Assembly: GCA_026396275.1 (NCBI GenBank) | Contig: JAPLXC010000011.1 | Coordinates: 1-48,296, forward strand | Direction: 5' to 3' | DNA: 48,296 nucleotides | Origin: Candidatus Moraniibacteriota bacterium | Lineage (GTDB): Bacteria > Patescibacteriota > Minisyncoccia > Moranbacterales > JAPLXC01 | Part shown: one piece after another, positions 1 through 48,296 of the stretch | How positions within the stretch are numbered: the first letter of the stretch is position 1 | How the letters are laid out: every line of letters begins with the position of its first letter | Position numbers and translations under genes: made by a program | Notes under the pieces: model-generated | The model's database searches: none | What the model was told of the DNA's origin: nothing | Seen by the model: the letters and a program-made list of their open reading frames with translations, nothing else

Positions 1-639
1 TATATCAGAATCATTGATAAAATCTTCCACATTTTCCACGGAATTATTTGGAAGGCCTACATGAGTTACTTCAATGCCTAACTCTTTACATGCTGATTCA
101 ATTATTTCCTTGGTGTTTTTCCTATAATGATTGCTTACTACTAATAATTTTTTTGGAAATAAATTAACTTCCTTTTTTGGGAAAAATTTATTTGTATCTA
201 TAAAACTGCGTACTATTTTAATCTGATCTTTGCTTATACCGTATTTTTTAGTTAGGTGATCCTTTGCTTCATTGCTCACTACGAGATATTTAAATATATT
301 CAAAATATTCAAATTTTCAGTTGGTGGTTGCTCCAAATCCGGCAGTATGCCATGAGACATAAATACCATGGGAGTATTTGGAAAAACAGAGCGAGCCATC
401 ATTGCTGTTGTATTGTGTTGCGCATGGATAATATCAATATTTTCATTCACAAAATCAGATAGATTGTTTGTAACTGGTATCCCCCCCGATCTCTCTATTT
501 CCTCTGAAACCTTTCCTAAGATGTTGGAAAATACAAAGACATCATGACCACGTTTTTTAAATTCCATTACTAAGTCAAATGTAAAAAGCTCCGAACCTGC
601 TCTATTTTTAAGATGATGAGTTGTAATTAAAATTTTCAT
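1..639 (-). CDS. GT4-like glycosyltransferase, partial (runs off window start; absent from ORF track)
   Basis: Manual translation from ATG 639: MKILITTHHLKNRAGSELFTFDLVMEFKKRGHDVFVFS...DIIHAQH...FMSHG; open frame to base 1; ATG abuts the stop of the upstream gene. Confidence 0.8.
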   Translation of the reverse strand, partial: MKILITTHHLKNRAGSELFTFDLVMEFKKRGHDVFVFSNILGKVSEEIERSGGIPVTNNLSDFVNENIDIIHAQHNTTAMMARSVFPNTPMVFMSHGILPDLEQPPTENLNILNIFKYLVVSNEAKDHLTKKYGISKDQIKIVRSFIDTNKFFPKKEVNLFPKKLLVVSNHYRKNTKEIIESACKELGIEVTHVGLPNNSVENVEDFINDSDI

Positions 640-1266
640 TTATTTTCTTGCAATTATAAAATATTCGTGGCTTATTTTATTATTAAATTCCTTTTCATAG
701 TTTGGCAAATTTCCTTCGATTATTCTGCAAGAAGAAAATATGCACCCATAATTATCAACTTCTTCACGCTTAAATTTATGCAAGAAATTATTTTCCTGAT
801 AGTAATCACTTTCAAATCTGGGAAAATTAATGATTGCCACACCACCTTTTTTTAATAATAGATGGATATGACTTATTATTAATTGACGATGATCCGCATC
901 GTTATGTTGCAAAACCATTAGTGAATAAACGAGATCTGCAAATTCTATATTCTTGAATTGATCAATAGTATAAAATTCGACGTTTTCTTCCTTTACGTAA
1001 TCCCTTGCCTTCACTACAAAATCGGGATTGATGTCCAATCCTATAAATTTTTTCGTTCGGGGAGCTACATATTTTGCAACCCGCCCAATGCCACAGCCGT
1101 AATCAACCACTACACTACTTTTATCATAGAAATAAAAAAGTCGTTGGGCTTCTGCGTAACCTTCCTTGTCGAAATCAGCAAAATTATTTCTCGGTAGTAT
1201 ATAATCTCGCCAATTTTCAAGATTTGAAATTTTCGACCAAAATTCTTTTGGATTCTTTACTGACAT
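640..1266 (-). CDS. Class I SAM-dependent methyltransferase
   Basis: Motif I VVDYGCGIGR, acidic GLDIN, post-II LVYSLMVLQH. Confidence 0.85.
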   Translation of the reverse strand: MSVKNPKEFWSKISNLENWRDYILPRNNFADFDKEGYAEAQRLFYFYDKSSVVVDYGCGIGRVAKYVAPRTKKFIGLDINPDFVVKARDYVKEENVEFYTIDQFKNIEFADLVYSLMVLQHNDADHRQLIISHIHLLLKKGGVAIINFPRFESDYYQENNFLHKFKREEVDNYGCIFSSCRIIEGNLPNYEKEFNNKISHEYFIIARK

Positions 1267-1270
1267 ATCA

Positions 1271-2842
1271 TTATCTATTTGTTATCCTAACAAGAATATT
1301 TAAGCAATCTTTTAAATCTATAAATTTAACTTTCATATTTTCGAATAATTGAGTAAAATCAAATCTAGTAAAATTCCGAACGTGATAAGGATCTTCTTCA
1401 TAATCATAGTCAGGAACTGATATTAATAATTGACCGTCTTTTTTCATTACTCTTTTACATTCGTAAATTCCTTTCATCAAATTAGGAATATGTTCTAAAA
1501 CTTCAGTTACCATAATAGTATCGAAACTTTCATTGGGAAATGGAATTTTCTCTATTCTTCCTACTTTAAATTCAACATCGGGCTGCCTTTTTTTCGCTTC
1601 TATAATATAATCTTTTGATATGTCTATCCCAACCAATCTTTTTACTTCTGGATTTTTTCTTGCATGTAATAAATATCCGCCTTTTTGAGTGCCCACATCT
1701 AAGACATCTCCCCTACAAAGCGCAACCGTTTTGCGCATTCTTTCTCTTATGTTCCATTTGACATTAGTATCAGGTAAACTTGGATCGAATAATCGTTCTT
1801 GAGCTTTTGGCAAAGCATTATGTAAGTTATCATAAAGAGCAATATATTTCTCTTCATTTGTTATAAAGCTTGCTTTTCTTTCTCCCTTTATTTTATTCAC
1901 AATAAATCGCGCGCGATCATAATAACTATGAACTAAATGTGTTTTTTTTCTTCCGTTTTCAGTAATACGAATTCTTTCTTTTTCGTTTTTTAAGTAATGT
2001 TTTATTTTCTTAATCATGTCTTCATTATTATTATAAGTCACGATTTCTTTTCCTGGTTCAAATAATTCATCAATAAATGGAACTTTTCTAGTTATTAATA
2101 AACATCCGCAAGCGGTAGCTTCAAACATCCTCATCGTAATTTCATTTTGCTGGCTGTCGTTTACGACAATTTTGCACCGATTATAGAATCTAGCTAAATT
2201 TTCGAAAAACAAATTGTCCTTCTCTGCCATTACAAAATTAAAATTATTTTCATCTGACGATAGTTTATTCAAAAATTCTTTTCTTACTGGAGTATCGTAC
2301 CTCTTTCCAACAAATCCGACATTGACATCTCTTACGATCCCGTCATAAAGCTTAAAAACATTTGTATCAACTCCCGATGGCAAGTAAAAAGAGTTTCTTC
2401 TATCTTTAAACCACTTGTCACATATTTTTTGACTATAAAAAAGAAAATCAGCTTTTGAATCAAGAGCTCTCCTTAGTGTTACTCTATTCTCTTGATTTAT
2501 CTTTTTTAATGAATAAGGGTCAACTTCTCCGATATCATTCGCATAACAAATACTCACTCCTGTTTCGCTGGGTTCATATCCTAAATTAATTAAATTTCTT
2601 TCCAATTGTTTAGTAATACCATACCAAGTTATTGAGCTATCAATAAATTTAAACTTTTCAAAATTTTTATTAACCATATTTTTCTCTAATTCTTTATAGT
2701 TTTCACGCTTACTGAAGTATTTTCTGCCATACTTTGCATGAAAATAAAAATTTTTTGCAAATTCCTTTATTCTTTTATTTTTCAGGATATTAAAACTTTT
2801 ATGAAATAATTCCTGAATACTTCTGACTTTTAATTTATTCAT
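1271..2842 (-). CDS. Glycosyltransferase (CgeB/GT1_2-like) fused to C-terminal class I methyltransferase
   Basis: GVDTNVF, MRMFEATACGCLLIT, EIVTY in N-terminal part; VLDVGTQKG, GIDIS, IPFPNESFD, EVLEH in C-terminal part. Confidence 0.8.
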   Translation of the reverse strand: MNKLKVRSIQELFHKSFNILKNKRIKEFAKNFYFHAKYGRKYFSKRENYKELEKNMVNKNFEKFKFIDSSITWYGITKQLERNLINLGYEPSETGVSICYANDIGEVDPYSLKKINQENRVTLRRALDSKADFLFYSQKICDKWFKDRRNSFYLPSGVDTNVFKLYDGIVRDVNVGFVGKRYDTPVRKEFLNKLSSDENNFNFVMAEKDNLFFENLARFYNRCKIVVNDSQQNEITMRMFEATACGCLLITRKVPFIDELFEPGKEIVTYNNNEDMIKKIKHYLKNEKERIRITENGRKKTHLVHSYYDRARFIVNKIKGERKASFITNEEKYIALYDNLHNALPKAQERLFDPSLPDTNVKWNIRERMRKTVALCRGDVLDVGTQKGGYLLHARKNPEVKRLVGIDISKDYIIEAKKRQPDVEFKVGRIEKIPFPNESFDTIMVTEVLEHIPNLMKGIYECKRVMKKDGQLLISVPDYDYEEDPYHVRNFTRFDFTQLFENMKVKFIDLKDCLNILVRITNR

Positions 2843-2872
2843 TTTTAAGAAATTTTTTTAATCATTTTATGC

Positions 2873-4117
2873 TTATAAGTGTTTCCATTCGTGCTCAGCA
2901 TAAAAAATTCCATTTCTTCGATTTTCTGGCACAACCTGAAAATAATATTCTTCTTCTCTGCTGTCATAATAATCTAGCATTCTTTTTTCAATTGGATCTC
3001 CAATAAATAAGTTGGATGCTAGATAAAAATCGCCTCTATTCAAACTAATTTCAGGAAAAACAATCTGAATAACATTTTTCCCTTCTTTCCACGAATGATT
3101 ATACTCATCAAAGTATGTATTATTTGCACAAACAAGTAAATTTTTATTTTTTTCTATTATTGCTAACCCGACATGCAACCTTTCGTTGAAATTTTTAATT
3201 TGCAATTCTATTTGGGCTATAACCTTATCCCCTCTTTTAAAAACATTATTCTCAAGTTCATCTTTATTTAGTAATTTTATTGATAAAATTCTATCACTTT
3301 TTATTTCCTTTTCTACTTTTTTTTCTTTTTTATTTTTTTCCTTTTTTTCATTTTCCTTTTTACCTTCTGCATCTTCTGTATCTGCCATCAAATTCCGATA
3401 GTAGTCCATAATAACATTCTCTGGTTTTCCAATATCTATAATTTTTCCATTATCTAACAAAATTACTTTATCGCAGAACTCTCCAATAGTTTCCATACTG
3501 TGAGAAACTAAAAAAATTGTTTTCCCTTCTTTTTTAAATTGTCTAAATATATCAAGGCATTTTTTTTGAAAATTAAAATCTCCAACTGCCAGCGCTTCGT
3601 CCATTAAAAGAATATCTCGATTGGCATGAATCGCAACGGAAAAAGCAAGGCGTACTTGCATTCCGGAGGAATAGTTTCTAAGCTTCTGGTCAATAAATCT
3701 CTCCAGTTCTGAAAAAGCTACAATTTCATCAAATTTTTTTTCAATCTGCCGACGGGAAAGTCCTAAAACAGTGGCATTGAGATAAATGTTATCGCGGCCG
3801 GAGAGTTCCGGGTTAAAACCGATTCCCAATTCCAGAAAGGGCGAGATTCTGCCATTGATTTCAACTTTTCCGTTGTCCGACTGGTAAATGCCGGCTAAAA
3901 TTTTTAAAAGCGTGGATTTGCCCGATCCATTGCGGCCGATAATCCCGAAAAATTCCCCTTTCTTAACTTCAAATGAAACATTATCCAGCGCCTTGAATTC
4001 CTCATAGGTCTTTTTATTGAACATATTAACAAAAGCTCCCCGCATGGTGTTGATTTTTTCATGAGGAATCCTAAAGGTCTTAGAGACGTTTTCTACCTTT
4101 ATAGCAATTTCATTCAT
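2873..4117 (-). CDS. wzt: Polysaccharide ABC exporter ATP-binding subunit with C-terminal Wzt_C-like domain
   Basis: Walker A GRNGSGKST, YSSGMQVRLAF signature, LLMDEALAVGD; ~170 aa C-terminal extension; adjacent to wzm. Confidence 0.92.
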   Translation of the reverse strand: MNEIAIKVENVSKTFRIPHEKINTMRGAFVNMFNKKTYEEFKALDNVSFEVKKGEFFGIIGRNGSGKSTLLKILAGIYQSDNGKVEINGRISPFLELGIGFNPELSGRDNIYLNATVLGLSRRQIEKKFDEIVAFSELERFIDQKLRNYSSGMQVRLAFSVAIHANRDILLMDEALAVGDFNFQKKCLDIFRQFKKEGKTIFLVSHSMETIGEFCDKVILLDNGKIIDIGKPENVIMDYYRNLMADTEDAEGKKENEKKEKNKKEKKVEKEIKSDRILSIKLLNKDELENNVFKRGDKVIAQIELQIKNFNERLHVGLAIIEKNKNLLVCANNTYFDEYNHSWKEGKNVIQIVFPEISLNRGDFYLASNLFIGDPIEKRMLDYYDSREEEYYFQVVPENRRNGIFYAEHEWKHL

Positions 4118-4118
4118 T

Positions 4119-4146
4119 TGTTATATGTTACATGTTTCATGTTATA
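4119..4146. repeat. Four 7-bp units TGTTATA/TGTTACA/TGTTTCA/TGTTATA filling the wzm-wzt spacer
   Basis: Read directly from sequence. Confidence 0.9.
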
Positions 4147-4150
4147 TGAC

Positions 4151-4924
4151 CTATATTTCTTCCGCAATTCCTGGCACCGTTTTTTTATACACAAAAATTC
4201 CCGAAGCAAAAAACAGTAAAGTCGCTAGAATAAAAATGCCGGTCTGCCACAATTCCGGAAAGTGGTTATCAATAAGCGCTTCTTTAGTAAAATGGATGAT
4301 AAACGCTATGGGGCTTATGAGAATAATCTGCTGGACGTATTCCGGAAGCCGCTGGAGGGGATAGATTATTGGCGTGGCGTAAAAAAGTATCATAGTGAGA
4401 ACTCCCCAGATCATCAGAAGATCCCGGAATTTCACGTAAAGAGGCGCGGTAAAAAAAGAAAAGGCGAGAATTATGACATAAGTAAGGATGGAAAAAAACA
4501 GAAACAGAAGAATTGCCTCAAAACTTGGCGTGAATTGCTTCCAGATGAAAAATAACACGATAACGATAAGATTCATAATGAATATCATAGCCGAGTTGAT
4601 AGTGGAAGCCGCAATTATCGTCCAGCGGGGAACATAAATTTTAGTGACTAGCGACGACTTGGAAATCAAAGAGGCCATTCCCGCTTTGGTTCCTTCCGAG
4701 AAAAAATTAAAAAGGATTATGGCCACCAGAAGCTGGAGGGCATAATGCTTGATTCCGGAGCCGCGGGCGAAGATGGAAGAAAAAACAAAATTAAGAATGG
4801 TAAACACCAAAAGTGGATTCAAAATCGCCCACACATAGCCCAGAACCGAACCCTGATAGCGAAGCTTGAAATCGGTCTTGGCTAAAGCCCAAATTAGTTC
4901 TTTATAATTCTCATGGTGTGTCAT
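4151..4924 (-). CDS. wzm: Polysaccharide ABC exporter permease (start revised to ATG 4924)
   Basis: LAKTDFKLRYQGSVLGYVWAILNPL signature, six hydrophobic segments; TGCTATAAT 9 nt upstream of ATG 4924. Confidence 0.92.
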   Translation of the reverse strand: MTHHENYKELIWALAKTDFKLRYQGSVLGYVWAILNPLLVFTILNFVFSSIFARGSGIKHYALQLLVAIILFNFFSEGTKAGMASLISKSSLVTKIYVPRWTIIAASTINSAMIFIMNLIVIVLFFIWKQFTPSFEAILLFLFFSILTYVIILAFSFFTAPLYVKFRDLLMIWGVLTMILFYATPIIYPLQRLPEYVQQIILISPIAFIIHFTKEALIDNHFPELWQTGIFILATLLFFASGIFVYKKTVPGIAEEI

Positions 4925-5037
4925 ACTTCTGTAATTATAGCAACTTCTTGGCGAAATTAAAACATCAAAATTACCCTGATCAAAGCCATTATTTTTCTTG
5001 ATACAATACCGCAAAAATATGGCTTACTTAAGGCCCA

Positions 5038-5266
5038 ATTCCGGATATAACAATGAAAGAAAATTCAATCTAGATTGTAGTACTAAATGTAAAGACCACC
5101 TTTGGGGAGAAAGTAAAAAGTGAAATTTGCGTTTTGTTGGTTGTTCTTCGAAAAGGGGGAGACAATCAGCGGGTGCAGATGGACACTAGAGAGAGTGGAT
5201 ATAAGAGAACATTGATGAGGTGGTCTTTTAAATGGGTTTATGACCGGAGTTCAGCTCCGTTTTTTT
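5038..5266 (+). ncRNA. Candidate structured non-coding RNA (unassigned)
   Basis: 11-bp perfect long-range inverted repeat (5091-5101/5218-5228), internal G-U-rich hairpin, terminal hairpin plus T7; no ORF. Confidence 0.35.
5245..5266 (+). terminator. Intrinsic terminator-like hairpin
   Basis: CGGAG-TTCAG-CTCCG followed by seven T. Confidence 0.6.
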
Positions 5267-5273
5267 GTTGCCT

Positions 5274-5301
5274 TGCTACATGTTCCATGCTTCATGCTAC
5301 A
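5274..5301. repeat. Four 7-bp units TGCTACA/TGTTCCA/TGCTTCA/TGCTACA spanning the epimerase stop codon
   Basis: Read directly from sequence. Confidence 0.9.
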
Positions 5302-6248
5302 TGATAGTATTCCTTATACCAATCCACAAACTTCTCAATTCCCTCCTCTATCCTCGTTTTCGGCTTCCAGCCGAGTTTGCGGAGTTTTTTGACATCCGCC
5401 ACTGTCATCGGAACATCTCCGGGCTGGATGGGCAAAAATCTCTTTTTGGCTTTTTTCCCCACGGCTTTTTCAATTACCTCAATAAAACGGGTTAGTTTTT
5501 CCGGCTTGTCCGCTCCGATATTGACGATTTCGTAGCGAAAATTTTTGTCTAGCACCTTGATAGTCCCGTCAACAATATCATCAATATAAGTGAAGTCGCG
5601 CATCATTTTGCCGTAATTGTAAACGTCAATTGTCTTTCCTTCCAGTATATTTTTCGTAAACTTAAAATAGGCCATATCCGGCCGTCCCCAGGGTCCATAA
5701 ACGGTAAAAAAGCGAAGGCAGGTGATCCTAAGCCCGTATAAATGGCTGTAAACGTGCGCCAGGAGTTCGCCGGCTTTTTTGGTGGCAGCATAGGAAGAAA
5801 CGGGATTGTCCACTCTGTCGTCTTCCAAGAAAGGAACTTTTTTATTTCCGCCGTAGACCGAAGAAGAGGAAGCGAAAACAAAATTTTTAATTTTGTGCTT
5901 TACCGCCAGTTCCAGCAGATTAACCGTTCCCTTAATGTTTACTTCTTCGTAAAGAAGGGGTTTGAGAATTGAATAGCGCACTCCCGCCATCGCGGCCAGA
6001 TGGACCACTTTGTCGGGTCTTTCTTTTCTAAATACTTTCTCCAAAAAACCATAGTCCCGAATATCGCCTTTATAAAGATTGAATTTTTTCCCGGAAAGCA
6101 AGTTTTTTACCCGGTCGTGCTTAAGAGAAGGATCGTAATAATCATTAAAATTGTCGACTATCGCAACTTTGTCTCCTCTTTCAATTAGCTTTTTGGCCAG
6201 ATGGCAACCGATAAATCCAGCTCCTCCGGTGATTAAAATTTTTGCCAT
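5292..6248 (-). CDS. NAD-dependent nucleotide-sugar epimerase (UDP-glucuronate 4-epimerase-like SDR); start revised to ATG 6248
   Basis: ILITGGAGFIG, YAATKK catalytic motif, LRFFTVYGPWGRPDMA, QPGDV. Confidence 0.9.
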   Translation of the reverse strand: MAKILITGGAGFIGCHLAKKLIERGDKVAIVDNFNDYYDPSLKHDRVKNLLSGKKFNLYKGDIRDYGFLEKVFRKERPDKVVHLAAMAGVRYSILKPLLYEEVNIKGTVNLLELAVKHKIKNFVFASSSSVYGGNKKVPFLEDDRVDNPVSSYAATKKAGELLAHVYSHLYGLRITCLRFFTVYGPWGRPDMAYFKFTKNILEGKTIDVYNYGKMMRDFTYIDDIVDGTIKVLDKNFRYEIVNIGADKPEKLTRFIEVIEKAVGKKAKKRFLPIQPGDVPMTVADVKKLRKLGWKPKTRIEEGIEKFVDWYKEYYHVA

Positions 6249-6404
6249 TTTTGTCTTCGAGGAACGAGAAGCTACAAAAATGAGCATCCCGTACCAATTC
6301 TATTGGTTAAAATTTGCATTTTCACTAGCTAAGCCGCAGGCGATTCCGTGAGTATAAACTTAATAGTACTGAAATTTATATTCGGAATTTGGTGCGGGAC
6401 ATAA

Positions 6405-8417
6405 TTATTTGTCTAAAGCTATTTTTATCAGTGAGGCCTTAAATTTATTAAACCACTTATTTATCTCTTTATTTCTTACCTGTTTTATTTTTTTAATTAA
6501 CCTTCTTCTTTCAATCAGTTTTGGAAGATTTCTGCCAACGTCCCGCCAGCTTTTGAGCAACAATTTTATTATTCCCTCTCTTTCTCTTGTTTTTCGAAAT
6601 TCATAAATCTGGCCTTTTTGGATGAATATACCAAAAAAGGAAAAAATATAGTGGACAAAAAGAAATAAAAAGGCCTTAATTAAGATCCAAAAAGGCAAAT
6701 TTTTTACGATGTTATAATATTGATTTCTAACTATAAAGAAGGCCTTAAACGACGAGTAGCTTTTTCCTGTCGCGCTGTGGGCATGAAAGACCTTCGCCTC
6801 CGGGCAATAGTAGGATTTGAAGCCGGCCAGACGAAGCCGCCAGGCCAAATCTACGTCCTCCTGGTAGGAAAAATAGCTCTCGTCGAAAAATTCATTTTCG
6901 CTCAATTTGACTTTTTCTAGAGCATGGCGCGCAAAGAGACCGGCGCTGGCGCTTGAGCCGAAAATTTCTTCTTCTTTTTCATATTGGCCGATATCTTTCT
7001 CTTTTTGCCCCCGGTTTATGGCACTGGTGTCAAAATAAATTTCAATTCCGGTGCTATCAATCATTTGGGGGTTGAAAAAATTCATCACTTTCGGCTGGAT
7101 CGATCCGGCATCCGGGTGCCGCACGGCGCATTCGATCATTTTCTCAATGTAGCCAGGATCGACTCTGGTATCGTTGTTTAAAGTTACAATATAGTCAACA
7201 CTCGTGTCTTCAAAGGCCTTGTTAATCCCGATATTGTTCGCCTTGGCAAATCCCTGGTTTTCCGGCAAACTGATAATTTCAATTTCGGGAAAATTACTTT
7301 TAACAAATGATACCGAATCATCCGAAGAGCCATTGTCTACCAGAATAATTTTGAAATTTTTATAGGTCTGATGGCGAAGCGAGAAAAGACAATCGTTCAA
7401 ATATTCTTTTCCGTTCCAGTTGGCGATAATTACCGCCGCTTTTCCATCCGGCTTGTTTTCTTCTTTTCGGGCAATAGCGATAATCGTCTTGGTGAGATGG
7501 CTCTGGCTAGTCTGTTTTTTTCCTGCCACGATTATCATTCTGCCGGTTCCCAGCGGAGATAAAAAAATTCCGGTGATTTGTGCAAAAAAGAGTTTCATAA
7601 TGTATGGGAACATATTAAAAGTTTTGGCTCCTAAAATAAGAAAAGAATTGCTCCCGTGTTTTGAATAATATTGTAAACCCCTGATGATATCCGATGGAAC
7701 TACTTCGTTCAGTATCTTGATATTTTCGAAGCCAACCCGGAAGAGCAGCTTTTTTACACCCCTTTTTGTAAAATGAACTCTGTGCCTGGGCAGGTCAAAA
7801 CCACTGCAGAATTTTCCGAAAAATCTTGCTTCCCATGAATCGAAACGGGGAATTTTAATAAACAATAAACCTGAATCATCCAAACCGTTTTGAAAAATAT
7901 CGGTGAGACATTTATTAAAATCATTAATATGTTCCAATACATGACGGCCAACGATGATATTATACTTCTTATTATATTTTATGCCGGATGCAAAGCCATT
8001 CTGTAAATCAATATTAAAATTATTTTTTGCAAATTCTATCCCGCTTTTGCCCGGTTCTATTCCCTCAACAATGAATCCAATTTTTTTTGCTTCATTTAAA
8101 AATTCACCCCTGCCCGATCCGATCTCGAACAATGTAGAATTATTGTATGATGTATTTTTCAAAATAATTTTTAAATCACCCCGGTATTTTTTTGTCTGAA
8201 GAAATGCTGCAAATGATTTTTTGGGTTTGTAAGCTTCATATTCGTCAGGATAGTAAGATGACAGTTCTTCATCGGAAAGGAACGGAGTAGAAATACCGAT
8301 TTCACAGTCATTACAGTAAGCTATGCCGAAAGAGGGAGAATTTCCGTCAAGAATAAAATAATCTTTCCCGTCTTCGAACAGAATTTTACATTCATTTCTG
8401 CATATGGGGCATTTCAT
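6405..8417 (-). CDS. Methyltransferase (N-terminal Cys-rich zinc-binding part plus SAM domain) fused to GT2 glycosyltransferase; start revised to ATG 8417
   Basis: MKCPIC...C..C, LFEIGSGRG, HVLEH; then IIANWNG, ILVDNGSSD, LNNDT, YQEDVDL. Confidence 0.85.
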   Translation of the reverse strand: MKCPICRNECKILFEDGKDYFILDGNSPSFGIAYCNDCEIGISTPFLSDEELSSYYPDEYEAYKPKKSFAAFLQTKKYRGDLKIILKNTSYNNSTLFEIGSGRGEFLNEAKKIGFIVEGIEPGKSGIEFAKNNFNIDLQNGFASGIKYNKKYNIIVGRHVLEHINDFNKCLTDIFQNGLDDSGLLFIKIPRFDSWEARFFGKFCSGFDLPRHRVHFTKRGVKKLLFRVGFENIKILNEVVPSDIIRGLQYYSKHGSNSFLILGAKTFNMFPYIMKLFFAQITGIFLSPLGTGRMIIVAGKKQTSQSHLTKTIIAIARKEENKPDGKAAVIIANWNGKEYLNDCLFSLRHQTYKNFKIILVDNGSSDDSVSFVKSNFPEIEIISLPENQGFAKANNIGINKAFEDTSVDYIVTLNNDTRVDPGYIEKMIECAVRHPDAGSIQPKVMNFFNPQMIDSTGIEIYFDTSAINRGQKEKDIGQYEKEEEIFGSSASAGLFARHALEKVKLSENEFFDESYFSYQEDVDLAWRLRLAGFKSYYCPEAKVFHAHSATGKSYSSFKAFFIVRNQYYNIVKNLPFWILIKAFLFLFVHYIFSFFGIFIQKGQIYEFRKTREREGIIKLLLKSWRDVGRNLPKLIERRRLIKKIKQVRNKEINKWFNKFKASLIKIALDK

Positions 8418-8427
8418 AATTTCTGAT

Positions 8428-8709
8428 TTATAAAATTTGATATACCTCATTAATCCTTCTCCCTACTACATCCCACGATAAATTCTGCACAGTGCGTGCC
8501 ATTGCTTTTTTAAAAAAATAGAGCAGCTGACCGATGCTGCAGCCCAGATCCACAATTTTAGCACTTTTGGAAAGAGGAAGAAATTTCTCAAGATTTTTTC
8601 TGTAATAGCGGAAAAAGATCTCATAGCTTTCCTCTAAGTTTTCGACATCGTGAATCCGGCCGAAATAACTGCTGACATAAGGATCGAAAATTTTGCTCTT
8701 GTCTAGCAT
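8428..8709 (-). pseudogene. Chimeric remnant: methyltransferase N-terminus joined to a GT4-like C-terminal tail
   Basis: IVDLGCSIGQ motif I is followed directly by AMARTVQNLSWDVVGRRINEVY (GT4-type last helix); only 93 aa. Confidence 0.6.
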
Positions 8710-8714
8710 ATTTT

Positions 8715-9440
8715 TTAATATACTTTATCCTGCTTATTTTTTGACGCTATCACATAAAATCCGGTTTGCAGAAAAATGGGAATGCGACTCCAGGGAATAA
8801 ATTTCACAATGTATTTTATAAATCCGGGAAGTATTTTCAGCTTATAATCACTTAGCGGAATAATTTTAATAAATTTTATTTCATCAAATCCTTCTTTTAC
8901 CAGCTTGTTTTTCAATGACCATGAAAATTGCAATGAGGGGTGGTATTTTTTCCAGCCGAATCCCTTGTAGCGTATTGTTTCTATAATGCCGTTTGATAGT
9001 ATATTTGGCGTTTGAAATAAATAATGTCCTCCTGGTTTCAAAATTCTATTAATTTCTTTAAGATGTTTTCTGATGTCTGGCAAATGTTCCAGCACATCAA
9101 ATGAAAGACAGGCATCAAAATAATTATCATTAAACTTTAATGAATTTGCGTCCATTTGTTGAAGCTGCAAACGCGGAAATTTATTTTTGCCATAATTAAT
9201 GGCCGAATGGGATATATCTGTTCCGATGATATTTCTATAACCATGATTATATAAAAAATTACATAATTTTCCGACACCGCAACCAACCTCGAGAATAAAA
9301 TGTTCTTTTTTCAATAAATCAGTTTTATCTAAAAAAATTACCGCAAGATCTAAATCCCCAAAATCTTCTCTGCCATTCTGAAACGCGTTTATCCAGTATT
9401 CCGTGTAAAATTTTTCATAATCTAAAAGTTCATTTTTCAT
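8715..9440 (-). CDS. Class I SAM-dependent methyltransferase
   Basis: ILEVGCGVG, GTDIS, FDACLSFDVLEH. Confidence 0.88.
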   Translation of the reverse strand: MKNELLDYEKFYTEYWINAFQNGREDFGDLDLAVIFLDKTDLLKKEHFILEVGCGVGKLCNFLYNHGYRNIIGTDISHSAINYGKNKFPRLQLQQMDANSLKFNDNYFDACLSFDVLEHLPDIRKHLKEINRILKPGGHYLFQTPNILSNGIIETIRYKGFGWKKYHPSLQFSWSLKNKLVKEGFDEIKFIKIIPLSDYKLKILPGFIKYIVKFIPWSRIPIFLQTGFYVIASKNKQDKVY

Positions 9441-9480
9441 TCTGTATGAAATAGTTAGATATAGTAATTAATAAAACCTA

Positions 9481-10668
9481 TCATTTTCCAGTGTTTCCGA
9501 ATAAATATCGGTAGTATTTTTCGTTGTGGCTATTTTTATTGGTATATCTCGCCAGAGTTTTTTCCTTCGCTTTTTTTCCCATTTCTAGGCGAAAATTCTT
9601 ATCCAAAATTAATTTTTCCAGTTTTTCAAACCACTCGTCCGCGCTTCTGGCTGTAAAACCGTCAATGCCGTCAGCAATCGCTCCCTCGAAAGTCCTAGTG
9701 GCGGCCGCCACGGTGGGCACTCCCAAAATCCCGGCTTCAAAAAATTTGAGTTCCGATCTGGCTTCGCAGAAAGGATTTCCAATTTCCAGCGGCGCAAGAT
9801 TTATATCCACCGAAGCGATATTTTCAAAATGTTTTTCGCGAGGAGCATAGGACAATCGCTTTACTCTATCTTTAAATTTATTAATTTTTTCATCAGTATC
9901 CAGTGGTCCAACTAACAGCAATTCAACTTGAGGATATTTTTCCATTATTCGTTCCAGCGCATCAGTAATTGTGGCGAAATCCTTATCGTGGCTTGCCGTG
10001 CCTGAAAAATAGCCGACTCGAATTCGAGGACCGTCCTCGATTGATTCGAGGACGGTCCTCTTAAGTAGGTTTCCAATGACAGTTAAATCTTCATTAGATA
10101 ATTTATTCGGCACGACAAAGACCCTCTTTCCGTATTCTTTTAATTTATCCGCCAGATAAGACGTAGTGGTGGTGCAGACCTTCACATAGTGATCTTTTAG
10201 GATTCCGCTTCCTAGCCCTCCCTCGTACAGCTTTTTTTCTAAGGCATTTATTTTGCGGAAATAATCGGATTGTTCAAAAAACTTAGGATCAAAAAGCAGA
10301 TCATCCGTCTCAAAAATAATTTCTTTTTTCTGACTTTTGATATTTTCTATTAATTTTCGGATGGCGGAAGTATATAGAATCCTATGAAAAATAAAAATTT
10401 TAAATCGGCTGGCGTACCGGGGCAGAAAAGGATTGTCCTGAATGGTGACGGAACAGCGAAAATCGTGAAGGCCGAGTTCCTCAGCCACGTGCCAAGTTCG
10501 ATAGCGGGCGCTGTCCCCCACGCCGTTGGTAATAAAAAGAATGTCGCCGGAACCGACTAAATGAAACATAGCCAAAAAAGCTTTAGCCACGCGCTTTCCG
10601 CCCTTCAATAATCCTTCTCTTTCAAGCGTTTTCAGCGCCTTCCCAAATTTTATCACCAAAAGCTTCAT
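9481..10668 (-). CDS. GT-B fold glycosyltransferase (GT4-like)
   Basis: IIFETDDL, VGYFSGTASH, SELKFFEAGILGVPTVA. Confidence 0.85.
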   Translation of the reverse strand: MKLLVIKFGKALKTLEREGLLKGGKRVAKAFLAMFHLVGSGDILFITNGVGDSARYRTWHVAEELGLHDFRCSVTIQDNPFLPRYASRFKIFIFHRILYTSAIRKLIENIKSQKKEIIFETDDLLFDPKFFEQSDYFRKINALEKKLYEGGLGSGILKDHYVKVCTTTTSYLADKLKEYGKRVFVVPNKLSNEDLTVIGNLLKRTVLESIEDGPRIRVGYFSGTASHDKDFATITDALERIMEKYPQVELLLVGPLDTDEKINKFKDRVKRLSYAPREKHFENIASVDINLAPLEIGNPFCEARSELKFFEAGILGVPTVAAATRTFEGAIADGIDGFTARSADEWFEKLEKLILDKNFRLEMGKKAKEKTLARYTNKNSHNEKYYRYLFGNTGK

Positions 10669-10717
10669 AAAAAATAAACTTCATTACCATATCACCATAC
10701 CACAAGCTCTAGCTTTG

Positions 10718-10740
10718 TTACCATATTAGGTAATAAGGTA
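10718..10740. promoter_or_regulatory. Putative operator, copy 1 (TTACCATATTAGGTAATAAGGTA)
   Basis: Identical 23-mer at 11240-11262; contains the TTACC-N6-GGTAA dyad; upstream of the 9481-10668 gene. Confidence 0.6.
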
Positions 10741-10801
10741 GTAAACAATATCTTATGGTTAATTTTAAAGTCGATCCTGCTACTAGTCATGCGGTAAACG
10801 C

Positions 10802-11206
10802 TTAGCTAAGCAATTCCTTTAAAAACCGGTGATGAGGATATCTGTCAAGCAAACTTTCATAGGTATCAGATTTTCTCTTGCTGCGCCTTTCTTTTCTTTT
10901 TATTTGTTCGAGAATTTGATGCTTATATCCCTCATTTTCACCGTGAAGCCATTGGTAAACTTTAGCGATTGTTTGAAAACTTACCCTCAACTTTTTGCTA
11001 ATCTCGTCATAGTTTTTTTCCTCCATCAGCATCTCGGCTACCTGTATTCTCCGAGCCAGCATTAACGACTCACTGGGAGTAAGAAGACCCATAAAAAAAT
11101 CAACGATTTCTTTTTTTGTTTTAAGGTTGCTAATGATTTCGTACATTTCTCCTATAATCCTGTATTTTTCCTTGCGATCAACTAGATGAGTTTTTACTTT
11201 TGCCAT
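10802..11206 (-). CDS. YerC/YecD-family TrpR-like DNA-binding protein
   Basis: LLTPSESLMLARRIQVAEMLMEEKNYDEISKKLRVSFQTIAKV, TrpR-type HTH. Confidence 0.85.
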   Translation of the reverse strand: MAKVKTHLVDRKEKYRIIGEMYEIISNLKTKKEIVDFFMGLLTPSESLMLARRIQVAEMLMEEKNYDEISKKLRVSFQTIAKVYQWLHGENEGYKHQILEQIKRKERRSKRKSDTYESLLDRYPHHRFLKELLS

Positions 11207-11239
11207 AAAAAATGCGAAAAAATCAACTTTTCATTATTT

Positions 11240-11262
11240 TACCATATTAGGTAATAAGGTAA
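11240..11262. promoter_or_regulatory. Putative operator, copy 2, overlapping the extended -10 (TGGTAAAAT) of the TrpR-like gene
   Basis: Identical to 10718-10740; lies in the -35/-10 spacer. Confidence 0.6.
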
Positions 11263-11278
11263 AGTGATGGCTTTGGTC

Positions 11279-11338
11279 TTGATTATAACTATGACTGCAA
11301 TTATAGCCGCAATTATGACTGTAACTATAATTACAATT
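11279..11338. repeat. Hexamer-periodic tract (nine RYRRYY units plus one degenerate unit)
   Basis: TTGATT ATAACT ATGACT GCAATT ATAGCC GCAATT ATGACT GTAACT ATAATT ACAATT. Confidence 0.75.
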
Positions 11339-11340
11339 TG

Positions 11341-12537
11341 TCATTTTATTTTCGGGCTGTTTAGCAGCCTCGCATAAATTTCTTCTATTTTCTTCGCCGA
11401 TTTATCCCAGCTGAAATTTTTGGATCTTTCATAGTTGATTTCGCCTTTCGTTTTCATTTCTTCGGGATGGCGAAGAAAATGCAGGATACCATCGGCAATA
11501 CCTTGAGCGGAAACCTCGGTACTGTAATAAGCCCCTTCTCCTAAATATTCCCGATTGTTAATTTTATCAAAGCAAACCACCGGCAGTCCAGCTGCCATAT
11601 ACTGCAAAATTTTTCCGCTGGCCTGGCAGGCGGAGGAATCCTTGGGATCGACGCCAACATCACTGGCACCGAGCAATTGAGGCAGATCAAAATAATTAAG
11701 CGGGCTAACTAGCCGCACACTATTCTCCAGAGTGTGCTTTTTCACATAATGCTCTATTTCTCCTATAGGAAACCCCCCGATGACAAAATAGGCCTTGTCC
11801 GTCGCTCTTAAAACTAGCGGAATAGCATCCAGCAAGTATCGGATGCCTTTATTGGCCACCAGCGCGCCGGTGTAAGTGATAATTACTTTATCCGGAGTAA
11901 GTTCCAGCTCTTTTTTCAATTCCTCTTTGGCAGGAAGATGGATATAATGCTCTGGATTAACTCCATCCGGCACTGTCTTTACTTTGCCATCTTTGCGCCA
12001 GCGGGAAATTTCCCGGCTGTTTTCCCAGGAGCTAGTAATAGCGTAGTCACCCAAATTATCAATAAGCTTTTCCAAAAATTTAAAAACGCCCCTTAGAATC
12101 CCGTCGCTCAAATATCCATGAGAGATCATTTCTCTTGTTAAGCTCCCGTGAAAATCGGCCACTAATTTCATTTTTCTCCAAAACAGCAAATTCTTCACAA
12201 TCCACCCGACCAATACTCCTTCGTGAAGATGTCCGTGGAGAATGTCCGGTCGGCCGGTTCTGGCCAAATTAAACACCTTGCGGATAAGCATCAAATCAAG
12301 AATTATCTTCTGCCAGTCGGGACCGGCCTCCAGTTTTTTATACCAAAAAAGAAGGCGCCTGATCCTTCTCACATCAATGGAGGTCTTGATATCTTTTTCA
12401 ATGTCTTTCCCGATATGATAAGTGGCAATGGTAACCTTATGGCCCAGTTTTTCCAGAGCCAGCGCTTCCTCCAGTATTCGAATATGCGTCCCCCGGTCAG
12501 CAAAAAAAGGAGTGGGGGCAATAATCAGTATTCTCAT
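11341..12537 (-). CDS. GT4 glycosyltransferase
   Basis: MRILIIAPTPFFADRGTHIRI, ITYTGAL...KG, GKILQYMAAGLPVV, FSWDKSAKKIEEIY. Confidence 0.9.
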   Translation of the reverse strand: MRILIIAPTPFFADRGTHIRILEEALALEKLGHKVTIATYHIGKDIEKDIKTSIDVRRIRRLLFWYKKLEAGPDWQKIILDLMLIRKVFNLARTGRPDILHGHLHEGVLVGWIVKNLLFWRKMKLVADFHGSLTREMISHGYLSDGILRGVFKFLEKLIDNLGDYAITSSWENSREISRWRKDGKVKTVPDGVNPEHYIHLPAKEELKKELELTPDKVIITYTGALVANKGIRYLLDAIPLVLRATDKAYFVIGGFPIGEIEHYVKKHTLENSVRLVSPLNYFDLPQLLGASDVGVDPKDSSACQASGKILQYMAAGLPVVCFDKINNREYLGEGAYYSTEVSAQGIADGILHFLRHPEEMKTKGEINYERSKNFSWDKSAKKIEEIYARLLNSPKIK

Positions 12538-12560
12538 AATTTCGCAAGTTAAAATGCCAG

Positions 12561-15017
12561 TTAATTCTCGGTGGAAACCTTTATCACTTCCCCTTTCTTC
12601 ACTTTTCCGGCAATCATTTCTTTGGCTACCAGATCCTCAATCTTGTCTTCCACGTGGCGCTGGAGGGACCTGGCTCCAAAAATAGGATCATAACCGGAGC
12701 TTATTACTTTATCCACCACTCCGTCATCAAATTCTATTTCTATATTCTTTTCTTCCTGCAGGCGCCTGGCGAATTTCTTCATTATCATCTGCGCGACACT
12801 CCGCAGCACGTTGCCCTCAAGCGGCTGAAAAAAGATGATGTCATCAAAGCGATTAAGAAGCTCCAAGCGAAAGATGCCATTTGCAACCACATAGTCGATA
12901 AGCTTTTTCTTGATTTCTTCCGGTTCCCTTCCCTCCTCTATCATATTCTTGATAAGCGGCGCTCCGGCGTTAGAAGTGGCAATGACAATAATGTTGCGGA
13001 AACTGATTTTTTCCCCAAAAGCATCCGTTACATATCCTTCATCCAGAATCTGTAAAAATATGTCTAAAACATTCGGATAGGCCTTCTCAACTTCGTCCAA
13101 AAGAAGTAAAGAAAACGGATGATCCTTGACGGCGGAAGTAAGTCGGCCGGGCTGATTCAGCTCGCTGGACCCGATTAGCCGGTCAAGGGACGTTGGGCTT
13201 TGAAATTCGCTCATATCCAGCCGGATCATTTTTTCTTCACCTCCATAATAAACCTCAGCCAAGGCCTTGGCGGTCTCCGTCTTTCCCACTCCGGTAGGTC
13301 CTAGAAACAGAAAGCTTCCAACCGGCCGTTGAGTTCTTCCAATGCCGGTTCTGGCCCTTCGCAAGGCCTCAGCCACCTGGCGAACGGCCTCTTCCTGACC
13401 TATTACTCGTCGATGGAGAAACTCTTCAAGATTGAGAAGTTTTCCTCTTTCTTCCTGACGCACTTCCCCGTGGGGCATTCCTGTCTTTAGCTCAAGAAAT
13501 TTATCAACGGTTTCGGTAGTAATAAAATAAGTTCCCGGATTTTTTTGCCAGAATATCAGCACTTCCATCGCCAGATCAAGAGCCCGTTCCGGCAAAGGAA
13601 CTTCCCAATGATACCGGCCGGATGATGCAACAATATACTGAATGGCTTTGAGCGTAAATACAACTCTTCTTTCCTCCATTTTTTCAAAATCCTGAAGCAG
13701 TATTTCCAGTGTTTCCTGCTCGGTCGGCTCTTTCATTTCCACTACCTCAAGGTATTTCATAAACTGCTCATGTTTTTCAACCAGATTGTGATATTCTTTT
13801 TGCGTCGAGGTGGCAATAACCCTAAAGCTTGGCAATGCCAGATACTGACTCATTACCGCTGAGATATCAGGATGAAACATGCTGTCTCCTTTTCCTAAAT
13901 AATTCTCAATATTTTCAAGAAACAAAATCACGTTTCCCGCATAAGCTGCTTCATGAAACATCGCGTGAAGAACATTATCAACATCTTTTCCCTCGCTCAA
14001 AACATTGGAAATAACTCTGCCAATATCAAACAATAAAATTCGGCTGTCGCTGAGCAGGTAATCAATTTGGCCGTGGCGAATAAGTCCGGCAAGATAATGA
14101 ACTAAATTTTTCTTTCCCGATCCCGAATCCCCTACTAAAAGGGTGCTGCTTTGAACCGGACGCATCAAAACCAACTTGACCACTTCTAATTCTTCCTGCC
14201 GGCCGATAAGTTCCCGGCCGCAATACTCCGTCGGATCTACCCGAGAAAGATCAGTCGCATATTCATCGAGGTGGGGAGTATAAGCATAGGCCCAGTGTTT
14301 TCCGATTGGTGATATTTTATCCAGATTTTCCTTGAGCCAGAACTTTTTCTTGTTTTCTTTTTTTTGTCTCGCTCCTGCTTCCCAAGCGACAATCATTTCA
14401 AAATCCCCGCTGTTTAAATCCAGCGATTTCAGAAAAGAAGCTAGTGACTTAGAATTTTCAAAAATATTCTTATTTATTTCCTTTTTCGCCATCCCGAGGC
14501 GGTTAGCGACACGTTCAAGCCACTTTTTCTTGAATAATTCTTTGGCGCTCATTTGGATATAAGGAATCTGAAGCGAGTCGTGATAGAGAAGATAAAAAAG
14601 GAGGCCAAAAAGAAACAAGACCAGCGCCTCAAGCTGCGCCATTACGCTTCCTGCTATTGCTTTAGCCAAAACTAATAAAAAAAGGATTGGCCAGGAAAGC
14701 CAGATAAAAAGCAGTATTAGTCCTCCGAGAAAAAAACTGACAGTTACAACCAGGCCGGTTGTGACGACTGCCAAACGCATTAAAAAGCCGATGAAGCGCG
14801 AAAAAAAGTTGTCAACCAGAATTTCCAGTGATTTTAAAGGTTTCCATCCAAGCCAATAGCGAAAAACTACGTCTCTTTTCCAAGGAGAAAAAAGAGTGGC
14901 AGTGAGTTTAGTCATCGAGAAATAGCGCCAAAAAAAAGAAAGAAGATTTTTCCAGATTTCCAGAAATTCACTTATTCCCCTACTCCAATACCAGACAAAA
15001 AAATTGTCTTTTTTCAT
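12561..15017 (-). CDS. ClpA/B-family AAA+ ATPase with N-terminal membrane anchor and degenerate first NBD
   Basis: NBD2 FLFLGPTGVGKT, LLLLDEVEKA, GARSL; NBD1 GDSGSGKK / ILFLENIE; hydrophobic residues ~80-145. Confidence 0.85.
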   Translation of the reverse strand: MKKDNFFVWYWSRGISEFLEIWKNLLSFFWRYFSMTKLTATLFSPWKRDVVFRYWLGWKPLKSLEILVDNFFSRFIGFLMRLAVVTTGLVVTVSFFLGGLILLFIWLSWPILFLLVLAKAIAGSVMAQLEALVLFLFGLLFYLLYHDSLQIPYIQMSAKELFKKKWLERVANRLGMAKKEINKNIFENSKSLASFLKSLDLNSGDFEMIVAWEAGARQKKENKKKFWLKENLDKISPIGKHWAYAYTPHLDEYATDLSRVDPTEYCGRELIGRQEELEVVKLVLMRPVQSSTLLVGDSGSGKKNLVHYLAGLIRHGQIDYLLSDSRILLFDIGRVISNVLSEGKDVDNVLHAMFHEAAYAGNVILFLENIENYLGKGDSMFHPDISAVMSQYLALPSFRVIATSTQKEYHNLVEKHEQFMKYLEVVEMKEPTEQETLEILLQDFEKMEERRVVFTLKAIQYIVASSGRYHWEVPLPERALDLAMEVLIFWQKNPGTYFITTETVDKFLELKTGMPHGEVRQEERGKLLNLEEFLHRRVIGQEEAVRQVAEALRRARTGIGRTQRPVGSFLFLGPTGVGKTETAKALAEVYYGGEEKMIRLDMSEFQSPTSLDRLIGSSELNQPGRLTSAVKDHPFSLLLLDEVEKAYPNVLDIFLQILDEGYVTDAFGEKISFRNIIVIATSNAGAPLIKNMIEEGREPEEIKKKLIDYVVANGIFRLELLNRFDDIIFFQPLEGNVLRSVAQMIMKKFARRLQEEKNIEIEFDDGVVDKVISSGYDPIFGARSLQRHVEDKIEDLVAKEMIAGKVKKGEVIKVSTEN

Positions 15018-15113
15018 TTTATGTATTTTTCTCTGTTTTTTAGCTCCTTTCTTCCATTTTAGACCAGCCAGCGTTCCTTTGCAAACCGCCCGAATCCGGA
15101 TATAATGGGAGTC

Positions 15114-16997
15114 ATGGGAAACGAAAACAATGCCTTTGGCGATAATCGGATTTTCATAATTTTTGCTCTTTTTTGGGTCTTTTTGGGATGGCTGGGATTC
15201 ATCCTGGCGCTCGCCGGTTTCTTTTATATTGGACTGATCATCGCCTATTTTATCTTGGCAATACCAGTTTCAGTTTACTATTTTGTTAAAAAACCGGGGT
15301 TTCGGATGCCTAAAGAAATTGTCGGCGTTTCTCTTTTCATTTTTATGGCAGTGACTATTTTTTCTTTTTTCGCTACTCCGACAATTTTTTCCGGCCGCGA
15401 CCAGGGCGCCATCAGCGAAGCCGCGGTGCGTCTGGCTCAAAATCACCGGCTTGAATTTTCCACTCCCGCCAGCTCCGAGTTTTTTAAAATCTACCCCGCA
15501 CCAAAATATAAATTCGCAAACTGCATAAATAATTGGAATAAAGATCGCGGTAATAAAAATTTCCTCGAATCGAAAATCGCCTCTATTTGGTGCGGGGCAA
15601 GTGCTTCCGGCAAAGCTCTTAATTTTCCGGGATTTTATTACACTCCCAATGGAAATTTAGTTACCCAGTTCCCCTTTCCCTATATATCCTGGCTGGCAAT
15701 CTTTTATTCGCTTTTCGGCCTTATCGGGTTAATAGTTGCAAATGCAGTCCTGCTTTTTCTTTTTTTATTATCCTTTTATATTCTTGCTCGTTTATTTTCC
15801 GATAAATCGCCTTCTCTGCTTCTTCTGCTTTTGACATTTACTTCCTTTTCTTTTTCCTGGTTTTTTAAATTTACACTCTCCGAAAATATGGCGCTGGCAA
15901 TTCTTTGGATTTCAATTTTTGCTCTGCTGAATTTTTTGAGAAAACAAGACAATCTGAATTACTTTTTTTATATCTCCTCGGCGTTTCTTTTAGTTTTCGT
16001 CCGGATAGAGGGAATTTTATTTCTGGCAACCGGACTGGCTGTGATTTTCTTTTTTTCAAAAACCAGAGATTATATCAAGAATGATCTTTTACGAAAAATT
16101 ATAATTCCCCTGATTATTCTGGCGGGTTTGTTATTTTGGAATTTCACCAAAGATATCTATTTTTATAAAGAAATGGCCAGAGCCCTGCTGACAACTTTTT
16201 CCTCTGGTTCATTGGAAACAAAAGCCGGCATAGGGCTAACTGTTTCCTATTTTTTGCAAGTGTTTCTAATTTACGGGTTGTTTTCCTTTTTCATTTTGGG
16301 GACCATTGGAATTATTTACTTTTTAAAAAAGAGGGAGTGGGAAATTATGGTACCGCTATTTATTGTTCTTCCCTCTTTCTGGTATTTAATTAATTCCAAT
16401 ATTTCTCCCGATCACCCCTGGATGCTAAGAAGATTTGTTTTTTCTATTTTGCCGGCTTTTATTTTTTATTCAATTTTATTTTTGGCAATCTGGAAAGAAG
16501 AAGGCAGAAATAAAAGAAAAAAGTTGCTTTTCGTGTTGGTTATCGTTATTTTACTGCTATTTAATCTCCCGTCTTTTCTCAAATTCGCGACTTTTTCGGA
16601 AAATAAAGACCTGCTAAAACAAACTGCGGAGTTGAGCCAAAATTTTTCAGCCCGGGATTTGGTTTTAGTTGATCGGCAAGCCAGCGGCGACAGCTGGGCA
16701 ATGATAAGCGGACCGCTTAGTTTTCTCCTTGGGAAAAACGCGGTTTATTTTTTCAATCCCTCTGATCTGGAAAAAATTAATCAGGAGAAATTTAACAGAA
16801 CATATCTCATAGTTCCGGAAGAAAATATCGGATTCTACGAAAACAGCGACTCGGGAAAGAAGCTAAAATTTTTCAGGGACTATAATCTGAAAACGCAAAG
16901 ATTAACCGTCGAAGAAAACCAAAAGCCGTTGGTTATTCTGCCTGATAAAAAGATTATTGAAGTTAAAGGAAAAATTTTTGAAATAAGCAGGGAATAA
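15114..16997 (+). CDS. Polytopic membrane protein, probable GT-C-fold glycosyltransferase (start revised to ATG 15114)
   Basis: >10 hydrophobic segments, GRDQG loop, TLSEN, VRIEG; track start 15105 overlaps the TATAAT. Confidence 0.6.
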   Translation: MGNENNAFGDNRIFIIFALFWVFLGWLGFILALAGFFYIGLIIAYFILAIPVSVYYFVKKPGFRMPKEIVGVSLFIFMAVTIFSFFATPTIFSGRDQGAISEAAVRLAQNHRLEFSTPASSEFFKIYPAPKYKFANCINNWNKDRGNKNFLESKIASIWCGASASGKALNFPGFYYTPNGNLVTQFPFPYISWLAIFYSLFGLIGLIVANAVLLFLFLLSFYILARLFSDKSPSLLLLLLTFTSFSFSWFFKFTLSENMALAILWISIFALLNFLRKQDNLNYFFYISSAFLLVFVRIEGILFLATGLAVIFFFSKTRDYIKNDLLRKIIIPLIILAGLLFWNFTKDIYFYKEMARALLTTFSSGSLETKAGIGLTVSYFLQVFLIYGLFSFFILGTIGIIYFLKKREWEIMVPLFIVLPSFWYLINSNISPDHPWMLRRFVFSILPAFIFYSILFLAIWKEEGRNKRKKLLFVLVIVILLLFNLPSFLKFATFSENKDLLKQTAELSQNFSARDLVLVDRQASGDSWAMISGPLSFLLGKNAVYFFNPSDLEKINQEKFNRTYLIVPEENIGFYENSDSGKKLKFFRDYNLKTQRLTVEENQKPLVILPDKKIIEVKGKIFEISRE

Positions 16998-17015
16998 TAT
17001 TCATAATTTTTAAAT

Positions 17016-18359
17016 ATGTTTGATTTAACCAAAGAGATTGAATTGGAGCCGCGCTGGAAAATTTGGTACCAGCTTTTGCGCTGGCTGATGTATCTGGCTT
17101 TTGCCGTGGGAGCTTTATATTTTTCCTATCTTCTTCTTTTTCCCTCTCAATCATTTTCTTTTTTCTTCCGCTCGCCCCAGTCGTCAAAAAACACCATCAC
17201 CGACCCGAGAAATTCCCAAAATATTCTCCCTGAACAGGGACAAATTAAGGCCGGAGATCAGTTAATCTTCTACATCTCGACCTTTGAAAGTTATTCCCAA
17301 GCCGAAACCAACCTTTTCTTAGAAAAGGACTCCCTGCCAATAAAGGGTGGAATTGTAACTGTCAAAAAATCGTTCCGGTCATTTTTTTATCCTTTAAGCA
17401 ATCCTCTGGGACTAAAGGACGGGGGCTTAATCAAAAACAAAAGCGGCTATTTCATCATTTCTCAAGGAAAGCTAAGAAAGTTTTCTTCTTTAAAAATTGC
17501 GAGAGAACTGGGTTATAACTTAAATTCATTTAAGGATGTCCTAGAACAAGAAACCGCTTACAACGAGAAGGGTGATGAAGTTACCAGCTCATTAGAATAT
17601 CCCGACGACACTATTTTTAAAATTTCCGGCGAATTTTACCAGCTTAAAAACCAACGGCTCCGGAAATTCATCAGCGAAAAGGCCTTTTTTAATCAATATT
17701 CTCCCGACAAAGCCATAGAAAAAGATGAAAATTTTCTTAAAAGATACGAGGTAGATGAAAATTATATCGGATTTAGTGACGGAACTCTTTTATCTAATGC
17801 TGAATCCGTGTTTATTGCCAGCGGCAATAAAATCTTTCCCATTTTGGATCCTCTGACTTTTGATTCAATGGGCTTTGACTGGAACGACGTGATACCGGCC
17901 AGCATGGAGGAAATAGGAATTTATGAAAAGCAAAAAATTTTTTACGTTAACGATCCCCATCCTGACGGAACGATCTTCGCCGGCCAGGATTCGGGAAGAT
18001 ATTACTACATCCAAAACGGGGAAAGGCACGAGCTTATCGGGACGGCTGTTATTGGGTCATACCTAAACAGAAACCCGGTGATTGTCCAGGAAAAAGGGCT
18101 GGAAGTAAATCAATGCGATTTGAAAAAAACCGCTTTTTTTTCCGAGGTCTATGGATGCGGGGTCTCAATAAAAAACCTCCAGTCCATTCTTGGAAATACC
18201 TACCAGTTCACGCTAAAACTGGATTCGGACGCGAGAGTCAATAATATGAATGTGGTGCTCAAAAAAACAGTAACCTGGCAAAATCTCCGCCTGCAGCTAT
18301 CTGACATTTATAAAAAACTAATTATGCGTTATGCCGGAAAACAACAGCCAAAAAAATAA
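17016..18359 (+). CDS. Membrane-anchored extracellular protein with four DG-T-hydrophobic repeats
   Basis: One N-terminal TM; repeats KDGGLIK, PDDTIFK, SDGTLLS, PDGTIFA. Confidence 0.7.
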   Translation: MFDLTKEIELEPRWKIWYQLLRWLMYLAFAVGALYFSYLLLFPSQSFSFFFRSPQSSKNTITDPRNSQNILPEQGQIKAGDQLIFYISTFESYSQAETNLFLEKDSLPIKGGIVTVKKSFRSFFYPLSNPLGLKDGGLIKNKSGYFIISQGKLRKFSSLKIARELGYNLNSFKDVLEQETAYNEKGDEVTSSLEYPDDTIFKISGEFYQLKNQRLRKFISEKAFFNQYSPDKAIEKDENFLKRYEVDENYIGFSDGTLLSNAESVFIASGNKIFPILDPLTFDSMGFDWNDVIPASMEEIGIYEKQKIFYVNDPHPDGTIFAGQDSGRYYYIQNGERHELIGTAVIGSYLNRNPVIVQEKGLEVNQCDLKKTAFFSEVYGCGVSIKNLQSILGNTYQFTLKLDSDARVNNMNVVLKKTVTWQNLRLQLSDIYKKLIMRYAGKQQPKK

Positions 18360-18732
18360 TTTAGCCGCGCTTGCCTATAAGCTTCTCAACGACGCCTTAT
18401 TGGTGCTGATTATTTTTTACCTTGCGGTATTGATAGCTGAAAATGTCATTCCGGGAATAATTTCCAGCCATATCGGTCTTACTAAAATTACCCTGCCTAT
18501 TTTGATTGTCATTGCCGCGATATCGTATCTGGGGAAAAAATACAACTTTACTTTTCGAGAAAACGAGATGAAAAAAAGCAAGTTATTGCTTGCTCTGACT
18601 ATATTGTTTTTGCTCCTTATCTCTCTTTCTCTTTTCAAATTCAGTATGATCGCGATCGCCGTTATCGTGCCGGCAACATTTTTGATATTTCTTTATTTTT
18701 ACAAACTTATTTTTTCTTCTGACAGCCAGTAG
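18331..18732 (+). CDS. Small four-TM membrane protein
   Basis: Four hydrophobic segments; overlaps the upstream stop. Confidence 0.7.
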   Translation: MPENNSQKNNLAALAYKLLNDALLVLIIFYLAVLIAENVIPGIISSHIGLTKITLPILIVIAAISYLGKKYNFTFRENEMKKSKLLLALTILFLLLISLSLFKFSMIAIAVIVPATFLIFLYFYKLIFSSDSQ

Positions 18733-18750
18733 CGAAACTTCCAGCTACTT

Positions 18751-19866
18751 CTACGATTTAAGATATTCAAGCGTTTCCCGGGCGCACTTTTCCCAGGAAA
18801 ATTTTTTGAGTTGTTCAAGTCCTTTGGATATCAAACTGCTTTTTAGGCCTTCGTCCTTCAAGGTCCTTGTAATCGTGTCGGCTAATTCCTTCATGTCGCT
18901 TCCGGAAAAATATAATGCCGCGTCGCCGCTCACTTCCGGTAAACTGGAATTCCGGCTGCAGACTACCGGCACCCCGGCGGCAAAGGCCTCCAAAACAGGA
19001 ATGCCAAAACCCTCGTAAAGAGAAGGGAAAACAAAAAGAGCGGCGTTTTGATAAAGAACAGCCAGCTCCTCAAAGCTTATTCCCCCGGTCAAAATAATGT
19101 CCTTCTGGTAAGGACTTTTTTCAATTTTTTCAATTATTCCTTCCCACAGCCACGCTTTCTCGCCGGCCAAAACCAGCTTTAGCTCAGGTTTTTCTTTTTT
19201 GATAAAATTAAAGGTCTCAATAAGAGTTTCCAGATTCTTGCGCGGCTGGATGGCGCCGACATACAGTATATAGCTTTTAGCTTGCAGGTGGTAGCTTTTT
19301 AGTACCTTTTTAATTTTATCTTCTGATATTTCTTTCTGAAATAATTCACTGTCGAACCCATGGTAAATTACGCGAACCTTTTCTTCCTTAATACCAGGAT
19401 AAAATTTTAGAATGTCTCTTTTAGTTGACTGGGAGACAGCGATAATTTTATCCGATTTTTTTATGGCCAAATCCGCCAGAAAGTTCAGTTTCAGCAATTC
19501 TTTTTTGGGGAAATGATCGGAGAAATATTTAAACGCCAAATCATGAATGGTAACAACTGTTTTTAGGCCTTTTCTTCTTAAAATCGGGATATTATGCATT
19601 GGCATCCAGAGAACATCCGGTTTGTCTTTGCAAAGCTCCCGGGCAAAGCGGGTCTGGGTCCAAAAAAAAGGAAAATCCGCTTTTTTAAAGCGGTAATTAG
19701 GAAAATTGGGCGGACAAAGTTCGGGGTTAAAATCCCGGCGGTGGTAAATCAAAAATTCATCAGCCGGAGAAATTTTTCCGAGCCACTTGAGAACATTAAG
19801 CAGATAGACCCTGGTGCCGTCTATTCTTTTGTGGTCTAAATCCGCCGCTTGAATGGCAATACGCAT
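18751..19866 (-). CDS. GT4 glycosyltransferase
   Basis: VVTIHDL, VGAIQPRKN, FVFPSLYEGFGIPVLEA, FSWEKCARET. Confidence 0.93.
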   Translation of the reverse strand: MRIAIQAADLDHKRIDGTRVYLLNVLKWLGKISPADEFLIYHRRDFNPELCPPNFPNYRFKKADFPFFWTQTRFARELCKDKPDVLWMPMHNIPILRRKGLKTVVTIHDLAFKYFSDHFPKKELLKLNFLADLAIKKSDKIIAVSQSTKRDILKFYPGIKEEKVRVIYHGFDSELFQKEISEDKIKKVLKSYHLQAKSYILYVGAIQPRKNLETLIETFNFIKKEKPELKLVLAGEKAWLWEGIIEKIEKSPYQKDIILTGGISFEELAVLYQNAALFVFPSLYEGFGIPVLEAFAAGVPVVCSRNSSLPEVSGDAALYFSGSDMKELADTITRTLKDEGLKSSLISKGLEQLKKFSWEKCARETLEYLKS

Positions 19867-19884
19867 AAAAAACTTTTACTACAG

Positions 19885-19955
19885 TTGGGGAGGTAGGATT
19901 CGGACCTACGATCACGGATCCAGAGTCCGTTGCCTTACCGCTTGGCTACTCCCCA
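19885..19955 (-). tRNA. tRNA-Gln(CTG)
   Basis: Cloverleaf TGGGGAG/CTCCCCA, anticodon arm ACGGA-CTCTGGA-TCCGT, T-arm GTAGG-TCCGAAT-CCTAC; CCA not encoded. Confidence 0.93.
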
Positions 19956-20206
19956 ATGTCTAAATTTTTAAAAATATTTTTTAACTCTTTTCTCCCCTTT
20001 CTTGATTTCAAATATTTTTCTCTAATCCTTGCCTCGCGCAAAGTTTTTAATTCCTCCTTATAGATCAATTTTAAGGGTCTTCTATTTTTAGTAGATTTGC
20101 ACTTTCCAAAACTATGATCATTTAATCTTTTTTCTAAATTGTCTGTTGATCCCAGATATGATTTCTTGTCTTTTTGGCTCAGAAGCAAATAAACTGTTGG
20201 ACTCAT
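19946..20206 (-). CDS. Stand-alone GIY-YIG nuclease-family protein
   Basis: VYLL...YLGSTDNLEKRLNDH...T...RP.KLIY.E...AR.RE; stop codon lies inside tRNA-Gln. Confidence 0.88.
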   Translation of the reverse strand: MSPTVYLLLSQKDKKSYLGSTDNLEKRLNDHSFGKCKSTKNRRPLKLIYKEELKTLREARIREKYLKSRKGRKELKNIFKNLDIGE

Positions 20207-20224
20207 AATAAACCTTGTGCCTTA

Positions 20225-20258
20225 TCCGCCTCGGCAAGGACGCCTCGGACGAGACGGG
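20225..20258. mobile_element. 34-bp GC-rich hairpin insertion
   Basis: Absent from the intact tRNA; minus strand folds as CCGTCTCG/CGAGGCGG with an inner stem. Confidence 0.7.
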
Positions 20259-20265
20259 CCGCTTG

Positions 20266-20284
20266 CCTGTCCGCCTTTGACGGA
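20266..20284. mobile_element. 19-bp CCTG-tagged hairpin insertion
   Basis: CCTG-TCCGCCTTTGACGGA; absent from the intact tRNA. Confidence 0.7.
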
Positions 20285-20301
20285 GCTACTCCCCAAAATA
20301 C

Positions 20302-20327
20302 TAAAACAAGCATTGCTGCTTGTTTTA
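20302..20327. terminator. Terminator-like hairpin downstream of ftsX
   Basis: Perfect 11-bp stem TAAAACAAGCA/TGCTTGTTTTA, 4-nt loop. Confidence 0.6.
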
Positions 20328-20375
20328 TCGTATCTCAAAATATGCCAAAAATCAACTTTAAGCTCTAGCTTTACC

Positions 20376-21296
20376 TTACACTTTCAGATATCTTCTAATC
20401 GCAATAAAACCACTGACTATTCCCAAAATTATTCCCGACGCGAAAAGGAACAGCGCGATCAGCCCGAAATACTGGAAATAAAGCGATTCCACACTCGCTC
20501 CAGCCATAATTTTTTGGATAATGGGATCCGTAAAAGCAACAGTGATAAAAAGCAAAAGAAGCGCGCCGACGGCGGAGAAAAGTCCATATAATATCCCTTC
20601 GAAGACATACGGCATCCGCACATACATGTTGGAGGCGCCAACGAGGCGCATAATTTCAAATTCCTGCCGGTGCGAATAAATAGTCAGACGAATGGTATTA
20701 AAGGTAATCAGCACAGCGATAATTATAAAAATGGATCCCAGCACGAACCCGACTCTTTCCGCGAGGCGTATCAGATTATTAAGCCGTTCAATAGCCGTCC
20801 TGTTTTTTTCATAATTAATCCGGCTTATCTCCTCTCGAAAATTCGACTGCTCAATAGCTTGAGCGATGATTCCGTATTGTTCCGACTGATGCGCCCTGAT
20901 GACAAGGGCTGCCAGCAAGGGGTTCTCCCCTATTTCCTCCAGCGCCTGGGTAATGGAAGGGTCATTGTTTCCGCTGGCCAAAAATTCTTTGAGCGCTTGA
21001 TCTTTCGAAACATAATCAATTGATTTAATTTCCCGATAGCCAGTGAGTTTATCTTTGATTTCCAGAATTCTTTCTTCTTTTACCTCTGGATTAAAATAAA
21101 TACTGACGTTTATCTTGTCCTCAACGCTTTTCAAAATGGAGTCGGTGGAAATCCCGACTAGAATAGTAATGCTCAAAATATAAAGGGAGATGGTCAGGAT
21201 GCTGACTGTCGCAAAACTCAGCCAGCCGTTGCGGTAAAAATTTTTCAGCCCTTCTTTAAACGTTCTCCAGAGTTTTAATAGCTTTGTGCGTTTCAT
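20376..21296 (-). CDS. ftsX: Cell division permease FtsX
   Basis: RN.WLS, NTIRLTIYSHRQEFEIMRLVGA; overlaps ftsE stop. Confidence 0.93.
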   Translation of the reverse strand: MKRTKLLKLWRTFKEGLKNFYRNGWLSFATVSILTISLYILSITILVGISTDSILKSVEDKINVSIYFNPEVKEERILEIKDKLTGYREIKSIDYVSKDQALKEFLASGNNDPSITQALEEIGENPLLAALVIRAHQSEQYGIIAQAIEQSNFREEISRINYEKNRTAIERLNNLIRLAERVGFVLGSIFIIIAVLITFNTIRLTIYSHRQEFEIMRLVGASNMYVRMPYVFEGILYGLFSAVGALLLLFITVAFTDPIIQKIMAGASVESLYFQYFGLIALFLFASGIILGIVSGFIAIRRYLKV

Positions 21297-21973
21297 ATTG
21301 CGTATTTTCCTTTTTTATGATCTCTGATAATTCTTCCTCTGTCCATGGCCACTACTCGCCGGTTAATTTTATCCACGATGTCCTTGTTGTGAGTGGCCAG
21401 AAGCACGGTAGTGCCCAAGCTGTTTATCTTGAGAAGCAGCTGAATGACATCCCAGGAGGAAATCGGATCCAAATTTCCCGTCGGTTCATCGGCAATAATG
21501 ACCAGTGGCCGGTGAACCAGGGCGCGGGCAATTGAGTTTTTTTGCTGTTCCCCGCCAGAGAGCTGCCAGGGATATTTTTCCATTTTGTCGCCCAATCCCA
21601 CGATATCCAGAATGCTGGGAACTTTTTCCGCAATTTCTTCGGCTGGTTCCCCAGCTACCTCAAGCGCGTAGGCGACATTTTCAAATACGGTTCGCTGAGG
21701 AAGAAGTTTAAAGTCCTGAAAAATCGTTCCGATGTTGCGGCGATAATAAGGAAGATGCCTTTTCTTGATGGTATCCAGTGGCCGGTCATTGAAATAAACC
21801 TGCCCTGAAGTCGGCTGCTCTTCGGCATAAATTAGTTTTAGCAGGGTGGATTTTCCCGCTCCGCTTTGTCCGACAATGGAAACGAATTCTCCCTGTCCAA
21901 TTTTAAGGTTAATACCCTCCAGGGCGATAAAATCGCCGGGAAATATCTTTGAAACGTTTTCAAATTTAATCAT
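21293..21973 (-). CDS. ftsE: Cell division ATP-binding protein FtsE
   Basis: [36 protein letters not shown]; upstream of ftsX. Confidence 0.93.
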   Translation of the reverse strand: MIKFENVSKIFPGDFIALEGINLKIGQGEFVSIVGQSGAGKSTLLKLIYAEEQPTSGQVYFNDRPLDTIKKRHLPYYRRNIGTIFQDFKLLPQRTVFENVAYALEVAGEPAEEIAEKVPSILDIVGLGDKMEKYPWQLSGGEQQKNSIARALVHRPLVIIADEPTGNLDPISSWDVIQLLLKINSLGTTVLLATHNKDIVDKINRRVVAMDRGRIIRDHKKGKYAI

Positions 21974-21988
21974 ACTGATATTATTTTA

Positions 21989-23084
21989 TCACCAATGTTC
22001 TCTTGCCGCAAACCGAAGATACGCTTCAGTAAACTCATTTAATTCCCCGTCCAGCACTTTTTCCGGATTAGCGGTCTCATACTTTGTCCGATGGTCTTTT
22101 ACTAATTTATACGGATGGAGCACATAGGAGCGAATTTGATTTCCCCACTCGGCGCTTTTGAACTCTCCCCTTAATTTATGCTTTTCTTTTTCTTGGTCTT
22201 CAAGATATTTTTGGTGAAGTTTGGCGGTAAGCACTTTCATTGCCTGTTCTTTATTCTGCGTCTGGGAGCGCTCGTTTTGCATGCTTACGACAATGCCGGT
22301 GGGAAAATGGGTAATGCGCACGGCGCTGTCGGTTTTATTTACGCTTTGGCCGCCGGCGCCCGAAGATCGGTAAGTGTCTATTTTAAGATCTTTATTGCTT
22401 ATTGCCACTTCTTTTATTTCCCCGATTACCGGCAAAACCTCTACTAATGCAAAAGATGTCTGGCGAAGATTATCAGCGTTAAATGGGGAAAGCCGGACCA
22501 GCCGGTGGACGCCGGCCTCGCTTTTCAGGTTTCCATAAGCGTAGGGACCTTCGATTTCTGCTGTTGCGCTTTTTATCCCCGCCTCCCCTCCCCGTGATTC
22601 ATCAAGAATTTTTGCTTTAAAATTATTTTTCTCCACCCAGCGGAGATACATCCGAAGAAGCATTTCCGCCCAGTCCTGGGCGTCTACTCCTCCGGCGCCG
22701 GCGTGAATGGACAGAATCACATCGTTTCTGTCATAGGATCCTCCTAAAAGTGCCTGGAATTCAAGCTTATTTATTTTCTTTTCTAAATCCGAAACCTGCT
22801 TTTCTAATTCATCACGGTCTTTTTCTGAAGCCGCGATACTCAAAAGTTCCTCAAGTTCTTTCAACTGATTTTCCAGTTTTTCCAGTCCTCCAACTTCATC
22901 CCTGAGTAATTCTAGCTCTTTTAATATCTTCGCGGCTTTTTCCCGATCATTCCAAAAATCCTTATCCGCGCCAATTTTCTCTAAGTCCGCGATTTTCCGC
23001 GTCTTTCCGGAAACATCAAAGACAGTCCCGCAAAAGCGGGAGTTTATTCTTGAGTATTTGAAGTTTTTCTTGGAGCTCTCTCAT
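21989..23084 (-). CDS. prfB: Peptide chain release factor 2 with programmed +1 frameshift (22 codons, then CTT TGA at 23021-23016); ~364 aa
   Basis: SPF and GGQ motifs; upstream mini-ORF MRELQEKLQILKNKLPLLRDCL ends CTT TGA; internal SD-like GCGGGA; +1 frame open. Confidence 0.95.
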
Positions 23085-23112
23085 AAGCCAAATAATAACA
23101 AGAAGGTTCTAT

Positions 23113-23853
23113 TTAATCAAGTAAGAGAAGTGCAAACATTAATCCGATTCCTAAGATGAAAGTGATTAATTGCCAAAATGATTTTTTCGGTTCCGTATCT
23201 TTGTGAAGCTCCGGAATCAAATCAGTGCTGGCAATATAAATAAATCCTCCGGCGGCGAAAGGAACAAGAAAATTAACCAAAAAACCGACTTGCCCACTTA
23301 TGGCCAGTACTAACAATGCTCCGGCTACTGCCGCCAGAGCAGTAAGAAAATTAAATGCCAAGGCCTTTAATCGTGAAAATCCTCCGTAGACCAGCGAACC
23401 AAAGTCCCCCACTTCTTGGGGAATTTCATGAAAAACTACCGCCAGTGTGGTAGCAATACCGACGGGGATACTAACCAGAAAACTCGCTGCAATTATCAAG
23501 CCATCAATGAAATTATGCAATGTGTCTCCAGCCAAAATAATATAAGAAAACGGGTGGGGATGTTCGGCAGAAGCAACCACGTGGCAATGCCTCCAGTGAA
23601 TGAACTTTTCTAATATAAAAAATATAATAATACCGGATAAAATATAAAGAGAAACGTGCAAAGGAGCCGTATTTCCGTAGGCCTCCGGAATAAGATGGAT
23701 AAAAGCGTCACCGAGCAGCGTGCCGGCGGAAAAACTCACGAGATAAATTAAGACCCGAGCTAATTTTTTCTGATCAAGAGAAAAAGTAAAAATTCCGACG
23801 AGCGAAATTAAGCTGATAATTATGACTGACGATAAGGTGTAAAGCCAAACCAT
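23113..23853 (-). CDS. ZIP-family divalent metal transporter
   Basis: GDAFIHLIPE, HNFIDG, HEIPQEVGDF. Confidence 0.92.
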   Translation of the reverse strand: MVWLYTLSSVIIISLISLVGIFTFSLDQKKLARVLIYLVSFSAGTLLGDAFIHLIPEAYGNTAPLHVSLYILSGIIIFFILEKFIHWRHCHVVASAEHPHPFSYIILAGDTLHNFIDGLIIAASFLVSIPVGIATTLAVVFHEIPQEVGDFGSLVYGGFSRLKALAFNFLTALAAVAGALLVLAISGQVGFLVNFLVPFAAGGFIYIASTDLIPELHKDTEPKKSFWQLITFILGIGLMFALLLLD

Positions 23854-23861
23854 GAATCAGG

Positions 23862-23947
23862 TTGTAGCTTGTTAGCTTGTAGCTTATTAGATACTTATAA
23901 AAGCTGTTAGGAATCTAAGATGCTAAAAAGCTAAATCCTAAAAGCTA
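23862..23947. repeat. 7/8-bp periodic TAGCTT / AAGCTA tract in inverted arrangement
   Basis: TTGTAGC TTGTTAGC TTGTAGC ... GCTAAAAA GCTAAAT CCTAAAA GCTA. Confidence 0.7.
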
Positions 23948-24466
23948 TTTTAAATAATTCTTAATCAACTCGATATGATCTTCTTCCGCTTGTGAAAGCG
24001 CGGTGAACAAAATTTTTATGTTTTGCTCCTCCGCTTCTTGCATAAACTGCTTATACAAATTAGCTGCGTTTTCTTCTAGGACTATCGTCTTTTTGAAATT
24101 CTCAATATCTTCGTCATCGCAGGATTCTTCGCCAATCACCGGCCGTTCGGTCTGAAGCAACTTCGTTACTATTACCGCGTGCTCCATTTCTACTTTAGCC
24201 AAGCGCTTATACATTGCTTTTATTTCGTAGGATTTGGCTTTCCCAGCCATGCAGGTATAAATAGCAACAGCTCTTATTTCAAGATCATAAGTTGCTTTAA
24301 GATTCTTAATAGACTGCTCGCTTAAATCAATTTTTTCATTGACTATCGGCTTAGCTTCGCTACCAGGTTTGATAAAATTTTCTCTCGCTCCGCAAAAAGG
24401 GCAATTTTTTGGCTTCTCTAAGCCAATATACGCATCACCGCATATTTCACAGATGAATGTTTTCAT
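23945..24466 (-). CDS. Rubrerythrin-family protein (N-terminal rubredoxin-like CxxC/CxxC plus ferritin-like domain)
   Basis: CEIC...CPFC; EMEH and EEDH ExxH motifs. Confidence 0.85.
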   Translation of the reverse strand: MKTFICEICGDAYIGLEKPKNCPFCGARENFIKPGSEAKPIVNEKIDLSEQSIKNLKATYDLEIRAVAIYTCMAGKAKSYEIKAMYKRLAKVEMEHAVIVTKLLQTERPVIGEESCDDEDIENFKKTIVLEENAANLYKQFMQEAEEQNIKILFTALSQAEEDHIELIKNYLK

Positions 24467-24505
24467 AAGCTCCTACAAATTACAAATTATTTAAGCGTGA
24501 TAATT

Positions 24506-24537
24506 TTTACTACAGTATACTGAAATACTGTAGTAAA
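24506..24537. promoter_or_regulatory. 13-bp perfect inverted repeat upstream of the rubrerythrin gene
   Basis: TTTACTACAGTAT-ACTGAA-ATACTGTAGTAAA. Confidence 0.4.
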
Positions 24538-24576
24538 TTACTTTTAATTAAAGTGCATTGCCCCGCCAGATCTTTG

Positions 24577-24649
24577 AGCCCACGGTCAGGATTGAACTGA
24601 CGACCTATGCGTTACGAATGCATCGCTCTACCAACTGAGCTACGTGGGC
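24577..24649 (-). tRNA. tRNA-Thr(CGT)
   Basis: GCCCACG/CGTGGGC acceptor stem, anticodon loop TTCGTAA, T-loop TTCAATC; CCA not encoded. Confidence 0.95.
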
Positions 24650-24667
24650 AGTTTAATCATTATAACG

Positions 24668-25573
24668 CTATTTTTTACTTTTATCAAGAAGTTCCTTCCA
24701 TCTCTCATCCACCATTCCCTGAATCTTTTCAATGACCTTCTTATTTTCCGGCTTAAATAAATGCTTGAATCTTCCCTGGGTTTTCAAAAATTCTTCCACC
24801 GGTTTCGGACTTTTAGGTAAGTAATTAATTACGTATCTCCTTTTTTCTATTTCATAAAGCGGCCAGAAATTGGTTTCTGTTGCCAGCCGGCCGACATTCA
24901 CGTATTGCGAAGTGGGAAATTTCCACAAATTAGTGCAGGGCTGAAGGACCAATAAAAATGCCGGTCCTTCTGTCGCTAAGGCCTTTTTAGCTTTTTGCTC
25001 TAAATCTTCAAGATAAGCCACATTGGCTTGGGCCGCGTATTTCACGTGATGGGCATCCACAATTTGCATGATATCTTTCCGGGTGAGTTCATTTCCGATA
25101 TCATGCACTCCAAACGGCGTGGTTTCTGTTGAAGCGCCGTATGGCGAGGCGCTTGATCGCTGGCCACCGGTGTTCATATAGCCCTGATTGTCATAGCAAA
25201 CATAAAGGAAATTATGACCTCGCTCCAGCGCGCCGGAAAGTGATTGCAGGCCAATATCGTATGTTCCACCATCGCCGGCAAAGACGACAATTTTAGCTTG
25301 TCTCTTTACCTTTCCTTTTTTTAGTAGCACCTTCTGGGCAGATTCTATTCCTGATGCAGTCACTGCCGCGTTTTCAAAGGCGTTGTGGATATAAGGTACT
25401 CTCCAGGCAGTATATGGATAAAGCGTTGTAGTTACCTCACCACACCCGGTAGCATTGGCTACAATTACCGGCTTATCGGTTGCCCCAAGAACCGTTCTGA
25501 AAATCGCCGGAATTCCGCATCCGGCGCAAGTGCTGTGCCCGGGAGCCAATTTTTCAGTTAGTTTTTTGTTCAT
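24668..25573 (-). CDS. porB: Pyruvate:ferredoxin oxidoreductase beta subunit
   Basis: CAGCG, NATGC, GDGG...DIGLQ, YDNQGYMNTGGQ, PC. Confidence 0.92.
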   Translation of the reverse strand: MNKKLTEKLAPGHSTCAGCGIPAIFRTVLGATDKPVIVANATGCGEVTTTLYPYTAWRVPYIHNAFENAAVTASGIESAQKVLLKKGKVKRQAKIVVFAGDGGTYDIGLQSLSGALERGHNFLYVCYDNQGYMNTGGQRSSASPYGASTETTPFGVHDIGNELTRKDIMQIVDAHHVKYAAQANVAYLEDLEQKAKKALATEGPAFLLVLQPCTNLWKFPTSQYVNVGRLATETNFWPLYEIEKRRYVINYLPKSPKPVEEFLKTQGRFKHLFKPENKKVIEKIQGMVDERWKELLDKSKK

Positions 25574-25582
25574 GAGATTCTC

Positions 25583-25615
25583 TACGAATTACGAATTGTG
25601 TACGAATATACGAAT
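25583..25615. repeat. TACGAAT x4 module (2 units, 4 nt, unit, 1 nt, unit)
   Basis: Exact copies at 25583, 25590, 25601, 25609. Confidence 0.92.
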
Positions 25616-25620
25616 ATCGC

Positions 25621-26829
25621 TTAATTTTTATTTCCTATATATCTAATTTCACCGGCTTTATCTCCATCAGCTAAATCTTCAAAAACTTCTTCAATATCTT
25701 TTTGAAAAATTTCCCGGCCGCCAAGACCGTAAACGTAGGATTGTATAAAGTATTTTGTATCATGTATAAAGTATGATTTATTTTTATTTATACTTGATAC
25801 TTGATACATGCTATTTAATACTTCTTGATAAATTGGCGGGTGAGTTCCCGGCGAAAGCGCGCGGTCTAAAACAGCAATACCCTTGGCGTTTTTGATAACC
25901 CTGGCAATCTCTTTATAAGGAAACGGGCGAAAGAGCTTGATTTTCACCAATCCCGCTTTTATCCCTTGAGAGCGAAGATTGTCTGCTGCCACTTTTATCG
26001 TCCCGGCAGTCGAGCCCGCCGCGACAATAACATAATCCGCAGTTGCGACCCGATAACTTTCCAATAAATCATAATGCCTTCCGGAAATACGCTTAAATTC
26101 AGCGGCAATCTTTTGATATTCTCCAAAAACGTTTTGCATCGCTTCTTCCTGGCCTTTTTTGAATTCAAAATAAGAATTGGGAAGTGCCACCGGTCCGAAA
26201 GTCACCGGATCGGAAATATTCAAAAGATATTTTTCCGGCTGGTATTCCCCGACAAATTTTTTTACGATATTGTCCGGCAGAATCTCCAAATTTTCCACGC
26301 TATGCGATGTAATAAACCCATCCATTACAACCATTACGGGAAGTTTCATAATTTCTGCCAGTTTCATGCCGATCAGGGTATTATCATACGCTTCCTGGAC
26401 ATTCTCCGAAAAAATTTGAATCCAGCCGGCGTCGCGCGCTCCCATAACATCACTGTGGTCGCAGTGGATATTAATCGGAGCGGAGAGAGCTCGGGCGGAA
26501 ACCAGCATCAGAATCGGAAGGCGAAGGCCGCTGGCGATATAAAGAACTTCATTCATTAGGGCCAATCCCTGGGAACTGGTCGCTGTCACCGTGCGTGCTC
26601 CCGCAGCCGACGCACCCACGCAGGCGCTCATCATAGAATGTTCCGATTCCACCGGAATGATTTCTGTGCCTACTAACGCTTCAGCCTGAAATTTAGCAAA
26701 GGTCTCAATAATCGGTGTCTGGGGAGTGATCGGATAAACCGGCATCACATCCGGATCAATCTGCCGCAGGGCCTCGGCCGCTGCTGCTCCACCCGTCAAC
26801 GCTACACGTTTTTTAGTATTATGTATCAT
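25621..26829 (-). CDS. porA: Pyruvate:ferredoxin oxidoreductase alpha subunit
   Basis: YPITPQT, VESEH, TATSSQGL, YGLGGR. Confidence 0.93.
   Translation of the reverse strand: MIHNTKKRVALTGGAAAAEALRQIDPDVMPVYPITPQTPIIETFAKFQAEALVGTEIIPVESEHSMMSACVGASAAGARTVTATSSQGLALMNEVLYIASGLRLPILMLVSARALSAPINIHCDHSDVMGARDAGWIQIFSENVQEAYDNTLIGMKLAEIMKLPVMVVMDGFITSHSVENLEILPDNIVKKFVGEYQPEKYLLNISDPVTFGPVALPNSYFEFKKGQEEAMQNVFGEYQKIAAEFKRISGRHYDLLESYRVATADYVIVAAGSTAGTIKVAADNLRSQGIKAGLVKIKLFRPFPYKEIARVIKNAKGIAVLDRALSPGTHPPIYQEVLNSMYQVSSINKNKSYFIHDTKYFIQSYVYGLGGREIFQKDIEEVFEDLADGDKAGEIRYIGNKN
25743..25807. repeat. Inverted heptamer tract inside porA (5 x GTATnnn, then 3 x nnnATAC)
   Basis: Read directly from sequence. 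Confidence 0.85.
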
Positions 26830-26840
26830 GTACTAGTAAT

Positions 26841-27116
26841 TTATTCTTTAATCATTACTATCGCCTTTTGCGGGCATTCTGCTGCACAAACCCCGCATCC
26901 TTTGCAAAAATCGTAATCAATTTCCGCCACTTTTTTATTCTTTGCTGCTTGTCGCTTATCGCTTGCCGCTAATTCTATAGCTGCTTCCGGACAATATTTA
27001 ACACACGTGCCGCAGCCGACGCACTTTTTTTTGTTCACTACTGGCTTCATATACCGCCAATTGCCGGTTCGCGGAGCTTTTTCTATGTTGTGTTTTATGA
27101 CTGCATCTTGTTCCAT
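26841..27116 (-). CDS. porD: Pyruvate:ferredoxin oxidoreductase delta subunit (2x[4Fe-4S])
   Basis: TGNWRYMKP, CVGCGTC...CP, CKGCGVC...CP. Confidence 0.93.
   Translation of the reverse strand: MEQDAVIKHNIEKAPRTGNWRYMKPVVNKKKCVGCGTCVKYCPEAAIELAASDKRQAAKNKKVAEIDYDFCKGCGVCAAECPQKAIVMIKE
26944..26971. repeat. Four 7-bp nnnGCTT units inside porD
   Basis: GCTGCTT GTCGCTT ATCGCTT GCCGCTA. Confidence 0.8.
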
Positions 27117-27121
27117 GTGTT

Positions 27122-27183
27122 TCTTTACTAATTACGAATTTATTTACTAAGTATATTCGTACTTGATTAGTAATTCGTAAAGA
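27122..27183. repeat. Inverted TACNAAT / ATTNGTA heptamer pair filling the porC-porD spacer
   Basis: TACTAAT TACGAAT ... ATTAGTA ATTCGTA. Confidence 0.85.
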
Positions 27184-27756
27184 TCAAATCGCGTCATATC
27201 CTTCCTGAATCGCTCTTACATTTTTCTCTGTCATTTCTTTCCCGATCTTCTTTTCAAAAATTTTTCTAAACTCGTGAGTTATACTTTCCAGTTTGACTAC
27301 CTCGGTAATCTGAACAATTTTCCCCAGGACTACCGAATTGGTATTCGGCTGGCCAATGACTGCAAGCGCCAGTCCCGTCGCGTCAATGGGATAAATTCTC
27401 CCTTGAAAGTTCTTTACCATTTGCGCTATTTCTTCTCTGTTTCTCTTAGTATTAATTATTAATGACTCGTGGCGGTCCAAATTTTCCGCTACTTTTTCAC
27501 TTCCTAAAAGAGTTTCATCCAAAACTACCACCGCGTCCGGGTCAATTACCGGCTCGTGAGTCCTGATTGGTTCGGAAGAGACGCGAACATAAGCTCTCGT
27601 CGGAGCGCCACTTCTTTCCGGCCCGAAAAAAGGGAAGGCCTGAACATATTTTCCCTCCCTAACTGCTGCTTGAACAATAATTTCAGCAGCGGTTTTGGCT
27701 CCTTGTCCCGCTCGCGCAAAAAAGATAATTTCAAAAGTGTCTTTGTTAAACTTCAT
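27184..27756 (-). CDS. porC: Pyruvate:ferredoxin oxidoreductase gamma subunit
   Basis: RAGQGAKT, FGPERSGAP, IDATGLA. Confidence 0.92.
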   Translation of the reverse strand: MKFNKDTFEIIFFARAGQGAKTAAEIIVQAAVREGKYVQAFPFFGPERSGAPTRAYVRVSSEPIRTHEPVIDPDAVVVLDETLLGSEKVAENLDRHESLIINTKRNREEIAQMVKNFQGRIYPIDATGLALAVIGQPNTNSVVLGKIVQITEVVKLESITHEFRKIFEKKIGKEMTEKNVRAIQEGYDAI

Positions 27757-27764
27757 GATTTCCC

Positions 27765-27878
27765 TACTAATTACTAATCATATACTAATATACGAATAAA
27801 TAAATTATAACATAATTGCCTTAAAATTTAAAATATACGCTAAAAATTAGTATATTTGTATGTGATTAGTATTTAGTA
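27765..27878. repeat. 33-bp imperfect inverted heptamer modules enclosing an extended -10 (TGTTATAAT, minus strand)
   Basis: TACTAAT TACTAAT cata TACTAAT a TACGAAT ... ATTAGTA t ATTTGTA tgtg ATTAGTA TTTAGTA. Confidence 0.85.
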
Positions 27879-27883
27879 GACAT

Positions 27884-27918
27884 AACAAAAGAGGCGGGCA
27901 CTTTGATTTCCCCGCCTC
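27884..27918 (-). terminator. Intrinsic terminator downstream of the DsbA-like gene
   Basis: GAGGCGGG/CCCGCCTC stem followed by TTTTGTT on the minus strand. Confidence 0.65.
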
Positions 27919-27948
27919 CTGATAGATATTACTGAAAAATGATCTTGC

Positions 27949-29007
27949 TTATTTCGCCAGCTGCTCGTCAATTAATTTCTTTATCTCATCATACGCAATC
28001 ACTCCGTTCATAAACTGATCATTGATGAAAGTTGAGGGAGTTCCTCCAATTCCGAAGCTTCTCGCTTCTTCTTTATCCCGATTCACTTTATCCTGATATT
28101 TCTTGCTGTCCAGACACTGATTAAACTGGGAGGAATTTAGGCCGAGTTGAAGCGCGTAGCTCTTGAATTTTTGCGTTCCCTCCAACTTGCCCCAATTACT
28201 CTGGTCCTCAAATAATTTATCAACATACGGCAATGACTTACCCTGCTCATTGGCGCATTCGGAAGCAAGGGCCGCGTTTTCCGCCTGCAAGTGGAATTCC
28301 AGCGGAAATTGCTTATAGACAAACAATATTTTGTCTCCATAGTCCCTGATTGCCTTGCTTATGGAGTTTAAGTGAAAAGCCCGGCAATAAGGGCACTGAA
28401 AATCGGAAAATTCAACAATTTTTACTTTTGCCTCTTTATTTCCGACTTGGATGTCATTCTCAGAAATTGAGGGGATTTCAAGATATTTTCCCGGCTGCAG
28501 TCCCAGTTCCGCTGTGCGCAACAGGAACTGGTTATTTTTCTTTTCAAATAGAGCACTGGCTTGCTGGTAAAAATCGGTCTTTTCCACGTCAGACGAAAAT
28601 ATAAAAGCTGGAACGGTTTTGACACCGGTTTTAGCTATCAGATCTTTTCCTTCGGGTGAGTTTAGATCAACTTTTTGAGTCAGAATTGTGGGAACAACCC
28701 TACGGAGCCACACCAGCGCCTGGTCCGGCTGGCAATTTTCGCAACTGTCGTCGGTAATCACCTGGATTTTCACAATCGGCTCGGAATAAGCCACCCAGGT
28801 TTTCCCGTCCAGAGTAAACACATCTGTTTTATTGAGCACCCGCTGGGAAAATCCATTCCCTTTCAACAGCTGCGCCACATCGACAAAAATACTTCCGATA
28901 AACAAGCCGCCCAAAAGAATAGACAAAGCAATCAGATTTTTTATCTTTTTATCTGCTTCTATCATCTCTTTAGCAGGTGCTTCTTCTATTTTTTTATTTT
29001 CTTCCAT
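27949..29007 (-). CDS. Membrane-anchored DsbA-family thioredoxin-fold protein with extra N-terminal CxxC domain
   Basis: EFSDFQCPYC, GIGGTP; additional CENC. Confidence 0.88.
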   Translation of the reverse strand: MEENKKIEEAPAKEMIEADKKIKNLIALSILLGGLFIGSIFVDVAQLLKGNGFSQRVLNKTDVFTLDGKTWVAYSEPIVKIQVITDDSCENCQPDQALVWLRRVVPTILTQKVDLNSPEGKDLIAKTGVKTVPAFIFSSDVEKTDFYQQASALFEKKNNQFLLRTAELGLQPGKYLEIPSISENDIQVGNKEAKVKIVEFSDFQCPYCRAFHLNSISKAIRDYGDKILFVYKQFPLEFHLQAENAALASECANEQGKSLPYVDKLFEDQSNWGKLEGTQKFKSYALQLGLNSSQFNQCLDSKKYQDKVNRDKEEARSFGIGGTPSTFINDQFMNGVIAYDEIKKLIDEQLAK

Positions 29008-29090
29008 TCTGTAAGTAAAATTTCAACTTAAGCAAAAATTGCCGGAGCGAAATTTATTTAATTATTACAACTTTAATGCGCTGCAAAAAA

Positions 29091-29384
29091 TTATTGTCCG
29101 CAGGATCCATTACCCGCCTGACTTGAGTTTGACTGCTGTCCGGCCTCTGCCTCTGCAGCTAAATTCTTCTGAATCTGGCTGATATCATAGGACTGGCGCA
29201 GAGAAGAGATTTTATAGTCATAAAAACCGACGGTAATCCTCTTTATGGCTTCCGTTTTTATCACCACTCCAAGCAAAAATCCCAGAATTAAAAAAAGGGC
29301 AAGCTCAAAATAGAGATCTTTTTTCTTCTTTGAAAGAGTATTCTTGCTCTCCATAGTGTTAAAGCCAATAATTTTTACCCTCAT
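29091..29384 (-). CDS. Small single-TM hypothetical protein (start uncertain; second Met possible)
   Basis: One hydrophobic segment. Confidence 0.6.
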   Translation of the reverse strand: MRVKIIGFNTMESKNTLSKKKKDLYFELALFLILGFLLGVVIKTEAIKRITVGFYDYKISSLRQSYDISQIQKNLAAEAEAGQQSNSSQAGNGSCGQ

Positions 29385-29481
29385 AGTTTAACATGCCGCC
29401 TCAAACAGCGCAATGTTGACATTTTTCTATTTTTGTGATGTTATTGGTGCTGATGAACAAGAGATGCTTAAAAATATAGCC

Positions 29482-30738
29482 CTACTCTTTCCGCAAAGCT
29501 TCCATTGGACTTAACTGCGATGCCTTCTGCGCCGGATAATATCCAAAAAGAATTCCCACCGCCGCGGAAAAACCGGTGGCAATGAGAACCGATTGCAAGG
29601 TGACGGCAAGCGCTAGATTGAACCCCAGCCGGGCAAAAATCAAAGACAAAAGCGACAAAAACAAAAACCCGAAAATAATTCCCACGATTCCCCCGGCCAG
29701 CGTCACAAAAATCGCTTCCAGCAAAAATTGTTTGAGAATATCTCCTGACCGCGCGCCTACGGCTTTGCGCAGTCCAATTTCAAATGTGCGTTCTACCACC
29801 GCCACATACATAACATTCATAATCCCCACTCCCCCAACCACCAGCGAAATGGAGGTGAGCGCCAAAAGCAAAATATTTATTGTGTTAAAAACCGTGCCGA
29901 TGATATCCTGCACTTCCTTGAGAGATGTGACCGAAAAATCATCCTTGTCCGGATCGGTGATGCCGTGAAGACGGCGCATCGTATCAGTGATGTCCGCCGA
30001 CGTCGCATCCAAAAGATTTTCATCCTGGACCTTGATTATAATATTGCGCAGATAATCTATGCCCAGTATTTTTTTCTGAAGCGTGCGTACCGGCAGATAA
30101 ATCAATTCGTCATAATTCACTACGCCGAATGTCCCGCGTTTTTCCAAGACGCCGACAACTTTGTAATTTTTATTGCCGATTTTTATTTCTTTTCCAATCG
30201 CCCCGGTATCCCCAAAAAAAGTTTGCTTGATATCGGGACCAACGACCACCACCTGAGCTAGACTGCGATCATCGGCCTCTGTGAAAAAATTTCCTTCCGT
30301 CACTTTGACACCGGGATCCGTTTCTAAAACTCCGGCACTGGTTCCAAAAAGTAAAGTGCGCTTTTTCACGCCCTGATAACTGGAAATTTCCTGAGTATAG
30401 TTAGCCGTATACAGCGCCTCTACATTGGGAAGTTTTGCGATAGCATCCGCATCCTCTTGTTTTAAAGTTGTAATCTGAATGCCCATCGCTTGTCCTAAAG
30501 CATTTTGCGTGGAAGTCTTTCCGGTTGCCGGCACTTTAACTTCAACTTGGATCACATCGTTGCCGAAAGTTCCAATTAGATCAAGAATGAAACTTTTAAC
30601 TCCTTGCCCGCTGGACATAATCACAATCACCGAAGTAATCCCAATCACAATTCCGAATAGCGTCAAAACCGTCCGGCCGATGTTGGAACGGAGGTTTTTA
30701 AATGCTAATTTTACTGATAGGATAATTTCGTGGAACAT
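29482..30738 (-). CDS. MacB-like ABC permease
   Basis: [35 protein letters not shown]. Confidence 0.92.
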   Translation of the reverse strand: MFHEIILSVKLAFKNLRSNIGRTVLTLFGIVIGITSVIVIMSSGQGVKSFILDLIGTFGNDVIQVEVKVPATGKTSTQNALGQAMGIQITTLKQEDADAIAKLPNVEALYTANYTQEISSYQGVKKRTLLFGTSAGVLETDPGVKVTEGNFFTEADDRSLAQVVVVGPDIKQTFFGDTGAIGKEIKIGNKNYKVVGVLEKRGTFGVVNYDELIYLPVRTLQKKILGIDYLRNIIIKVQDENLLDATSADITDTMRRLHGITDPDKDDFSVTSLKEVQDIIGTVFNTINILLLALTSISLVVGGVGIMNVMYVAVVERTFEIGLRKAVGARSGDILKQFLLEAIFVTLAGGIVGIIFGFLFLSLLSLIFARLGFNLALAVTLQSVLIATGFSAAVGILFGYYPAQKASQLSPMEALRKE

Positions 30739-30739
30739 A

Positions 30740-31981
30740 TTATTCGTATCTCAACGCCTCCATCGGTGAAACTTTTGCCGCTTTTCTGGCCGGATACATG
30801 CCAAAAATCAAGCCTATTAAAATTGTTACTGTTGTCGCAATGATGATTGATTGTCCGGTAATTAAAAATTGCCAGACATAGCCCAGACGGTTGATAATCA
30901 CCGACGCAAAATAAGACACTAGGATTCCCAAAATGATTCCCAAAATTCCTCCAACTAGAGTAATAAAAACAGATTCTACTAAAAATTGCGTGATAATGCT
31001 GGAATTGCGCGCGCCTACGGCTTTGCGCAAGCCGATTTCGCGGATTCTTTGATTGACCGCGATGAGCATTATATTCATAACTCCCACTCCCCCGACCAGA
31101 AGCGAAATAGCCGCGATTGACGTCAGAAAATATTTCAAAACATCTGTGATGTTAGTCAGTATGGAAAGCGCCTGCGCCGTGGTGCGCACTGAAAAATCGT
31201 CATCGGTTGGATCTTTGATATTATGATTGTTCCGCAGCGTGGTTTTAATGTCCGCGACTGTCTGATTCAAATTTTGCGGATTATTAATCTTAGCCCGGAT
31301 AAAATTAAGATAATCAATTCCCAGGATTAATTTTTGCGCCGTGAAAAGCGGCACAAATATATTCTGGTCGGTGTTGGAGAAACCGGACGATCCTTTTTTC
31401 TCTAAAATTCCGACCACCGTAAAATTCAAATCCTTTATGGTTAGCGTTTTGCCGATTGGATCCTCATTGGGGAAAAAATCTCTGACTCTGTCCGCGCCTA
31501 AAACCACAACCCGCGCCAGATTAGTTTCTTCTTCGGGCATAAAAAATCTGCCTTCTGCCACTTTAATATTCTCTACATTGATCAGCTGCGGGCTTACGCC
31601 CTGGAAAGTCACCGCAAAATTATTGTCCCGATATTCGGCCACAGCCGAACCGGTCACATAGCCGGAAGCATTTACGACATCCGGCACATTGTCCTTGTTT
31701 AAGATCGATTTTAGATCACTATATTTTAGCGTGGTGATGATTGTTCCGAAAACGGTGGCTGGCGGGCCTTTTTCTTCCGATCCGCCCGGCAGAATACCGA
31801 TGAGATTAGAACCGACACCAGACACCTGATCCAGAATCAGCTGTTGCGCGCTGGCTCCTATCGCCATGACAATAATGACCGAGGCCACGCCAATAATAAT
31901 TCCCAGCACAGTCAAAAAAGAGCGCCACTTCGCCGCCATCAGATTTTTGTATGAGATTTTAATAGGATTCCAGAGCGTCAT
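30740..31981 (-). CDS. MacB-like ABC permease
   Basis: [21 protein letters not shown]...[14 protein letters not shown]. Confidence 0.92.
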
Positions 31982-31982
31982 G

Positions 31983-32714
31983 CTATTTTAATAATTCGCC
32001 GTCTTTTGCCACTCTCTTATTTATCACTGGTTCATTAGAAACAATATTTCCATCTTTGACGCGCAAAATTCTCCTTGCGTGTTCGGCGGTAAATGTTTCA
32101 TGTGTGACTAGAATTATTGTGTGTCCTTCATTATTAAGCTCCTGGAAAATTTTCATAATTTGCGTTCCAGTTTTGGAATCAAGATTCCCGGTCGGCTCAT
32201 CGGCAAAAATCACTTCCGGATTCAAAACTAAGGCGCGAGCGATCGCCACTCTTTGTTTTTCACCGCCAGACAATTGGTTGGAAAGATAACCAGCGCGATG
32301 CTCCATAGACACGGCCTTAAGAGCCCGTATAACTTTTTCCGCATTACTTTGCTTGGTCGCTTTTTTTCTGTCATAGAGAAGCGGGAGCTCCACATTTTCA
32401 AAAACAGAAGTTCTCGGCAATAAATTAAAAGTTTGAAAAACAAAACCGATTTTCTGATTGCGCAAATCAGCTAATTCGTCCTCGGTAAACTTGGAAGTGT
32501 TTCGTCCTTCAAACAGATATTCACCATCCGTTGGCCGGTCTAAAAACCCAAGAACCTGCATGAGCGTTGATTTTCCGGAGCCCGATGGCCCCATAATCGC
32601 CACGAATTCGCCTTTATTAATGGTGAATGTGACGCCGCAAACGGCCGGAGTCCTCACACCTTCATTATCATAAGTTTTGCAAAGGTTTTGGACAGAAATT
32701 AGTGAATTTGACAT
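31983..32714 (-). CDS. MacB/LolD-type ABC ATP-binding protein
   Basis: [28 protein letters not shown]. Confidence 0.93.
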
Positions 32715-32726
32715 AAAAAAAATTAA

Positions 32727-32806
32727 CCCGAATTACGAATAATTAACCGAATGTCCCGAATATTTGTCATTCGAATCATTCGAGCAAAAATTCGAGTTAT
32801 TCGAGT
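32727..32806. repeat. Inverted CGAAT / ATTCG repeat tract
   Basis: Four nnCGAAT units, then four ATTCGAR units. Confidence 0.8.
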
Positions 32807-32810
32807 TATC

Positions 32811-33821
32811 TTATTGCGTCTTGGTAAACGTTACTACCTTCTGCCCTTCCGAGAGGCCCGATTTTACTTCCACCATTCCTTCATCTCCTTCAAGACCGGC
32901 CTGGATTTGAATTTTGGTTGTGGTTTTTCCGTCCGGATCCAATACTTCGACAAATTTATTATTTCCTTCCGTCTGCACGGCGCGCATCGGAATCATCAAA
33001 ACATTGTCCGCTTCAGCCGTGTGAATATCAACATTGGCGCTCATACCAGCTTTGAAGCGCGGATCCAGATTATTAAACTTTAGCTTTATCCGGTAATAAA
33101 CCACGTCTTGAATTACGGTTGAAGCCGGATCGATTTTGTAAACAGTCGCGTCGAATTTATCCTGCGCCGTTAGCGCGTCTAATGTCACGCTGGTTTTCTG
33201 CCCGATTACTAATTTTAAAATATCGGATTCCGGAACATTGGATTCAATAATCAAGTCGTTATTTTTCGCAATTGTAAGCACGGGACTGTTTAAACTTAAA
33301 ACCACGGTTTCTCCTGGATCGGCAGTTCTTCTGATCACTATTCCGTCAATCGAAGAAATCATATTCACGTCTTTCAACTGGTCTAGAATGGCATTGACAG
33401 CGGCTTCGGACGATTTTATATTGGCTCTTTGCGCCTGGCGCTGTTCATGATTATAGGTATCGTCTCTTTTTTTCATATCATCCAGCGTTTCTTTTTGCAC
33501 TGTCACTTCCTCCTCGGCTTGCTTGAGTTGCGAAAGCAGCGATCCGGTGTCAATCGTCGCTAACTTCTGGCCTTTTTTGACCTGATCGTCCACATCAACA
33601 TTGATGCTTTTAAGTATGCCTGTAGTTTTGAAAGTCAGATTTATCTGCTCTTCAGGGTTGAGCGTCCCCGTCACAGATACCGTCTGCGCCAGATTTCCCC
33701 GCGTTACATCTGCCGTGGTATAAACCGTCACCGGCGCCTTAGGACGCAGAAAAAAATAGCCACCCGCTCCAATTACGAGTAGTATTATTATCCAAATTGT
33801 GTACTTCTTGGGTTTGGACAT
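32811..33821 (-). CDS. MacA/HlyD-family membrane fusion protein
   Basis: N-terminal TM, VSVTGT, SSIDG.V, PE.DI..L..GQ, GMSANV. Confidence 0.9.
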   Translation of the reverse strand: MSKPKKYTIWIIILLVIGAGGYFFLRPKAPVTVYTTADVTRGNLAQTVSVTGTLNPEEQINLTFKTTGILKSINVDVDDQVKKGQKLATIDTGSLLSQLKQAEEEVTVQKETLDDMKKRDDTYNHEQRQAQRANIKSSEAAVNAILDQLKDVNMISSIDGIVIRRTADPGETVVLSLNSPVLTIAKNNDLIIESNVPESDILKLVIGQKTSVTLDALTAQDKFDATVYKIDPASTVIQDVVYYRIKLKFNNLDPRFKAGMSANVDIHTAEADNVLMIPMRAVQTEGNNKFVEVLDPDGKTTTKIQIQAGLEGDEGMVEVKSGLSEGQKVVTFTKTQ

Positions 33822-33909
33822 AGAAAATTTCTAATTGCTAACGAAAATAAATATCTGACTATAAAAATTTTTTAATTTTGACATTGGAAACTTTATTGGA
33901 AATTGGGAA

Positions 33910-34338
33910 TTACAATAAACTGATCTGCCTCTCCTTTTCATCTAATGCTTCATTCACCAGCTTGTCAGCCACTTTATTTTTTTCCCGGGGAATATGAGAA
34001 AAAGTAACTTTGCCAAAATCCAGCATCAAATTCCAGACAGTTAAGAACAACTGCTGAAGTTCCGGCTCTTTTACTTTATACTCATGGTTAAGCTGTTTGG
34101 TGACGAATTCGCTATCCAGAAAACACGCCACCTCTACTTTCCTTGCTTTTTCCTTGCTGATAACCTGCTTGATTTTCCGAAGTCCCAAAATCACAGCTTC
34201 GTATTCCGCCTCATTATTGGTCTTTTCGCCGATAAAGTGGCCGTATTGCTTATGAAGTGTTTCGATGTAAACTCCTACCGCCGCCGGGCCGGGATTGTCG
34301 CGCGATCCCCCGTCGGTGTACATAATTATCTTTTCCAT
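33910..34338 (-). CDS. rnhA: Ribonuclease HI
   Basis: YTDGGSRDNPG, TNNEAEY, DSE, HIPRE.N..AD. Confidence 0.92.
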   Translation of the reverse strand: MEKIIMYTDGGSRDNPGPAAVGVYIETLHKQYGHFIGEKTNNEAEYEAVILGLRKIKQVISKEKARKVEVACFLDSEFVTKQLNHEYKVKEPELQQLFLTVWNLMLDFGKVTFSHIPREKNKVADKLVNEALDEKERQISLL

Positions 34339-34426
34339 ACAATAATTCTAGCACTATTTTAAATACTTGAAAAGATCCGGGATTTATGCTATATTCTTGG
34401 TAAATTAAAACAAAAGGAGGTACGTT

Positions 34427-34600
34427 ATGGGGAAAAATTCCAATGATTATCCCCCGCCCTATGACAAAGAAAAGGAAGAAACTGCTCTTTTTATGGCCGC
34501 TCTCACTCTTATACTAATCATGATTATAATGTTCGCTCTGGGAGCAGTGCTGCAACAACTGGGAATATCCCTGATCAAATTGGTAAAGATGAAATCTTAG
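34427..34600 (+). CDS. 57-aa single-TM small protein (missed by ORF track)
   Basis: MGKNSNDYPPPYDKEKEETALFMAALTLILIMIIMFALGAVLQQLGISLIKLVKMKS; TGCTATATT promoter, AAGGAGG SD, downstream hairpin. Confidence 0.75.
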   Translation: MGKNSNDYPPPYDKEKEETALFMAALTLILIMIIMFALGAVLQQLGISLIKLVKMKS

Positions 34601-34611
34601 AAACAAACTTA

Positions 34612-34637
34612 AAGGCACAAGAAGAATCTTGTGCCTT
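34612..34637. terminator. Hairpin between convergent genes
   Basis: Perfect 11-bp stem AAGGCACAAGA/TCTTGTGCCTT. Confidence 0.7.
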
Positions 34638-34666
34638 AATCTTTTTCCAACTTGAATTACTTAAAC

Positions 34667-35011
34667 CTATTCCGGTTCAGCTTCATTTCCCGTTTCACCT
34701 GGCGAACTTGGCACTTGCTTTTGCAACTTTTCCATCTCCTTCTGAAACTCTTCCGCATCTTTCTTCCACTGTTCGGATTGCCCTTGCCACTCTTCAGTAC
34801 CTTCTTTAAACTGCTCAAGCTTCGGCTGGGCTTTGTCAATTTCCTTCTTCACTTTTTTCACTCCCCACCAACCCAGGGCTCCAATGACAATCAAAGTAAT
34901 AACGACGATTGCCAAGCATCCTCCCAGAATCCAAAGCCACACCTTGCTTTTTTTGGCAGGCGCGGCCGGCGGCTGTTGGACTGGCGGCTGGGGTTGTGTT
35001 TGTTGATCCAT
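34667..35011 (-). CDS. Single-TM protein with Pro/Gln-rich N-terminus and coiled-coil tail
   Basis: QPQPPVQQPPAAP; WLWILGGCLAIVV. Confidence 0.75.
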   Translation of the reverse strand: MDQQTQPQPPVQQPPAAPAKKSKVWLWILGGCLAIVVITLIVIGALGWWGVKKVKKEIDKAQPKLEQFKEGTEEWQGQSEQWKKDAEEFQKEMEKLQKQVPSSPGETGNEAEPE

Positions 35012-35107
35012 ATTAATTTATTTATTAACTAGTTAACAGGTTAACGAGTTGATTGGTTTTTTAAGAAATTCGCTAATGCGCTAATTGACAATCTCATAGT
35101 ACCATAA

Positions 35108-35629
35108 CTATGAATGTTTTTCCACTGTGAAACTGTAAAGTTCATACCCATCAGCAGCAGGATTAATTCCTCCCTTCTGGCAGGCGATAAAAATCTGCTG
35201 ATCAACTGTATCCACGCCGGGAAGATCAGGAAGCAGCAGCCCGCATCGTCCATCGTCACACTTTACTATAATACCATTTTTTCCTGCATCTAGCGTCTTT
35301 ATATTCTTCACCGGCGAGGGTTTACTCAAGATACTCACCTCATAGTTTAACCCTGGCAATTCTTCTTTGCCTATGGGATAAAAACGGTTATCTCGGGAGC
35401 AGGCTGATATGGCATTATCAATTATTTCTTTGGCGATGTTTTCTTTTGTTGAAAGATAAGTACCGATGCAGCCACGCAGTTCCCTCCCTTTGCGAATAGT
35501 TACAAAAACGCCCGCTTGGCGTGAATGGAATTCTTGGGGAAGACCAGTAGGCACTAGTATTACCTTCCCGCTTTTCACATATTCTTCTATTGCCTGCTTG
35601 GCAAGCTCAATGTATTTATTCACAAACAA
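35108..35629 (-). CDS. amrA: AmmeMemoRadiSam system protein A (AMMECR1 family)
   Basis: GVFVTI...LRGCIGT, DNRF, EVSILS, GLLLP. Confidence 0.92.
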   Translation of the reverse strand: MFVNKYIELAKQAIEEYVKSGKVILVPTGLPQEFHSRQAGVFVTIRKGRELRGCIGTYLSTKENIAKEIIDNAISACSRDNRFYPIGKEELPGLNYEVSILSKPSPVKNIKTLDAGKNGIIVKCDDGRCGLLLPDLPGVDTVDQQIFIACQKGGINPAADGYELYSFTVEKHS

Positions 35630-35656
35630 TTAGCTCCATTAGCCCTTTATAATTCT

Positions 35657-36436
35657 CTAACAAGACAATGAGGCCACTAAGTAGCCGACTCCAAACGGCC
35701 CTTCGTAATTAAGACAGCAAAAATTGTATTTATCTTTTAAAATACCCAGAAGAATTATAACTGAGCGCAATCCACACTCTCCAGCTTCGTCAATGAAGTT
35801 TTTATCGAGATTTAATATTCCAGAAATATCTTTTTTGGCAAGCATTTCCATAAGCTTTTCATCAAATTTCTTTCCCAAGGAAGAATAGCCGGCTGGGGCG
35901 CTGGCAGTCAGACGATGAGACAAATCCCCGCTGGCAACAATCGCGATTCTATTTTTTTCCTCCCCGCAAACACTGCCAATGATTTCCCCATAGCGATAAT
36001 GACTTTTAAAGTTCAAAAGAGAAAAAGAAAGATGAACTATTTTCGGTTTTATATTTTCAGTTAAATAATAAAGTGGCACCAGCGCTCCGTGGTCCAGGAA
36101 ACTTTCGTGAAAATGGACCGGGATGTTTTCCCGGTTGCCGGCAGCGGCGATTTTTTTCACCAAATTAAGATTGTTTTCAAAATCAAAATCCTGATCCAGG
36201 CCAAAATCAATCAAGCTTCCTCTCAACCGCGGCGCGGAGTTAACCACAAACGCCGAAAAATCCGTCGGTGCGTGGGGAGAAATTATTAAAATCGTGTCCG
36301 GATTTATCTTTTCCAGATCTTCTCTTAATTTCTCCATTGCTTCAATTGTTTTCGAAACCAACTTTAAATCATCTGGCTTTCCGATGCCGGGAATGATAAT
36401 CGGAGGATGAGGAGTTATATAAGCAGAGCTTATCAT
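35657..36436 (-). CDS. amrB: AmmeMemoRadiSam system protein B (Memo/LigB-like); start revised to ATG 36436
   Basis: PHPP, ISPH, DHG, ASGDLSH, GECG, GPFGVGY. Confidence 0.88.
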   Translation of the reverse strand: MISSAYITPHPPIIIPGIGKPDDLKLVSKTIEAMEKLREDLEKINPDTILIISPHAPTDFSAFVVNSAPRLRGSLIDFGLDQDFDFENNLNLVKKIAAAGNRENIPVHFHESFLDHGALVPLYYLTENIKPKIVHLSFSLLNFKSHYRYGEIIGSVCGEEKNRIAIVASGDLSHRLTASAPAGYSSLGKKFDEKLMEMLAKKDISGILNLDKNFIDEAGECGLRSVIILLGILKDKYNFCCLNYEGPFGVGYLVASLSC

Positions 36437-36502
36437 ACTAATTGTCACTAATGTTAGAACTATATTCGCGAATATTGTTTTTCAATTCGCGACCATTAGC
36501 AT

Positions 36503-37537
36503 TCAAAATATTCCTTCAATCTTCTCTCCGCATTTTGGACATTTTCCGTCTTTGTCATAGCGCGTCACCTCGTAGCCCGTTCTTTCAATCACCAACTCGC
36601 CGCACTTTGAGCAATAAGTGCTTTCCAGATTTCTGTCCCAAACATTGCCCGCGTAGACATATTTTAATCCTTCCTTTTTGCCAATGTCATAAGCCCTTTT
36701 TATTTTTTCAACTGGCGTATCAGGAAGATTTTGAAGTTTCCAGGAAATGGCTCCGGAAAAAGCGCTCACGTGCCAGGGCACAAATTCGCCCAGTTCTTTT
36801 TTTACAAATTGAGCGATTTTGCGAAGCATTTTTTCGTCATCGGAAAGCGTCGGGATAACTAAAGTCGTAACTTCCAGCCATATTTTTTCTTTAGCTAATC
36901 TTTTACAATTCTCCAGAACCGGTGCGACTCCGGCTCCGCAATTTGACTGATAAAAATCGTCATCGAATGATTTGATGTCTACATTGATCGCATCAAGATA
37001 CGGAACGATAACATCAAGCGTGCGGGAAGACATAAAGCCATTGGAAACCCAGATATTTTTGAGTCCAGATTTTCTAGCCAATTTCATCGTGTCCAGGGCG
37101 TATTCCAGCCAGATTGTTGGTTCGTTATAGGTATAAGCGACGCTGGTGCATTTGTTTTTAATTGCCTCGTCAATAATTTCTTCCGGAGAGAGAGAATAGC
37201 CCCAATTCAGCCGTCCGTACTTTTTTACCTGGCCTTTGTGTCCGAACATTTGAGAAATATCGAAATTCTGGCAATTACCGCAACGAAAATTGCATCCCAG
37301 CGTGCCCAGTGAATAAGCGAGAGTCCCGGGCAAAAAGTGAAAGAGGGGCTTCTTTTCCACCGGGTCAACGTGAGCGGCAACAGCTCTCCCGTAAGCCAGA
37401 AGAAATAACTCTCCTTTGATGTTCTGGCGAATACCGCAAATTCCAACTTGACCCTCTTTGATCCGGCAAAAATGAGAGCAGGTTTGGCACTGGAGCGTGT
37501 CGCCTTCAAGCTTTTCGTAATTTATGCACTTTTTCAT
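36503..37537 (-). CDS. amrS: AmmeMemoRadiSam system radical SAM enzyme; start revised to ATG 37537
   Basis: DPVEKKPLFHF, CNFRCGNC, AYTYNEP. Confidence 0.92.
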   Translation of the reverse strand: MKKCINYEKLEGDTLQCQTCSHFCRIKEGQVGICGIRQNIKGELFLLAYGRAVAAHVDPVEKKPLFHFLPGTLAYSLGTLGCNFRCGNCQNFDISQMFGHKGQVKKYGRLNWGYSLSPEEIIDEAIKNKCTSVAYTYNEPTIWLEYALDTMKLARKSGLKNIWVSNGFMSSRTLDVIVPYLDAINVDIKSFDDDFYQSNCGAGVAPVLENCKRLAKEKIWLEVTTLVIPTLSDDEKMLRKIAQFVKKELGEFVPWHVSAFSGAISWKLQNLPDTPVEKIKRAYDIGKKEGLKYVYAGNVWDRNLESTYCSKCGELVIERTGYEVTRYDKDGKCPKCGEKIEGIF

Positions 37538-37572
37538 ACCTATACTATAATACAATCCTTCCTAAATTATCT

Positions 37573-38613
37573 TCAGCCGGAGAGATTGATAAAATCCAAA
37601 AGTTTTCCGTCAACGGAATAAACTTTTAGCGTAATCTTTTCTCCATTTATTTGAACTATCGCATAATGCTTTCCCTGATAATAATATTCAACCACTCCGG
37701 CGCGTGGAGCTTCATAGCTTTCCACATCAGTGTTAGCTACCATAATTTGATAGATATTGCCTATTTTTTTGCGGCTGTAAATATGCTCATGGCCGCAGAA
37801 AACTGCGGTTACATCATATTTTACAAGTATATCCCAAAGCGCGTCGCGTTCCTTTTCGTACGCATCCAAGCTTTCACCGATATTCGCGGCTACTGGAAAA
37901 GCGGGCTCGTGAAAAGACACAAAAATATTTTTTCCCTTGCTGGATTCCAAATCCTTTTCCAGCCAGTCGCGCTGGGTTGAATTAATAATACGCTCCACCG
38001 GTTCTTCGCTGTCCAGGACCACGAAGTGAGAATTTTTGAAGTCAAAAGAATAAACTTTTTCACTAAATCCCGCTGGACCGTTAAGGGGAAGATCAAAATA
38101 ATTTTGCCAGACATTTTCCATTTCCGGAAACGCAACGCGATCATGATTGCCTACCACCTCATATGTCTTTGAAAGAAGTGGACCCATTACCTTTTTCCAA
38201 CTGCCAAATTCATCTTCGCAATCACTTCTGGTATCACAGCCAGAAATTAAATCTCCAACGGTGAGAACTAAATCCACATTTTTTTCTTTTATTCCCTTAA
38301 CAGCTTTCTGAAGACCCCCGTCAGGATCATTTTCTTTAAAACTCCTGGTATCACCAATAACTGCGAAGGAAAAGGAATCAGGGCTAGTTTGCAGTTCCGA
38401 ATCAGCCGGATCATTCTTCGTCTCCTTTTCAGCTTCAGAAGTAACCATATCGGATTCTTTTGCTTCAGGTTCTTCGGGCAAATTATTTGAGGGATTGGAA
38501 ATCTCAACAGTCCTGTTTCTCCCGATTTGCCACTCGGCAAATAATATCCCACTGCTAACCGCTCCCAGGGCCATAAAGAGAATAGCGAGAGTGATAATTA
38601 GATACCTCTTCAT
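37573..38613 (-). CDS. Membrane-anchored calcineurin-like metallophosphoesterase
   Basis: GD.R, GDL, GNHD, H.P, GHEH; N-terminal TM. Confidence 0.88.
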   Translation of the reverse strand: MKRYLIITLAILFMALGAVSSGILFAEWQIGRNRTVEISNPSNNLPEEPEAKESDMVTSEAEKETKNDPADSELQTSPDSFSFAVIGDTRSFKENDPDGGLQKAVKGIKEKNVDLVLTVGDLISGCDTRSDCEDEFGSWKKVMGPLLSKTYEVVGNHDRVAFPEMENVWQNYFDLPLNGPAGFSEKVYSFDFKNSHFVVLDSEEPVERIINSTQRDWLEKDLESSKGKNIFVSFHEPAFPVAANIGESLDAYEKERDALWDILVKYDVTAVFCGHEHIYSRKKIGNIYQIMVANTDVESYEAPRAGVVEYYYQGKHYAIVQINGEKITLKVYSVDGKLLDFINLSG

Positions 38614-38672
38614 ATCCTTAATTATAGCAGAAATTTGTGCTATAATGTATTTGTAATTTATAATAGAGACGT

Positions 38673-39152
38673 ATGATAATAAAATTAATCTACACGCTTT
38701 TTTTGGCTCTTCTTATCGCCCTTTTTGTGGGGCTGGGCATTGATGCTTTTTATCCGGGACCGGAAGCTCCCCAATATCCGCTGGAACTTGACGCGACAAA
38801 GCCCGGCTGTGAGGAAACCGCTGAACAAAAAACCATAAGGGATGATTTTAATAAAGCTCAAAAAGAATTTCAGGAAAAATCCAAGCCCTACAACCGGAAT
38901 GTTTCAATTATTTCCTTGGCGGCGGCTATTATTATCTTAATTTCCAGCTTGACTCTTCTTGCGAAAATCAAAATGATCGCCGACGGGATACTTTTAGGCG
39001 GGGTTTTCACCACCGCTTACAGCATCATCCGGGGTCTGATGAGCGCGGATACAAAATTCCGGTTTCTCATAGTCACTGTTGGTTTGATAATCGCCCTTAT
39101 CCTGGGCTACATAAAATTCATCCGCTCTAAAGACAATCTTCAGAAAAATTAA
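38673..39152 (+). CDS. Four-TM hypothetical membrane protein
   Basis: Hydrophobic segments; TATAAT 8 nt upstream of ATG. Confidence 0.8.
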   Translation: MIIKLIYTLFLALLIALFVGLGIDAFYPGPEAPQYPLELDATKPGCEETAEQKTIRDDFNKAQKEFQEKSKPYNRNVSIISLAAAIIILISSLTLLAKIKMIADGILLGGVFTTAYSIIRGLMSADTKFRFLIVTVGLIIALILGYIKFIRSKDNLQKN

Positions 39153-39286
39153 TTTTACGCAAACGAAAAACACTTCAAAACGCAGAAAACGCCATTTAAG
39201 GTGTTTTTTCAAATATTCATCTAGCAATATGTTATAATAATGATAAGAACAAAAACTAATAAAACAAATAGAAAGGCAGGTGAATT

Positions 39287-39919
39287 ATGAAAAAATATAT
39301 TATTCTGGGAATAGCTTCTTTTGCGGTATTGCTTCTGGCTGGTTGCGGAACGCAAACAAGTAAAACAACTCCGACCGTCAATTTGACTCCGGAGAAAAAA
39401 GTGGCTTTAAGCGTGGAAGGAGGAAATTGCACTACGAATACAAACTGCGAAACAGGACTAAAGTGCATAAGCAATAAATGCTCATCCGGAAAGGTCGGCT
39501 CGGTTTGTGCAACATACAAAGATTGCAACACTGGTCTTTACTGCGTAAAATCAGTTTGTTCCAATCCCCCGTCATATTCAAAATATTTCAATAAAATTAC
39601 TATCGCCAAAATGAAAGCGGGAATGCCTCCGAGTCTGAAAAATATCCCTGTCCCAGCCACCGAATTCAATGCAGCTACTGATGCCATAGAAATTGACGTT
39701 GAACCCAAAGCTGGCACAACTGGAGAGTTATATTACGAACTTATCGATTCCACCACAGGACAAACCACTATGTCTTCAGCTGGCAATAAAATGAAAGTTG
39801 ACCCAAGAGGAGGCGGAACTGGATTTGGCATTCCATTCGGAACAGTTGGAGATTTTGAATTGAACATCTATTTCAACAACGAGCTGATTCACACCGTGAC
39901 AGTTAAAATAAACCCATAA
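39287..39919 (+). CDS. Putative lipoprotein with two Cys-rich repeats
   Basis: Lipobox LLAGC; 2 x C-x5-C-x2-GL-x-C-x4-C. Confidence 0.75.
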   Translation: MKKYIILGIASFAVLLLAGCGTQTSKTTPTVNLTPEKKVALSVEGGNCTTNTNCETGLKCISNKCSSGKVGSVCATYKDCNTGLYCVKSVCSNPPSYSKYFNKITIAKMKAGMPPSLKNIPVPATEFNAATDAIEIDVEPKAGTTGELYYELIDSTTGQTTMSSAGNKMKVDPRGGGTGFGIPFGTVGDFELNIYFNNELIHTVTVKINP

Positions 39920-39985
39920 GATGATTTCAAAAAACAAAAACAGCTTCAAAATAAGAGGCTGCTTTTTGTTATCTGATAAGTTTTT

Positions 39986-41356
39986 TTATTTTATTTTTTC
40001 TTCCAATTTCGCTTTCGTCAGCGGTCCGACATAGCCTGTTTGAGAAATGCCATTCTGTTTTTGGAATTCCATAACTGCATTTGTAGTAAGTGGCCCGTAA
40101 AATCCAGTGATATATTGTTTATCCAAAAAACTGAGAGAAATAAGAGCTTTCTGAATATTTTTAATTCCTTCAACTGTTTGGGGATTAAAGTCTTCCGCTG
40201 ACATATTATAGCCAATGTTATTCAGATTTATTTTTTTATCCGCTTTTTCCTTATCAGTATGAGGATTGGTCACGCTGACGGTTCTTTTCCGACTAGCCTG
40301 ATTATCCAATAACTTATTCATACAGAATTTAGCTACAATTTTCTTGCTGGATTTTTTATCTACCGAAAAAGCTTCGTGGTTACCAATTTTAACTTCAGCA
40401 TCACCGTCAAAATGCTTGCCTTTGATTTCAAGTTTCAATTTATCTTTACATAATTTGCTGGTTTGGTCTTCATATTTATAAGCTTTCCAGGAGCTTATAC
40501 TTGCTTTTTCATTTTCATCTTCGTCATCATTTTCTTCTTCTTCAGTTTCGGCAATGCTGGTATATTGGGAAATTGCGAAATAAGAAGCGTGGGAAACATC
40601 AAAAGAGCAACTGCCGCCTATAACGGTACAGTCAATTTCCATAGGATCCCAGCCTTCATCGTTATCGCCGTCATTTCTTGAAAATATATTCAAAATTTGG
40701 TCGTTATATTCCGCGCCAACATGAAAAGTGATGGTGACATTATGGGAAGAAAAAGTCAAATCGTTATCGGGTATCCCGAAACGAAGTTTTAATATAATTC
40801 TTTCATTGTTGGGATCAACGATTTCAGCATACCATTCCGTAAGATCAAATGTTCCGCCTTCTTCAGTTGTTGTAACCACGGTTCCGGACGGAAAAAGAAG
40901 CGAGAAATCTCCGTCTTCGGAATCATAGCTGTATTCCTCGCTAAAAGTAACTGACGAAAATTCAAAATCTTCTCCTTCGCTAGTATAATAAAATTCAAAA
41001 GGATAATCTTCGTCCACATAAATATAAGCGAAAGTGGAATCTTCTCCTTCTTCGGTAGCCGTAATTTCGGCCGTGTAATAATATCCTGGATCCAACGCAC
41101 TAGCAAATGTTATGCTCCAATCTCCATTATTCACTGAATCTAAAGAATATTCAATTCCGTCAATTCCGTTAATTGTCACGGAAATTTCAGCGCTGCTGAT
41201 AACGCCGCTGATCGTTCCTTTGATAAGAGGCGTCGGATCATTGGTTACCATATGATAAGCCGAAACCGAAGGAGCGGCTTTTGCCTTATCCGCAGAAAAA
41301 ACCAAAAAACAGGACAAGAGGAATAATAAAATAAAAAGGCTGCTTATTTTTTTCAT
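39986..41356 (-). CDS. Secreted Ig-like-domain protein with C-terminal peptidoglycan-binding domain
   Basis: Signal peptide; TNDPTPLIKGT; ITGFYGPLT..AV..FQ..NGI..TGYVGPLT. Confidence 0.8.
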   Translation of the reverse strand: MKKISSLFILLFLLSCFLVFSADKAKAAPSVSAYHMVTNDPTPLIKGTISGVISSAEISVTINGIDGIEYSLDSVNNGDWSITFASALDPGYYYTAEITATEEGEDSTFAYIYVDEDYPFEFYYTSEGEDFEFSSVTFSEEYSYDSEDGDFSLLFPSGTVVTTTEEGGTFDLTEWYAEIVDPNNERIILKLRFGIPDNDLTFSSHNVTITFHVGAEYNDQILNIFSRNDGDNDEGWDPMEIDCTVIGGSCSFDVSHASYFAISQYTSIAETEEEENDDEDENEKASISSWKAYKYEDQTSKLCKDKLKLEIKGKHFDGDAEVKIGNHEAFSVDKKSSKKIVAKFCMNKLLDNQASRKRTVSVTNPHTDKEKADKKINLNNIGYNMSAEDFNPQTVEGIKNIQKALISLSFLDKQYITGFYGPLTTNAVMEFQKQNGISQTGYVGPLTKAKLEEKIK

Positions 41357-41558
41357 TTTTCTCGCCCCCTTTTTTTTATTTTACACAATTATTTTACCAT
41401 ATTTTTCAGAGAACGCGCAAATTCTAACCACCAGTGTCATTAATATCAATTGTACGTAAATAATTACTTACCTGAATATATACTCAAGTATATACTTAAA
41501 TACGTATTTAACACTTTCCTGGACTCACCTTGCGATGTTAGCTCTTGAGGCAAGAAAG

Positions 41559-41591
41559 CCTGCCCCGCGGGAGCGTAGCGACTTTACGGGG
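41559..41591. mobile_element. 33-bp CCTG-tagged hairpin insertion splitting a TTGACT...TAACAT promoter-like site
   Basis: Filled GAAAG[CCTGCCCCGC...ACGGGG]TCAAC versus empty GAAAG|TCAAC at 42499-42508. Confidence 0.7.
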
Positions 41592-41637
41592 TCAACTTTT
41601 AGTTACCCACTCGTTGCCCACTTGGGAAAAATAAAAA
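41591..41637. repeat. Direct repeat copy 1 flanking the protease gene
   Basis: 33 identical bp with 42503-42535, similarity extends to ~46 bp. Confidence 0.92.
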
Positions 41638-41657
41638 TGAGCCGTTTTGGGCAAAAT

Positions 41658-42449
41658 TTATTGCTTAGAAATTTTCCAGGTTATAAGTTTGTGAGACAAT
41701 GCCATAGTAGTTCCAGAAGGTATAATCTTTTCTATTCCATTTAAACTTGTTAAACCTTTCTGACAAACAATCCCTACTAACTTTCCTGAATAATTTACTA
41801 CCGGACCACCGCTAGCACCGAAAGTGGAAGCGTTGTCTATCCAGTAAGAAGCACCGTCTATACTAACACTTTTATCTAAAAATTTTGCGCTGATTTTTAT
41901 ACCATGTACAGCACCAATCATACCGCTTTTTGCCATAATCAGATTCATCGAAAATTTAAAATGATTTTCGATTTCTTTATGTTTAGCTACAAGTTCAGCA
42001 TTTCCTTCATAATTTAAACTCTTATTAAAATCTAAGGTAGGATTTATTTCATCAGGAAAACCAGCCATTATTACATCCTCCCCAACATCTGGTATACTTT
42101 CTTCCAATTCCATAAATTCGAGACCCTCTAAATTTTCAATTGGTCTTAAGATTGCCAAGTCTATCCCTAACGGCTTCACAACTCCAGAAGTCCCGACATC
42201 CAATGACACATCAGAAAAATCAATTGTATAAGGTATTGGTTGGAGGCTCCCATCATTATCAAAGGTATTAACGATAATAAGCGGCTGTTTTAATTGCTTA
42301 TATTTTTCTATAACATGGTTTGCTGTAAGTATAAAGCCTTCGCTATTGATTAAAATACCTGTTCCTGCACTAATATAATTATCTCCATCCTTTAATAGAA
42401 TCTTTCTTGTTACGTTTTTTATTTTTTTACAAATTTCAATTTTATTCAT
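41658..42449 (-). CDS. Trypsin-like serine protease (start revised to ATG 42449)
   Basis: TANHV, DLAIL, GASGGP catalytic triad; no signal peptide. Confidence 0.88.
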   Translation of the reverse strand: MNKIEICKKIKNVTRKILLKDGDNYISAGTGILINSEGFILTANHVIEKYKQLKQPLIIVNTFDNDGSLQPIPYTIDFSDVSLDVGTSGVVKPLGIDLAILRPIENLEGLEFMELEESIPDVGEDVIMAGFPDEINPTLDFNKSLNYEGNAELVAKHKEIENHFKFSMNLIMAKSGMIGAVHGIKISAKFLDKSVSIDGASYWIDNASTFGASGGPVVNYSGKLVGIVCQKGLTSLNGIEKIIPSGTTMALSHKLITWKISKQ

Positions 42450-42502
42450 ATACTTTTTAAAAAAATTAATAACCTTCCCCACTCTATTTCGCTTGCACGA
42501 AA

Positions 42503-42548
42503 GTCAACTTTTAGTTACCCACTCGTTGCCCACTTAGGGAAATAAAAA
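42503..42548. repeat. Direct repeat copy 2
   Basis: GTCAACTTTTAGTTACCCACTCGTTGCCCACTT. Confidence 0.92.
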
Positions 42549-42565
42549 CCCCTGCTTGGGGCGGG

Positions 42566-43504
42566 TTATTGAATCTTATTTCTTATTTTGTTCCAGAGCT
42601 CAAGTTCATCAGAGAGTAATTGCCTAACTACTAAATCCGTAATATTTCCGATAATTGCAAACTCAGTGTGAATTTTAAAATCATCAAGGTTCAACCATTT
42701 GTCTTGCGGATATTTTTCAGGAAAAATATGCGCGATTAAGTGTCTATGAGATTGAGTTATCCATTTATAAAAATATCCAAATGCTTTTCCGTCTAGCTCT
42801 TTGTATTTAGGATAAGCAATAGCCCAAACTAGCGTATCTTGATCTATTTTTTTTTGAGGCCTTTTAATTTCAGGATATTTTTTTATATACTCATCAGCAT
42901 CTCTAAATGCCTCTCTTCTTTCATAAAAACCTTCTAAAATTTTATAAAAACAAAAGAAACGATAGAACGGACTAGGACTATTTCTTCCCTCTCTATACAA
43001 TGAGAGAATAGCTTTAAACTTATCATCAAATTCTAGCCCCGCTGGTAGTGCAAATTCCTCTGGAGCAGCATATTGTGGAAAAGCTTCTCGAGCTGTTTGA
43101 TGTTTTAAATCAACTACAACAACACCGAAAATGGAAAGTGGTGAAGCAGAAGCAAATGTTATAAAACTAATTAAATTAGAAAGGTTATTGTATGTTCTTA
43201 CCAGAGCCTCGATAGAAGAATTTGATTTTATTTTAAATCTTATGCGCCCCAATCTTTCTTCTTCATTTTTTTCAAAGAGCATTGTTATTTCCTCCTTCTT
43301 ATCTCCTTTTATCTCGGTTTGAGTTTTAGTCTCATTTTCTTTTAACACAAATGGGCTGTCAAATTTTTTCCTTCGGTCTGGATCTTCCAATGTAAAAATT
43401 ACTTCGAATTCTCTTTTCGAAGTGTCTTTTTTTGAAGCATCCGATTTTATTAAATCGCTATCCCCTTTATCCCAGAGGGCATAGCCAAAATGGGGAATCC
43501 ACAT
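42566..43504 (-). CDS. MauJ/ApeA-like protein with C-terminal HEPN-type RxxxxH motif (start revised to ATG 43504)
   Basis: LYREG...YRFFCFYKILE and RHLIAH; TATAAT 6 nt upstream of ATG. Confidence 0.6.
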   Translation of the reverse strand: MWIPHFGYALWDKGDSDLIKSDASKKDTSKREFEVIFTLEDPDRRKKFDSPFVLKENETKTQTEIKGDKKEEITMLFEKNEEERLGRIRFKIKSNSSIEALVRTYNNLSNLISFITFASASPLSIFGVVVVDLKHQTAREAFPQYAAPEEFALPAGLEFDDKFKAILSLYREGRNSPSPFYRFFCFYKILEGFYERREAFRDADEYIKKYPEIKRPQKKIDQDTLVWAIAYPKYKELDGKAFGYFYKWITQSHRHLIAHIFPEKYPQDKWLNLDDFKIHTEFAIIGNITDLVVRQLLSDELELWNKIRNKIQ

Positions 43505-43581
43505 ATCATTATTATATCCCAAAATAAAAACAAAAAACACCATTTAAGGCGTCTTTAAAAAAATACTAACCTATTTTGTTT

Positions 43582-43800
43582 TTACCTATCCTCCACTCCC
43601 TGTCTTGCTCCGCTCATCGTATCTTGGGTTTTATTGTATGATTCGACAACTAAAAGTATAACTATAAGCAAAAAAATGCCAAGAATTATTTTCCAAACTA
43701 TTGATATTCCTCTTTTGTTTTTGCCCAGCCACTCTCCGCAATGTTTACATTTAGCTGAGTCATCCTGTATTTCTTCGGCACAATACGGGCATTTTTTCAT
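43582..43800 (-). CDS. Zinc-ribbon plus single-TM small protein
   Basis: CPYC...CKHC followed by a hydrophobic helix. Confidence 0.75.
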   Translation of the reverse strand: MKKCPYCAEEIQDDSAKCKHCGEWLGKNKRGISIVWKIILGIFLLIVILLVVESYNKTQDTMSGARQGVEDR

Positions 43801-43952
43801 TTTTTTACTTTATCCAATTACTGAATAAAATGTACCACAAAAATGACGCCTAGGAAAGTGGAGCAGACCAACACAAAAAACTCCTAGAATAAAAGTTTTT
43901 TATACAAAAAGTCCGCTTGGGACGAGATTAGAAAGTTGACCCATCGGCATCC

Positions 43953-44705
43953 TCACTTATCCCAAGGATAAACCAATGCTCCCTTGTCAGTAATTGTTTT
44001 ATATAAAGTACCAAAATATATTTCATTTAATCGGTTTATACTCTTTTTGTCCTCAACAATTTTCTTTTTCCATTTTCTTCTGATGTCCTTATACACCAAC
44101 CTATATAATAGTTCAAGCTTTTCTACGAATTGTTCGTCCTTCGATCTAGCTAGCGTATCTATCATAGAAAGCCTATCGATATCTTCATCAGTATACCTTG
44201 TGAAATGAACGTGCGACCCGCGAACCTTAATGTATCCGCTAAAAGCTGAGGTTACCAAAGTGCCCAATTTCTTAGTTGCCGAAGAGACTTTGGATTTAAT
44301 TTTTGATTTTTTATAAGCTCGTTCAATAATAGTTAAATATGCTAACATTCTTTGTTGTAAAATATAAATCTCATTTAAATAATTTTCAATGTGGTATTTA
44401 AAATAGACATATTTTGATATTCCTTTTTTTTGAAAAGGAAAAACATCTATATATATCGGGATGTTTTGTAATGCTTCATAAGAATTAGCTATCTCAGAGA
44501 ATAGTCTAAATAACTTCATAGCAAATTCGTCCTCTCGGCTCAATTTTTTTTGCGTCAAAGCTTTTGGTCCGTCTCTGTCAAATAAAACATTTCCCAAAAC
44601 TTCAGCCAGCTCCTTATCCTCATCTTTGTGGCTATCTATCCTATCTCTCGAAAAATCAAATACTAAATCAGCATATTGTTTAGTTTTACCAGTATAAAAA
44701 TCCAT
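43953..44705 (-). CDS. HEPN-domain protein (Cthe_2314-like)
   Basis: KYHIENYLNEIY and RGSHVH (Rx4H); family from recollection of motif, unverified. Confidence 0.55.
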   Translation of the reverse strand: MDFYTGKTKQYADLVFDFSRDRIDSHKDEDKELAEVLGNVLFDRDGPKALTQKKLSREDEFAMKLFRLFSEIANSYEALQNIPIYIDVFPFQKKGISKYVYFKYHIENYLNEIYILQQRMLAYLTIIERAYKKSKIKSKVSSATKKLGTLVTSAFSGYIKVRGSHVHFTRYTDEDIDRLSMIDTLARSKDEQFVEKLELLYRLVYKDIRRKWKKKIVEDKKSINRLNEIYFGTLYKTITDKGALVYPWDK

Positions 44706-44832
44706 TAAAATATAACTTCAAAAAAAATTTAACATTCCTACTTTTTGTATTATACCAGATTTTATCGTTCTGAAATAAAATGTTGAGAAATAAAAACACA
44801 AAAACAGGGTTTCCCCTGCTTCCATAATTTTG

Positions 44833-45005
44833 TTCAGCATCGTAATTTTATGCGATTAGTCCCCGCCCGCCATCGCTACGCTTCAGGCGTTGCGGGCAGG
44901 CTTTTAAAGTCTATGCATACCCTTGTATAAAAGATACAACTATCAATTACTTGGCTTGATTAGGCCTTTGACGTGTCTTGAATAAATTCAAATTTCGAAA
45001 AGATG
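44833..45005 (-). ncRNA. Structured RNA candidate, copy A (interrupted by a hairpin element)
   Basis: Homologous to 46607-46745 with three compensatory base-pair changes; followed by terminator-like hairpin 44795-44820; strand inferred. Confidence 0.6.
44866..44900. mobile_element. 35-bp CAGG-tagged hairpin insertion
   Basis: CCCGCCATCGCTACGCTTCAGGCGTTGCGGG-CAGG; absent from copy B. Confidence 0.65.
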
Positions 45006-45046
45006 AGCATATCATGCAGTTGCGCAAAATTACGAATAATTGGCTT

Positions 45047-46540
45047 TTAACTAAATAGCTTGACTAGCCACCCAAACAAACTTACGCTCCGCTCTCTTTT
45101 AGCAACAAATGCTTGCAATTTATTGTTCTGTTGAGTGAACAAATTAATTTGCTTCTGTAATACAGATCTTACAGCAGGATCGGTTATTAGATTCGCTACA
45201 TCAGTCAGAGTCTTAATTCTTGCTTGGTTTGCAACTATCTCAGCCTTTAAAGATTTAATGCCTTTATATTTTGGCCCGATAAGAAATTTTGCAAATCCAC
45301 TCCTGCTACTGATTTCATTAACTGCGTTTTCAATTTTTGCCTGAGAATCATCCTGCCCACGCACATTCATTAGTATTTTCTGCCCAATACCTCCTACCAG
45401 CTCCGCTATGGTTCTCAAATTATGGATGAAATAAGCGACATGCTTTTTATAAGAACCAGCCACTGCTTCTTTATTGCTATCATCAGTATTATTAATATTA
45501 TTATTTTCTTCGAGGGTCATCTCAAGCAACTTTTCCAATCGTTCTAATTTCTGTTCGGCTGATTCCAGAAGGCTCGCCGCTTCCTGAGGATTGGTAGCCA
45601 TCATTAGCTCAAATCCGGAGGCCGTAACCCTTACTTCGCTGAGAATATTCTTGAATGGTTCTGCAGCAATTCCGCTAGAGGCTAAATCATTTATTTTTAA
45701 TTCAACATTTCGGATTTTGGAATTGAGCTCGCCAATAGTCCCTGCAATTCTTTTCCTTAAATCACTGATTATTCCAGTATTCTTTTCGGTTAATTTTTCA
45801 TACTCTTCAATCTTTTCTGTTCCTTTGAGTAAGTCGTCTTTCAAACGCCTCACGAAAGATCCCATCTGATCAGAATTTCCAGCCAGCACGTTGAATGTAT
45901 CAAGGAATTTATTCAATAGAGGATCGGCAATGCTATTGGGATATTTTATTGTATGATCTATTTCGCTCCATCCTTCTTCAAAAATAGTTCTAACTTGTAT
46001 TTCAGCAATATAGGGATCTCTGCCAGGCCTTGACTGAATCAGGTAATGAACCGATCTATAACCATGGGGATGCAATTCAACATTACATTTATACTTTTTG
46101 TATTCCTCAACACAGGGACCTGCATCTCCTTCCCTGATATAAGCTAATGGTTGCTCGTGCAAATCCCAATTATCCTCTATAAATTTATGGATAAACACCC
46201 AGTCTTCCTTAAATAGATGAATGGCTCTTATTCCGATTAAATCTGTTATCAAAGATTTATAGTTGTGAATCGTAATCTCGCGCTTTGGATCTTCAATTTT
46301 CTTTCTTATAATCTTGGCTAAAAGATGTTCGGAGTCTTTTATCCTATATCTGACTGAATGCACTATGTCCAAAGTATGCAGTTTTTCCTCTATATACCTG
46401 GCAATAAGATTTAATTCTTTTTTGATTTTTTTATAATCTTTTTCCATGGACTGCAAATCTTCCCACTTTAAATTTGTGGATTCAAAATCCTTCTCCGATA
46501 TGTTGAATCTTGCTAAAAAATTATTCAGATCATCATTCAT
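45047..46540 (-). CDS. RelA/SpoT-type nucleotidyltransferase (small alarmone synthetase-like) with ~270-aa helical C-terminal extension
   Basis: RIKD...K, DLIGIR, GYRSVHY, EIQVRT, W.E..H...Y; no HD hydrolase domain. Confidence 0.85.
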   Translation of the reverse strand: MNDDLNNFLARFNISEKDFESTNLKWEDLQSMEKDYKKIKKELNLIARYIEEKLHTLDIVHSVRYRIKDSEHLLAKIIRKKIEDPKREITIHNYKSLITDLIGIRAIHLFKEDWVFIHKFIEDNWDLHEQPLAYIREGDAGPCVEEYKKYKCNVELHPHGYRSVHYLIQSRPGRDPYIAEIQVRTIFEEGWSEIDHTIKYPNSIADPLLNKFLDTFNVLAGNSDQMGSFVRRLKDDLLKGTEKIEEYEKLTEKNTGIISDLRKRIAGTIGELNSKIRNVELKINDLASSGIAAEPFKNILSEVRVTASGFELMMATNPQEAASLLESAEQKLERLEKLLEMTLEENNNINNTDDSNKEAVAGSYKKHVAYFIHNLRTIAELVGGIGQKILMNVRGQDDSQAKIENAVNEISSRSGFAKFLIGPKYKGIKSLKAEIVANQARIKTLTDVANLITDPAVRSVLQKQINLFTQQNNKLQAFVAKRERSVSLFGWLVKLFS

Positions 46541-46574
46541 AGTGAGTTAACTATAACACAGCTTAGCGCAACAC

Positions 46575-46600
46575 AAAAACGCCATTTACAGGCGTTTCTT
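46575..46600 (-). terminator. Terminator-like hairpin between RNA copy B and the RelA/SpoT-like gene
   Basis: AAACGCC-TGTAAAT-GGCGTTT followed by TTGTGTT. Confidence 0.65.
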
Positions 46601-46606
46601 ATATTC

Positions 46607-46745
46607 TTCAGCAAATCGAAATCTTTTGCGATTAGTCCTAAAGAGTCTATGCATACCCCTTGTACAAAAGGTACGGCTACCGATTATTTGGCTCGGCTAA
46701 GCCCTTGGCAGTTCTGTTAGTAAGCTAACAGTTCGACCGCCGGAC
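46607..46745 (-). ncRNA. Structured RNA candidate, copy B
   Basis: See copy A; 11-bp closing stem 46609-46620/46732-46742 with G-U pairs on the minus strand. Confidence 0.6.
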
Positions 46746-46828
46746 AATAATCAATGCTTCCCATTATATCCTATGAGGGATATAACTTTTACTAGGACAC
46801 ATTTCTCGACTATTGTCAATTTCTCCCT

Positions 46829-48180
<1,352 letters not shown>

Positions 48181-48296
48181 TGAAGAAGAGATTTTAAGAG
48201 AGAGTCAAAAAAGTGTCATGACCAATATTCTTAAAAATATTGATTCTATTTATAAACAAATTAAAAAAAACGAAGAAACAACAGGAACAGAATATT

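Follow-up and report, generated by a model that had tools for sequence, protein, structure and literature searches.

Organization of the locus

The window (the whole stretch of DNA analysed here, 48,296 nucleotides) carries a hairpin-nuclease cassette, a 340-bp unit (20296-19956) situated directly before a working tRNA-Gln gene. The cassette and all features described below are read on the minus strand. Its neighbours are ftsX/ftsE and a glycosyltransferase gene, and nothing lies between the tRNA-Gln and the next gene. Just past the ftsX stop codon (20376), a putative promoter of the tRNA operon could be read from the sequence (20327..20355), composed of TTGATT (20355-20350), a 17-nt spacer and TACGAT (20332-20327). 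A sigma-70 consensus scan called no promoter there, the two hexamers displaying 8/12 matches; the assignment is suggested by similarity to relatives and by position, which is that of the conserved TTGACC-17-TAGGAT found before tRNA-Gln in relatives with an empty site (see below). A terminator-like hairpin, TAAAACAAGCA-GCAA-TGCTTGTTTTA (20302..20327), is probably the ftsX terminator.

The cassette begins with a pseudo-tRNA, i.e. the 5' part of a tRNA-Gln split into three blocks by two hairpin inserts. Block 1, TTGGGGAGTAGC (20285..20296), corresponds to position -1 and tRNA positions 1-11 and is an exact 12-mer repeat of 19956-19945; this 12-mer was found once more only as the tRNA start and nowhere else in the 48-kb window. 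After tRNA position 11 comes hairpin h1, a 19-nt insert (TCCGTCAAAGGCGGACAGG, 20266..20284). Block 2, CAAGCGG (20259..20265), covers tRNA positions 12-18, and hairpin H, a 34-nt insert (CCCGTCTCGTCCGAGGCGTCCTTGCCGAGGCGGA, 20225..20258), sits in the D-loop between G19 and U20. Block 3, TAAGGCA plus CAAGGTT (20211..20224), covers positions 19-32 and probably belongs to a foreign tRNA-Gln allele. Next stands a GIY-YIG nuclease gene coding for 86 aa (19946..20206), a single-domain protein of the Ssn-like / UPF0213-Slx1-like type. Its ORF ends with ATT GGG GAG TAG, the last 10 nt overlapping the 5' end of the intact tRNA-Gln(CTG) (19884..19955; ARAGORN; Rfam RF00005, 65.3 bits). The initial annotation had already described this succession of a pseudo-copy split by inserts of 19 and 34 nt, an ORF and an intact tRNA-Gln, and its coordinates were all confirmed, as was a 26/26 match of the three joined blocks to 19956-19931.

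Gapped local alignment of the tRNA with the 250 nt upstream of the ORF gave z = 6.4 against shuffles, and an Rfam scan of the fragment/hairpin region matched tRNA alone. No integrase (tyrosine or serine) was found: the 340-bp unit holds a single ORF and the neighbouring genes include none. Likewise, the far boundary displayed no direct repeat of the tRNA 3' end, the repeated part being the 5' end. A tRNA intron or a split tRNA was rejected, the downstream tRNA being complete by itself. Contigs from public runs matched 19932-20242 exactly, while 20243-20339 were weakly supported (~3x depth for this organism), and no joints were seen in the public reads at ~3x depth.

The nuclease

The 86-aa protein matched PF01541 (GIY-YIG) with 54 bits for a cut-off of 22.6 (E = 2e-14), the domain extending from residue 4 to 72. 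Its AF2 model (pLDDT 92) displayed the secondary-structure order E-E-H-E-H-H, as in the GIY-YIG fold of three strands with helices, and Foldseek matches to the model comprised UPF0213 proteins, the Slx1 nuclease domain, I-TevI and UvrC. Among solved structures, the best matches by both sequence and fold were UPF0213 (1zg2, 1ywl), with Slx1 at TM 0.62-0.66. Neither the PF01541 match nor the AF2 model revealed a DNA-binding module within the 86 aa, which correspond to a catalytic domain alone. Residues Y6, Y17, R27, H31 and E63 were invariant across 43 homologues, and pN values of 0.16-0.23 against saturated pS of 0.70-0.85 indicated strong purifying selection on the nuclease.

The closest homologue, P0002, was 83% identical to the window's protein. 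Two further relatives are encoded at loci L048 (57% identical, E = 8e-26) and L074 (44% identical, E = 1e-23), each gene having one canonical NTS/SRM-like hairpin alongside. Such hairpin repeats accompany the Ssn proteins, site-specific ssDNA nucleases including SsnA of Neisseria meningitidis (CDD cd10448; Chenal 2025, PMC11893778). A search of plasmids gave B. subtilis yazA as sole match (42% identical), and the viral contigs searched contained no relatives of the window's protein.

Recurrence of the tRNA-nested layout

Compared loci are labelled by L-numbers; they were taken from contigs of metagenome bins, whose taxonomic assignment may be erroneous. A same-strand tRNA occurred at most 150 bp away at 54 of 80 homologous loci. 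Altogether, 57 tRNAs lay within 150 bp of the 80 nuclease genes, all 57 on the same strand and none on the opposite one, and tRNA density at this distance was 15x that further out in the same loci. A significant 5' tRNA copy preceded the ORF in 24/29 loci with a downstream tRNA. The initial annotation had proposed an integrase-free unit tied to tRNA genes and had advised looking for the fragment/ORF/tRNA architecture at other GIY-YIG loci; the architecture recurs widely and the proposed tie to tRNA genes is supported. Literature searches retrieved no description of this tRNA-nested nuclease/hairpin layout.

The identity of the tRNA was heritable on the nuclease tree (25 changes vs 53 in shuffles). 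The nearest nuclease relatives of the window's protein were located at tRNA-Gln(TTG) genes, three of them, for which the upstream gene is visible, beside dnaX.

Hairpins h1 and H

Hairpin h1 is composed of TCCG-TCAAAGG-CGGA followed by CAGG and corresponds to a truncated version of the longer TCCGT...ACGGACAGG hairpin found at the same position in L011. Hairpin H displays a basal stem, CCGTCTCG/CGAGGCGG, and an inner stem, CGAGG/CCTTG. Its computed fold reached -18.5 kcal/mol for the sense strand vs -11.3 for the antisense strand, and the sense-strand hairpin was the more stable one in 19/23 cases. H is located 19 nt upstream of the nuclease start codon; both hairpins stand upstream of the gene and none downstream. 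Derivation of the hairpin from the tRNA D-arm was rejected, the same hairpin ends being encountered in Gln, Leu and Asp contexts.

H was 33/34 identical to the H of L001, L005, L006, L125 and L129. Cassettes sharing H at this level encoded proteins 64-81% identical and displayed saturated synonymous sites (pS ~0.8, dN/dS ~0.1). Whether the pseudo-copy was that of a Gln, a Leu or an Asp tRNA, the H module occupied an identical place in the D-loop. The corresponding hairpin family, F1, was found in 20/29 members of the window's nuclease clade vs 0/57 others (p = 5e-13), and within this clade it spanned Gln, Leu and Asp tRNAs: the hairpin tracks the nuclease clade, not the tRNA. In 700 kb of loci, all true F1 matches fell in tRNA fragments adjoining these nuclease genes, and hairpins were confined to non-functional tRNA copies. 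No second copy of h1 or H was found in the 48-kb window, and no hairpin-free fragment was seen among loci with a downstream tRNA. Judged from these comparisons, H is a conserved and constrained cis element of the cassette. The earlier idea that a freed fragment collects hairpins agrees neither with an H 33/34 identical despite saturated synonymous sites, nor with a family that follows the clade, nor with the ORF-less L099, which keeps its hairpins.

At some loci, hairpins were observed in both orientations (L009) or in tandem arrays (L002, L008).

Origin of the pseudo-tRNA

The match to tRNA-Gln runs past TAAGGCA into the following 7 nt, CAAGGTT (20217-20211), which correspond to the anticodon stem of another tRNA-Gln allele, in agreement with the tRNAs of L001, L005 and L123, whereas the window's own tRNA has ACGGACT. 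The foreign sequence in the window is limited to these 7 nt and overlaps a likely ribosome-binding site; since AAGG in block 3 probably doubles as this site, the argument for a foreign allele is weaker. A fragment/ORF junction, TTTAYT-ATG, is common to the window, L123 and L124, the latter two being located at tRNA-Gln(TTG) genes. Furthermore, the fragments of L124 and L126 differ from the adjoining tRNAs at acceptor-stem positions. CAAGGTT, the relatives at other sites and the allele mismatches therefore suggest, at sequence level, that at least part of the fragment is carried along by the cassette. The simple duplication of the local 5' end initially put forward was not supported, the fragments of the window, L124 and L126 bearing allele-specific bases that are missing from the adjacent tRNA.

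Over its first 18 nt, however, the fragment at most loci showed the local allele's own variants (L004, L006, L009, L023), which also fits local duplication or gene conversion. The situation was clear in L093, where the native allele is found in the crippled copy (66/66 retained positions) and a foreign one forms the intact tRNA beside the ORF. For the window, the 3' 47 nt of the tRNA matched L007, L081 and L001 at 40/47, 39/47 and 37/47 positions, respectively, tRNAs being too short for the native part to be named. A transposase target-site duplication was rejected as the source of the repeat, since its length varied from 25 to ~70 nt between loci and the fragment does not always agree with the local tRNA.

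Empty, occupied and ORF-less alleles

A search for empty alleles in relatives had been recommended in the initial annotation, and such alleles were present at the same ftsX-tRNA-Gln site (L114, L091). Empty L114 and occupied L104 displayed flanks 93% identical and tRNAs 100% identical, L104 being longer by 354 bp net. Similarly, the flanks of empty L091 and occupied L093 were 94% identical. A third state was encountered in L099, where the pseudo-copy and the hairpins were kept and the ORF was gone. The ftsX-tRNA-Gln site was occupied by several nuclease lineages (the window's clade, the L095/L096/L122 clade, L081 and L106), and L081 displayed a different hairpin family. L093 and L095 were 99.98% identical over 5.2 kb, with divergence starting exactly at the tRNA 3' end. 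The window's nearest ftsX relative was only 62% identical, and therefore there is no near-isogenic empty allele for the window's genome.

Rfam gave no match for a GC-rich element downstream of tRNA-Gln in L104. Elsewhere among the compared loci, the Ignavibacteria tRNA-Cys group appears stably placed.

Interpretation of the cassette

Since related bacteria have the tRNA-Gln site empty, the cassette is most likely mobile, and the alleles compared suggest that it probably moves now or did so recently. On balance, we are inclined to read 20296-19956 as an Ssn-type selfish cassette composed of a nuclease gene, its cognate hairpins and a tRNA-Gln 5' mimic holding them, which would be mobile and targeted through its tRNA arms. 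In short, the unit would most likely represent a small, mobile tRNA-gene parasite based on the nuclease/hairpin pair of Ssn.

The cassette would have arrived from another tRNA-Gln gene, bringing its hairpin and part of the pseudo-tRNA, and would have been placed downstream of the native tRNA promoter and ahead of the working tRNA-Gln(CTG). Transcription of the nuclease gene would therefore start at the tRNA promoter, and the essential tRNA-Gln would now follow the cassette within a common transcription unit. Targeting may rely on tRNA sequence at both cassette ends, acting as portable homology arms: the 5' 25 nt common to tRNA-Gln genes in front, repeated at the ORF end. Through recombination or strand annealing, any tRNA-Gln gene would then receive the cassette in its 5' part, an intact tRNA being regenerated. 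By analogy with Ssn, the nuclease would bind its own hairpin in ssDNA and nick at the tRNA/hairpin joint, with no dsDNA cut in the tRNA gene, and this nick beside the hairpin may start recombination or copying. The hairpins, by interrupting the direct repeat, would also hinder precise loss of the cassette.

A bolder version, to which we give a small chance, would make the cassette a minimal autonomous element of ~340 bp with a new mechanism, in which the enzyme reads only its own hairpin, a nucleic acid picks the target and the pseudo-tRNA serves as DNA guide and scaffold. The tRNA arms around the hairpin might pair with the exposed non-template strand of the heavily transcribed tRNA gene or, alternatively, with incoming transforming ssDNA. 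Bound to its hairpin, the enzyme would nick exactly at the end of homology (D-loop GG|T), and copying of the cassette into the target would follow. In this version, the pseudo-tRNA with its hairpins would be guide plus scaffold and not a scar.

Presence/absence polymorphism at one site is also what would be expected from a classical free-standing homing endonuclease cutting the dsDNA of a cassette-free tRNA-Gln gene, with break repair copying the cassette in, as for SegB or the mobile ORFs (mORFs) of fungal mitochondria. The heritable tRNA identity (25 vs 53 changes) fits this account, and so do the activity of the GIY-YIG enzyme SegB in a tRNA gene cluster (PMC2330249) and L093, whose foreign intact tRNA and displaced native copy recall mitochondrial mobile ORFs (PMC3630166). 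Yet, we find it unlikely: the protein is a catalytic domain of ~80 aa without DNA-binding domain, and characterised single-domain relatives are inactive on dsDNA (PMC11893778). The occupied allele retains a fully intact tRNA gene, which would therefore still be cleavable. Homing also leaves unexplained the constant presence of a constrained hairpin that follows the nuclease clade.

We attach low probability to a domesticated, immobile Ssn-like nuclease that shares the tRNA operon and serves the host, e.g. by influencing DNA uptake or recombination as put forward for Neisseria, the pseudo-tRNA being a by-product of local duplication and recombination triggered by the nuclease or the hairpins. 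Strong purifying selection on the protein, constant co-orientation with tRNAs and the seemingly stable position of some clades (the Ignavibacteria tRNA-Cys group) would suit such a role; SsnA indeed modulates transformation (PMC11893778), and SegB is reported to provoke segmental amplification of tRNA loci (PMC13096335). Immobility is nevertheless difficult to reconcile with empty and occupied alleles in relatives 93-94% identical, with one site hosting different nuclease lineages and different hairpins, and with the window and its closest relatives sharing one fragment/ORF junction at different tRNA-Gln genes. The L093/L095 pair, 99.98% identical for 5.2 kb with a break exactly at the tRNA 3' end, points in the same direction.

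The order of events might also be that of the initial annotation. The nuclease would then have come first, duplicating the 5' end on entry, and hairpin mini-elements of unrelated origin would have gathered later in the dead fragment, where insertions are harmless. This was judged quite improbable. In its favour, no hairpin was seen outside non-functional tRNA copies, L009 displayed both orientations, and L002 and L008 carried tandem arrays, but later gathering does not account for H being 33/34 identical next to saturated synonymous sites, for a family that tracks the nuclease clade (p = 5e-13) or for the lack of any hairpin-free fragment among loci with a downstream tRNA. Nor does it agree with a 48-kb window without further copies of h1 or H and with F1 lying, over 700 kb of loci, always in tRNA fragments beside nuclease genes. 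Finally, chance resemblance or an assembly artefact, for which the ~3x public read depth and poor coverage of 20243-20339 could be invoked, is hardly credible given a 12-mer unique in the window, an alignment at z = 6.4 and the same architecture in dozens of independent assemblies.

For the mobile, tRNA-targeting Ssn-type cassette favoured here, the three states of one site (empty, occupied and ORF-less) provide comparative evidence that Ssn-type units move. Further such evidence comes from one cassette lineage at two different tRNA-Gln genes and from native tRNA copies that the enzyme's own hairpin has disabled. These units also turn out to have a specific niche, the 5' part and loops of tRNA genes. 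If the mechanism holds true, it would account for the way an enzyme without DNA-binding domain reaches a defined genomic target, and for nuclease genes often preceding essential single-copy tRNA genes in ultra-small bacteria. It would also give the origin of hairpin-plugged tRNA pseudogenes that mislead annotation. By analogy with Ssn, the 34-nt H and the 86-aa enzyme may form a candidate pair for the ssDNA-cutting tools proposed in PMC11893778.

Comparison with known systems

At the level of sequence and fold, the best solved-structure matches place the protein close to UPF0213 / YhbQ-YazA / Slx1. Together with yazA as sole plasmid match, they count against an assignment to cd10448 over cd10456/UPF0213. 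Slx1 differs by the presence of a zinc-finger domain and the requirement for Slx4, and to our knowledge neither YhbQ nor YazA has been linked to hairpins or tRNAs.

Integrase islands and prophages share with the cassette the use of a tRNA gene as landing site, restored by a carried partial copy. In contrast to them, the window's unit has no integrase, repeats the 5' and not the 3' part of the tRNA and measures 340 bp instead of kilobases. IS200/IS605 and REP/RAYT systems likewise combine a small gene with cognate ssDNA hairpins, of which gene-less copies also occur. Those are HUH enzymes, whereas the window's is a hydrolytic GIY-YIG nuclease for which no covalent tyrosine intermediate is expected, and the hairpins are here restricted to tRNA fragments.

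SegB of phage T4 is a free-standing GIY-YIG homing endonuclease located in a tRNA gene cluster (PMC2330249). Both cases involve a GIY-YIG gene among tRNA genes, with inheritance linked to the neighbouring tRNA region. SegB, about 220 aa long and provided with a DNA-binding part, is a phage enzyme that cuts dsDNA and is associated with neither a hairpin module nor a pseudo-tRNA. The mORFs of fungal mitochondria are endonuclease ORFs known, for instance, from Allomyces atp6 and Glomus atp6/atp9/cox2/nad3 (PMC3630166). Such an ORF moves with a copy of the host-gene end, leaving a working gene and a displaced fragment of different origin, an arrangement found exactly in L093 and probably in part in the window. 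They differ by the absence of hairpins and by large LAGLIDADG or GIY-YIG enzymes cutting dsDNA; in the window, a tRNA serves as host gene, through its 5' end.

The Ssn system displays the closest resemblance. Characterised Ssn enzymes perform a strand-specific cut in ssDNA beside their own hairpin and show no activity on dsDNA or RNA; SsnA modulates transformation, and an influence on DNA uptake or recombination was proposed for Neisseria (PMC11893778). Like these, the window's nuclease is a single-domain GIY-YIG protein (86 aa, for ~90 aa in Ssn) without DNA-binding domain, accompanied by a cognate GC-rich hairpin of 20-50 nt beside the gene that co-varies with the nuclease lineage. It is moreover 44-57% identical to two proteins encoded beside canonical NTS-like hairpins. 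However, H (CCCGTCTCG...CGAGGCGGA) and h1 miss the SRM pattern HGTCWY...RNCYNB on either strand, only L048 and L074 matching it. Unlike in NTS-ssnA-NTS units, the hairpins stand upstream of the gene only, inside the loops of a tRNA pseudo-copy, and the cassette is nested in a tRNA gene with empty and occupied alleles. The authors of the Ssn study noted that hairpin-gene-hairpin units resemble insertion sequences, left mobility as a hypothesis and the role outside Neisseria open, and mentioned tRNA not once (PMC11893778). Single-domain nucleases with cognate hairpins were known from that work, and the apparent novelty, judged from the literature searched, resides in the tRNA-nested layout of an Ssn-like nuclease/hairpin unit.

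Organization of the locus

The upstream end of the locus, read on the minus strand, is formed by ftsE and ftsX (ftsX stop codon at 20376), after which comes a terminator-like hairpin (20327-20302). A repeat of the 5' part of a tRNA then appears as three short blocks, TTGGGGAGTAGC (20296-20285), CAAGCGG (20265-20259) and TAAGGCA (20224-20218), interrupted by the hairpins h1 (19 nt, 20284-20266) and H (34 nt, 20258-20225). TAAGGCA is followed by CAAGGTT, TATT, an 86-codon ORF (20206-19946) and an intact tRNA-Gln(CTG) (19955-19884); a glycosyltransferase gene starts 18 nt past the latter. The succession of fragment, ORF and intact tRNA-Gln described in the initial annotation was confirmed, since the joined blocks equal the base before the tRNA plus its first 25 nt (26/26), the 12-mer of block 1 forms a single repeat pair free of other copies and unique in the 48-kb window, the gapped match of the tRNA to the upstream fragment scored z = 6.4 against shuffles, the tRNA is intact and the end of the ORF (ATT GGG GAG TAG) falls within it.

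Between 20302 and 20355 (minus strand), the ftsX terminator-like hairpin is located between the pseudo-tRNA and the -10 box of a putative tRNA promoter, and predicted transcripts would start within its 5' arm. One sequence may terminate ftsX yet let tRNA-operon transcripts pass.

The nuclease

The 86-aa product matched PF01541 (E = 2e-14) and its predicted structure displayed a GIY-YIG core (pLDDT 92); no second domain was found. Its closest solved relatives were, in order, the UPF0213 proteins BH0048 and EF2693, the Slx1 nuclease domain, and I-TevI and UvrC. Residues Y6, Y17, R27, H31 and E63, the catalytic positions established for I-TevI, were invariant across 43 homologues. Low pN (0.16-0.23) against saturated pS (0.70-0.85) in comparisons with relatives indicates that strong purifying selection acts on the gene.

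Recurrence of the architecture

Screening one genome per species yielded 452 relatives, and 80 loci were kept from these; all comparison loci (handles in L, from other genomes) are metagenome assemblies and their taxon labels may be wrong. In these 80 loci, 57 tRNAs occurred within 150 bp of nuclease genes, all on the same strand (57/57, 0 opposite) and at a density 15x that found elsewhere in these loci. Among loci with a downstream tRNA (Gln, Cys, Leu, Pro or Asp), 24 of 29 displayed a significant copy of the tRNA 5' part ahead of the ORF, so that the recurrence anticipated for other GIY-YIG loci was indeed observed. In the window's clade this copy always bears CCCGYCTCG...CGAGRCGGR exactly between D-loop G19 and U20, for Gln, Leu and Asp tRNAs alike; L093 carries the module in the anticodon loop as well.

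Several variants were recorded. In L002 (2780-2870 and 3380-3580), two tRNA-Gln pseudo-copies displayed tandem arrays of at least three H modules at the D-loop position, with parts of both arrays read as runs of N. L012 (3365-3520) and L019 (3355-3460) harbored, on top of the short fragment ahead of the nuclease gene, full-length tRNA-Gln copies directly 3' of the intact tRNA, with D-arm hairpins as their sole defect. A separate clade (L033, L045, L051, L053, L058 and L064) occurs 3' of tRNAs (Lys, Arg), except in L064, which has no tRNA within 150 bp; its twin GCTNAGC-tipped hairpins begin at the tRNA end in tRNA-linked loci.

Hairpins as partners of the nuclease

The window's H matches that of L001, L005, L006, L125 and L129 at all but one of its 34 positions, while identity to the window's protein is only 64-77% for the corresponding nucleases and synonymous sites are saturated. 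The hairpin family of the window's clade, F1, adjoins 20/29 genes of that clade versus 0/57 others (p = 5e-13), and true F1 matches in 700 kb of loci all fell within tRNA fragments. Cys-associated clades displayed a different palindrome (CCCGSC...GSCGGGCG) and a third clade the twin GCTNAGC-tipped hairpins; at the same ftsX-tRNA-Gln site, L081 combines a nuclease of another clade with another hairpin type. H folded better on the sense than on the antisense strand in 19/23 cases, and h1 is a shortened version of a longer hairpin at the same place in L011. These observations argue that the hairpin is a functional partner of the nuclease, not litter.

Empty and occupied sites

Syntenic loci fetched via FtsX displayed four states. 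In the empty one (L087, L111, L098, L114, L101, L086, L091 and others), tRNA-Gln(CTG) lies 56-140 nt past ftsX, preceded by a conserved TTGACC-17-TAGGAT promoter and no other content. The site is occupied in L081, L093-96, L104/L122 and L106, L099 retained fragment and hairpins without the ORF, and in L085, L107, L108 and L121 the interval separating ftsX from the tRNA is taken up by other, unrelated DNA devoid of a nuclease gene. Empty alleles, which the initial annotation had proposed to look for, are thus present, and two pairs are nearly isogenic: L114 (empty) and L104 (occupied, +354 bp) share 93% identity across 759 nt of flanking sequence and 100% in the tRNA, and the flanks of L091 (empty) and L093 (occupied) are 94% identical. 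In L093 an intact tRNA-Gln belonging to a different allele comes after the ORF, and next to it stands the native one, which matches L091 at 66/66 retained positions, lacks its first 7 nt and is plugged by two hairpins. Identity between L093 and L095 is 99.98% over 5.2 kb, and complete divergence sets in at position 5238, exactly where the intact tRNA-Gln has its 3' end.

Past this point, L095 displays different hairpins and a further GIY-YIG gene, distantly related to the first, and L093 the crippled native tRNA. Since an extra gene of ~0.9 kb between ftsX and the tRNA-Gln promoter occurs in L085, L093 and L107 and is missing in other relatives, this spacer looks like a hotspot for insertions in general. 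In L104 (2990-3190), L096, L106, L085 and L019 (3480-3620), tRNA-Gln has on its 3' side a GC-rich element of roughly 170-190 nt, delimited by the T-arm and 3' acceptor end of the tRNA in inverted copy (GGAAGAGATCGAAC ... GTTCGATTTCCCTTCCTCCCCAGC). It is absent from the window, and its L104 copy, the one scanned, matched no Rfam family.

Change of tRNA locus

Among nuclease relatives whose DNA could be retrieved, the closest (L123-L130, 69-81% identical) all lie ahead of tRNA-Gln(TTG), with dnaX upstream in L126 and L128 (Pfam) and in L124 (reading of the upstream ORF). Since the window's copy lies at tRNA-Gln(CTG) and the junction ...GTT-TAYT-ATG is common to the window, L123 and L124, one cassette lineage is seen, by this comparison, to occupy two different tRNA-Gln genes, implying at least one move between loci. 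The CAAGGTT following TAAGGCA equals the anticodon stem of the tRNA-Gln alleles of L001, L005 and L123, where the window's own tRNA has ACGGACT, and in L124 and L126 the fragment deviates from the adjoining tRNA at acceptor-stem positions; these alleles indicate that at least part of the fragment travels with the cassette. Yet AAGG of CAAGGTT probably doubles as a ribosome-binding site, which tempers the foreign-allele argument, many loci have local allele-specific bases in the initial 18 nt of their fragment, and a 72-nt tRNA is too short to tell the native part of the intact one.

Proposed mechanism

Judged from the loci compared, the cassette is a discrete unit, present or absent at one site, with a hairpin that is under constraint and particular to its nuclease lineage. 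It has switched tRNA-Gln locus, and exactly one functional tRNA is either left in place or supplied by it. The tRNA promoter would drive transcription of the cassette. The tRNA sequence carried at both ends would provide targeting, as the window's tRNA-Gln(CTG) has the same 25-nt 5' segment as the tRNA-Gln(TTG) genes of L123 and L008. By analogy with enzymes of the Ssn family, the nuclease would nick ssDNA at the tRNA/hairpin joint, initiating recombination or copying, and precise deletion would be hindered since hairpins interrupt the direct repeat. That the cassette is an Ssn-type nuclease-hairpin pair is very probable and that it is, or was, mobile is quite probable; for the whole scheme (mobile Ssn-type cassette, tRNA-promoter transcription, tRNA-end targeting and ssDNA nicking) we have a slight preference.

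Classical homing on dsDNA is unlikely, and a domesticated, non-mobile system is somewhat more doubtful. Later colonization by hairpins, gathered by the freed fragment as initially suggested, is hard to reconcile with an H kept at 33/34 positions while synonymous sites are saturated and with F1 following the nuclease clade, and was considered very improbable. An artefact can practically be dismissed.

Comparison with known systems

The Ssn family (cd10448) is composed of single-domain GIY-YIG proteins of ~94 aa that bind a cognate hairpin repeat (NTS/SRM), usually flanking their own gene, and cleave ssDNA immediately 5' of the hairpin in a strand-specific manner, with no activity on dsDNA or RNA (Chenal et al. 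2025, PMC11893778). Protein and hairpin co-vary, and the authors likened NTS-ssnA-NTS to an insertion sequence, leaving open what role it plays biologically; their article nowhere uses the word tRNA (PMC11893778). Identity of the window's protein is 57% to the L048 protein and 44% to the L074 protein, whose genes are each flanked by one canonical NTS-like hairpin. We call it Ssn-like because the window's hairpins did not match the published SRM pattern. Further resemblances exist with SegB of T4 (PMC2330249), with mitochondrial mobile endonuclease ORFs, which bring a foreign end of the host gene (PMC3630166), and with the hairpin-dependent IS200/IS605 elements.

Follow-up and report, generated by a model that had tools for sequence, protein, structure and literature searches.

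How very small palindromic repeats spread without a dedicated transposase has been an open question since the CGTC-tagged REPs were described. The small dispersed repeats of the Nostocaceae are reportedly very small GC-rich, hairpin-forming inserts that sit in AT-rich DNA and have no known transposase or target duplication; they belong to another lineage, with neither a sequence relation to the elements described here nor a linked nuclease gene.

GTAG-tagged REPs carry an unpaired GTAG at one end of a 20-40-nt palindrome, and in the REPtron the RAYT gene is flanked by the repeats (Messing et al. 2012, PMC3479197; Di Nocera et al. 2013). CGTC-tagged REPs, which include Neisseria dRS3 and Rickettsia RPE-4/6, consist of an unpaired CGTC head, a stem, a 4-5-nt loop and a CCA-like tail; these short palindromic repeats lie between and inside genes and have no dedicated transposase (Di Nocera et al. 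2013, PMC3733652). In 2025, single-domain GIY-YIG proteins were described as site-specific ssDNA nucleases with cognate hairpin repeats (SsnA/NTS; Ssn-related motif, SRM). The nuclease binds its hairpin only as ssDNA and cuts a few nucleotides away, and SsnA cleavage is abolished by Y6A, Y17A and E64A (Chenal et al. 2025, PMC11893778). That work established that a GIY-YIG nuclease reads such hairpins and left unshown how the hairpins move (PMC11893778).

Here, we analyzed a 48,296-nt contig of a Candidatus Moraniibacteriota bacterium (the window, meaning this whole stretch of DNA), which carries four GC-rich inserts (A, B, C and D) and a GIY-YIG nuclease gene. The inserts resemble GTAG REPs and REPINs in size, in their GC-rich imperfect-palindrome form and in their dispersed copies without target duplication, but they have no terminal GTAG, no RAYT was found on the contig, and the associated gene encodes a GIY-YIG nuclease. 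They share with CGTC-tagged REPs the short palindromic form, the lack of a dedicated transposase and the location between and inside genes, and D begins with CGTC; however, this CGTC lies in a predicted stem instead of forming an unpaired tag. Yeast mitochondrial GC clusters likewise are tiny GC-rich inserts that form hairpins within AT-rich DNA and have neither a known transposase nor a target duplication (Wu and Hao 2015, PMC4478555), but come from another lineage and show no sequence relation and no linked nuclease gene. The gene for phage T4 SegB, another GIY-YIG enzyme, likewise lies within a tRNA gene cluster, and it favors the inheritance of the region in which it resides (PMC2330249), whereas SegB is a multi-domain dsDNA homing enzyme with no hairpin repeats and no split tRNA copies.

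The system is most likely an Ssn/SRM-like set of hairpin and nuclease partners, a variant in tiny-genome (CPR) bacteria of the one described in 2025. The two have in common a protein of 80-95 aa that consists of GIY-YIG alone, with matching positions of the catalytic Tyr, Tyr and Glu (Y6, Y17 and E63 here; Y6, Y17 and E64 in SsnA), hairpin repeats of 20-50 nt both beside the nuclease gene and dispersed elsewhere, and an own hairpin type for each nuclease clade; D has a GTC head (C-CGTC-TC). In contrast, the published SRM search sequence HGTCWYN(0-2)YYVSBRHN(0-5)WNVSBRGN(0-2)RNCYNB matches nothing in the window and only 8 sites across 1.17 Mb of related loci, and our nuclease gene and hairpin lie inside duplicated tRNA genes, a setting absent from PMC11893778, where 'tRNA' occurs 0 times. 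Ssn/SRM repeats are expected in hundreds of copies per genome; four elements are present on this 48-kb contig.

The window contains several families of GC-rich inserts

All four predicted inserts are present at their predicted positions and, in the 4,474 intergenic bases (34% GC), GC-rich islands (≥75% GC over 20 nt) occur at these loci only. Element D (20225-20258, minus strand) is a 34-nt hairpin that reads CCCGTCTCGTCCGAGGCGTCCTTGCCGAGGCGGA on the minus, gene-sense strand. Its two ends are CCCGTCTCG...GGCGGA. It starts with C-CGTC-TCG, and therefore appears to carry the already known CGTC/GTC head; it had been described as untagged and is the best conserved of the elements. Element A (20266-20284, minus strand) is a 19-nt mini-hairpin (CCTGTCCGCCTTTGACGGA; TCCGTCAAAGGCGGACAGG on the minus strand) with CGTC at nt 3-6, also in a predicted stem. 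There is no CCA tail, and neither B nor C contains CGTC. Element B (41559-41591, minus strand) spans 33 nt (CCTGCCCCGCGGGAGCGTAGCGACTTTACGGGG; CCCCGTAAAGTCGCTACGCTCCCGCGGGGCAGG on the minus strand), and element C (44861-44900, plus strand) spans about 40 nt (CCCCGCCCGCCATCGCTACGCTTCAGGCGTTGCGGGCAGG). The original prediction listed A, B and C as hairpins of 19, 33 and 35 bp. The sequences are indeed there, but C measures 38-40 nt, and the label "hairpin" is weak for A, with its 4-bp stem, and for B, which folds no better than shuffles (z = +0.2, compared to -1.9 for C and -1.1 for D).

The elements end in CCCG.../...CGGG or ...CAGG, with no unpaired terminal GTAG; GTAG is found solely within the B and C loops. 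B aligns significantly with C, as it does with a hairpin in locus L153 (local alignment, matched by 0/2000 shuffles). A has no demonstrable sequence kinship with B (p = 0.14) or C (p = 0.05), and its sole tie to them is a 9-nt end (p about 0.05-0.14); a derivation of A from B by deletion was considered and dropped because that alignment is not significant. The inserts belong to several hairpin-repeat families and not to one family with a CAGG tag.

Compared to the second copy of a 46-nt direct repeat (repeat family D11; first copy at 41591-41636, second copy with the empty site at 42498-42548), B is an exact insert with 1-nt ambiguity at gaaag|tcaac (42503|42504), and a contig from run X1 joins position 41553 to 42501 without B. 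The same run holds a second B copy with 3 differences and other flanks, the only extra copy found; a 31-mer index search for B listed no runs. C stands in place of ~5 nt (TAAAG) of a paralogous copy of its surrounding module at 46627-46670, recognizable by the common blocks TGCGATTAGTCC and AGTCTATGCATACCC, and its empty-site case is only approximate because of this replacement. The earlier claims of exact insertion of A and B without target-site duplication, of a duplicate of C lacking the element, and of a generally REP-like nature (small hairpin inserts without target duplication) thus hold, with this proviso for C.

Hairpins A and D split a displaced tRNA-Gln fragment next to a GIY-YIG gene

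The cassette is ordered as a tRNA-Gln 5' fragment split by the hairpins, the GIY-YIG ORF and an intact tRNA-Gln. The last of these, tRNA-Gln(CUG) at 19884-19955 (minus strand; ARAGORN and Rfam), is the working copy and lies 3' of the nuclease gene (19946-20206, minus strand), the last 10 nt of which overlap it. The fragment at 20218-20296 (minus strand) is a displaced copy of the tRNA-Gln 5' end (positions 1-26): when A and D are removed, it matches 19931-19956 in 26/26 positions. Both junctions are unambiguous and target duplication is absent. D sits after the D-loop GG (G19|T20), and A was inserted exactly between C11 and C12 of the same fragment (GTAGC^CAAGCGG). The downstream continuation of the fragment, TAAGGCACAAGGTT, agrees with tRNA-Gln genes found in other genomes but not with the resident one; its anticodon-stem piece is CAAGG, as in loci L001 and L005, compared to ACGGA in the window's own tRNA. 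The cassette appears to have been imported, keeping one working tRNA.

The nuclease gene encodes 86 aa, of which the GIY-YIG catalytic domain (PF01541, E = 2e-14) fills residues 4-72 as the sole domain matched. GIY-YIG homing endonucleases of the SegB/I-TevI type have an added DNA-binding domain for a long dsDNA site, which this protein lacks; a single GIY-YIG domain in ~80-100 aa with catalytic Tyr, Tyr and Glu is the make-up of Ssn nucleases, which are assigned to CDD cd10448 (GIY-YIG_unchar_3). Y6, Y17, R27, H31 and E63 are invariant in 43 homologues, and the nearest solved structures are the UPF0213 proteins 1ywl (E = 3e-9) and 1zg2 (E = 1.5e-8). An exact look-up of contigs with this protein had nothing on record.

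Next to related nuclease genes, D is strongly conserved. It is 33/34 identical directly upstream of the GIY-YIG genes in L001, L005 and L006 and 31/34 identical in L008, although the proteins are only 64-74% identical. Hairpins with identical D ends and variable inner stems occur in L004, L007, L010-L014, L019, L030, L035 and L052. In tRNA-Gln, tRNA-Leu and tRNA-Asp alike, the D-loop GG always precedes the D-type hairpin. Such a hairpin adjoins a GIY-YIG gene in at least 15 related loci, and 11 of the 14 best loci have the same layout (tRNA-Gln 5' part, hairpin, TAAGGCA, ORF, tRNA-Gln). More broadly, for 58 of 80 nuclease family members a same-strand tRNA lies no more than 400 nt away. Judged by its conservation, D is probably the partner hairpin of the adjacent GIY-YIG gene. 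At exactly the site of A, L011 carries a hairpin whose ends agree with those of A (TCCGT...ACGGACAGG); L012 has another hairpin there, and L001, L005-L008, L010, L013 and an X3 contig lack A.

Hairpin type tracks nuclease clade

We observed that 13/14 D-linked nuclease genes fall in one clade and 10/11 C-linked genes in one starred clade (99/84). Of 200-500 shuffles, 0 clustered as strongly; near-copies contribute to this clustering. The nuclease linked to the C family forms the sister clade of the D clade, and a sister-clade gene is absent from this contig. Since the nuclease of the window is a D-clade member, no partner for C or B is visible on the contig.

Element C and a dispersed hairpin family

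C is a solo copy, of the short-loop subtype, of a widespread hairpin family CNCG-CCCGCCAT-loop-GGCGTTGCGGGC-GGG; its outer stem is mismatched (CCCG...CAGG). A metagenome scan gave at least 120 loci for this family. A 31-mer of C was found in at least 14 runs, and copies of C occur in public runs X3, X4, X5, X10 and X15 with at least 12 flanking contexts besides that of the window. The family set was gathered among the matches listed with a fixed pattern, because of which the arms could not vary, and it includes near-copies.

Among the matches listed, 61 unique copies end in CGGG (85%) or CAGG (15%; G 52, A 9), and CAGG therefore appears to be a minority variant of the family's outermost stem triplet and not a guide tag of the REP kind. 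In some cases CCTG on the opposite arm compensates for it. The base after the end shows no preference among these copies (C 21, G 19, T 12, A 9), and wobble pairs (C.A 8, T.G 5) show no clear asymmetry for strand choice. The original prediction had proposed one family whose members carry a CCTG/CAGG tag followed by a target C. In the window, A, B and C do all end in ...CAGG followed by C, but the idea fails for the censused family, which lacks the shared tag and flank preference on which the prediction had staked itself.

C-type hairpins adjoin GIY-YIG genes in L040, L043, L106, L111, L142, L149, L164 and L172. In total, 11-12 loci have the hairpin next to a sister-clade nuclease gene, alongside many solo copies, and these cassettes have the same split-tRNA anatomy as the D cassette. 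Among the matches listed, 11/65 low-GC copies lie 5-223 nt from a GIY-YIG gene, compared to 0/58 high-GC chance matches, and ~80% of copies have no nuclease gene in the flank covered. In a survey of the 107 nearest ORFs, GIY-YIG was the sole enriched Pfam family (12 matches; next family, 3).

B has the TCGCTACGCT loop and the GCGGG(G)CAGG end in common with the C family, but its arms are shortened, and it looks like a degraded relative or decayed derivative of this family. The half-element formerly placed after tRNA-Thr (24559-24572) could not be upheld as part of the system: it has no fold (0 kcal/mol) and only ~8 nt in common (a CCCCGCC run), which is at chance level.

Alternative explanations and a candidate mode of spread

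We consider it probable that the four inserts are GC-rich hairpin repeats whose protein partners are small single-domain GIY-YIG nucleases, encoded by genes that lie within tRNA genes. If these work in the manner of SsnA/NTS, each nuclease would bind its own folded hairpin in single-stranded DNA and nick near it. Break repair or recombination may then place a copy of the hairpin, either by itself or together with the nuclease gene, at new sites, preferably the 5' third of tRNA genes and also intergenic DNA and tolerant gene parts. Such spread would need neither a transposase nor a target duplication. Observed directly are the anatomy, conservation and dispersal of the hairpins, their physical linkage to nuclease genes and the agreement of hairpin type with nuclease clade; binding, cleavage and copying are inferred. 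We put forward only tentatively, as a proposal that may well prove wrong, that hairpins and bare GIY-YIG genes form a transposase-free mobile system, in which a nick beside the own hairpin would let repair carry to new sites either just the hairpin or a larger unit that also includes the nuclease gene and a spare tRNA 5' part, and the home site would be the loop-coding 5' third of tRNA genes.

Several observations could also fit a family of the REP/REPIN type that depends for its movement on an HUH tyrosine transposase (RAYT or IS200/IS605 TnpA) acting in trans from another part of the genome, with CAGG as the guide tetranucleotide. The inserts have REP size, imperfect-palindrome form and no target duplication, and one-sided CAGG tails are found on several unrelated bodies (A, B and C; copies in L011, L019, L047, L051, L058 and L061). 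CAGG follows the stem in 10/540 YCCG...CGGR hairpins, ~6-fold over expectation, an enrichment that is modest and partly redundant. However, when all 1,107 hairpins with perfect stems in 1.1 Mb are taken together, the enrichment of CAGG after the stem is only 2.3-fold, similar to that of other GC-containing tetramers, and the C-family census and the confinement of GTAG to the loops of B and C also argue against a guide tag. No Y1, RAYT or IS200 transposase was found among 47 ORFs of the contig, nor any Y1 or RAYT in the 25 most frequent families of the 107 ORFs adjoining C-family copies, and we regard a transposase acting in trans as very unlikely. That no RAYT is visible had been noted originally, with the GIY-YIG pointed out as the only nuclease nearby; the linkage of D and C, the neighbor survey and the clade match support GIY-YIG as the relevant partner.

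Alternatively, the hairpins could be immobile host cis-elements under selection (terminators, RNA-stabilising or processing hairpins, protein-binding sites), with the empty sites resulting from deletions or independent origins. B and C are intergenic with CTTT after each, the 3' part of B scored as a weak terminator in a terminator scan, C is found at the orthologous site in a relative (run X15), and the stems contain wobble and compensated pairs. We nevertheless consider this unlikely: the hairpin units are found in either orientation, within displaced pieces of tRNA genes and, in 19/65 C copies among the matches listed, inside long ORFs; near-identical 36-nt copies sit in unrelated flanks across several habitats; and the neighboring genes have AT-rich terminators of their own. 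Least likely, in our judgment, is that A and D are parts of a working RNA, a split tRNA-like leader that is processed (intron-like or as a tRNA mimic) and controls or marks the nuclease mRNA. Fragment and hairpin do always lie on the sense strand immediately 5' of the ORF, and the T.G pairs of the D stem are acceptable on the sense strand only (CCGTCTCG/CGAGGCGG) and are compensated to C-G in L013 and L014. Yet SsnA is without action on RNA (PMC11893778), the near-palindromic C-type hairpins occur in either orientation in cassettes, the tRNA 3' half is missing from the fragments, and neither Rfam nor ARAGORN calls a tRNA at the fragment.

If hairpins and bare GIY-YIG genes do form a transposase-free mobile system, it would account for the RAYT-free spread of CGTC-type REPs, dRS3/NTS-like repeats and these CPR mini-hairpins, and would represent a homing cassette for tRNA genes in which a functional tRNA is restored every time. 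New here are distinct hairpin families that each track a GIY-YIG gene clade, the location of these genes in split tRNA genes, and one 36-40-nt hairpin that is nearly unchanged over many habitats, between and inside genes. The pairs of nuclease and hairpin provide concrete candidate enzymes and substrates, and the broken tRNA copies and in-frame inserts flag a source of annotation errors in CPR genomes.

Scanning viral contigs for the arms of the C family gave 0 matches. A looser loop pattern gave 8 matches in viral contigs (49-61% GC), which are not clearly family members but show that unrelated GC hairpins (L083, L086) also contain the TCGCTACGCT loop.

Four GC-rich inserts and their sites

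We observed ~47 ordinary genes in the window (e.g. glycosyltransferases, ABC transporters, PFOR subunits and RF-2), along with a 16S gene (46831-48296, minus strand); the source bacterium has a small genome with a GC content of ~40%. The window spans one complete contig of 48,296 bases, and homologues of its genes carry the names Moranbacteria or Parcubacteria (CPR/Patescibacteria). No transposase was found among these ~47 genes, and no RAYT is visible among them, as originally predicted. A stand-alone RNase H / RVT_3-like ORF of 142 aa occupies 33910-34338. Within the 4,474 intergenic bases (mean 34% GC), the only stretches reaching at least 75% GC over 20 nt are four inserts, here called A, B, C and D, which lie exactly where the original prediction had placed them.

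D (20225-20258) and A (20266-20284) interrupt a displaced copy of the tRNA-Gln 5′ part (20218-20296). When both are removed, the remainder matches the tRNA-Gln 5′ end (19931-19956) at 26/26 positions, with both junctions unambiguous and no target duplication at either. A direct repeat of 46 nt (41591-41636 and 42503-42548, 91% identical) flanks a trypsin-like protease gene; set against its second copy, B (41559-41591) holds up as an exact insertion with 1-nt ambiguity. For C (44861-44900), a paralogous module without the element does exist at 46627-46670, as had been claimed, but the correspondence is approximate, with ~5 nt replaced. The non-coding module itself is duplicated (44851-44972 and 46627-46709), downstream of a RelA/SpoT-like gene and of the 16S gene. 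The proposed hairpin nature of the inserts was borne out in part: C (z = −1.9) and D (z = −1.1) fold better than their shuffles, but B does not (z = +0.2), because its arms are shortened, and the stem of A has 4 bp. The supposed half-element after tRNA-Thr (24576-24649, minus strand) has no fold and resembles the other inserts solely in a short GC run; it was not counted.

D and A in a GIY-YIG/tRNA-Gln cassette

Directly upstream of the intact tRNA-Gln (19884-19955, minus strand) lies an 86-aa GIY-YIG ORF (19946-20206, minus strand; Pfam E = 2e-14), and the two overlap by 10 nt. We searched species-representative genomes for relatives of the protein using an alignment of 43 homologues, which yielded 452 relatives, and fetched the loci (L numbers) of the best 80. 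A tRNA gene lies on the same strand within 400 nt at 58 of these best 80 loci. D stands directly upstream of the nuclease gene with 33/34 identical positions in L001, L005 and L006 and 31/34 in L008, while the nuclease proteins of these four loci are no more than 64-74% identical to that of the window. The architecture GGGGAGTAGCCAAGCGG / hairpin / TAAGGCA..., GIY-YIG ORF, intact tRNA-Gln is common to 11 of the 14 best loci. The ends of D-type hairpins are constant (CCCGTCTCG...CCGAGGCGGA), and variation in the inner stem is compensatory (e.g. CTCGAC/GTCGAG and CTCGCC/GGCGAG). The hairpin always follows the D-loop GG, also in tRNA-Leu (L030, L035) and tRNA-Asp (L052). Kept at nuclease genes with constant ends and at a constant site, D is therefore, as judged by sequence comparison, the best conserved of the inserts. 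D, which had been described as untagged, starts C-CGTC-TC, with the CGTC/GTC head that both CGTC REPs and Ssn-related motifs (SRM) are known to have. At L002:4400-4500 and 5150-5210, D-type hairpins are arrayed head to tail with a 31-nt period in a tRNA fragment that precedes the nuclease gene.

A occupies a second site, GTAGC^CAAGCGG. The identical site holds a longer hairpin with the ends of A (TCCGT...ACGGACAGG) in L011, a D-like hairpin in L012 and other hairpins in L009 and L014; no hairpin is present there in L001, L005-L008, L010 and L013, nor in one contig of X3 (X numbers denote public sequencing runs). At L012:10340-10520, an intact tRNA-Gln is directly followed by a full-length tRNA-Gln sequence that contains two hairpins, of which one lies in the D stem and the other in the D loop.

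The tRNA fragment 3′ of D (20207-20224) continues with TAAGGCACAAGGTT, an anticodon-stem piece (CAAGG). L001 and L005 (Moranbacteria) have this sequence in the anticodon stem of their tRNA-Gln; the resident gene of the window has ACGGACTCTGG instead. For this reason, the comparison suggests that the nuclease cassette of the window was imported.

The C family and the supposed CAGG tag

A 31-mer taken from C is present in the index for no fewer than 14 public runs, which stem from at least 10 studies and range over groundwater, river, lake, peat, marine sediment and wastewater; the genome of the window itself was found in two runs only. With 0-4 differences, C occurs in at least 12 different flanks (contigs of X3, X4, X5, X10 and X15), where the match always extends over 44862-44897 or 44862-44901. 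At the edges of C, unitigs of X1 and X2 come to an end, and in a related module on a peat metagenome contig of X15, C occupies the orthologous site. These matches show C to be a solo member of a hairpin family with a wide distribution.

We then scanned JGI metagenome contigs for CCCGCCATN{6,30}GGCGTTGCGGGC, leaving the supposed tag free, and obtained at least 120 loci. Of 123 matches listed in these loci, 58 come from contigs with a GC content above 52% and resemble chance occurrences in coding DNA, and 65 lie in contigs of 31-51% GC and have extra conserved ends in common. Nineteen of these 65 listed low-GC copies fall within long open frames (L092, L096, L115, L117, L153, L166, L180, L189, L193 and others), and L180 and L189 each have two C-family copies in one frame. 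At L175:1440-1520, a copy lies midway between the arms of an AT-rich inverted repeat of 10 bp (TTTCACGACC...GGTCGTGAAA), which would fit insertion into a pre-existing palindrome.

The original prediction had grouped the hairpins into a class tagged by CAGG and followed by a target C. Among the matches listed, 61 unique low-GC C-family copies served for a census, in which conservation reaches four bases on the 5′ side (C-N-C-G) and three on the 3′ side, and then ends. Immediately 3′ of GCGGGC, 52 copies have G and 9 have A, which makes CAGG a variant (15%) of CGGG, the outer stem triplet. The pairs at the tag position among the listed copies are C-G (44), C.A (8), T.G (5) and T-A (1); copies with complete compensation (CCTG...CAGG) occur in L130 and in contigs of X3 and X4, and the window's C is of the mismatched type, CCCG...CAGG. 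The following base is mixed in the 61 listed copies (C 21, G 19, T 12, A 9). With CGGG in 52/61 and no fixed base after it, the census leaves the CAGG-tagged class and its target C unsupported. One-sided CAGG does recur on other hairpin bodies, in A and in copies of L011, L019, L047, L051, L058 and L061, and its enrichment is modest (10 of 540 YCCG...CGGR hairpins; 2.3-fold across all hairpins). CAAG follows four CAGG-ended hairpins (CAGGCAAG), at L061:3342, L150 (minus strand, offset 969), window 20259-20269 and L011:6627-6641; it is the start of the tRNA-Gln D-loop and could be carried-over flank or chance.

Hairpin types and nuclease clades

A gene of the GIY-YIG family lies 5-223 nt away, mostly 5-31 nt, from 11 of the 65 low-GC C copies, and from none of the 58 high-GC matches, among those listed. 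In an unbiased survey of the 107 ORFs nearest to the listed C copies, Pfam GIY-YIG was the leading family with 12, the next being TPR with 3, and Y1 transposase was absent among the 25 most frequent families. This agrees with the proposal that a GIY-YIG nuclease, rather than a Y1 transposase, accompanies the hairpins. C-type hairpins also stand upstream of GIY-YIG genes in L040 and L043, loci fetched by protein and not by hairpin. The C-linked cassettes have the same order as that of the window: a hairpin-split tRNA 5′ fragment, 10-20 nt, the ORF and an intact tRNA (Pro, Thr, His, Leu or Gln). The hairpin, in either orientation, splits the fragment at position 7/8, 9/10, 13/14, 16/17 or 19/20.

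A tree built from 104 members of the family places 13 of the 14 D-linked genes, among them that of the window, in one clade and 10 of the 11 C-linked genes in one starred clade (99/84). None of 200-500 shuffles was as clustered as the hairpin labels, a result to be read with the near-copies, the few alignment columns and the collection of C loci via the hairpin in mind. A further hairpin type, CCCGCC-N3-4-GGCGGG, accompanies tRNA-Cys-linked GIY-YIG genes of Ignavibacteriota.

Comparison with Ssn/SRM and CGTC repeats

SsnA of Neisseria is a GIY-YIG-only protein of 94 aa that binds its own hairpin repeat as ssDNA only and cuts at a distance of a few nucleotides from it; cleavage is lost in the Y6A, Y17A and E64A mutants, and SsnA homologues have cognate repeats of their own (PMC11893778). 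In the present family, Y6, Y17 and E63 are invariant (43 homologues), against Y6, Y17 and E64 of SsnA (PMC11893778). We found no match to the published SRM search sequence in the window, and the system is therefore filed as Ssn/SRM-like, likely working in the same way, and not as a proven member. CGTC REPs have no dedicated transposase according to Di Nocera et al. (PMC3733652), and a nuclease partner for such repeats came from the Ssn paper (PMC11893778). Hairpins in split tRNA genes, as seen here, are described in neither (PMC3733652, PMC11893778), and tRNA goes unmentioned throughout the Ssn paper (PMC11893778). No publication on cassettes of GIY-YIG and tRNA genes in Patescibacteria came up in our literature searches.

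We propose that the GIY-YIG nucleases recognise hairpins of the D, C and A types in ssDNA, and that repair of the resulting nick or break might copy hairpins into new sites, with or without the gene and the spare tRNA 5′ part. The Ssn-like hairpin-nuclease reading as a whole seems to us reasonably probable. The anatomy of the cassette and the linkage of hairpin and nuclease deserve greater confidence than this, and copying through repair is a tentative suggestion, somewhat short of even odds.

B, A and other hairpins

The alignments of B with C and with L153 are significant (0 of 2000 shuffles equal the score); all three contain the TCGCTACGCT loop and have the same GCGGG(G)CAGG end. Alignments of A with B (p = 0.14) and with C (p = 0.05) were not significant. 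X1 contains one further copy of B with 3 differences and other flanks. In a 192-nt Logan contig of X1, position 41553 runs directly into 42501, with neither B nor the protease gene between them, which suggests a strain without either; this is a hint and not proof, since the shorter side spans only 24 nt. The perfect palindrome CCTGCCTGCCGGCAGGCAGG occurs in three unrelated CPR genomes (L030:2812-2827, L051:3447-3466 and L061:7641-7660). The TCGCTACGCT loop was also seen in GC-stem hairpins of viral contigs of 49-54% GC (L083:1343-1375 and L086:8062-8085), for example as CCCGCCG-TCGCTACGCT-CGGCGGG.

Follow-up and report, generated by a model that had tools for sequence, protein, structure and literature searches.

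A 33-nt block of four TACNAAT heptamers as the probable arm of a dispersed hairpin cassette family in a Candidatus Moraniibacteriota genome

Heptamer tracts in the por region

The window, which is the whole 48,296-nt stretch of contig JAPLXC010000011.1 that was analysed, carries the por genes, a rubrerythrin gene and tRNA-Thr (the identities of the por subunits, rubrerythrin and tRNA-Thr were confirmed). Tracts of 7-nt units and the features associated with them are found at the following positions:

24474..24487, minus strand: two-unit fragment ATTTGTA ATTTGTA (gene strand), 7 nt before the rubrerythrin ATG
25579..25615, minus strand: solo arm separating the porA stop from the porB start; exact block match, no fold of its own (z ~0)
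25737..25815, minus strand: in-frame period-7 inverted tract of GTATNNN units inside porA; fold z -3 to -5
27117..27183, no strand assigned: compact inverted pair in the porC-porD spacer; fold z -2 to -4
27761..27797, minus strand: gene-proximal arm upstream of porC; exact match, pairs with 27846-27882 (hairpin z -6 to -9)
27798..27845, minus strand: 48-nt loop of the porC element, with a promoter-like TTTAAA-17-TATAAT and TG extension at 27832-27804 (10/12 matches)
27846..27882, minus strand: distal arm upstream of porC; differs from the block at one position
32715..32810, no strand assigned: divergent hairpin with CCGAAT/TACGAAT versus ATTCGAA/ATTCGAG units; fold z -4 to -5

The block common to these arms has 33 nt and consists of TACNAAT, TACNAAT, 4 nt, TACNAAT, 1 nt and TACNAAT (layout 7+7+4+7+1+7; 24 specified bases). 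It reads TACGAAT TACGAAT TGTG TACGAAT A TACGAAT at 25583-25615, 9 nt from the porB ATG (25573, minus strand), and TACTAAT TACTAAT CATA TACTAAT A TACGAAT at 27765-27797, 8 nt before the porC ATG (27756), or 4 nt when GGGA is counted. The original prediction had placed this 33-bp architecture near the two starts and all its coordinates check out. The true arm is 37 nt long, as the block is accompanied by an outer TCTT. On the gene strand the solo arm of porB is thus read as ATTCGTA-T-ATTCGTA-CACA-ATTCGTA-ATTCGTA-GAGA, followed by ATCTC and the ATG.

Upstream of porC a mirror-image module had been proposed to enclose an extended −10. The reverse complement of the block is indeed found at 27846-27878, with its single mismatch, and the promoter-like site lies between the two arms. 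The distal arm (TACTAAA TACTAAT CACA TACAAAT A TACTAAT on the gene strand) is positioned directly downstream of the terminator-like hairpin of a DsbA-like gene. Judging from the promoter-like sequence, the porC transcript would start at about position 27797, where the proximal arm begins. A TGnTATAAT sequence lies ~7 nt before the porC start codon in several relatives.

Among the further tracts regarded as related, those at 24474 and 27126-27179 belong here: the rubrerythrin fragment has only the outer two units of an arm, and the porC-porD pair has the order TGA-TCTT-arm / overlapping degenerate second arm-AAGA-AACAC-ATG. The third one (32727-32806) has a related build but divergent units; its hairpin spans the spacer from the stop of the HlyD-like gene to the start of the ABC ATPase gene and is not a member of the block family at ≤4 mismatches. 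The porA tract, in which tandem arrays were detected by TRF at 25743-25774 and 25790-25823, is of the same repeat class with a different unit family. In the protein it corresponds to 12 residues inserted into a variable loop, an insertion lacking in 19/19 aligned relatives.

Copy number and conservation of the block

The 0.81-Mb genome has 31 exact and 16 near copies of the block at ~35 loci, all of them intergenic (none inside ORFs, though 85% of the genome is coding). Within the window the TACNAAT double unit occurs 7 times versus 0.5 expected. A scan for periodic tracts revealed a genome-wide excess of period 7, both among exact two-copy tandems (220 versus 51 for period 8) and among TRF arrays (415 of period 7, 167 of period 8 and 91 of period 5); the copy number of the period-7 arrays peaks at four. 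These head-to-tail 7-nt units, intergenic and near gene ends, have the character of heptamer simple sequence repeats. Slippage-type variation in the number of units was not seen, as practically every locus, here and in other phyla, keeps the layout 7+7+4+7+1+7.

The genome is AT-rich (~41% GC) and two-copy heptamer tandems are common in it, which would favor chance similarity or local replication slippage at each site. This explanation is refuted by the 31 exact matches to 24 specified bases, by the control in which the block was read backwards (0 copies across 41 genomes) and by the breaks of 4 nt and 1 nt, which do not change from one locus to another or in other phyla; its probability is negligible. 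The earlier view that a module was dispersed, rather than generated by slippage, is borne out by the same architecture at all these loci and in many other genomes. Among the copies the 24 core positions hardly vary (1.7-2.0 bits), while almost no two have the same loops, spacers and N positions. Dead copies undergoing simple neutral decay would not be expected to give this pattern, which points to each copy being under constraint or to an uncharacterised copying process. It counts against the mobile interpretation favored below and would be compatible with a role in the host or at the RNA level.

Anatomy of the element and its position between genes

The arms occur as outward-facing inverted pairs that form an imperfect palindrome with a loop of usually 7-16 nt. 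A complete element has the order stop codon, 0-7 nt, TCTT, four-heptamer arm, loop, mirror arm, AAGA (or GAGA/GAC/GCC), 4-10 nt, ATG, and the hairpin thereby spans the gap between the stop codon of one gene and the start of the next. One arm begins 0-7 nt past a stop codon and the other stops 8-10 nt short of an ATG. The unit measures mostly ~80-120 bp and, as in a MITE, terminal inverted repeats surround a short, multi-copy, non-coding segment. Long hairpins are predicted for paired arms (z -2 to -9). Because the outer TCTT/AAGA is inverted between the arms, it belongs to the palindrome; no direct repeat indicative of a target duplication was found in the flanks of paired elements, which counts against a mobile origin. 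The element is found in either orientation. Each copy combines one arm with a C-type spacer and one with a T-type spacer (39/47 pairs), and the N positions of partner arms are anti-correlated, giving mismatches instead of pairs.

Such a hairpin could be kept in the transcript as an RNA-level device, either for mRNA processing or stability (cleavage by RNase III as in 23S rRNA intervening sequences, or protective stems at the 5′ or 3′ end) or because the stem joins stop codon and ATG and preserves termination-reinitiation coupling. The short distances to the stop and to the ATG, repeated at many junctions of two genomes, agree with it, as do the stability of the hairpins on both strands and the ancestral state in relatives, where genes overlap or are closely spaced and coupling is expected; cassettes that share this build and have a PF05635 gene are the intervening sequences known to be cut out by RNase III (PMC4990558). 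A solo arm, however, has no partner with which to make the stem, and the promoter-like site of porC lies inside the loop, which would leave the distal arm outside the transcript. Structure alone would also not conserve the core sequence, and the anti-correlated N positions create mismatches. We consider this device improbable.

Solo arms are present in both positions, before start codons and after stop codons. They are found without mismatch 5-10 nt before the ATG of porB, murF, rpmE and mreB, and after the stop codons of secY, pyk, gyrA and ruvB. The genes downstream of arms include those for L10, L24, L3, L17, L36, L31, GroEL, DnaJ, Tig, ClpP, pyruvate kinase, HPF and GatCA, ten of which were confirmed with Pfam. 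This raises the alternative of a host cis-acting leader, in which the heptamers, lying in the 5′ UTR, would bind either a DNA-binding regulator or a ribosomal or RNA-binding protein similar to S1, Csp or CsrA, and the site would set translation or transcription of a housekeeping regulon. The exact solo arms before start codons and the housekeeping functions agree with it, together with the invariant cores beside free spacers, the pairs that retain an intact gene-proximal arm beside a decayed distal one, the rarity of Shine-Dalgarno motifs in this genome (GGAG 8%, though the 16S rRNA has CCUCC), the predicted porC transcript starting with the arm and a published analogue, the TAACTGA repeats of Beggiatoaceae, for which such a role was proposed (PMC4679880).

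Several observations oppose a leader function. The block adjoins stop codons, in the opposite reading direction and also as solo arms, as often as start codons, because these are the two outward-facing ends of one palindrome. The C- or T-type of the gene-proximal arm has no consistent relation to the downstream gene, sites within operons and close to promoters are both occupied, and the block, which encloses ORFs of selfish appearance, is distributed across phyla. In many relatives the genes in question are expressed with no element or with one built from unrelated heptamers. The notion of a code at translation starts, put forward in the original prediction, is not supported in that form by these results and the use of either orientation; a host leader appears unlikely to us. 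Protein binding to the arms is plausible.

A GxxExxY gene between the arms

Upstream of tig (C2:2784-3245) two TACNAAT arms surround an intact 130-aa ORF (C2:2819-3211) whose start lies 2 nt after the left arm and whose stop lies 1 nt before the right arm. It scores 101 bits against TIGR04256 (cut-off 35) and matches PF13366 with an E-value of 1e-29. The protein model (pLDDT 87.5) matches only PD-(D/E)xK nucleases, namely Cas4, lambda exonuclease, Hjc resolvase, a splicing endonuclease and a homing-endonuclease domain. An alignment of five copies shows no variation at D75 and K87, with E or D just before K87; E36 of the GxxExxY motif is kept in 4/5. The cassette ORF is, on the basis of these profiles and of the model, a GxxExxY (TIGR04256/PF13366) protein of predicted PD-(D/E)xK nuclease fold.

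The association of period-7 tracts with GxxExxY or four-helix-bundle genes, put forward in the original prediction, holds in this genome, as its 4 PF13366 and 3 PF05635 genes are each bracketed by inverted heptamer arms, those of one PF13366 gene, at C2, being the TACNAAT module itself. The window contains no such gene, as had been stated. At the PPase-tig junction of G013, a genome of another family, the same arms are present but the gene is not. TAC[G/A/T]AA[T/A]-type arms border PF13366 cassettes of relatives in families f3-f6, f9 and f11, and at least 3 motif hits were found in 8/25 PF13366 cassettes versus 1/21 PF05635 cassettes. Among 41 genomes, 18 have the module, 18 have PF13366 and 14 have both. 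Gene-bearing cassettes with the same ends also include L258 and would be candidates for the autonomous, transposase-encoding form of a MITE. Two points count against mobility: gene-bearing loci are few (1 of ~35 here, 1/80 elsewhere) and GxxExxY proteins are not known to act as transposases.

Occupancy of orthologous junctions and distribution

Across 19 relatives the por junctions contain nothing, the TACNAAT element, other heptamer hairpins, or PF05635/PF13366 cassettes. In most of them porA and porB overlap or are 0-7 nt apart, while the closest metagenome relative (L055) has a complete arm pair where a solo arm is found here. The porC-porD junction has the same element in G003, G022 and G014, arms with a PF13366 pseudogene in G005 and a 31-nt spacer remnant in G013. 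PF05635 genes are present at por junctions in G032 and G038. Orthologous junctions in relatives, which the original prediction had proposed to check, do carry such genes, and short remnants such as the one in G013 look like traces of internal deletion, in line with the proposed footprints of an excisable element. The junction upstream of mreB is likewise variably occupied.

The comparison, made between families of the order, shows strong differences in the occupancy of orthologous sites. No strain-level pair of filled and empty sites was found among sequences whose nearest members have 69-72% porA identity; this counts against the mobile interpretation, and movement is inferred from deep comparisons only. 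Of the ~34 occupied junctions in G013, 11 are also occupied here (1.5 expected, P = 5.5e-7), and both genomes have a solo arm before mreB. That one third of the junctions is common to two families favors a host leader and could reflect long retention under selection rather than mobility. The exact block was found in at least 120 stretches, from many CPR classes, from Bacteroidia, Sphingobacteriaceae and Omnitrophota contigs, and from one contig of 48% GC.

Comparison with other repeat families

Like MITEs and REP/REPIN-BIMEs, the element is a short, non-coding, intergenic, high-copy palindrome found as inverted doublets and singlets. Its two alternating arm types recall the Y and Z REP types of E. 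coli BIMEs; the putative relation to a single-gene autonomous form (REP doublets are mobilised by RAYT) and the position between convergent or co-directional genes are further similarities. The arms are nevertheless AT-rich and made of four 7-nt units, whereas REPs are 20-40-bp GC-rich stems with a GTAG/CGTC tag (PMC3733652), and the associated gene is a PD-(D/E)xK GxxExxY, not a Y1 or DDE transposase, with no target duplication seen. A REP/REPIN system with RAYT was rejected since GC-rich palindromes (TCGAGGACCGTCCTCGA and GGAGGTTGAACCTCC), not TACNAAT arms, border the genome's two Y1-transposase-like (RAYT-like) genes (C19:3276-3926 and C7:68133-68813).

TAACTGA direct repeats upstream of start codons were described in Beggiatoaceae, Cyanobacteria and Bacteroidetes (MacGregor 2015; PMC4679880). 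They too are tandem 7-nt units, almost all intergenic, in ribosomal-protein operons, with a patchy cross-phylum distribution suggesting horizontal spread (PMC4679880). Those arrays are mainly simple direct repeats whose 2-6 units all point the same way, only one inverted case being described (PMC4679880), whereas the block described here has four fixed units, forms mostly inverted pairs, adjoins stop codons equally and has a gene-bearing form. Period 7 and the preference for four units are shared with the GGGAATC/GGGGAYT heptamers that Rehm et al. (2015; PMC4692102) described in Xanthomonas and Nostoc and with cyanobacterial STRR arrays. So is the location between co-directional genes, where those repeats follow a stop codon by no more than 50 bp when they lie on the sense strand and precede ORFs when they lie on the antisense strand (PMC4692102). 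The G-rich GGGAATC repeats were explained by G-quadruplexes (PMC4692102). The TACNAAT block is AT-rich and cannot form a G-quadruplex, so the shared preference for four units needs another explanation.

Intervening sequences with an S23p ORF are known from the 23S rRNA of Leptospira. Those of Coxiella 23S rRNA contain an S23p/PF05635 four-helix-bundle ORF (PMC4990558). The similarity resides in an inverted-repeat stem around one small ORF of a sporadic multi-copy family, regarded as selfish, and this genome and its relatives have many heptamer-armed PF05635 cassettes, some at por junctions. The TACNAAT block differs by its association with PF13366, not PF05635, and by its location between protein genes, not in rRNA. 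Assignment to the PF05635 type was rejected, as 20/21 PF05635 cassettes, the three of this genome included, have arms of other heptamers.

Integron attC sites and the ends of IS200/IS605 are imperfect palindromes in which unpaired bases give polarity to the folded single strand, and they belong to compact one-gene cassettes. Here no integrase or Y1 transposase is linked to the arms, and sequence is conserved, not structure alone.

A putative mobile hairpin cassette

The interpretation we favor, and hold to be probable, is that the TACNAAT block is the terminal inverted repeat of a dispersed MITE/REPIN-like family of imperfect-palindrome cassettes whose full-length form carries a GxxExxY gene. 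The full-length form would be a one-gene cassette with its loop exactly filled by the gene for a minimal PD-(D/E)xK-fold nuclease, the gene-less copies would be miniature derivatives, and solo arms, such as the one before porB, would remain after loss of the other arm. The element would spread within and between genomes and persist only in the very short intergenic spacers of compact genomes, hence its placement with one end immediately past a stop codon and the other a short distance ahead of a start codon. Through its gene-bearing form, the long-unexplained 7-base repeats of bacteria would be tied to a likely mobile element. We infer that the heptamer cores are what the nuclease recognises, probably when the DNA is folded as a single strand or extruded as a cruciform, that the built-in 4x4 internal loop and the G.A/U.C mismatches mark strand and orientation, and that the nuclease thereby mobilises the cassette by driving its copying or excision. 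By bringing stop and start codons near each other in the mRNA, the stem may prevent the insertion from doing harm.

A broader proposal is more tentative and we put it forward only as a possibility. Heptamer-armed hairpin cassettes may be a widespread, undescribed class of mobile elements in which the minimal GxxExxY nuclease acts on folded arms, the four 7-nt units are its recognition code, internal loop and mismatches mark strand and orientation, and the stem allows placement between stop and start codons without uncoupling translation. If true, the unexplained four-unit period-7 repeats of cyanobacteria, Xanthomonas, Beggiatoaceae and CPR bacteria would have one common origin.

Block Copies in the por Locus

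The window belongs to a genome of 0.81 Mb (22 contigs, ~41% GC) and is its contig C8. The genes from por to rubrerythrin form a single run on the minus strand, and copies of a TACNAAT heptamer block are found within the run (crude ORF calls were used throughout):

27756-27184, minus strand, porC
27116-26841, minus strand, porD
26829-25621, minus strand, porA
25573-24668, minus strand, porB
24649-24576, minus strand, tRNA-Thr
24466-23945, minus strand, rubrerythrin

The 33-nt layout of the original prediction (unit, unit, 4 nt, unit, 1 nt, unit) is present at 25583-25615, 9 nt from the porB start, and at 27765-27797, 8 nt from the porC start. The module described near porC as its mirror image (27846-27878) is indeed a mirror copy, and the −10 placed inside this pair belongs to a promoter-like site (TTTAAA-17-TG-TATAAT) between both copies. 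The tracts thought to be related were identified as a compact inverted pair (27126-27179), a two-unit fragment (24474-24487) and a divergent relative of the block (32727-32806). Genome-wide, the 24 specified bases of the block occur in 31 exact and 16 near copies (≤4 mismatches) while the pattern read backwards has no copy among 41 genomes of the order; the block is thus not a product of chance. A period-7 scan, proposed together with the prediction, revealed a genome-wide excess of this period. TRF arrays have a copy-number peak at four, and 59% of them map outside ORFs, against a non-coding share of only 15% for the genome.

Other hairpins and tracts were observed in the window. A 12-residue in-frame insertion in porA (codons ~339-364; 25737-25815), found in none of 19 aligned relatives, is encoded by a period-7 inverted tract of GTATNNN units folding as a hairpin, which indicates that heptamer hairpins can enter coding sequence too. 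Four-unit tracts of CATNNAA/CATGNNN type lie between the stop codon of an ABC permease and the start of its neighbouring ATPase gene (4118-4150, ending 3 nt before the ATG) and across the end of an epimerase-like ORF (5274-5303). The porD-porA spacer (26830-26840; 11 nt, ATTACTAGTAC) has a palindrome, TACTAGTA, which could, speculatively, be the minimal scar of a lost element. A perfect 13-bp hairpin separates tRNA-Thr from rubrerythrin (24506-24537), and the 3′ part of porB contains a strong promoter-like site (TTGATA-17-TATAAT; 24687-24659) directed towards tRNA-Thr.

Anatomy of the Arm and of the Paired Element

In the orientation of the downstream gene the block has the sequence ATTNGTA-T-ATTNGTA-N4-ATTNGTA-ATTNGTA, and AAGA, GAGA, GAC or GCC comes next; most often an ATG lies 8-10 nt after the block. 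The majority of copies form inverted pairs that face outward around loops of usually 7-16 nt, and either strand of such a pair folds as a long, imperfect hairpin (z −2 to −9), whose stem takes in the outer TCTT...AAGA, so that the arm has 37 nt. At its second end a pair adjoins the preceding gene's stop codon, the typical sequence being TAA/TAG-TCTT-TAC. The position assigned to the module, just before start codons, is therefore correct for one end only: the other end follows stop codons, as do some solo arms (secY, pyk, gyrA, ruvB), while those of porB, murF, rpmE and mreB precede start codons. All 47 arms are found in intergenic DNA though 85% of the genome is coding. Some downstream gene names are our reading of the sequences; ten were confirmed by Pfam.

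Each of the 24 core positions carries 1.7-2.0 bits. G or T occupies the four N positions and C or T the first base of the spacer; the remaining spacer and the loop are nearly free. The element has a polarity: one arm bears a C-type spacer (CAAN/CACN) and the other a T-type spacer (TTTN) in 24 of 29 pairs of this genome and G013 (a genome of another family) and in 15 of 18 pairs of family f4. On one strand the spacers are consequently direct repeats, which makes a 4x4 internal loop. N positions are anti-correlated between the two arms of a pair in this genome and G013 (23/116 identical versus 50.3 +/- 5.2 expected), placing one G.A or U.C mismatch in each run of seven pairs, and in f4 both arms are of G type. 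Co-variation of these positions to preserve pairing was rejected on both grounds.

Further readings of the arm were discarded. The AAGA/GAGA after the block mirrors TCTT/TCTC of the partner arm, and a Shine-Dalgarno site was rejected as its main reading. The 16S rRNA 3′ end (near 46831) has the standard CCUCC anti-Shine-Dalgarno. GGAG or AGGA precedes only ~8-11% of the crude gene starts of the genome, A-rich sequence dominating from −11 to −3; with such motifs rare, the hairpin does not obviously displace a needed site. A promoter carried in the loop is no general rule, most loops having 7-16 nt and only porC fitting in this genome; in G013 both arms follow the promoter. Specificity for highly expressed genes was likewise rejected, as enrichment is only modest and the fpg, ruvB, gyrA and dnaE junctions are occupied too. 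Rfam gave no match at the modules, nor in the sequence following solo arms.

Two arm variants were observed. A GC-rich hairpin (CCACCGCC..GGCGGGGTCCCGC..GCGGGAT type) sits at the identical spot inside the second heptamer of the arm at three loci of this genome:

contig C5, ~960-1040, arm with inserted GC-rich hairpin
contig C14, ~20990-21040, arm with inserted GC-rich hairpin
contig C7, ~12950-13000, arm with inserted GC-rich hairpin

It is either a second hairpin family targeting the arm or part of a composite arm that was copied. In the other variant a small GC hairpin (AAGCGAAGCG) replaces the 4-nt spacer (C7:37459-37491 and C21:32980-33012). G022 and G014 also have this form, both at the porC-porD junction, so the element at that junction is older than the split of their genera.

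Cassettes Enclosing a GxxExxY Gene

An intact ORF of 130 residues (C2:2819-3211) fills the space between two arms at C2:2784-3245, starting 2 nt past the left arm and stopping 1 nt short of the right one; tig starts 10 nt beyond this cassette. The product is a GxxExxY protein (TIGR04256, 101 bits, with a PF13366 match). Alignment of five copies revealed invariant D75 and K87, the latter preceded by an acidic residue. The protein has no match in PDB by sequence. Its structural model, a confident one (pLDDT 87.5), matches solely PD-(D/E)xK nucleases, all weakly (E 7e-5 to 1e-2): Cas4, lambda exonuclease, Hjc resolvase, a splicing endonuclease and a homing-endonuclease domain.

The other three PF13366 genes of this genome and its three PF05635 (four-helix-bundle) genes each lie between inverted short-repeat arms of other units, mostly of period 7. 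Across the 41 genomes, PF13366 cassettes often have arms of TAC[G/A/T]AA[T/A] type, with at least three motif hits in 8/25 versus 1/21 of the PF05635 cassettes (Fisher 0.027, Mann-Whitney 0.003). The module and PF13366 are each found in 18 of these genomes, 14 of them in common. Loops were inspected for remnants of deleted ORFs by eye only; a few start with ATG.

PF05635 (“IVS protein”) genes reach 7-13 copies per ~1-Mb genome in five relatives (G016, G003, G005, G032, G039), each with its own heptamer arms, and some occupy por operon junctions. Two RAYT-like Y1 transposase genes of this genome (C19:3276-3926 and C7:68133-68813; HUH motif, weak NF047646 match) have their own GC-rich palindromes alongside, and TCGAAT/CCGAAT-type tracts near one of them resemble the units at 32727-32806 of the window. 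RAYT was rejected as partner enzyme of the TACNAAT arms since the repeats of these genes differ.

Occupancy of Orthologous Junctions and Distribution

The por junctions were compared among 19 relatives whose porA is 54-72% identical and are extremely variable. Por genes overlap or have spacers of ≤16 nt in several relatives. The porC-porD junction carries a TACNAAT element in G003, G022 and G014, arms with a PF13366 pseudogene in G005, and a 31-nt remnant in G013; in G030 and G032 it is occupied by heptamer hairpins of other kinds or by a PF05635 cassette. The proposed check of orthologous junctions for four-helix-bundle genes thus had a positive outcome, with a further PF05635 cassette at porD-porA in G038. 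At porA-porB a complete pair is present in the closest metagenome contig and only the proximal arm here. Upstream from mreB a solo arm is found in this genome and G013, with unrelated heptamer hairpins or nothing in other relatives. In this genome the element makes structured spacers of ~50-190 nt out of junctions at which relatives have overlapping, closely spaced or apparently leaderless genes.

The porC gene of several relatives (L016, L020, L021, L013, L019) has a TGnTATAAT ~7-9 nt before its start codon, a sequence arrangement suggesting leaderless transcripts. In this genome an arm is inserted behind the porC −10 box and ahead of the ATG, and the leader is predicted to have ~45 nt.

This genome carries arms at 11 of the ~34 junctions occupied in G013, versus 1.5 expected (P = 5.5e-7). 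At these common junctions cores are identical while loops, spacers and N positions are unrelated; the PPase-tig junction of G013 has arms without a gene. An exact-protein look-up of porD found no strain variants on record. The metagenome scan with porA yielded no relative closer than 69% identity, and hence no pair of filled and empty sites.

With ≤1 mismatch allowed, the block is present in 18 of the 41 genomes of the order, the richest of which has 55 copies. When one genome per species was scanned, at least 120 stretches had the block in the same layout, often paired. The matches listed include Moranbacteria, Falkowbacteria, Giovannoni-, Yanofsky-, Komeili- and Berkelbacteria and other Patescibacteria, and also Bacteroidia, Sphingobacteriaceae and Omnitrophota contigs and one contig of 48% GC, some of the MAG labels being possibly wrong. 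Among the first 80 loci of these matches a GxxExxY ORF adjoins the block only once, in a full cassette (L258).

Origin and Possible Role

The simplest account of these sequence data is that TACNAAT elements are probably a family of mobile palindromic cassettes. The arms would be the terminal repeats of the cassette, whose full-length form would be marked by the GxxExxY gene; gene-less pairs and solo arms would be its derivatives. Such elements would live in spacers originally a few bases long, where selection would retain the last bases before the ATG, which may explain their position just before start codons. Spread across phyla and variable occupancy agree with this account. No target duplication was seen at the elements and no known transposase was found.

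Near-perfect cores next to free spacers, and the many junctions common to different families, are unlike decaying dead copies. This would mean either constraint on every copy, from a bound protein or from an RNA or host role, or junctions that are strong hot spots and repeatedly re-colonised. To our knowledge no origin or function has been agreed upon for the seven-base tandem repeats near gene ends (STRR, GGGAATC, TAACTGA), reports of which go back decades. A translational role was proposed for TAACTGA repeats of very similar placement (PMC4679880). G-rich heptamers prefer four units (PMC4692102), as does the TACNAAT block, which lacks G-quadruplex potential. For these reasons a host leader and an RNA hairpin are both retained as live rivals of the mobile-cassette account.

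The present case is unusually sharply defined, with a fixed arm of 33/37 nt and 24 near-invariant positions. Together with a clear full-length form, in which a gene of nuclease fold is present, and the spread across CPR classes and other phyla, this provides a protein and a DNA or RNA hairpin as partners that can be tested. The annotation and interpretation of CPR genomes are affected too, since such elements make up much of what little intergenic DNA they have and even part of porA, in frame.

Follow-up and report, generated by a model that had tools for sequence, protein, structure and literature searches.

In a tiny CPR bacterium, five toxin-like genes lie directly downstream of the sole 16S rRNA gene, in a 48,296-nucleotide stretch of DNA referred to here as the window. 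The 3′ part of the 16S gene was located at 46831..48296 on the minus strand (Rfam RF00177, 1237 bits; model positions 142-1533), the gene being truncated by the contig end, and the five open reading frames follow immediately 3′ of it, all on the minus strand. The GC content of the five-gene block was 0.344 vs 0.414 for the genome. An initial annotation, made from the sequence alone, had described five co-oriented AT-rich genes behind 16S and had labelled three of them RelA/SpoT-like, Zn-ribbon-transmembrane and protease; the arrangement and these three labels were borne out (Pfam RelA_SpoT, Zn_ribbon_3 plus a transmembrane segment, and Trypsin_2). No integrase was found within the window, and the one PF00589 gene of the genome is located on a different contig.

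Gene 1 (45047..46540, minus strand) encodes a 497-aa RelA/SpoT fusion, as identified by Pfam RelA_SpoT (E 5e-18), phrog_2211 (2e-59) and its homologs. Every catalytic motif of the nucleotide pyrophosphokinase domain is present in the N-terminal part (RxKxxxS..K, DxxGxR, YRSxH and ExQxRT), and the product is predicted to be a catalytically intact RelA/SpoT pyrophosphokinase. Residues from about 260 to 497 form a CPR-specific helical tail with a coiled-coil module that also occurs in secreted CPR proteins with an FGWLxKLF terminus. Homologs with 80-90% identity were found in distant CPR lineages, in MAGs labelled Nealsonbacteria, Moraniibacteriota, Peregrinibacteria and Parcubacteria, the neighbourhood being different each time, and the catalytic-domain family is also carried by phages and conjugative plasmids. 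The toxic small alarmone synthetases (toxSAS) comprise FaRel, FaRel2, PhRel, PhRel2 and CapRel (PMC7229694, PMC9712102, PMC11782079). Gene 1 resembles them in its intact synthetase domain and in being solitary and mobile, and shares with CapRel, a fused toxin-antitoxin, the possession of a large fused C-terminal domain. Unlike the toxSAS, however, it had no PADLOC match, and a PDB sequence search returned weak RelP/RelQ matches only, with neither CapRel nor FaRel2 among them; its C-terminal domain, moreover, is the coiled-coil module of secreted proteins and not the pseudo-zinc-finger of CapRel.

Gene 2 (43953..44705, minus strand) encodes an all-helical protein of 250 aa from a small family without a Pfam entry. 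Its invariant residues are E71, E112, R119, R162, H165, H167 and R170 (RGSHVHxxR), with an invariant Rx4H, and the helical model is confident (pLDDT 88). Gene 3 (43582..43800, minus strand) encodes 72 aa with an N-terminal zinc ribbon (Pfam Zn_ribbon_3, 1.9e-6) and one transmembrane helix, and it matches phrogs that carry no functional annotation. The 312-aa product of gene 4 (42566..43504, minus strand) has an N-terminal beta/alpha domain and a C-terminal helical domain of the MauJ family (Pfam PF17419, E 6.5e-12), in which R267 and H272 are invariant (RHLIAH), again an Rx4H; its model is likewise confident and helical (pLDDT 87). The start of this gene was moved to M14 (43504), as homolog alignments begin at residue 13; residues 1-13 as first called had a pLDDT below 50, and the DNA immediately 5′ of the gene contains a TATAAT box and a terminator-like hairpin (43533-43556). 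HEPN-superfamily RNases, such as ApeA and AbiV-type proteins, act in abortive infection. Genes 2 and 4 resemble these in their helical models and invariant Rx4H, and homologs of gene 4 adjoin restriction-modification (R-M) systems and HEPN/DUF4145 genes. The HEPN identity assigned to both genes was nevertheless not confirmed: profile searches gave no HEPN match reaching threshold for either, their models had no informative PDB fold match, and a match of gene 4 to ApeA_NTD1 was weak (E 0.025).

Gene 5 (41658..42449, minus strand) encodes a cytoplasmic trypsin-like serine protease of 263 aa (Pfam Trypsin_2, E 1.8e-16), with its histidine in TANHV and its serine in GASGGP and with neither a signal peptide nor a PDZ domain. 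The start was moved to M12 (42449), since the best full-length homologs, with few exceptions, begin (residue 1-2) opposite residue 12-13 of the query. The family is rare: a search of 1.84 billion representatives gave 201 clusters at E<=1e-3. PADLOC matches to gene 5 were at the domain level only, and no defence system was matched among the window genes. The reading of the block as a defence island draws on context, namely the neighbours of gene 4 homologs (type I R-M, resolvase and HEPN/DUF4145 genes) and the occurrence of the gene 1 catalytic domain on phages and plasmids, and a defence role of the five genes is plausible. For the pyrophosphokinase, the two Rx4H proteins and the serine protease, the most likely role is that of enzymes of growth arrest or conflict, each of them probably restrained by its own extra domain and not by a separate antitoxin.

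It had also been proposed that nearly every gene is preceded by its own hairpin and promoter. Terminator-like hairpins were somewhat enriched in the block (8 vs 3.4 +/- 2.2 in shuffles), whereas promoter-like sites were not (17 vs 19.9 in shuffles), and gene starts that immediately follow a -10 box and lack a Shine-Dalgarno sequence are frequent genome-wide and hence not island-specific; the hairpin-plus-promoter units are two repeats, R1 and R2, neither of which has copies in the genome away from this locus. The hairpin and promoter before gene 1 belong to R1A, the structured 16S 3′ trailer (46570..46822, minus strand; repeat part 46570-46733), which the initial annotation had missed and which was recognised by the same element behind 16S in relatives (right behind the gene in L105, L111, G251, G261, G284 and G285). 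R1A consists of hairpin 1, P1, a P2 hairpin whose loop reads UUGUACA, two blocks (TAGACTC and GGACTAATCGCAAAAGATTTCGATTTGCTGAA) and, at 46577-46597, an intrinsic terminator; it is followed by an extended -10 element, TGTTATAGT (46550-46558), 9 nt upstream of the gene 1 ATG. Alignment to R1A identified R1B (44795..44995, minus strand), an orphan, truncated trailer copy 3′ of gene 1, which begins at hairpin 1 and has neither the 16S tail nor the initial ~90 nt of trailer sequence. R1B differs from R1A by compensatory changes in the stems, contains an inserted GC-rich REP-like hairpin (about 44863-44902) and has its own terminator (44797-44826), followed by TGGTATAAT. R2 was found by repeat comparison on both sides of gene 5: R2a (42503..42565, minus strand) is a terminator hairpin (42548-42562) with a 46-nt repeat core ending in TTGAC (42503-42548), and R2b (41591..41636, minus strand), 3′ of the gene, is a second 46-nt copy (91% identical, 33 nt exact) after which comes a GC-rich hairpin (41554-41590). 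Fragments of the R2 core occurred in other contexts within the same metagenome. Because each trailer or R2 unit has at its end an intrinsic terminator followed by a -10 box, the genes look like self-contained cassettes.

As R1 is structured, with covarying stems and a terminator end directly 5′ of two toxin-like genes, it could be taken for an RNA that silences genes 1 and 2, either as a regulator or as an antitoxin, comparable to a riboswitch or to the RNA of a type III toxin-antitoxin system. This is highly improbable, given that R1 is the 16S trailer, shows no tandem repetition, has no Rfam match, precedes APH, membrane-protein and housekeeping-type genes elsewhere (and follows a P-type ATPase gene in L104), and that its terminator comes before the promoters of genes 1 and 2. 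Still more remote is an assembly or binning artefact, by which the island and 16S would not belong together or not to this genome. The contig does terminate within 16S, the block is lower in GC than the genome, and in related samples other organisms carry the RelA gene at greater depth. Against this, Logan contigs without errors, at a depth matching that of the organism itself (about 4-6x), span 46198-46851 (from gene 1 through R1A to the end of 16S), 44906-45124 (R1B with the end of gene 1), 44350-44864 (gene 2 with R1B) and 41591-42269; the Logan runs may, however, be the assembly's own source samples, and the contigs therefore do not count as independent support.

Whether the genes had arrived together was judged from their occurrence elsewhere. 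At nine other gene 1 loci, genes 2-5 were never alongside; homologs of gene 4 occupied three unrelated neighbourhoods and those of gene 2 two further ones; and gene 4 was absent from 60 relatives in the order and gene 5 from 40. An account in which all of the genes, or only some of them (such as 2-4 or 4-5), work together as a single multi-gene system of defence or of toxin and antitoxin, with the Zn-ribbon/transmembrane peptide as, for example, sensor or antitoxin, would fit their common orientation and tight packing (the revised gap between genes 3 and 4 is only 77 nt), the 4-bp overlap of one gene 2 homolog with an upstream 203-aa gene, and the small HEPN/DUF4145 genes behind two gene 4 homologs. 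It is improbable, however, in view of the terminator-like hairpins between genes 1 and 2, 3 and 4, and 4 and 5, the missing PADLOC system match, and the finding that no pair of window genes recurs together at any other locus examined. As each gene has its own patchy distribution and no travelling partner, the proposal of individually acquired single-gene units was supported. G276, from another family, has the 16S trailer and the flanking lipoprotein gene in common with the window (75% nucleotide identity in the latter), and between them it carries APH and four small genes, none of them among the window's five.

A possible route of entry was suggested by the 16S tail. In the window, the tail with its anti-Shine-Dalgarno centre and the first trailer bases make up a native 29-bp 11-7-11 site, TGTGGATGGAT-CACCTCC-TTTCTAGGGAG (46823..46851, minus strand). 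As this is the sole copy in the genome, the presumed attB would be unoccupied; no second 16S tail and no degenerate site above chance were found in the window, and no empty-site or excision reads were found, apparent joints being 18-35-nt matches to other contexts. In relatives, a dif-like 29-bp site of element type that includes the 16S tail, CTCCCACGAAT-CACCTCC-TTTCTAGGGAG, was observed. Exactly one copy of CCACGAATCACCTCCTTTCTAGGGAG was present in each of 13 of the 71 genomes of a sister family (zero for the reversed control), and in the five of these with site and 16S on one contig both were on the same strand, the site lying 2.1, 8.7, 10.9, 30 or 32 kb downstream; the 16S match was complete in four (model 1-1533) and fragmentary in G285. 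The left edge of the second copy, between CCCACGAA and TCACCTCC, was base-identical in 12 genomes of 8 genera and in the metagenome contig L019, and it completes the 11-7-11 inverted-repeat site. All relatives are MAGs in which some junctions could be assembly artefacts, yet the same junction was seen in 13 independent genomes.

The cargo separating 16S and the distal site is variable, comprising a P-type ATPase, glycosyltransferases and a metallophosphoesterase in G251, and LAGLIDADG, a UvrD-like helicase, a methyltransferase, Fic and GNAT/ANT in G261. No integrase was found in these two islands. In G276, by contrast with them, a PF00589 C-terminus ends 36 nt ahead of the site, and the 30-kb islands of G283 and G284 have four tyrosine-recombinase-like regions each, one of which in each genome is 92-94% identical to the G276 integrase fragment. 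The absence of an integrase noted in the initial annotation thus holds for the window and not for the site, since tyrosine integrases and duplicated 16S tails are present there in relatives. Three tandem sites occur in L019 (at 1003, 4280 and 6791); beyond the third come an R1-like trailer, a RelA gene of 86% identity and a truncated R1. L111 matches the layout of the window, with 16S, trailer, one 308-aa gene and a truncated trailer. Neither a 16S tail nor R1 was found within 6-7 kb at five of the nine RelA-fusion loci.

The best explanation overall, to which a probability of roughly 0.55 was assigned as a whole, is that five accessory genes, each acquired horizontally and independently of the others, accumulated behind the single 16S gene, at a dif-like site in its tail, via a tyrosine recombinase. 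In this CPR order, the 16S 3′ tail belongs to the 29-bp site whose 7-bp centre is the anti-Shine-Dalgarno CACCTCC; incoming elements would bear the matching CTCCCACGAAT-CACCTCC-TTTCTAGGGAG, and the recombinase would join both, although the recombination chemistry and the order of events are what we infer. After insertion, 16S would retain a complete tail and a structured trailer ending in a terminator, and a second tail-plus-trailer copy would remain at the far end of the cargo. Repeated insertions would give tandem arrays, and deletions would leave old boundaries as truncated orphan trailers. In the window, site-specific insertion is suggested by analogy with relatives, through one truncated trailer: gene 1, between the native R1A and the orphan R1B, may mark a single fossil boundary, and genes 2-5 may be older or otherwise acquired cargo, gene 5 being flanked on both sides by R2, the second terminator-plus-promoter repeat. 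Trailer copies are absent between genes 2-4, which counts against the explanation. So do the lack of a second 16S tail, of an integrase and of a degenerate site in the window, the integrase-less islands of G251 and G261, the five RelA-fusion loci with neither 16S tail nor R1 nearby, and the failure to find empty-site or excision reads.

Trailer duplications and a variable region behind 16S would also be expected without any dedicated site-specific system, if DNA taken up from other CPR cells recombined through 16S and trailer homology by ordinary single (Campbell-type) or double crossover. In G251, the tail-plus-trailer copies show no difference for over 200 nt, well beyond the length of a core site (those of G261 and G285 have diverged), and long identical repeats of this kind could equally come from Campbell-type recombination; the islands of G251 and G261 without integrases, the lack of a 16S tail at R1B and the tail-less R1 copies that separate genes in L022 point the same way. 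Homologous recombination does not, however, predict a base-exact left edge that completes an 11-7-11 site, and the larger islands are enriched in integrases, one of which abuts the site. It was therefore considered a possible but unlikely alternative to site-specific insertion.

Genomic islands can integrate at the 3′ end of tRNA and tmRNA genes. Among them, the tycheposons of Prochlorococcus and Methylophilaceae are cargo elements with a tyrosine recombinase and form tandem stacks (PMC10872708). The 16S islands are similar in targeting the 3′ end of a stable-RNA gene that is rebuilt by the element, in leaving a direct repeat of that end beyond the cargo, in the tyrosine integrases of some islands with integrase-less blocks alongside, and in additive arrays of variable cargo that includes conflict genes. 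They differ in using the 16S rRNA tail as target, with the anti-Shine-Dalgarno sequence at the site centre, and in a repeat that takes in the whole structured trailer with its terminator. Many of the blocks, moreover, are no larger than one to three genes, and in the window island both an integrase and a second tail are missing. With integrons and CALINs (integrase-less attC clusters) they share small, co-oriented, unrelated cassettes stacked at one fixed chromosomal place, boundary repeats that keep structure better than sequence, and arrays that may lack a nearby integrase. The IntI-type integrase, attI and attC architecture are absent, however, the boundary repeat is instead an rRNA tail plus trailer, and each unit brings its own terminator and promoter, unlike the promoterless integron cassettes read from Pc. 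SAR11 HVR2 is a large hypervariable region of the replacement type between the 23S and 5S genes, for which we know of no description of a duplicated rRNA tail or integrase site. The window island is likewise flexible and anchored at an rRNA gene of a very small genome. Taken as site-specific insertion at the 16S tail, the five-gene cargo of this tiny CPR bacterium looks like the fixed remnant of a 16S insertion hot spot.

The genome, 0.81 Mb in size and 99.7% complete, is the only one of its family in the collection, its relatives being of the CPR/Patescibacteria type with genomes of 0.6-1.5 Mb, and the window represents an entire contig of 48.3 kb. The bacterial 16S gene lies on the minus strand (46831-48296) and is truncated at the contig end, where the Rfam match begins at model position 142 (48176-48296 region). 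Genes 1-5 (a RelA/SpoT fusion, an Rx4H helical protein, a zinc-ribbon/transmembrane protein, a MauJ-family protein and a trypsin-like protease) follow downstream on the same strand in a block that begins 290 nt past the 16S 3' end, leaving the tail of the RNA gene complete. Two sediment runs were found to contain the organism at about 4-6x, and error-free contigs from them span the 16S/R1A/gene 1, gene 1/R1B and R1B/gene 2 connections (R1A and R1B being the repeat copies on either side of gene 1), which supports the window assembly, although these runs may be the source samples and therefore do not count as independent evidence. Around the start of gene 3 (43650-43959), depth was 3-6x that of the neighbouring sequence in three metagenomes, pointing to similar sequence in more abundant organisms of the community.

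The distribution of the five genes was patchy. Gene 1 was found at 80-90% identity in MAGs labelled Nealsonbacteria, Moraniibacteriota, Peregrinibacteria and Parcubacteria, with different neighbours each time, and within the order its N-domain was present in one of 60 relatives. No gene 4 was detected in 60 relatives and no gene 5 in 40. Elsewhere, gene 4 homologs were located by a type I restriction-modification (R-M) system, by a resolvase/replication module or among housekeeping genes, with a small HEPN/DUF4145 gene directly after them in two cases, and gene 2 homologs were solitary apart from one case of overlap with an upstream 203-aa gene. None of genes 2-5 was located near any other copy of gene 1 examined. 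Together with the low GC content of the block (0.344, compared with 0.414 for the genome), this patchy distribution and the differing neighbours support independent, horizontal acquisition of the genes, bearing out the proposal of the initial annotation that they had been acquired individually.

Gene 1 (45047-46540) carries a RelA_SpoT domain (PF04607, E 5e-18) with all synthetase motifs, and RIKDSEHLLAK, DLIGIR, GYRSVH and EIQVRT..H..KY could be read in alignment with RelP/RelQ, the catalytic motifs being intact as in toxSAS-type enzymes. With respect to the toxSAS subfamilies (FaRel, FaRel2, PhRel, PhRel2 and CapRel), PADLOC gave no match for gene 1, a phmmer search of the PDB gave weak matches of the RelP/RelQ type only, and residues 7-349 matched phrog_2211 (function unassigned) at 2e-59. 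The catalytic domain is 40-53% identical to solitary proteins of 260-390 aa across many phyla, and relatives of the domain are carried by a Ralstonia phage, a Vibrio phage and about 100 mostly conjugative Bacillus plasmids. Gene 1 probably encodes an intact pyrophosphokinase from a family that phages and plasmids carry, and its closest functional analogues would be the toxSAS enzymes. Residues ~260-497 constitute a separate module (GGIGQQV..AQAQNDS...S(L/I)FGWLxKLF), which forms the C-terminus of signal-anchored proteins with an acidic linker and coiled coils in the same bacterial order; these are part of a large CPR family of such acidic proteins, and the fused domain shows homology to the C-terminal tails of CPR proteins that are secreted. 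Members of this family are often found downstream of 16S or beside RelA (loci L111:10063-11388, L021:6083-6730 and L019:4688-5086), which suggests that the fusion of RelA and tail arose at the 16S-downstream locus. Gene 1 resembles toxSAS/CapRel proteins in its intact synthetase domain and in having a fused extra domain, but differs in that its tail is of the secreted-protein type. By analogy with the C-domain of CapRel, the tail could have a self-inhibiting, sensing role; alternatively, given that the tail is shared with surface-protein families, the gene 1 product could be exported as an effector. No small protein gene lies next to gene 1 and, as the initial annotation had remarked, no protein antitoxin is evident.

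Gene 2 (43953-44705) has no Pfam match. Approximately 40 relatives share invariant residues (E71, E112, R119, R162, H165, H167 and R170), and R162 and H167, which form an Rx4H motif, were invariant in 24 sequences. The predicted structure is an all-helical bundle (pLDDT 88) with no specific PDB neighbour. Gene 4, of the MauJ family (PF17419; start M14), consists of an N-terminal beta/alpha domain and a helical C-domain in which the R267 and H272 of an Rx4H motif were invariant in 20 sequences; its AlphaFold model yielded nothing significant in a Foldseek search of the PDB. Assignment to HEPN by fold was attempted, but the two confident AlphaFold models had no useful PDB match: for both genes, Foldseek returned generic helical bundles or unrelated folds only (E of at least 0.02). 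No HEPN match was obtained with Pfam, NCBIfam or PADLOC, and hhalign gave a probability of 0.8% between the gene 2 and gene 4 families. The HEPN character attributed to both genes at the outset is thus suggested by their Rx4H motifs and finds no echo in profile, defence-system or fold matches; the two proteins may be metal-independent RNases of the HEPN kind. At L129:251-1620 (also L130 and L131) the gene 2 homolog overlaps the upstream 203-aa gene by 4 bp, and the pair may be a two-gene module without counterpart in the window. At L015:6001-7566 and L017:6001-7553, the MauJ-family homologs of gene 4 are followed within ~35 nt by the small HEPN-type gene (DUF4145, or a weak PF05168 match), and in L017 the two genes end a type I R-M operon.

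Gene 3 encodes 72 aa comprising a zinc ribbon and one transmembrane helix. Gene 5 (start M12) encodes a cytoplasmic trypsin-like protease, probably acting as a solitary enzyme, of a family with 201 clusters among 1.84 billion representatives. Its trypsin domain matched the protease parts of the LmuA and RT-protease models of PADLOC at the domain level only; no described anti-phage system in PADLOC-DB v2 was matched, and genes 1, 2 and 4 gave no match. For toxin and defence biology, the cargo supplies four small enzyme families that are uncharacterised, namely the RelA/SpoT synthetase with its CPR-specific tail, both Rx4H families, MauJ among them, and the trypsin-like protease, which is solitary and cytoplasmic.

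The initial annotation had also given nearly every gene its own terminator and promoter. Terminator-like hairpins were indeed mildly enriched, but promoter-like sites were not. Starts lying right behind a -10 box without a Shine-Dalgarno sequence were common across the window's genes, and such leaderless starts were therefore rejected as a mark of foreign genes. Two repeat families, R1 and R2, were identified between the genes and were found nowhere else in the genome. R2 flanks gene 5 (41591-41636 and 42503-42548) and consists of a weak terminator and a 46-nt core ending in TTGAC, which also occurs in other contexts of the source metagenome. R1 is present between 16S and gene 1 (R1A, 46570-46822) and between genes 1 and 2 (R1B, 44795-44995), as a single copy of ~165-200 nt (the core common to both) per place. 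It forms several hairpins whose stems differ between the copies by compensatory changes (for example CCGA/TCGG versus TCAA/TTGA and, in hairpin 1, CTGTTAG/CTAACAG versus TTGAA/TTCAA), with conserved loops (AUUUAU and UUGUACA) and conserved blocks (TAGACTC and GGACTAATCGCAnAAGATTnCGAT..GCTGAA), and ends in an intrinsic terminator followed by TTTTTGTGTT and a -10 box. R1B is interrupted at 44863-44902 by a small GC-rich, REP-like hairpin (CCYGCCYGCAACG...GCGTAGCGATGGCGGGCGG), which recurs in a few further intergenic positions: at 41554-41590, elsewhere in the genome at C7:~6756-6800 and a short way upstream of the tmRNA (C22:~81346-81366), and on another CPR contig (L022:5810-5850).

A metagenome scan with the R1 core returned 12 loci. 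In one (L105) the element stands directly behind 16S; in another (L111) it occurs twice, right behind 16S and again past one 308-aa gene, which is the layout of the window; and on a 605-kb CPR contig carrying a RelA fusion (L022) it separates five consecutive unrelated genes. From these positions it was concluded that R1 is the structured 3' trailer of the 16S transcript, extra copies of which mark gene boundaries. No Rfam family was matched (E <= 5). A tmRNA or tmRNA fragment was considered, as the block GGACTAATC-GCA-AAA-GAT-TAC... resembles a tag region, and was rejected because the true tmRNA adjoins smpB on contig C22, R1 is dissimilar to it, and in R1B a stop codon comes right after GCA. 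That full-length tmRNA (C22:81366-81765, 146 bits), directly after smpB, was found with the Rfam model; ARAGORN found none anywhere in the genome. A genome-wide repeat or uptake signal was likewise discarded, there being two copies in the genome and an exact core in three of 319 genomes of the order. The layout of type III toxin-antitoxin systems (tandem short RNA repeats, a terminator and an endoRNase toxin gene) was not seen in R1, which precedes non-toxin genes too; being an rRNA trailer that also precedes unrelated genes, R1 is not a credible RNA antitoxin.

In G276, a member of another family, one contig (L115) has only the trailer and a lipoprotein gene in common with the window (39226-39998, 75% nucleotide identity), and between these an APH kinase and four small genes replace genes 1-5 and the PG-binding gene. 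Upstream of the trailer 16S is absent. The contig ends within a tyrosine integrase gene (PF00589) at this place, and the end of that gene is followed 36 nt later by CCCACGAATCACCTCCTTTCTAGGGAG; the complete 16S of this genome is on another contig. The lipoprotein gene (39287-39919 in the window) is a few kb from the 16S trailer in both genomes in otherwise non-syntenic surroundings, so the variable or transferred zone may reach left as far as ~39.2 kb, taking in the PG-binding gene (39986-41356, GC 0.37).

The 26-mer CCCACGAATCACCTCCTTTCTAGGGAG occurred exactly once in 13 of the 71 genomes of that family, a sister family (reversed control, 0), on the 16S strand and 2.1-32 kb downstream of 16S wherever the latter was on the same contig, the 16S match there being fragmentary in G285 and complete in the four others. 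Together with its left flank, the site reads CTCCCACGAAT-CACCTCC-TTTCTAGGGAG, that is, two 11-nt arms that are inverted repeats (8/11 positions) around a 7-nt centre corresponding to the anti-Shine-Dalgarno sequence, an arrangement typical of tyrosine-recombinase core sites. Centre and right arm are provided by the end of the native 16S. A distal direct repeat of the 16S 3' end was present in seven cases (G251, G261, G283, G284, G285, G276 and L019), and the whole trailer is duplicated past the site, the copies of G251 being identical over > 200 nt and those of G261 and G285 having diverged. The cargo differed in every genome examined, and two 30-kb islands (G283 and G284) contained four tyrosine-recombinase-similar regions each, one in each being 92-94% identical to the G276 fragment. 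No such regions were found in the islands of 9 and 11 kb. In L019, which carries an 86%-identical RelA, three sites stand in tandem with blocks of one to three genes between them, and behind the last site lie an R1-like trailer, RelA and R1 in truncated form. LAGLIDADG ORFs were observed at or in the 3' part of 16S in L021 (4709-5595) and in L158 of G261 (11016-11456); in L021 the Rfam match to 16S stops at 4709, yet the tail of the gene is found at 5581, indicating an ORF-bearing insertion within the 16S gene. R1, R2 and the 16S-tail site were not found on viral contigs, and the literature searches returned no description of a 16S-tail att site.

The genome has the native site only; neither the window nor any other part of the genome contains another 16S tail, and at <= 4 edits degenerate tail sites in the island numbered 25, compared with 21-27 in shuffled controls. 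The site is therefore unoccupied, with the five genes on the far side of the native trailer. R1A and R1B enclose gene 1, and R1B starts at hairpin 1, so that it is missing the tail and ~90 nt at the start of the trailer; as the RelA of L019 is likewise followed by a truncated trailer, the trailer-RelA-truncated-trailer block is an old, fixed cassette that now moves as one unit. There were no trailer copies between genes 2-5. No tyrosine or serine integrase was encoded in the window, the single PF00589 gene of the genome (Xer-like) being on contig C14. The earlier statement that no integrase is present thus applies to the window but not to the hot spot, given the integrases in the islands of G276, G283 and G284. 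Two candidate excision joints (41553>42501 and 44812>46607) initially appeared as clean losses of genes 5 and 1, but were rejected because the short contigs match 18-35 nt per side and then run into unrelated sequence; they are other R2 and R1 copies elsewhere in the community, and no true empty-site or excision junction was present in the population data of the two sediment runs. With a probability of roughly 0.55, the block is a decayed stack at a 16S insertion hot spot; the main rival explanation, plain homologous recombination on 16S and trailer homology, was considered unlikely.

Known relatives of this arrangement are islands at tRNA/tmRNA 3' ends, tycheposon arrays and integrons. As in RNA-gene 3'-end islands (tRNA/tmRNA, tycheposon-like), the block occupies the 3' end of an RNA gene that is kept intact; unlike them, the window has only the truncated R1B in place of a distal direct repeat and has no integrase, whereas both features are present in relatives. 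Integrons and CALINs have attC sites, imperfect palindromes (R''-L''...L'-R') that stand at the 3' end of every promoterless cassette, and a complete integron also has intI and attI close by. In the window, in contrast, 16S-trailer copies and R2 serve as boundary repeats; a -10 box comes after both kinds, they enclose only genes 1 and 5, and no intI is present.

A wider model, which we regard as tentative and not quite an even bet, is that in this order of CPR bacteria the 3' tail of the single 16S gene serves as attachment site for a system that captures cassettes, with CACCTCC as the crossover centre. Each incoming unit would bring a replacement tail and structured trailer, so that ribosome biogenesis would be unharmed, and units would pile up behind 16S as an integron-like array, of which the window would be a decayed, integrase-less example. 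As the site is nearly universal, cassettes such as the RelA/SpoT fusion (80-90% identity) could spread between distant CPR lineages. Should the 16S tail prove to be a genuine recombination site, it would constitute a gene-capture platform on the most conserved bacterial sequence, with a bearing on 16S-based binning and assembly breaks, and genetic tools would gain a natural landing site, independent of the host, in organisms that so far resist transformation. It could also explain how ultra-small CPR genomes without obvious mobile-element machinery exchange conflict and surface genes across deep lineages.

Follow-up and report, generated by a model that had tools for sequence, protein, structure and literature searches.

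According to our analysis, the RNA element that occurs twice in the window (the whole 48,296-nt stretch of DNA analysed) is probably the 3' external transcribed spacer, or trailer, of a stand-alone 16S rRNA operon, and at the same time a recombination target for cassettes and mobile elements. The 16S rRNA gene lies at 46831..48296 on the minus strand (Rfam SSU_rRNA_bacteria, 1237 bits, model positions 142-1533), where the 3' 1390 model positions are present together with an insert, and the gene extends past the window end. Copy B of the element abuts the mature 3' end of this gene on the same strand, with the Rfam 16S end at 46831 and the start of the module homology at 46840. The first-pass annotation had described an RNA placed before two toxin-like genes. 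This description does not hold, as copy B is the direct 3' continuation of 16S rRNA and the corresponding module of relatives pairs with a 16S leader.

What was first read as copy B is the 3' two-thirds of a module of about 215 nt on the minus strand (46620..46840; nhmmer 221 bits, model 1-216), which includes a previously unnoticed 5' domain, contains eight internal helices and extends from the last 12 nt of 16S rRNA (CACCTCCTTTCTAGGGAG) to a terminator. The extent of copy B had therefore been understated, since homology with relatives spans 46620-46840 and reaches into the 16S 3' end. The core CACCTCCTTTCTAGGGAG (46823..46840, minus strand) consists of these last 12 nt plus 6 nt. It is present once in the window, is invariant or nearly so among the 21 distinct module copies found in public contigs, and marks a junction point that is fixed in all homologous loci; homology with 15 public loci begins exactly there, and four kinds of left flank join at this point. 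The 3' domain of copy B (46618..46742, minus strand; covariance model R1, 124 bits) is composed of a variable hairpin, a hairpin with a GCCAAAUAAU loop, a UUGUACAA hairpin and the closing strand AUAGACUC..GGACUAAUCGCAAAAG. It is followed by terminator B, AAACGCCUGUAAAUGGCGUUUUUG, which is evident from the sequence at 46575..46598 (minus strand).

The repeat itself was described correctly. Copies A and B share identical 12- and 15-nt blocks, TGCGATTAGTCC (44851 and 46627) and AGTCTATGCATACCC (44908 and 46644), the latter with two occurrences against 0.05 expected, and a gapless 50-nt block (44923-44972 versus 46660-46709) with 13 mismatches, every one of them a transition. Covariation was likewise confirmed in a deeper alignment of 18 sequences, in which 36 of 64 pairs are changed on both sides. 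Pairing was found in 90.5% of cells on the minus strand, including 125 G-U cells, compared with 81% for the antisense and 41-46% when the partners were slid, and none of 500 shuffles of the 18 sequences reached the observed values. The element is thus a genuine structured RNA, and the minus strand proposed for it is the right one. Among the individual helices, the stem that reads UCAA/UUGA in A and CCGA/UCGG in B around a GCCAARUAAU loop is genuine (helix 8; two-sided pair changes in 4-10 of 18 family members), as is the sequence-variable hairpin, in which all seven pairs covary (helix 7). The proposed GTAT/ATAC to GTAC/GTAC stem was wrong; the true helix is CAUACCUCUU / AAGGGUAUG with a GUAC loop, as is evident from divergent members with GUGCUC/GAGCAC and GGUGUG/CACACC. 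The promoter-like TTGACA at about 46810 is no promoter either, being one strand of a covarying helix that reads UUGACC/GGUCAA in locus L002, and we dropped TTGACA...TATAAT as an internal promoter of copy B because both motifs fall in strands of helices that covary. Helix 1, which does not vary, shows pairing in 99% of cells and corresponds to a CCUCCU/AGGGAG hairpin into which the core may fold. Such a hairpin would mask the anti-Shine-Dalgarno sequence.

The module has no match among the covariance models of Rfam, neither in E-value scans of window positions 42000-48296 and of positions 8400-9000 of locus L014 nor in gathering-threshold scans of 21 loci, in agreement with the first reading, which could assign it to no known family. 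Known RNAs were considered as candidates. RNase P RNA was suggested by GCGAAAGUCC...GGACUAAUC, which resemble the helix P4 strands, and was rejected: a 600-nt search gave no Rfam RNase P match even at E <= 10, P3 is missing between these strands, and the 5' one belongs to the rrn leader. For tmRNA, 6S, SRP and Y RNA, Rfam was blank on the element, and ARAGORN reported no tmRNA, its only finds being two tRNAs (Gln, Thr) in other parts of the window.

The identity of the module as a trailer is best seen in its relatives. It lies directly behind 16S also in loci L028 and L003. In L028, some 220 nt ahead of the 16S 5' end, the leader contains TCACAATTTTTTGCGATTAGTCC, a hairpin and GAGTCTATT, which form an exact complement of the module 3' end. 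The duplex of leader TTTTTTGCGATTAGTCC..GAGTCTATT with module GAUAGACUC..GGACUAAUCGCAUAAGA has a folding energy of -43.8 kcal/mol, compared with -28.6 +/- 3.4 kcal/mol for shuffles. Because the module 3' end complements the 16S leader in this locus, we regard the module as a 16S 3' trailer that closes a processing helix. A long leader-trailer helix enclosing the 16S precursor is the usual substrate for RNase III-type processing. The processing of the trailer, the mechanism of recombination and the ancestral copy are inferred. The ~215-nt module folds, from the last 12 nt of 16S onwards, into its eight covarying helices, and its last ~30 nt, AUAGACUC..GGACUAAUCGCAAAAG, would pair with the operon leader to form a long helix around precursor 16S. 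The AGGGAG that we call the first 6 nt of the module can pair with the anti-Shine-Dalgarno CCUCCU. Copy B would represent the working trailer of the window's 16S, read through from the 16S gene up to a stop at terminator B. By inference from L028 it should pair with the window's own leader, which lies beyond the window end, as the window stops inside 16S. On the trailer model, ..TTTTGCGATTAGTCC.. and GAGTCTAT are predicted to occur in this leader, ahead of the 16S 5' end. Expression of the region 46733-46837 is represented by a single metatranscriptome contig of low depth, which comes from a relative.

The module agrees with common rRNA trailers, which are known from operons with an RNase III substrate helix and a boxA leader, in that it comes directly after mature 16S in the same orientation, complements the operon leader with its 3' end (L028) and ends at a terminator. 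In this genome, 16S and 23S-5S are unlinked. It differs from them in its unusual length of about 215 nt, its elaborate fold with eight covarying helices and conserved loops, its conservation as a family across many contigs that is not described in Rfam, and its additional occurrence as 16S-less copies with their own promoter.

Copy A (44833..45005, minus strand; nhmmer model 105-195, E 2e-16) is 5'-truncated and comprises the 3' domain only, of which covariance model R1 recovers 44896-44997 with 60.9 bits. Its divergence from copy B amounts to about 25-35%. Comparison with the family shows that copy A resembles an L022-type lineage, and A and B fall in different module lineages. According to the alignments, copy A is split between AGACU and GGACUAAUC by a GC-rich hairpin insert of 42 nt (44862..44903, minus strand), which is absent from all other family copies and has only an 11-nt match, at 5983, to the REP family of the genome. 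Each of the two copies is followed on the minus strand by a rho-independent terminator. Terminator A, CAGGGGAAACCCUG plus a U-run, was located by a terminator scan at 44797..44826 (minus strand), and it resembles the terminator after the 16S trailer in the Moranbacteria locus L016, GACAGGGATAAAACCCTGTTTTTG. Copy A is a truncated, diverged boundary copy that marks a cassette edge.

Between the two copies lies a gene for a small alarmone synthetase (SAS; 45047..46540, minus strand), whose N-terminal RelA/SpoT domain had been recognized correctly (Pfam PF04607, 5.4e-18, and a PDB match to YwaC/RelP-like proteins) and is followed by a helical tail of about 300 aa. The left end of this cassette is formed by terminator B and the next stretch, TTGCGCTAA..GTGTTATAGTTAA. 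Homologues with 72-90% identity occur in several CPR lineages. In locus L038, an 86%-identical SAS gene is preceded by the same terminator and promoter-like stretch as in the window and likewise has a full, core-bearing trailer on one side and a trailer copy with a truncated 5' end on the other. The trailers of L038 are of a different, short type, which ties the association to the site and not to the RNA sequence. Of the three contexts of SAS homologues that we examined, two (L039; L040/L041) are without the element. In short contigs of 117-151 nt, which come from other strains (runs X2 and X3), position 44812 is joined to 46607: the trailer end runs directly into a hairpin like terminator A and then into the sequence flanking the 250-aa ORF, with neither SAS nor a second copy, which makes this arrangement a candidate empty form of the site. 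SAS, with its own terminator and promoter, is probably a recombinase-less cassette at the trailer 3' end, and copy A would be the diverged trailer remnant left at its distal boundary. Repeats of the site are found as A and B in the window, as cores 1 to 3 in L016 and as full and truncated copies in L038. A protease gene with 46-nt repeats is another single-gene, recombinase-less cassette in the row beside the fixed site.

Downstream of copy A, the 250-aa ORF (43953..44705, minus strand) belongs to a small uncharacterised family of 42 homologues without Pfam domains. It had been labelled HEPN, which we could not confirm by any Pfam, NCBIfam, PADLOC or PDB match; PADLOC gave only a marginal Cas11a match (E 0.069) for this ORF and no match for the SAS protein. 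The homologues in L034-L037 are located among housekeeping genes with no module nearby.

In relatives, the module is linked to recombination genes. The next gene is an Xer-like tyrosine recombinase in 16 of the 21 distinct copies, with a recombinase of about 310 aa directly downstream of the full module in L002, L005-L011, L014, L015, L022, L023 and L028/L030. Other module copies are followed by genes for a histidine kinase or DUF5320. An identical assembly of module, recombinase (P0062) and cargo is found behind 16S in L028 and behind a 16S-less, leader-like (non-rRNA) arm in L030, and both junctions lie exactly at CACCTCC. The arm of L030 is also present in L001, there with a different module. 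These 16S-less units possess TTAACAATTTAAT and a promoter of the sigma-70 type, and their 5' strand pairs with the module 3' end at -22 to -29 kcal/mol; their leader box is, we assume, boxA-like. In L016, three cores are present: the first adjoins the end of 16S, the second, which is partial, precedes xer, and the third, with a leader-like arm, follows 7.4 kb further on. The genes enclosed by them are xer and those for an IS1595 transposase, a Rep protein and a second integrase. XerA/XerC/XerD models give the recombinase its best scores, its score against integron integrases is far under the cut-off (89 versus 265 bits), and no close relatives were detected in the viral, plasmid and phage collections scanned. 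The element was not found in viral contigs, and no circular contig was recovered. The 48-kb window contains no recombinase (tblastn), no second core and no leader-like arm. Its 274-aa trypsin-like gene was considered as a homologue of the recombinase-adjacent genes of L023 (274 aa) and L022 (356 aa), and no homology was found. The literature searched gave nothing relevant on elements targeted to the 16S 3' end or on CPR 16S trailer RNA.

The reading closest to this evidence is that the trailer serves as an insertion site, a landing pad, for cassettes and recombinase-bearing elements. Mobile elements would carry an Xer-like tyrosine recombinase right behind their own module copy, which would in turn be preceded by a 16S-less leader-like arm with promoter, boxA-like box and helix 5' strand. 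Such assemblies are found joined to varied left flanks exactly at CACCTCC. Integration would swap the host trailer for the copy of the element and push the old one away. We tentatively extend this to a widespread family of mobile elements in CPR bacteria and their neighbours, a scenario to which we give somewhat less than an even chance. Such elements would integrate at the universally conserved 16S 3' end, carry a '16S-less rrn operon' (promoter, boxA-like leader, 5' helix strand, last 12 nt of 16S and full structured trailer) beside an Xer-like recombinase, and provide the host 16S with a replacement trailer, while the displaced trailer would be transcribed and folded from the element's leader. 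The site would gather defence and toxin cassettes such as SAS, resulting in a defence island anchored on an rRNA gene.

This arrangement is reminiscent of islands and prophages in tRNA and tmRNA genes, where likewise a tyrosine recombinase gene adjoins a segment of an RNA gene (here in the relatives, not in the window), the junction stays at a single position within a gene for a stable RNA, a copy of whatever lies 3' of the crossover comes with the element, and direct repeats of the RNA 3' part appear to bound the insert, including tandem arrays (L001, L016). Unlike in these islands, the target is the 3' end of 16S rRNA with its trailer, and recombination is putative. Furthermore, the other arm of the element mimics an operon leader (promoter, boxA-like box, 5' helix strand), and the att region therefore looks like an rrn operon without 16S. 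With integrons (attI/attC) and Xer-dependent modules (IMEX, pdif) the system shares single-gene, recombinase-less cassettes beside a fixed site, an Xer/integron-like recombinase at the site in relatives and defence- or toxin-like cargo. It differs from them in that no IntI-type recombinase was identified, that the window is without recombinase and that pieces of an rRNA trailer, 100-140 nt long, make up the repeats.

The 16S-less units might be old chromosomal pseudo-operons instead of att regions of elements. If all features were of ordinary chromosomal origin, the recombinase would be a housekeeping Xer, copies A and B would have arisen by local duplication and decay without site-specific recombination, and SAS would have entered by illegitimate or homology-facilitated recombination. 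The likeness of the left arm to a true 16S leader, the best scores against XerA/XerC/XerD models, the 16S-trailer-xer synteny in L016 and L028 and the lack of close recombinase relatives in the plasmid and phage collections all fit this explanation. We nevertheless consider it unlikely, because two contexts with one joining nucleotide share an identical module, recombinase and cargo (L028 versus L030), a single left arm goes with either of two modules (L001 versus L030) and several units per contig enclose cargo (L001, L014/L015, L016). The cargo includes a primase, a Rep gene, an IS element, second integrases and defence genes, and recombinases with 65-99% identity are shared by MAGs that are labelled as different phyla and range from 38 to 58% GC. 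Still less probable, in our view, is an independent ncRNA gene whose product would assist the neighbouring tyrosine recombinase, for instance by recognising the 16S 3' end as guide or scaffold, with the 16S fusion in the window as a consequence of integration. The 16S-less units have their own strong promoter, closing helix and terminator and are always the direct upstream neighbours of the recombinase gene, the RNA includes exactly the target sequence CACCUCCUUUCU, and covariation reveals selection on RNA structure. The L028 module, however, pairs with a genuine 16S leader, which is enough to account for structure and conservation. In elements inserted into tRNA or tmRNA genes, the 3' part of the target RNA is also present but does not serve as a guide, and by analogy the same may apply here. 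We know of no RNA-guided tyrosine recombinase.

The functions originally proposed for the RNA, namely a cis- or trans-acting antitoxin, a phage sensor or an attenuator controlling the SAS and HEPN-like genes, appear highly improbable to us. Type III toxin-antitoxin (ToxIN) and AbiF pairs show the same order of RNA, terminator and toxin-like gene, a terminator indeed separates each copy from the next gene, SAS is a plausible toxin or defence gene, and it again adjoins a trailer copy in L038. ToxI antitoxin RNAs, however, consist of tandem repeats of about 34-36 nt upstream of the toxin, whereas the only repeats reported by Tandem Repeats Finder are a TAT run and a weak one of 11 nt within the SAS ORF. 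The partners here are a RelA_SpoT protein and a 250-aa ORF without family match instead of a ToxN/AbiQ/CptN-type toxin, and searches for an AbiF/Abi_2-associated ncRNA gave no Abi_2 or HEPN Pfam match and no Rfam match at E <= 10. In contrast to the RNA of these pairs, the present one belongs to an rRNA operon, with copy B as 16S trailer, and precedes mostly recombinase genes. The suggested tabulation of downstream genes points the same way, with the recombinase behind the 16 copies mentioned above, a histidine kinase or DUF5320 after others, and a toxin-like gene only in the window. The homologues of the 250-aa ORF and most SAS contexts are without the element, and the L038 trailers are of the other, short type. 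Among the options of the first-pass annotation, a mobilisation signal of the cassettes came nearest: the trailer as insertion site and copy A as cassette boundary agree with it, while the RNA itself is a 16S trailer.

The RNA is hence not a new antitoxin, and represents an undescribed, highly structured family of 16S trailers in bacteria with unlinked rRNA genes. Its anti-Shine-Dalgarno/AGGGAG hairpin suggests a way to hold immature 30S subunits inactive. If the integration model is true, the 3' end of 16S rRNA would join tRNA and tmRNA genes as a target of tyrosine recombinases, with an att region that mimics an operon. It would also follow that metagenomic contigs next to 16S may have a chimeric origin, with consequences for binning and for the assignment of 16S sequences to genomes, and the model would explain why defence genes cluster behind 16S in reduced genomes.

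Copies A (~44833-45005) and B, the two repeat copies on the minus strand of the window, share the identical blocks TGCGATTAGTCC and AGTCTATGCATACCC and a gapless 50-nt block whose 13 differences are all transitions, as described in the first-pass annotation. The 15-mer common to both occurs twice, against 0.05 occurrences expected. The element was at first drawn too short at its 5' side. A pattern scan over one genome per species placed it in two MAG contigs and a looser pattern at 13 metagenome loci, and in every one of these loci the homology reaches ~100 nt further 5'. It starts in all of them exactly at CACCTCCTTTCTAGGGAG, which in the window consists of the last 12 nt of the 16S rRNA gene (46831 to the window end, minus strand; Rfam, 1237 bits) and six more nucleotides. 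A profile search of all fetched loci yielded 21 distinct full-length copies of the resulting module (46620-46840 for copy B; core at 46823-46840), the window's copy A being the only partial one. Each copy is followed on the RNA strand by a rho-independent terminator, different each time.

The structure was tested on an alignment of 18 diverse copies; the model has nine helix segments with 64 pairs in total. Among these copies 90.5% of the cells are paired, compared with 41-46% after partners are shifted by 1-3 columns; both-side changes occur in 36 of the 64 pairs, and none of 500 shuffles matches the observed pairing and covariation values. The minus strand, previously a tentative choice, is settled as that of the RNA by 125 G-U cells and by the terminators. 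The model also confirms the variable hairpin and the stem that encloses the GCCAARUAAU loop. Two other assignments had to be revised: divergent members (GUGCUC..GAGCAC, GGUGUG..CACACC) place the helix taken for a GUAU/AUAC stem at CAUACCUCUU/AAGGGUAUG with loop GUAC, and the supposed TTGACA promoter belongs to a covarying helix, of which it forms one strand (UUGACC/GGUCAA in locus L002). The RNA matched no Rfam family at gathering thresholds or E <= 10.

The RNA had been proposed as a partner of two toxin-like genes. Beyond copy B lies a 497-aa ORF (SAS; 45047-46540, minus strand), in which the expected RelA/SpoT domain was matched (Pfam 5.4e-18; YwaC-like), followed on the same strand by a 250-aa ORF (43953-44705), earlier called HEPN, with no recognisable family. 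Across the 21 distinct copies, 16 instead precede a tyrosine recombinase of ~310 aa that starts about 20-30 nt past the terminator and scores best with XerA/XerC/XerD models, yet under their cut-offs. DUF5320/DUF134 genes and a histidine kinase are the right-hand neighbours at other copies. The examined homologues of the 250-aa ORF sit among housekeeping genes with the element absent, it is also absent from the SAS homologue contexts L039 and L040/L041, and no ToxI-type tandem repeats were found.

At L028, a locus reached via the recombinase family, the module lies directly behind a 16S gene that has a LAGLIDADG-encoding insert. The leader ~220 nt upstream of this gene contains TCACAATTTTTTGCGATTAGTCC, a hairpin and GAGTCTATT, together the complement of the module 3' end GAUAGACUC..GGACUAAUCGCAUAAGAUUGUGA, and the duplex of both reaches -43.8 kcal/mol vs -28.6 +/- 3.4 for shuffled tails. 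This complementarity identifies the module as the 3' trailer of 16S, whose end closes a leader-trailer helix around the 16S; the window stops inside its own 16S gene, and copy B would pair likewise with a leader that lies outside it. Such helices are processing substrates in rrn operons, and by analogy that of the module would be one as well. The anti-Shine-Dalgarno CCUCCU is able to pair with the first six trailer bases AGGGAG (window 46823-46837; 6 bp); this pairing is invariant in all copies, and covariation therefore gives no test of it. It would mask the anti-Shine-Dalgarno in unprocessed 16S. Expression is represented by a single low-depth metatranscriptome contig from a relative.

LAGLIDADG-endonuclease inserts are located close to the 16S 3' end in both L016 (3968-4755) and L028 (about 4400-5700). 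Rfam calls a group I intron in L016 only, not in L028; the L016 insert follows GUCGUAA, at about E. coli position 1506, leaving a 3' exon of ~46 nt. At these 16S ends the Rfam 16S match stops short of the true 3' exon. In the window, 16S homology stops at ~model position 150, and the AT-rich non-rRNA sequence from there off the window (48180-48296) probably represents an insertion of the sort that CPR 16S genes often have.

According to an Rfam scan of the fetched loci, the 16S gene is absent in front of most copies. Their left flank is a short arm with a sigma-70-type promoter, a box TTAACAATTTAAT, which we take to resemble rrn boxA, and a 5' strand that pairs with the 3' end of the same module (best cases, -22 to -29 kcal/mol). 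Arm and module meet at CACCTCC and are in effect an rrn operon without 16S. Joints at four sets of loci argue for this junction as a crossover point. L028 and L030 have identical modules, identical recombinases (P0062) and the same cargo (CpXC protein, primase, others), and differ in their left flank, 16S in L028 vs a leader-like arm in L030. The L030 arm is that of L001, there joined to another module lineage, and at L012 a flank of a third kind, judged by eye from its sequence to be a Nif3-like gene, meets the module at this point too. In L016 (Moranbacteria) there are three cores: the first is at the 16S end, a second, partial core precedes xer, and the third, 7.4 kb further along, has a leader-like arm. 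Between them lie xer, an IS1595 transposase, a Rep gene and a second integrase, and the repeated sequence of ~300 nt extends past the terminator. Two units with cargo between them share one contig in several cases, among them L001 and L014/L015. The recombinase family comprises 1075 proteins at E <= 1e-40, and members 65-99% identical were found in MAGs labelled as different phyla (contig GC 38-58%). In the simplest reading these would be a family of integrative elements, presumably recombining at an att region that copies the 16S end and trailer, in parallel to islands that bring a tRNA or tmRNA gene 3' end with them.

In L006, L014 and L015 a conserved gene for an 84-112-aa coiled-coil protein (MAKNKE.TI.ELA...RITILEKKVALA) is located just upstream of the leader-like arm, about 110-460 nt from the core, and could be the right-hand boundary of one type of element. 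In L022-L027 and L032 an opposite-strand gene and a second, convergent tyrosine recombinase often come next after the Xer-like recombinase, and many defence-type domains are found in the surrounding cargo (SMODS, NACHT, AbiEii, PIN/AbrB, RNase_H_2/PDDEXK). Module and recombinase of L023-L027 occur in contigs of 50-58% GC, beside CoA-transferase genes and a tRNA, and the family therefore seems to reach past low-GC CPR genomes.

Copy A starts at the variable hairpin, without core and 5' domain, and carries a 42-nt GC hairpin absent from all other copies. It is closer to the L022-type lineage (..CAAGACACNUCAAAGGC..) than to B, and so is no recent duplicate of B. Terminator A is similar to the terminator behind the L016 16S trailer, and terminator B with the following TTGCGCTAA..GTGTTATAGTTAA goes along with SAS. 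At L038, an 86% identical SAS with the same upstream stretch is likewise flanked by a full, core-containing trailer on one side and a 5'-truncated one on the other. Both copies are of another type, the short L016-like one, and the repeats thus reflect the site of insertion and nothing that SAS itself requires. Contigs of only 117-321 nt from other, related strains (sequencing runs X2 and X3) join the trailer end straight to a hairpin resembling terminator A and to sequence flanking the 250-aa ORF, and in X3 SAS is followed by no more than the final ~20-30 nt of a trailer; these short contigs are consistent with SAS and one repeat being an insertion/deletion polymorphism. Two routes may have led there: either a larger element integrated and a later deletion took recombinase, arm and core, or a recombinase-less cassette inserted at the 3' end of the trailer. 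The best-matching run contains a 343-nt contig of similar depth, not assignable to the window's genome, with a 16S-less unit ~88% identical to B.

The trypsin-like protease gene (41658-42482, minus strand; Pfam Trypsin_2, PADLOC LmuA-like) is flanked by a 46-nt direct repeat, 91% identical (41591-41636 and 42503-42548), and with these boundaries looks like a second single-gene cassette in the same island. Between a zinc-ribbon ORF and a MauJ/ApeA-like ORF, the minus-strand terminator AAAGACGCCUUAAAUGGUGUUUUUUG (43533-43556) closely matches terminator B (46575-46598) as well as the one that follows the L001 module; one terminator 'family' recurs where cassettes meet.

The 497-aa SAS has a long helical tail; its identity is 72-90% in contigs labelled Nealsonbacteria, Parcubacteria and Peregrinibacteria, and 54-56% in contigs labelled Pacebacteria. 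The former range across those labels suggests a recent horizontal spread of the cassette. Literature searches returned no description of 16S-end elements or of the module RNA, which is weak evidence of novelty. We conclude that the module RNA is real and undescribed, and that it serves as a trailer of the rRNA operon and putative recombination platform rather than in the control of toxins.
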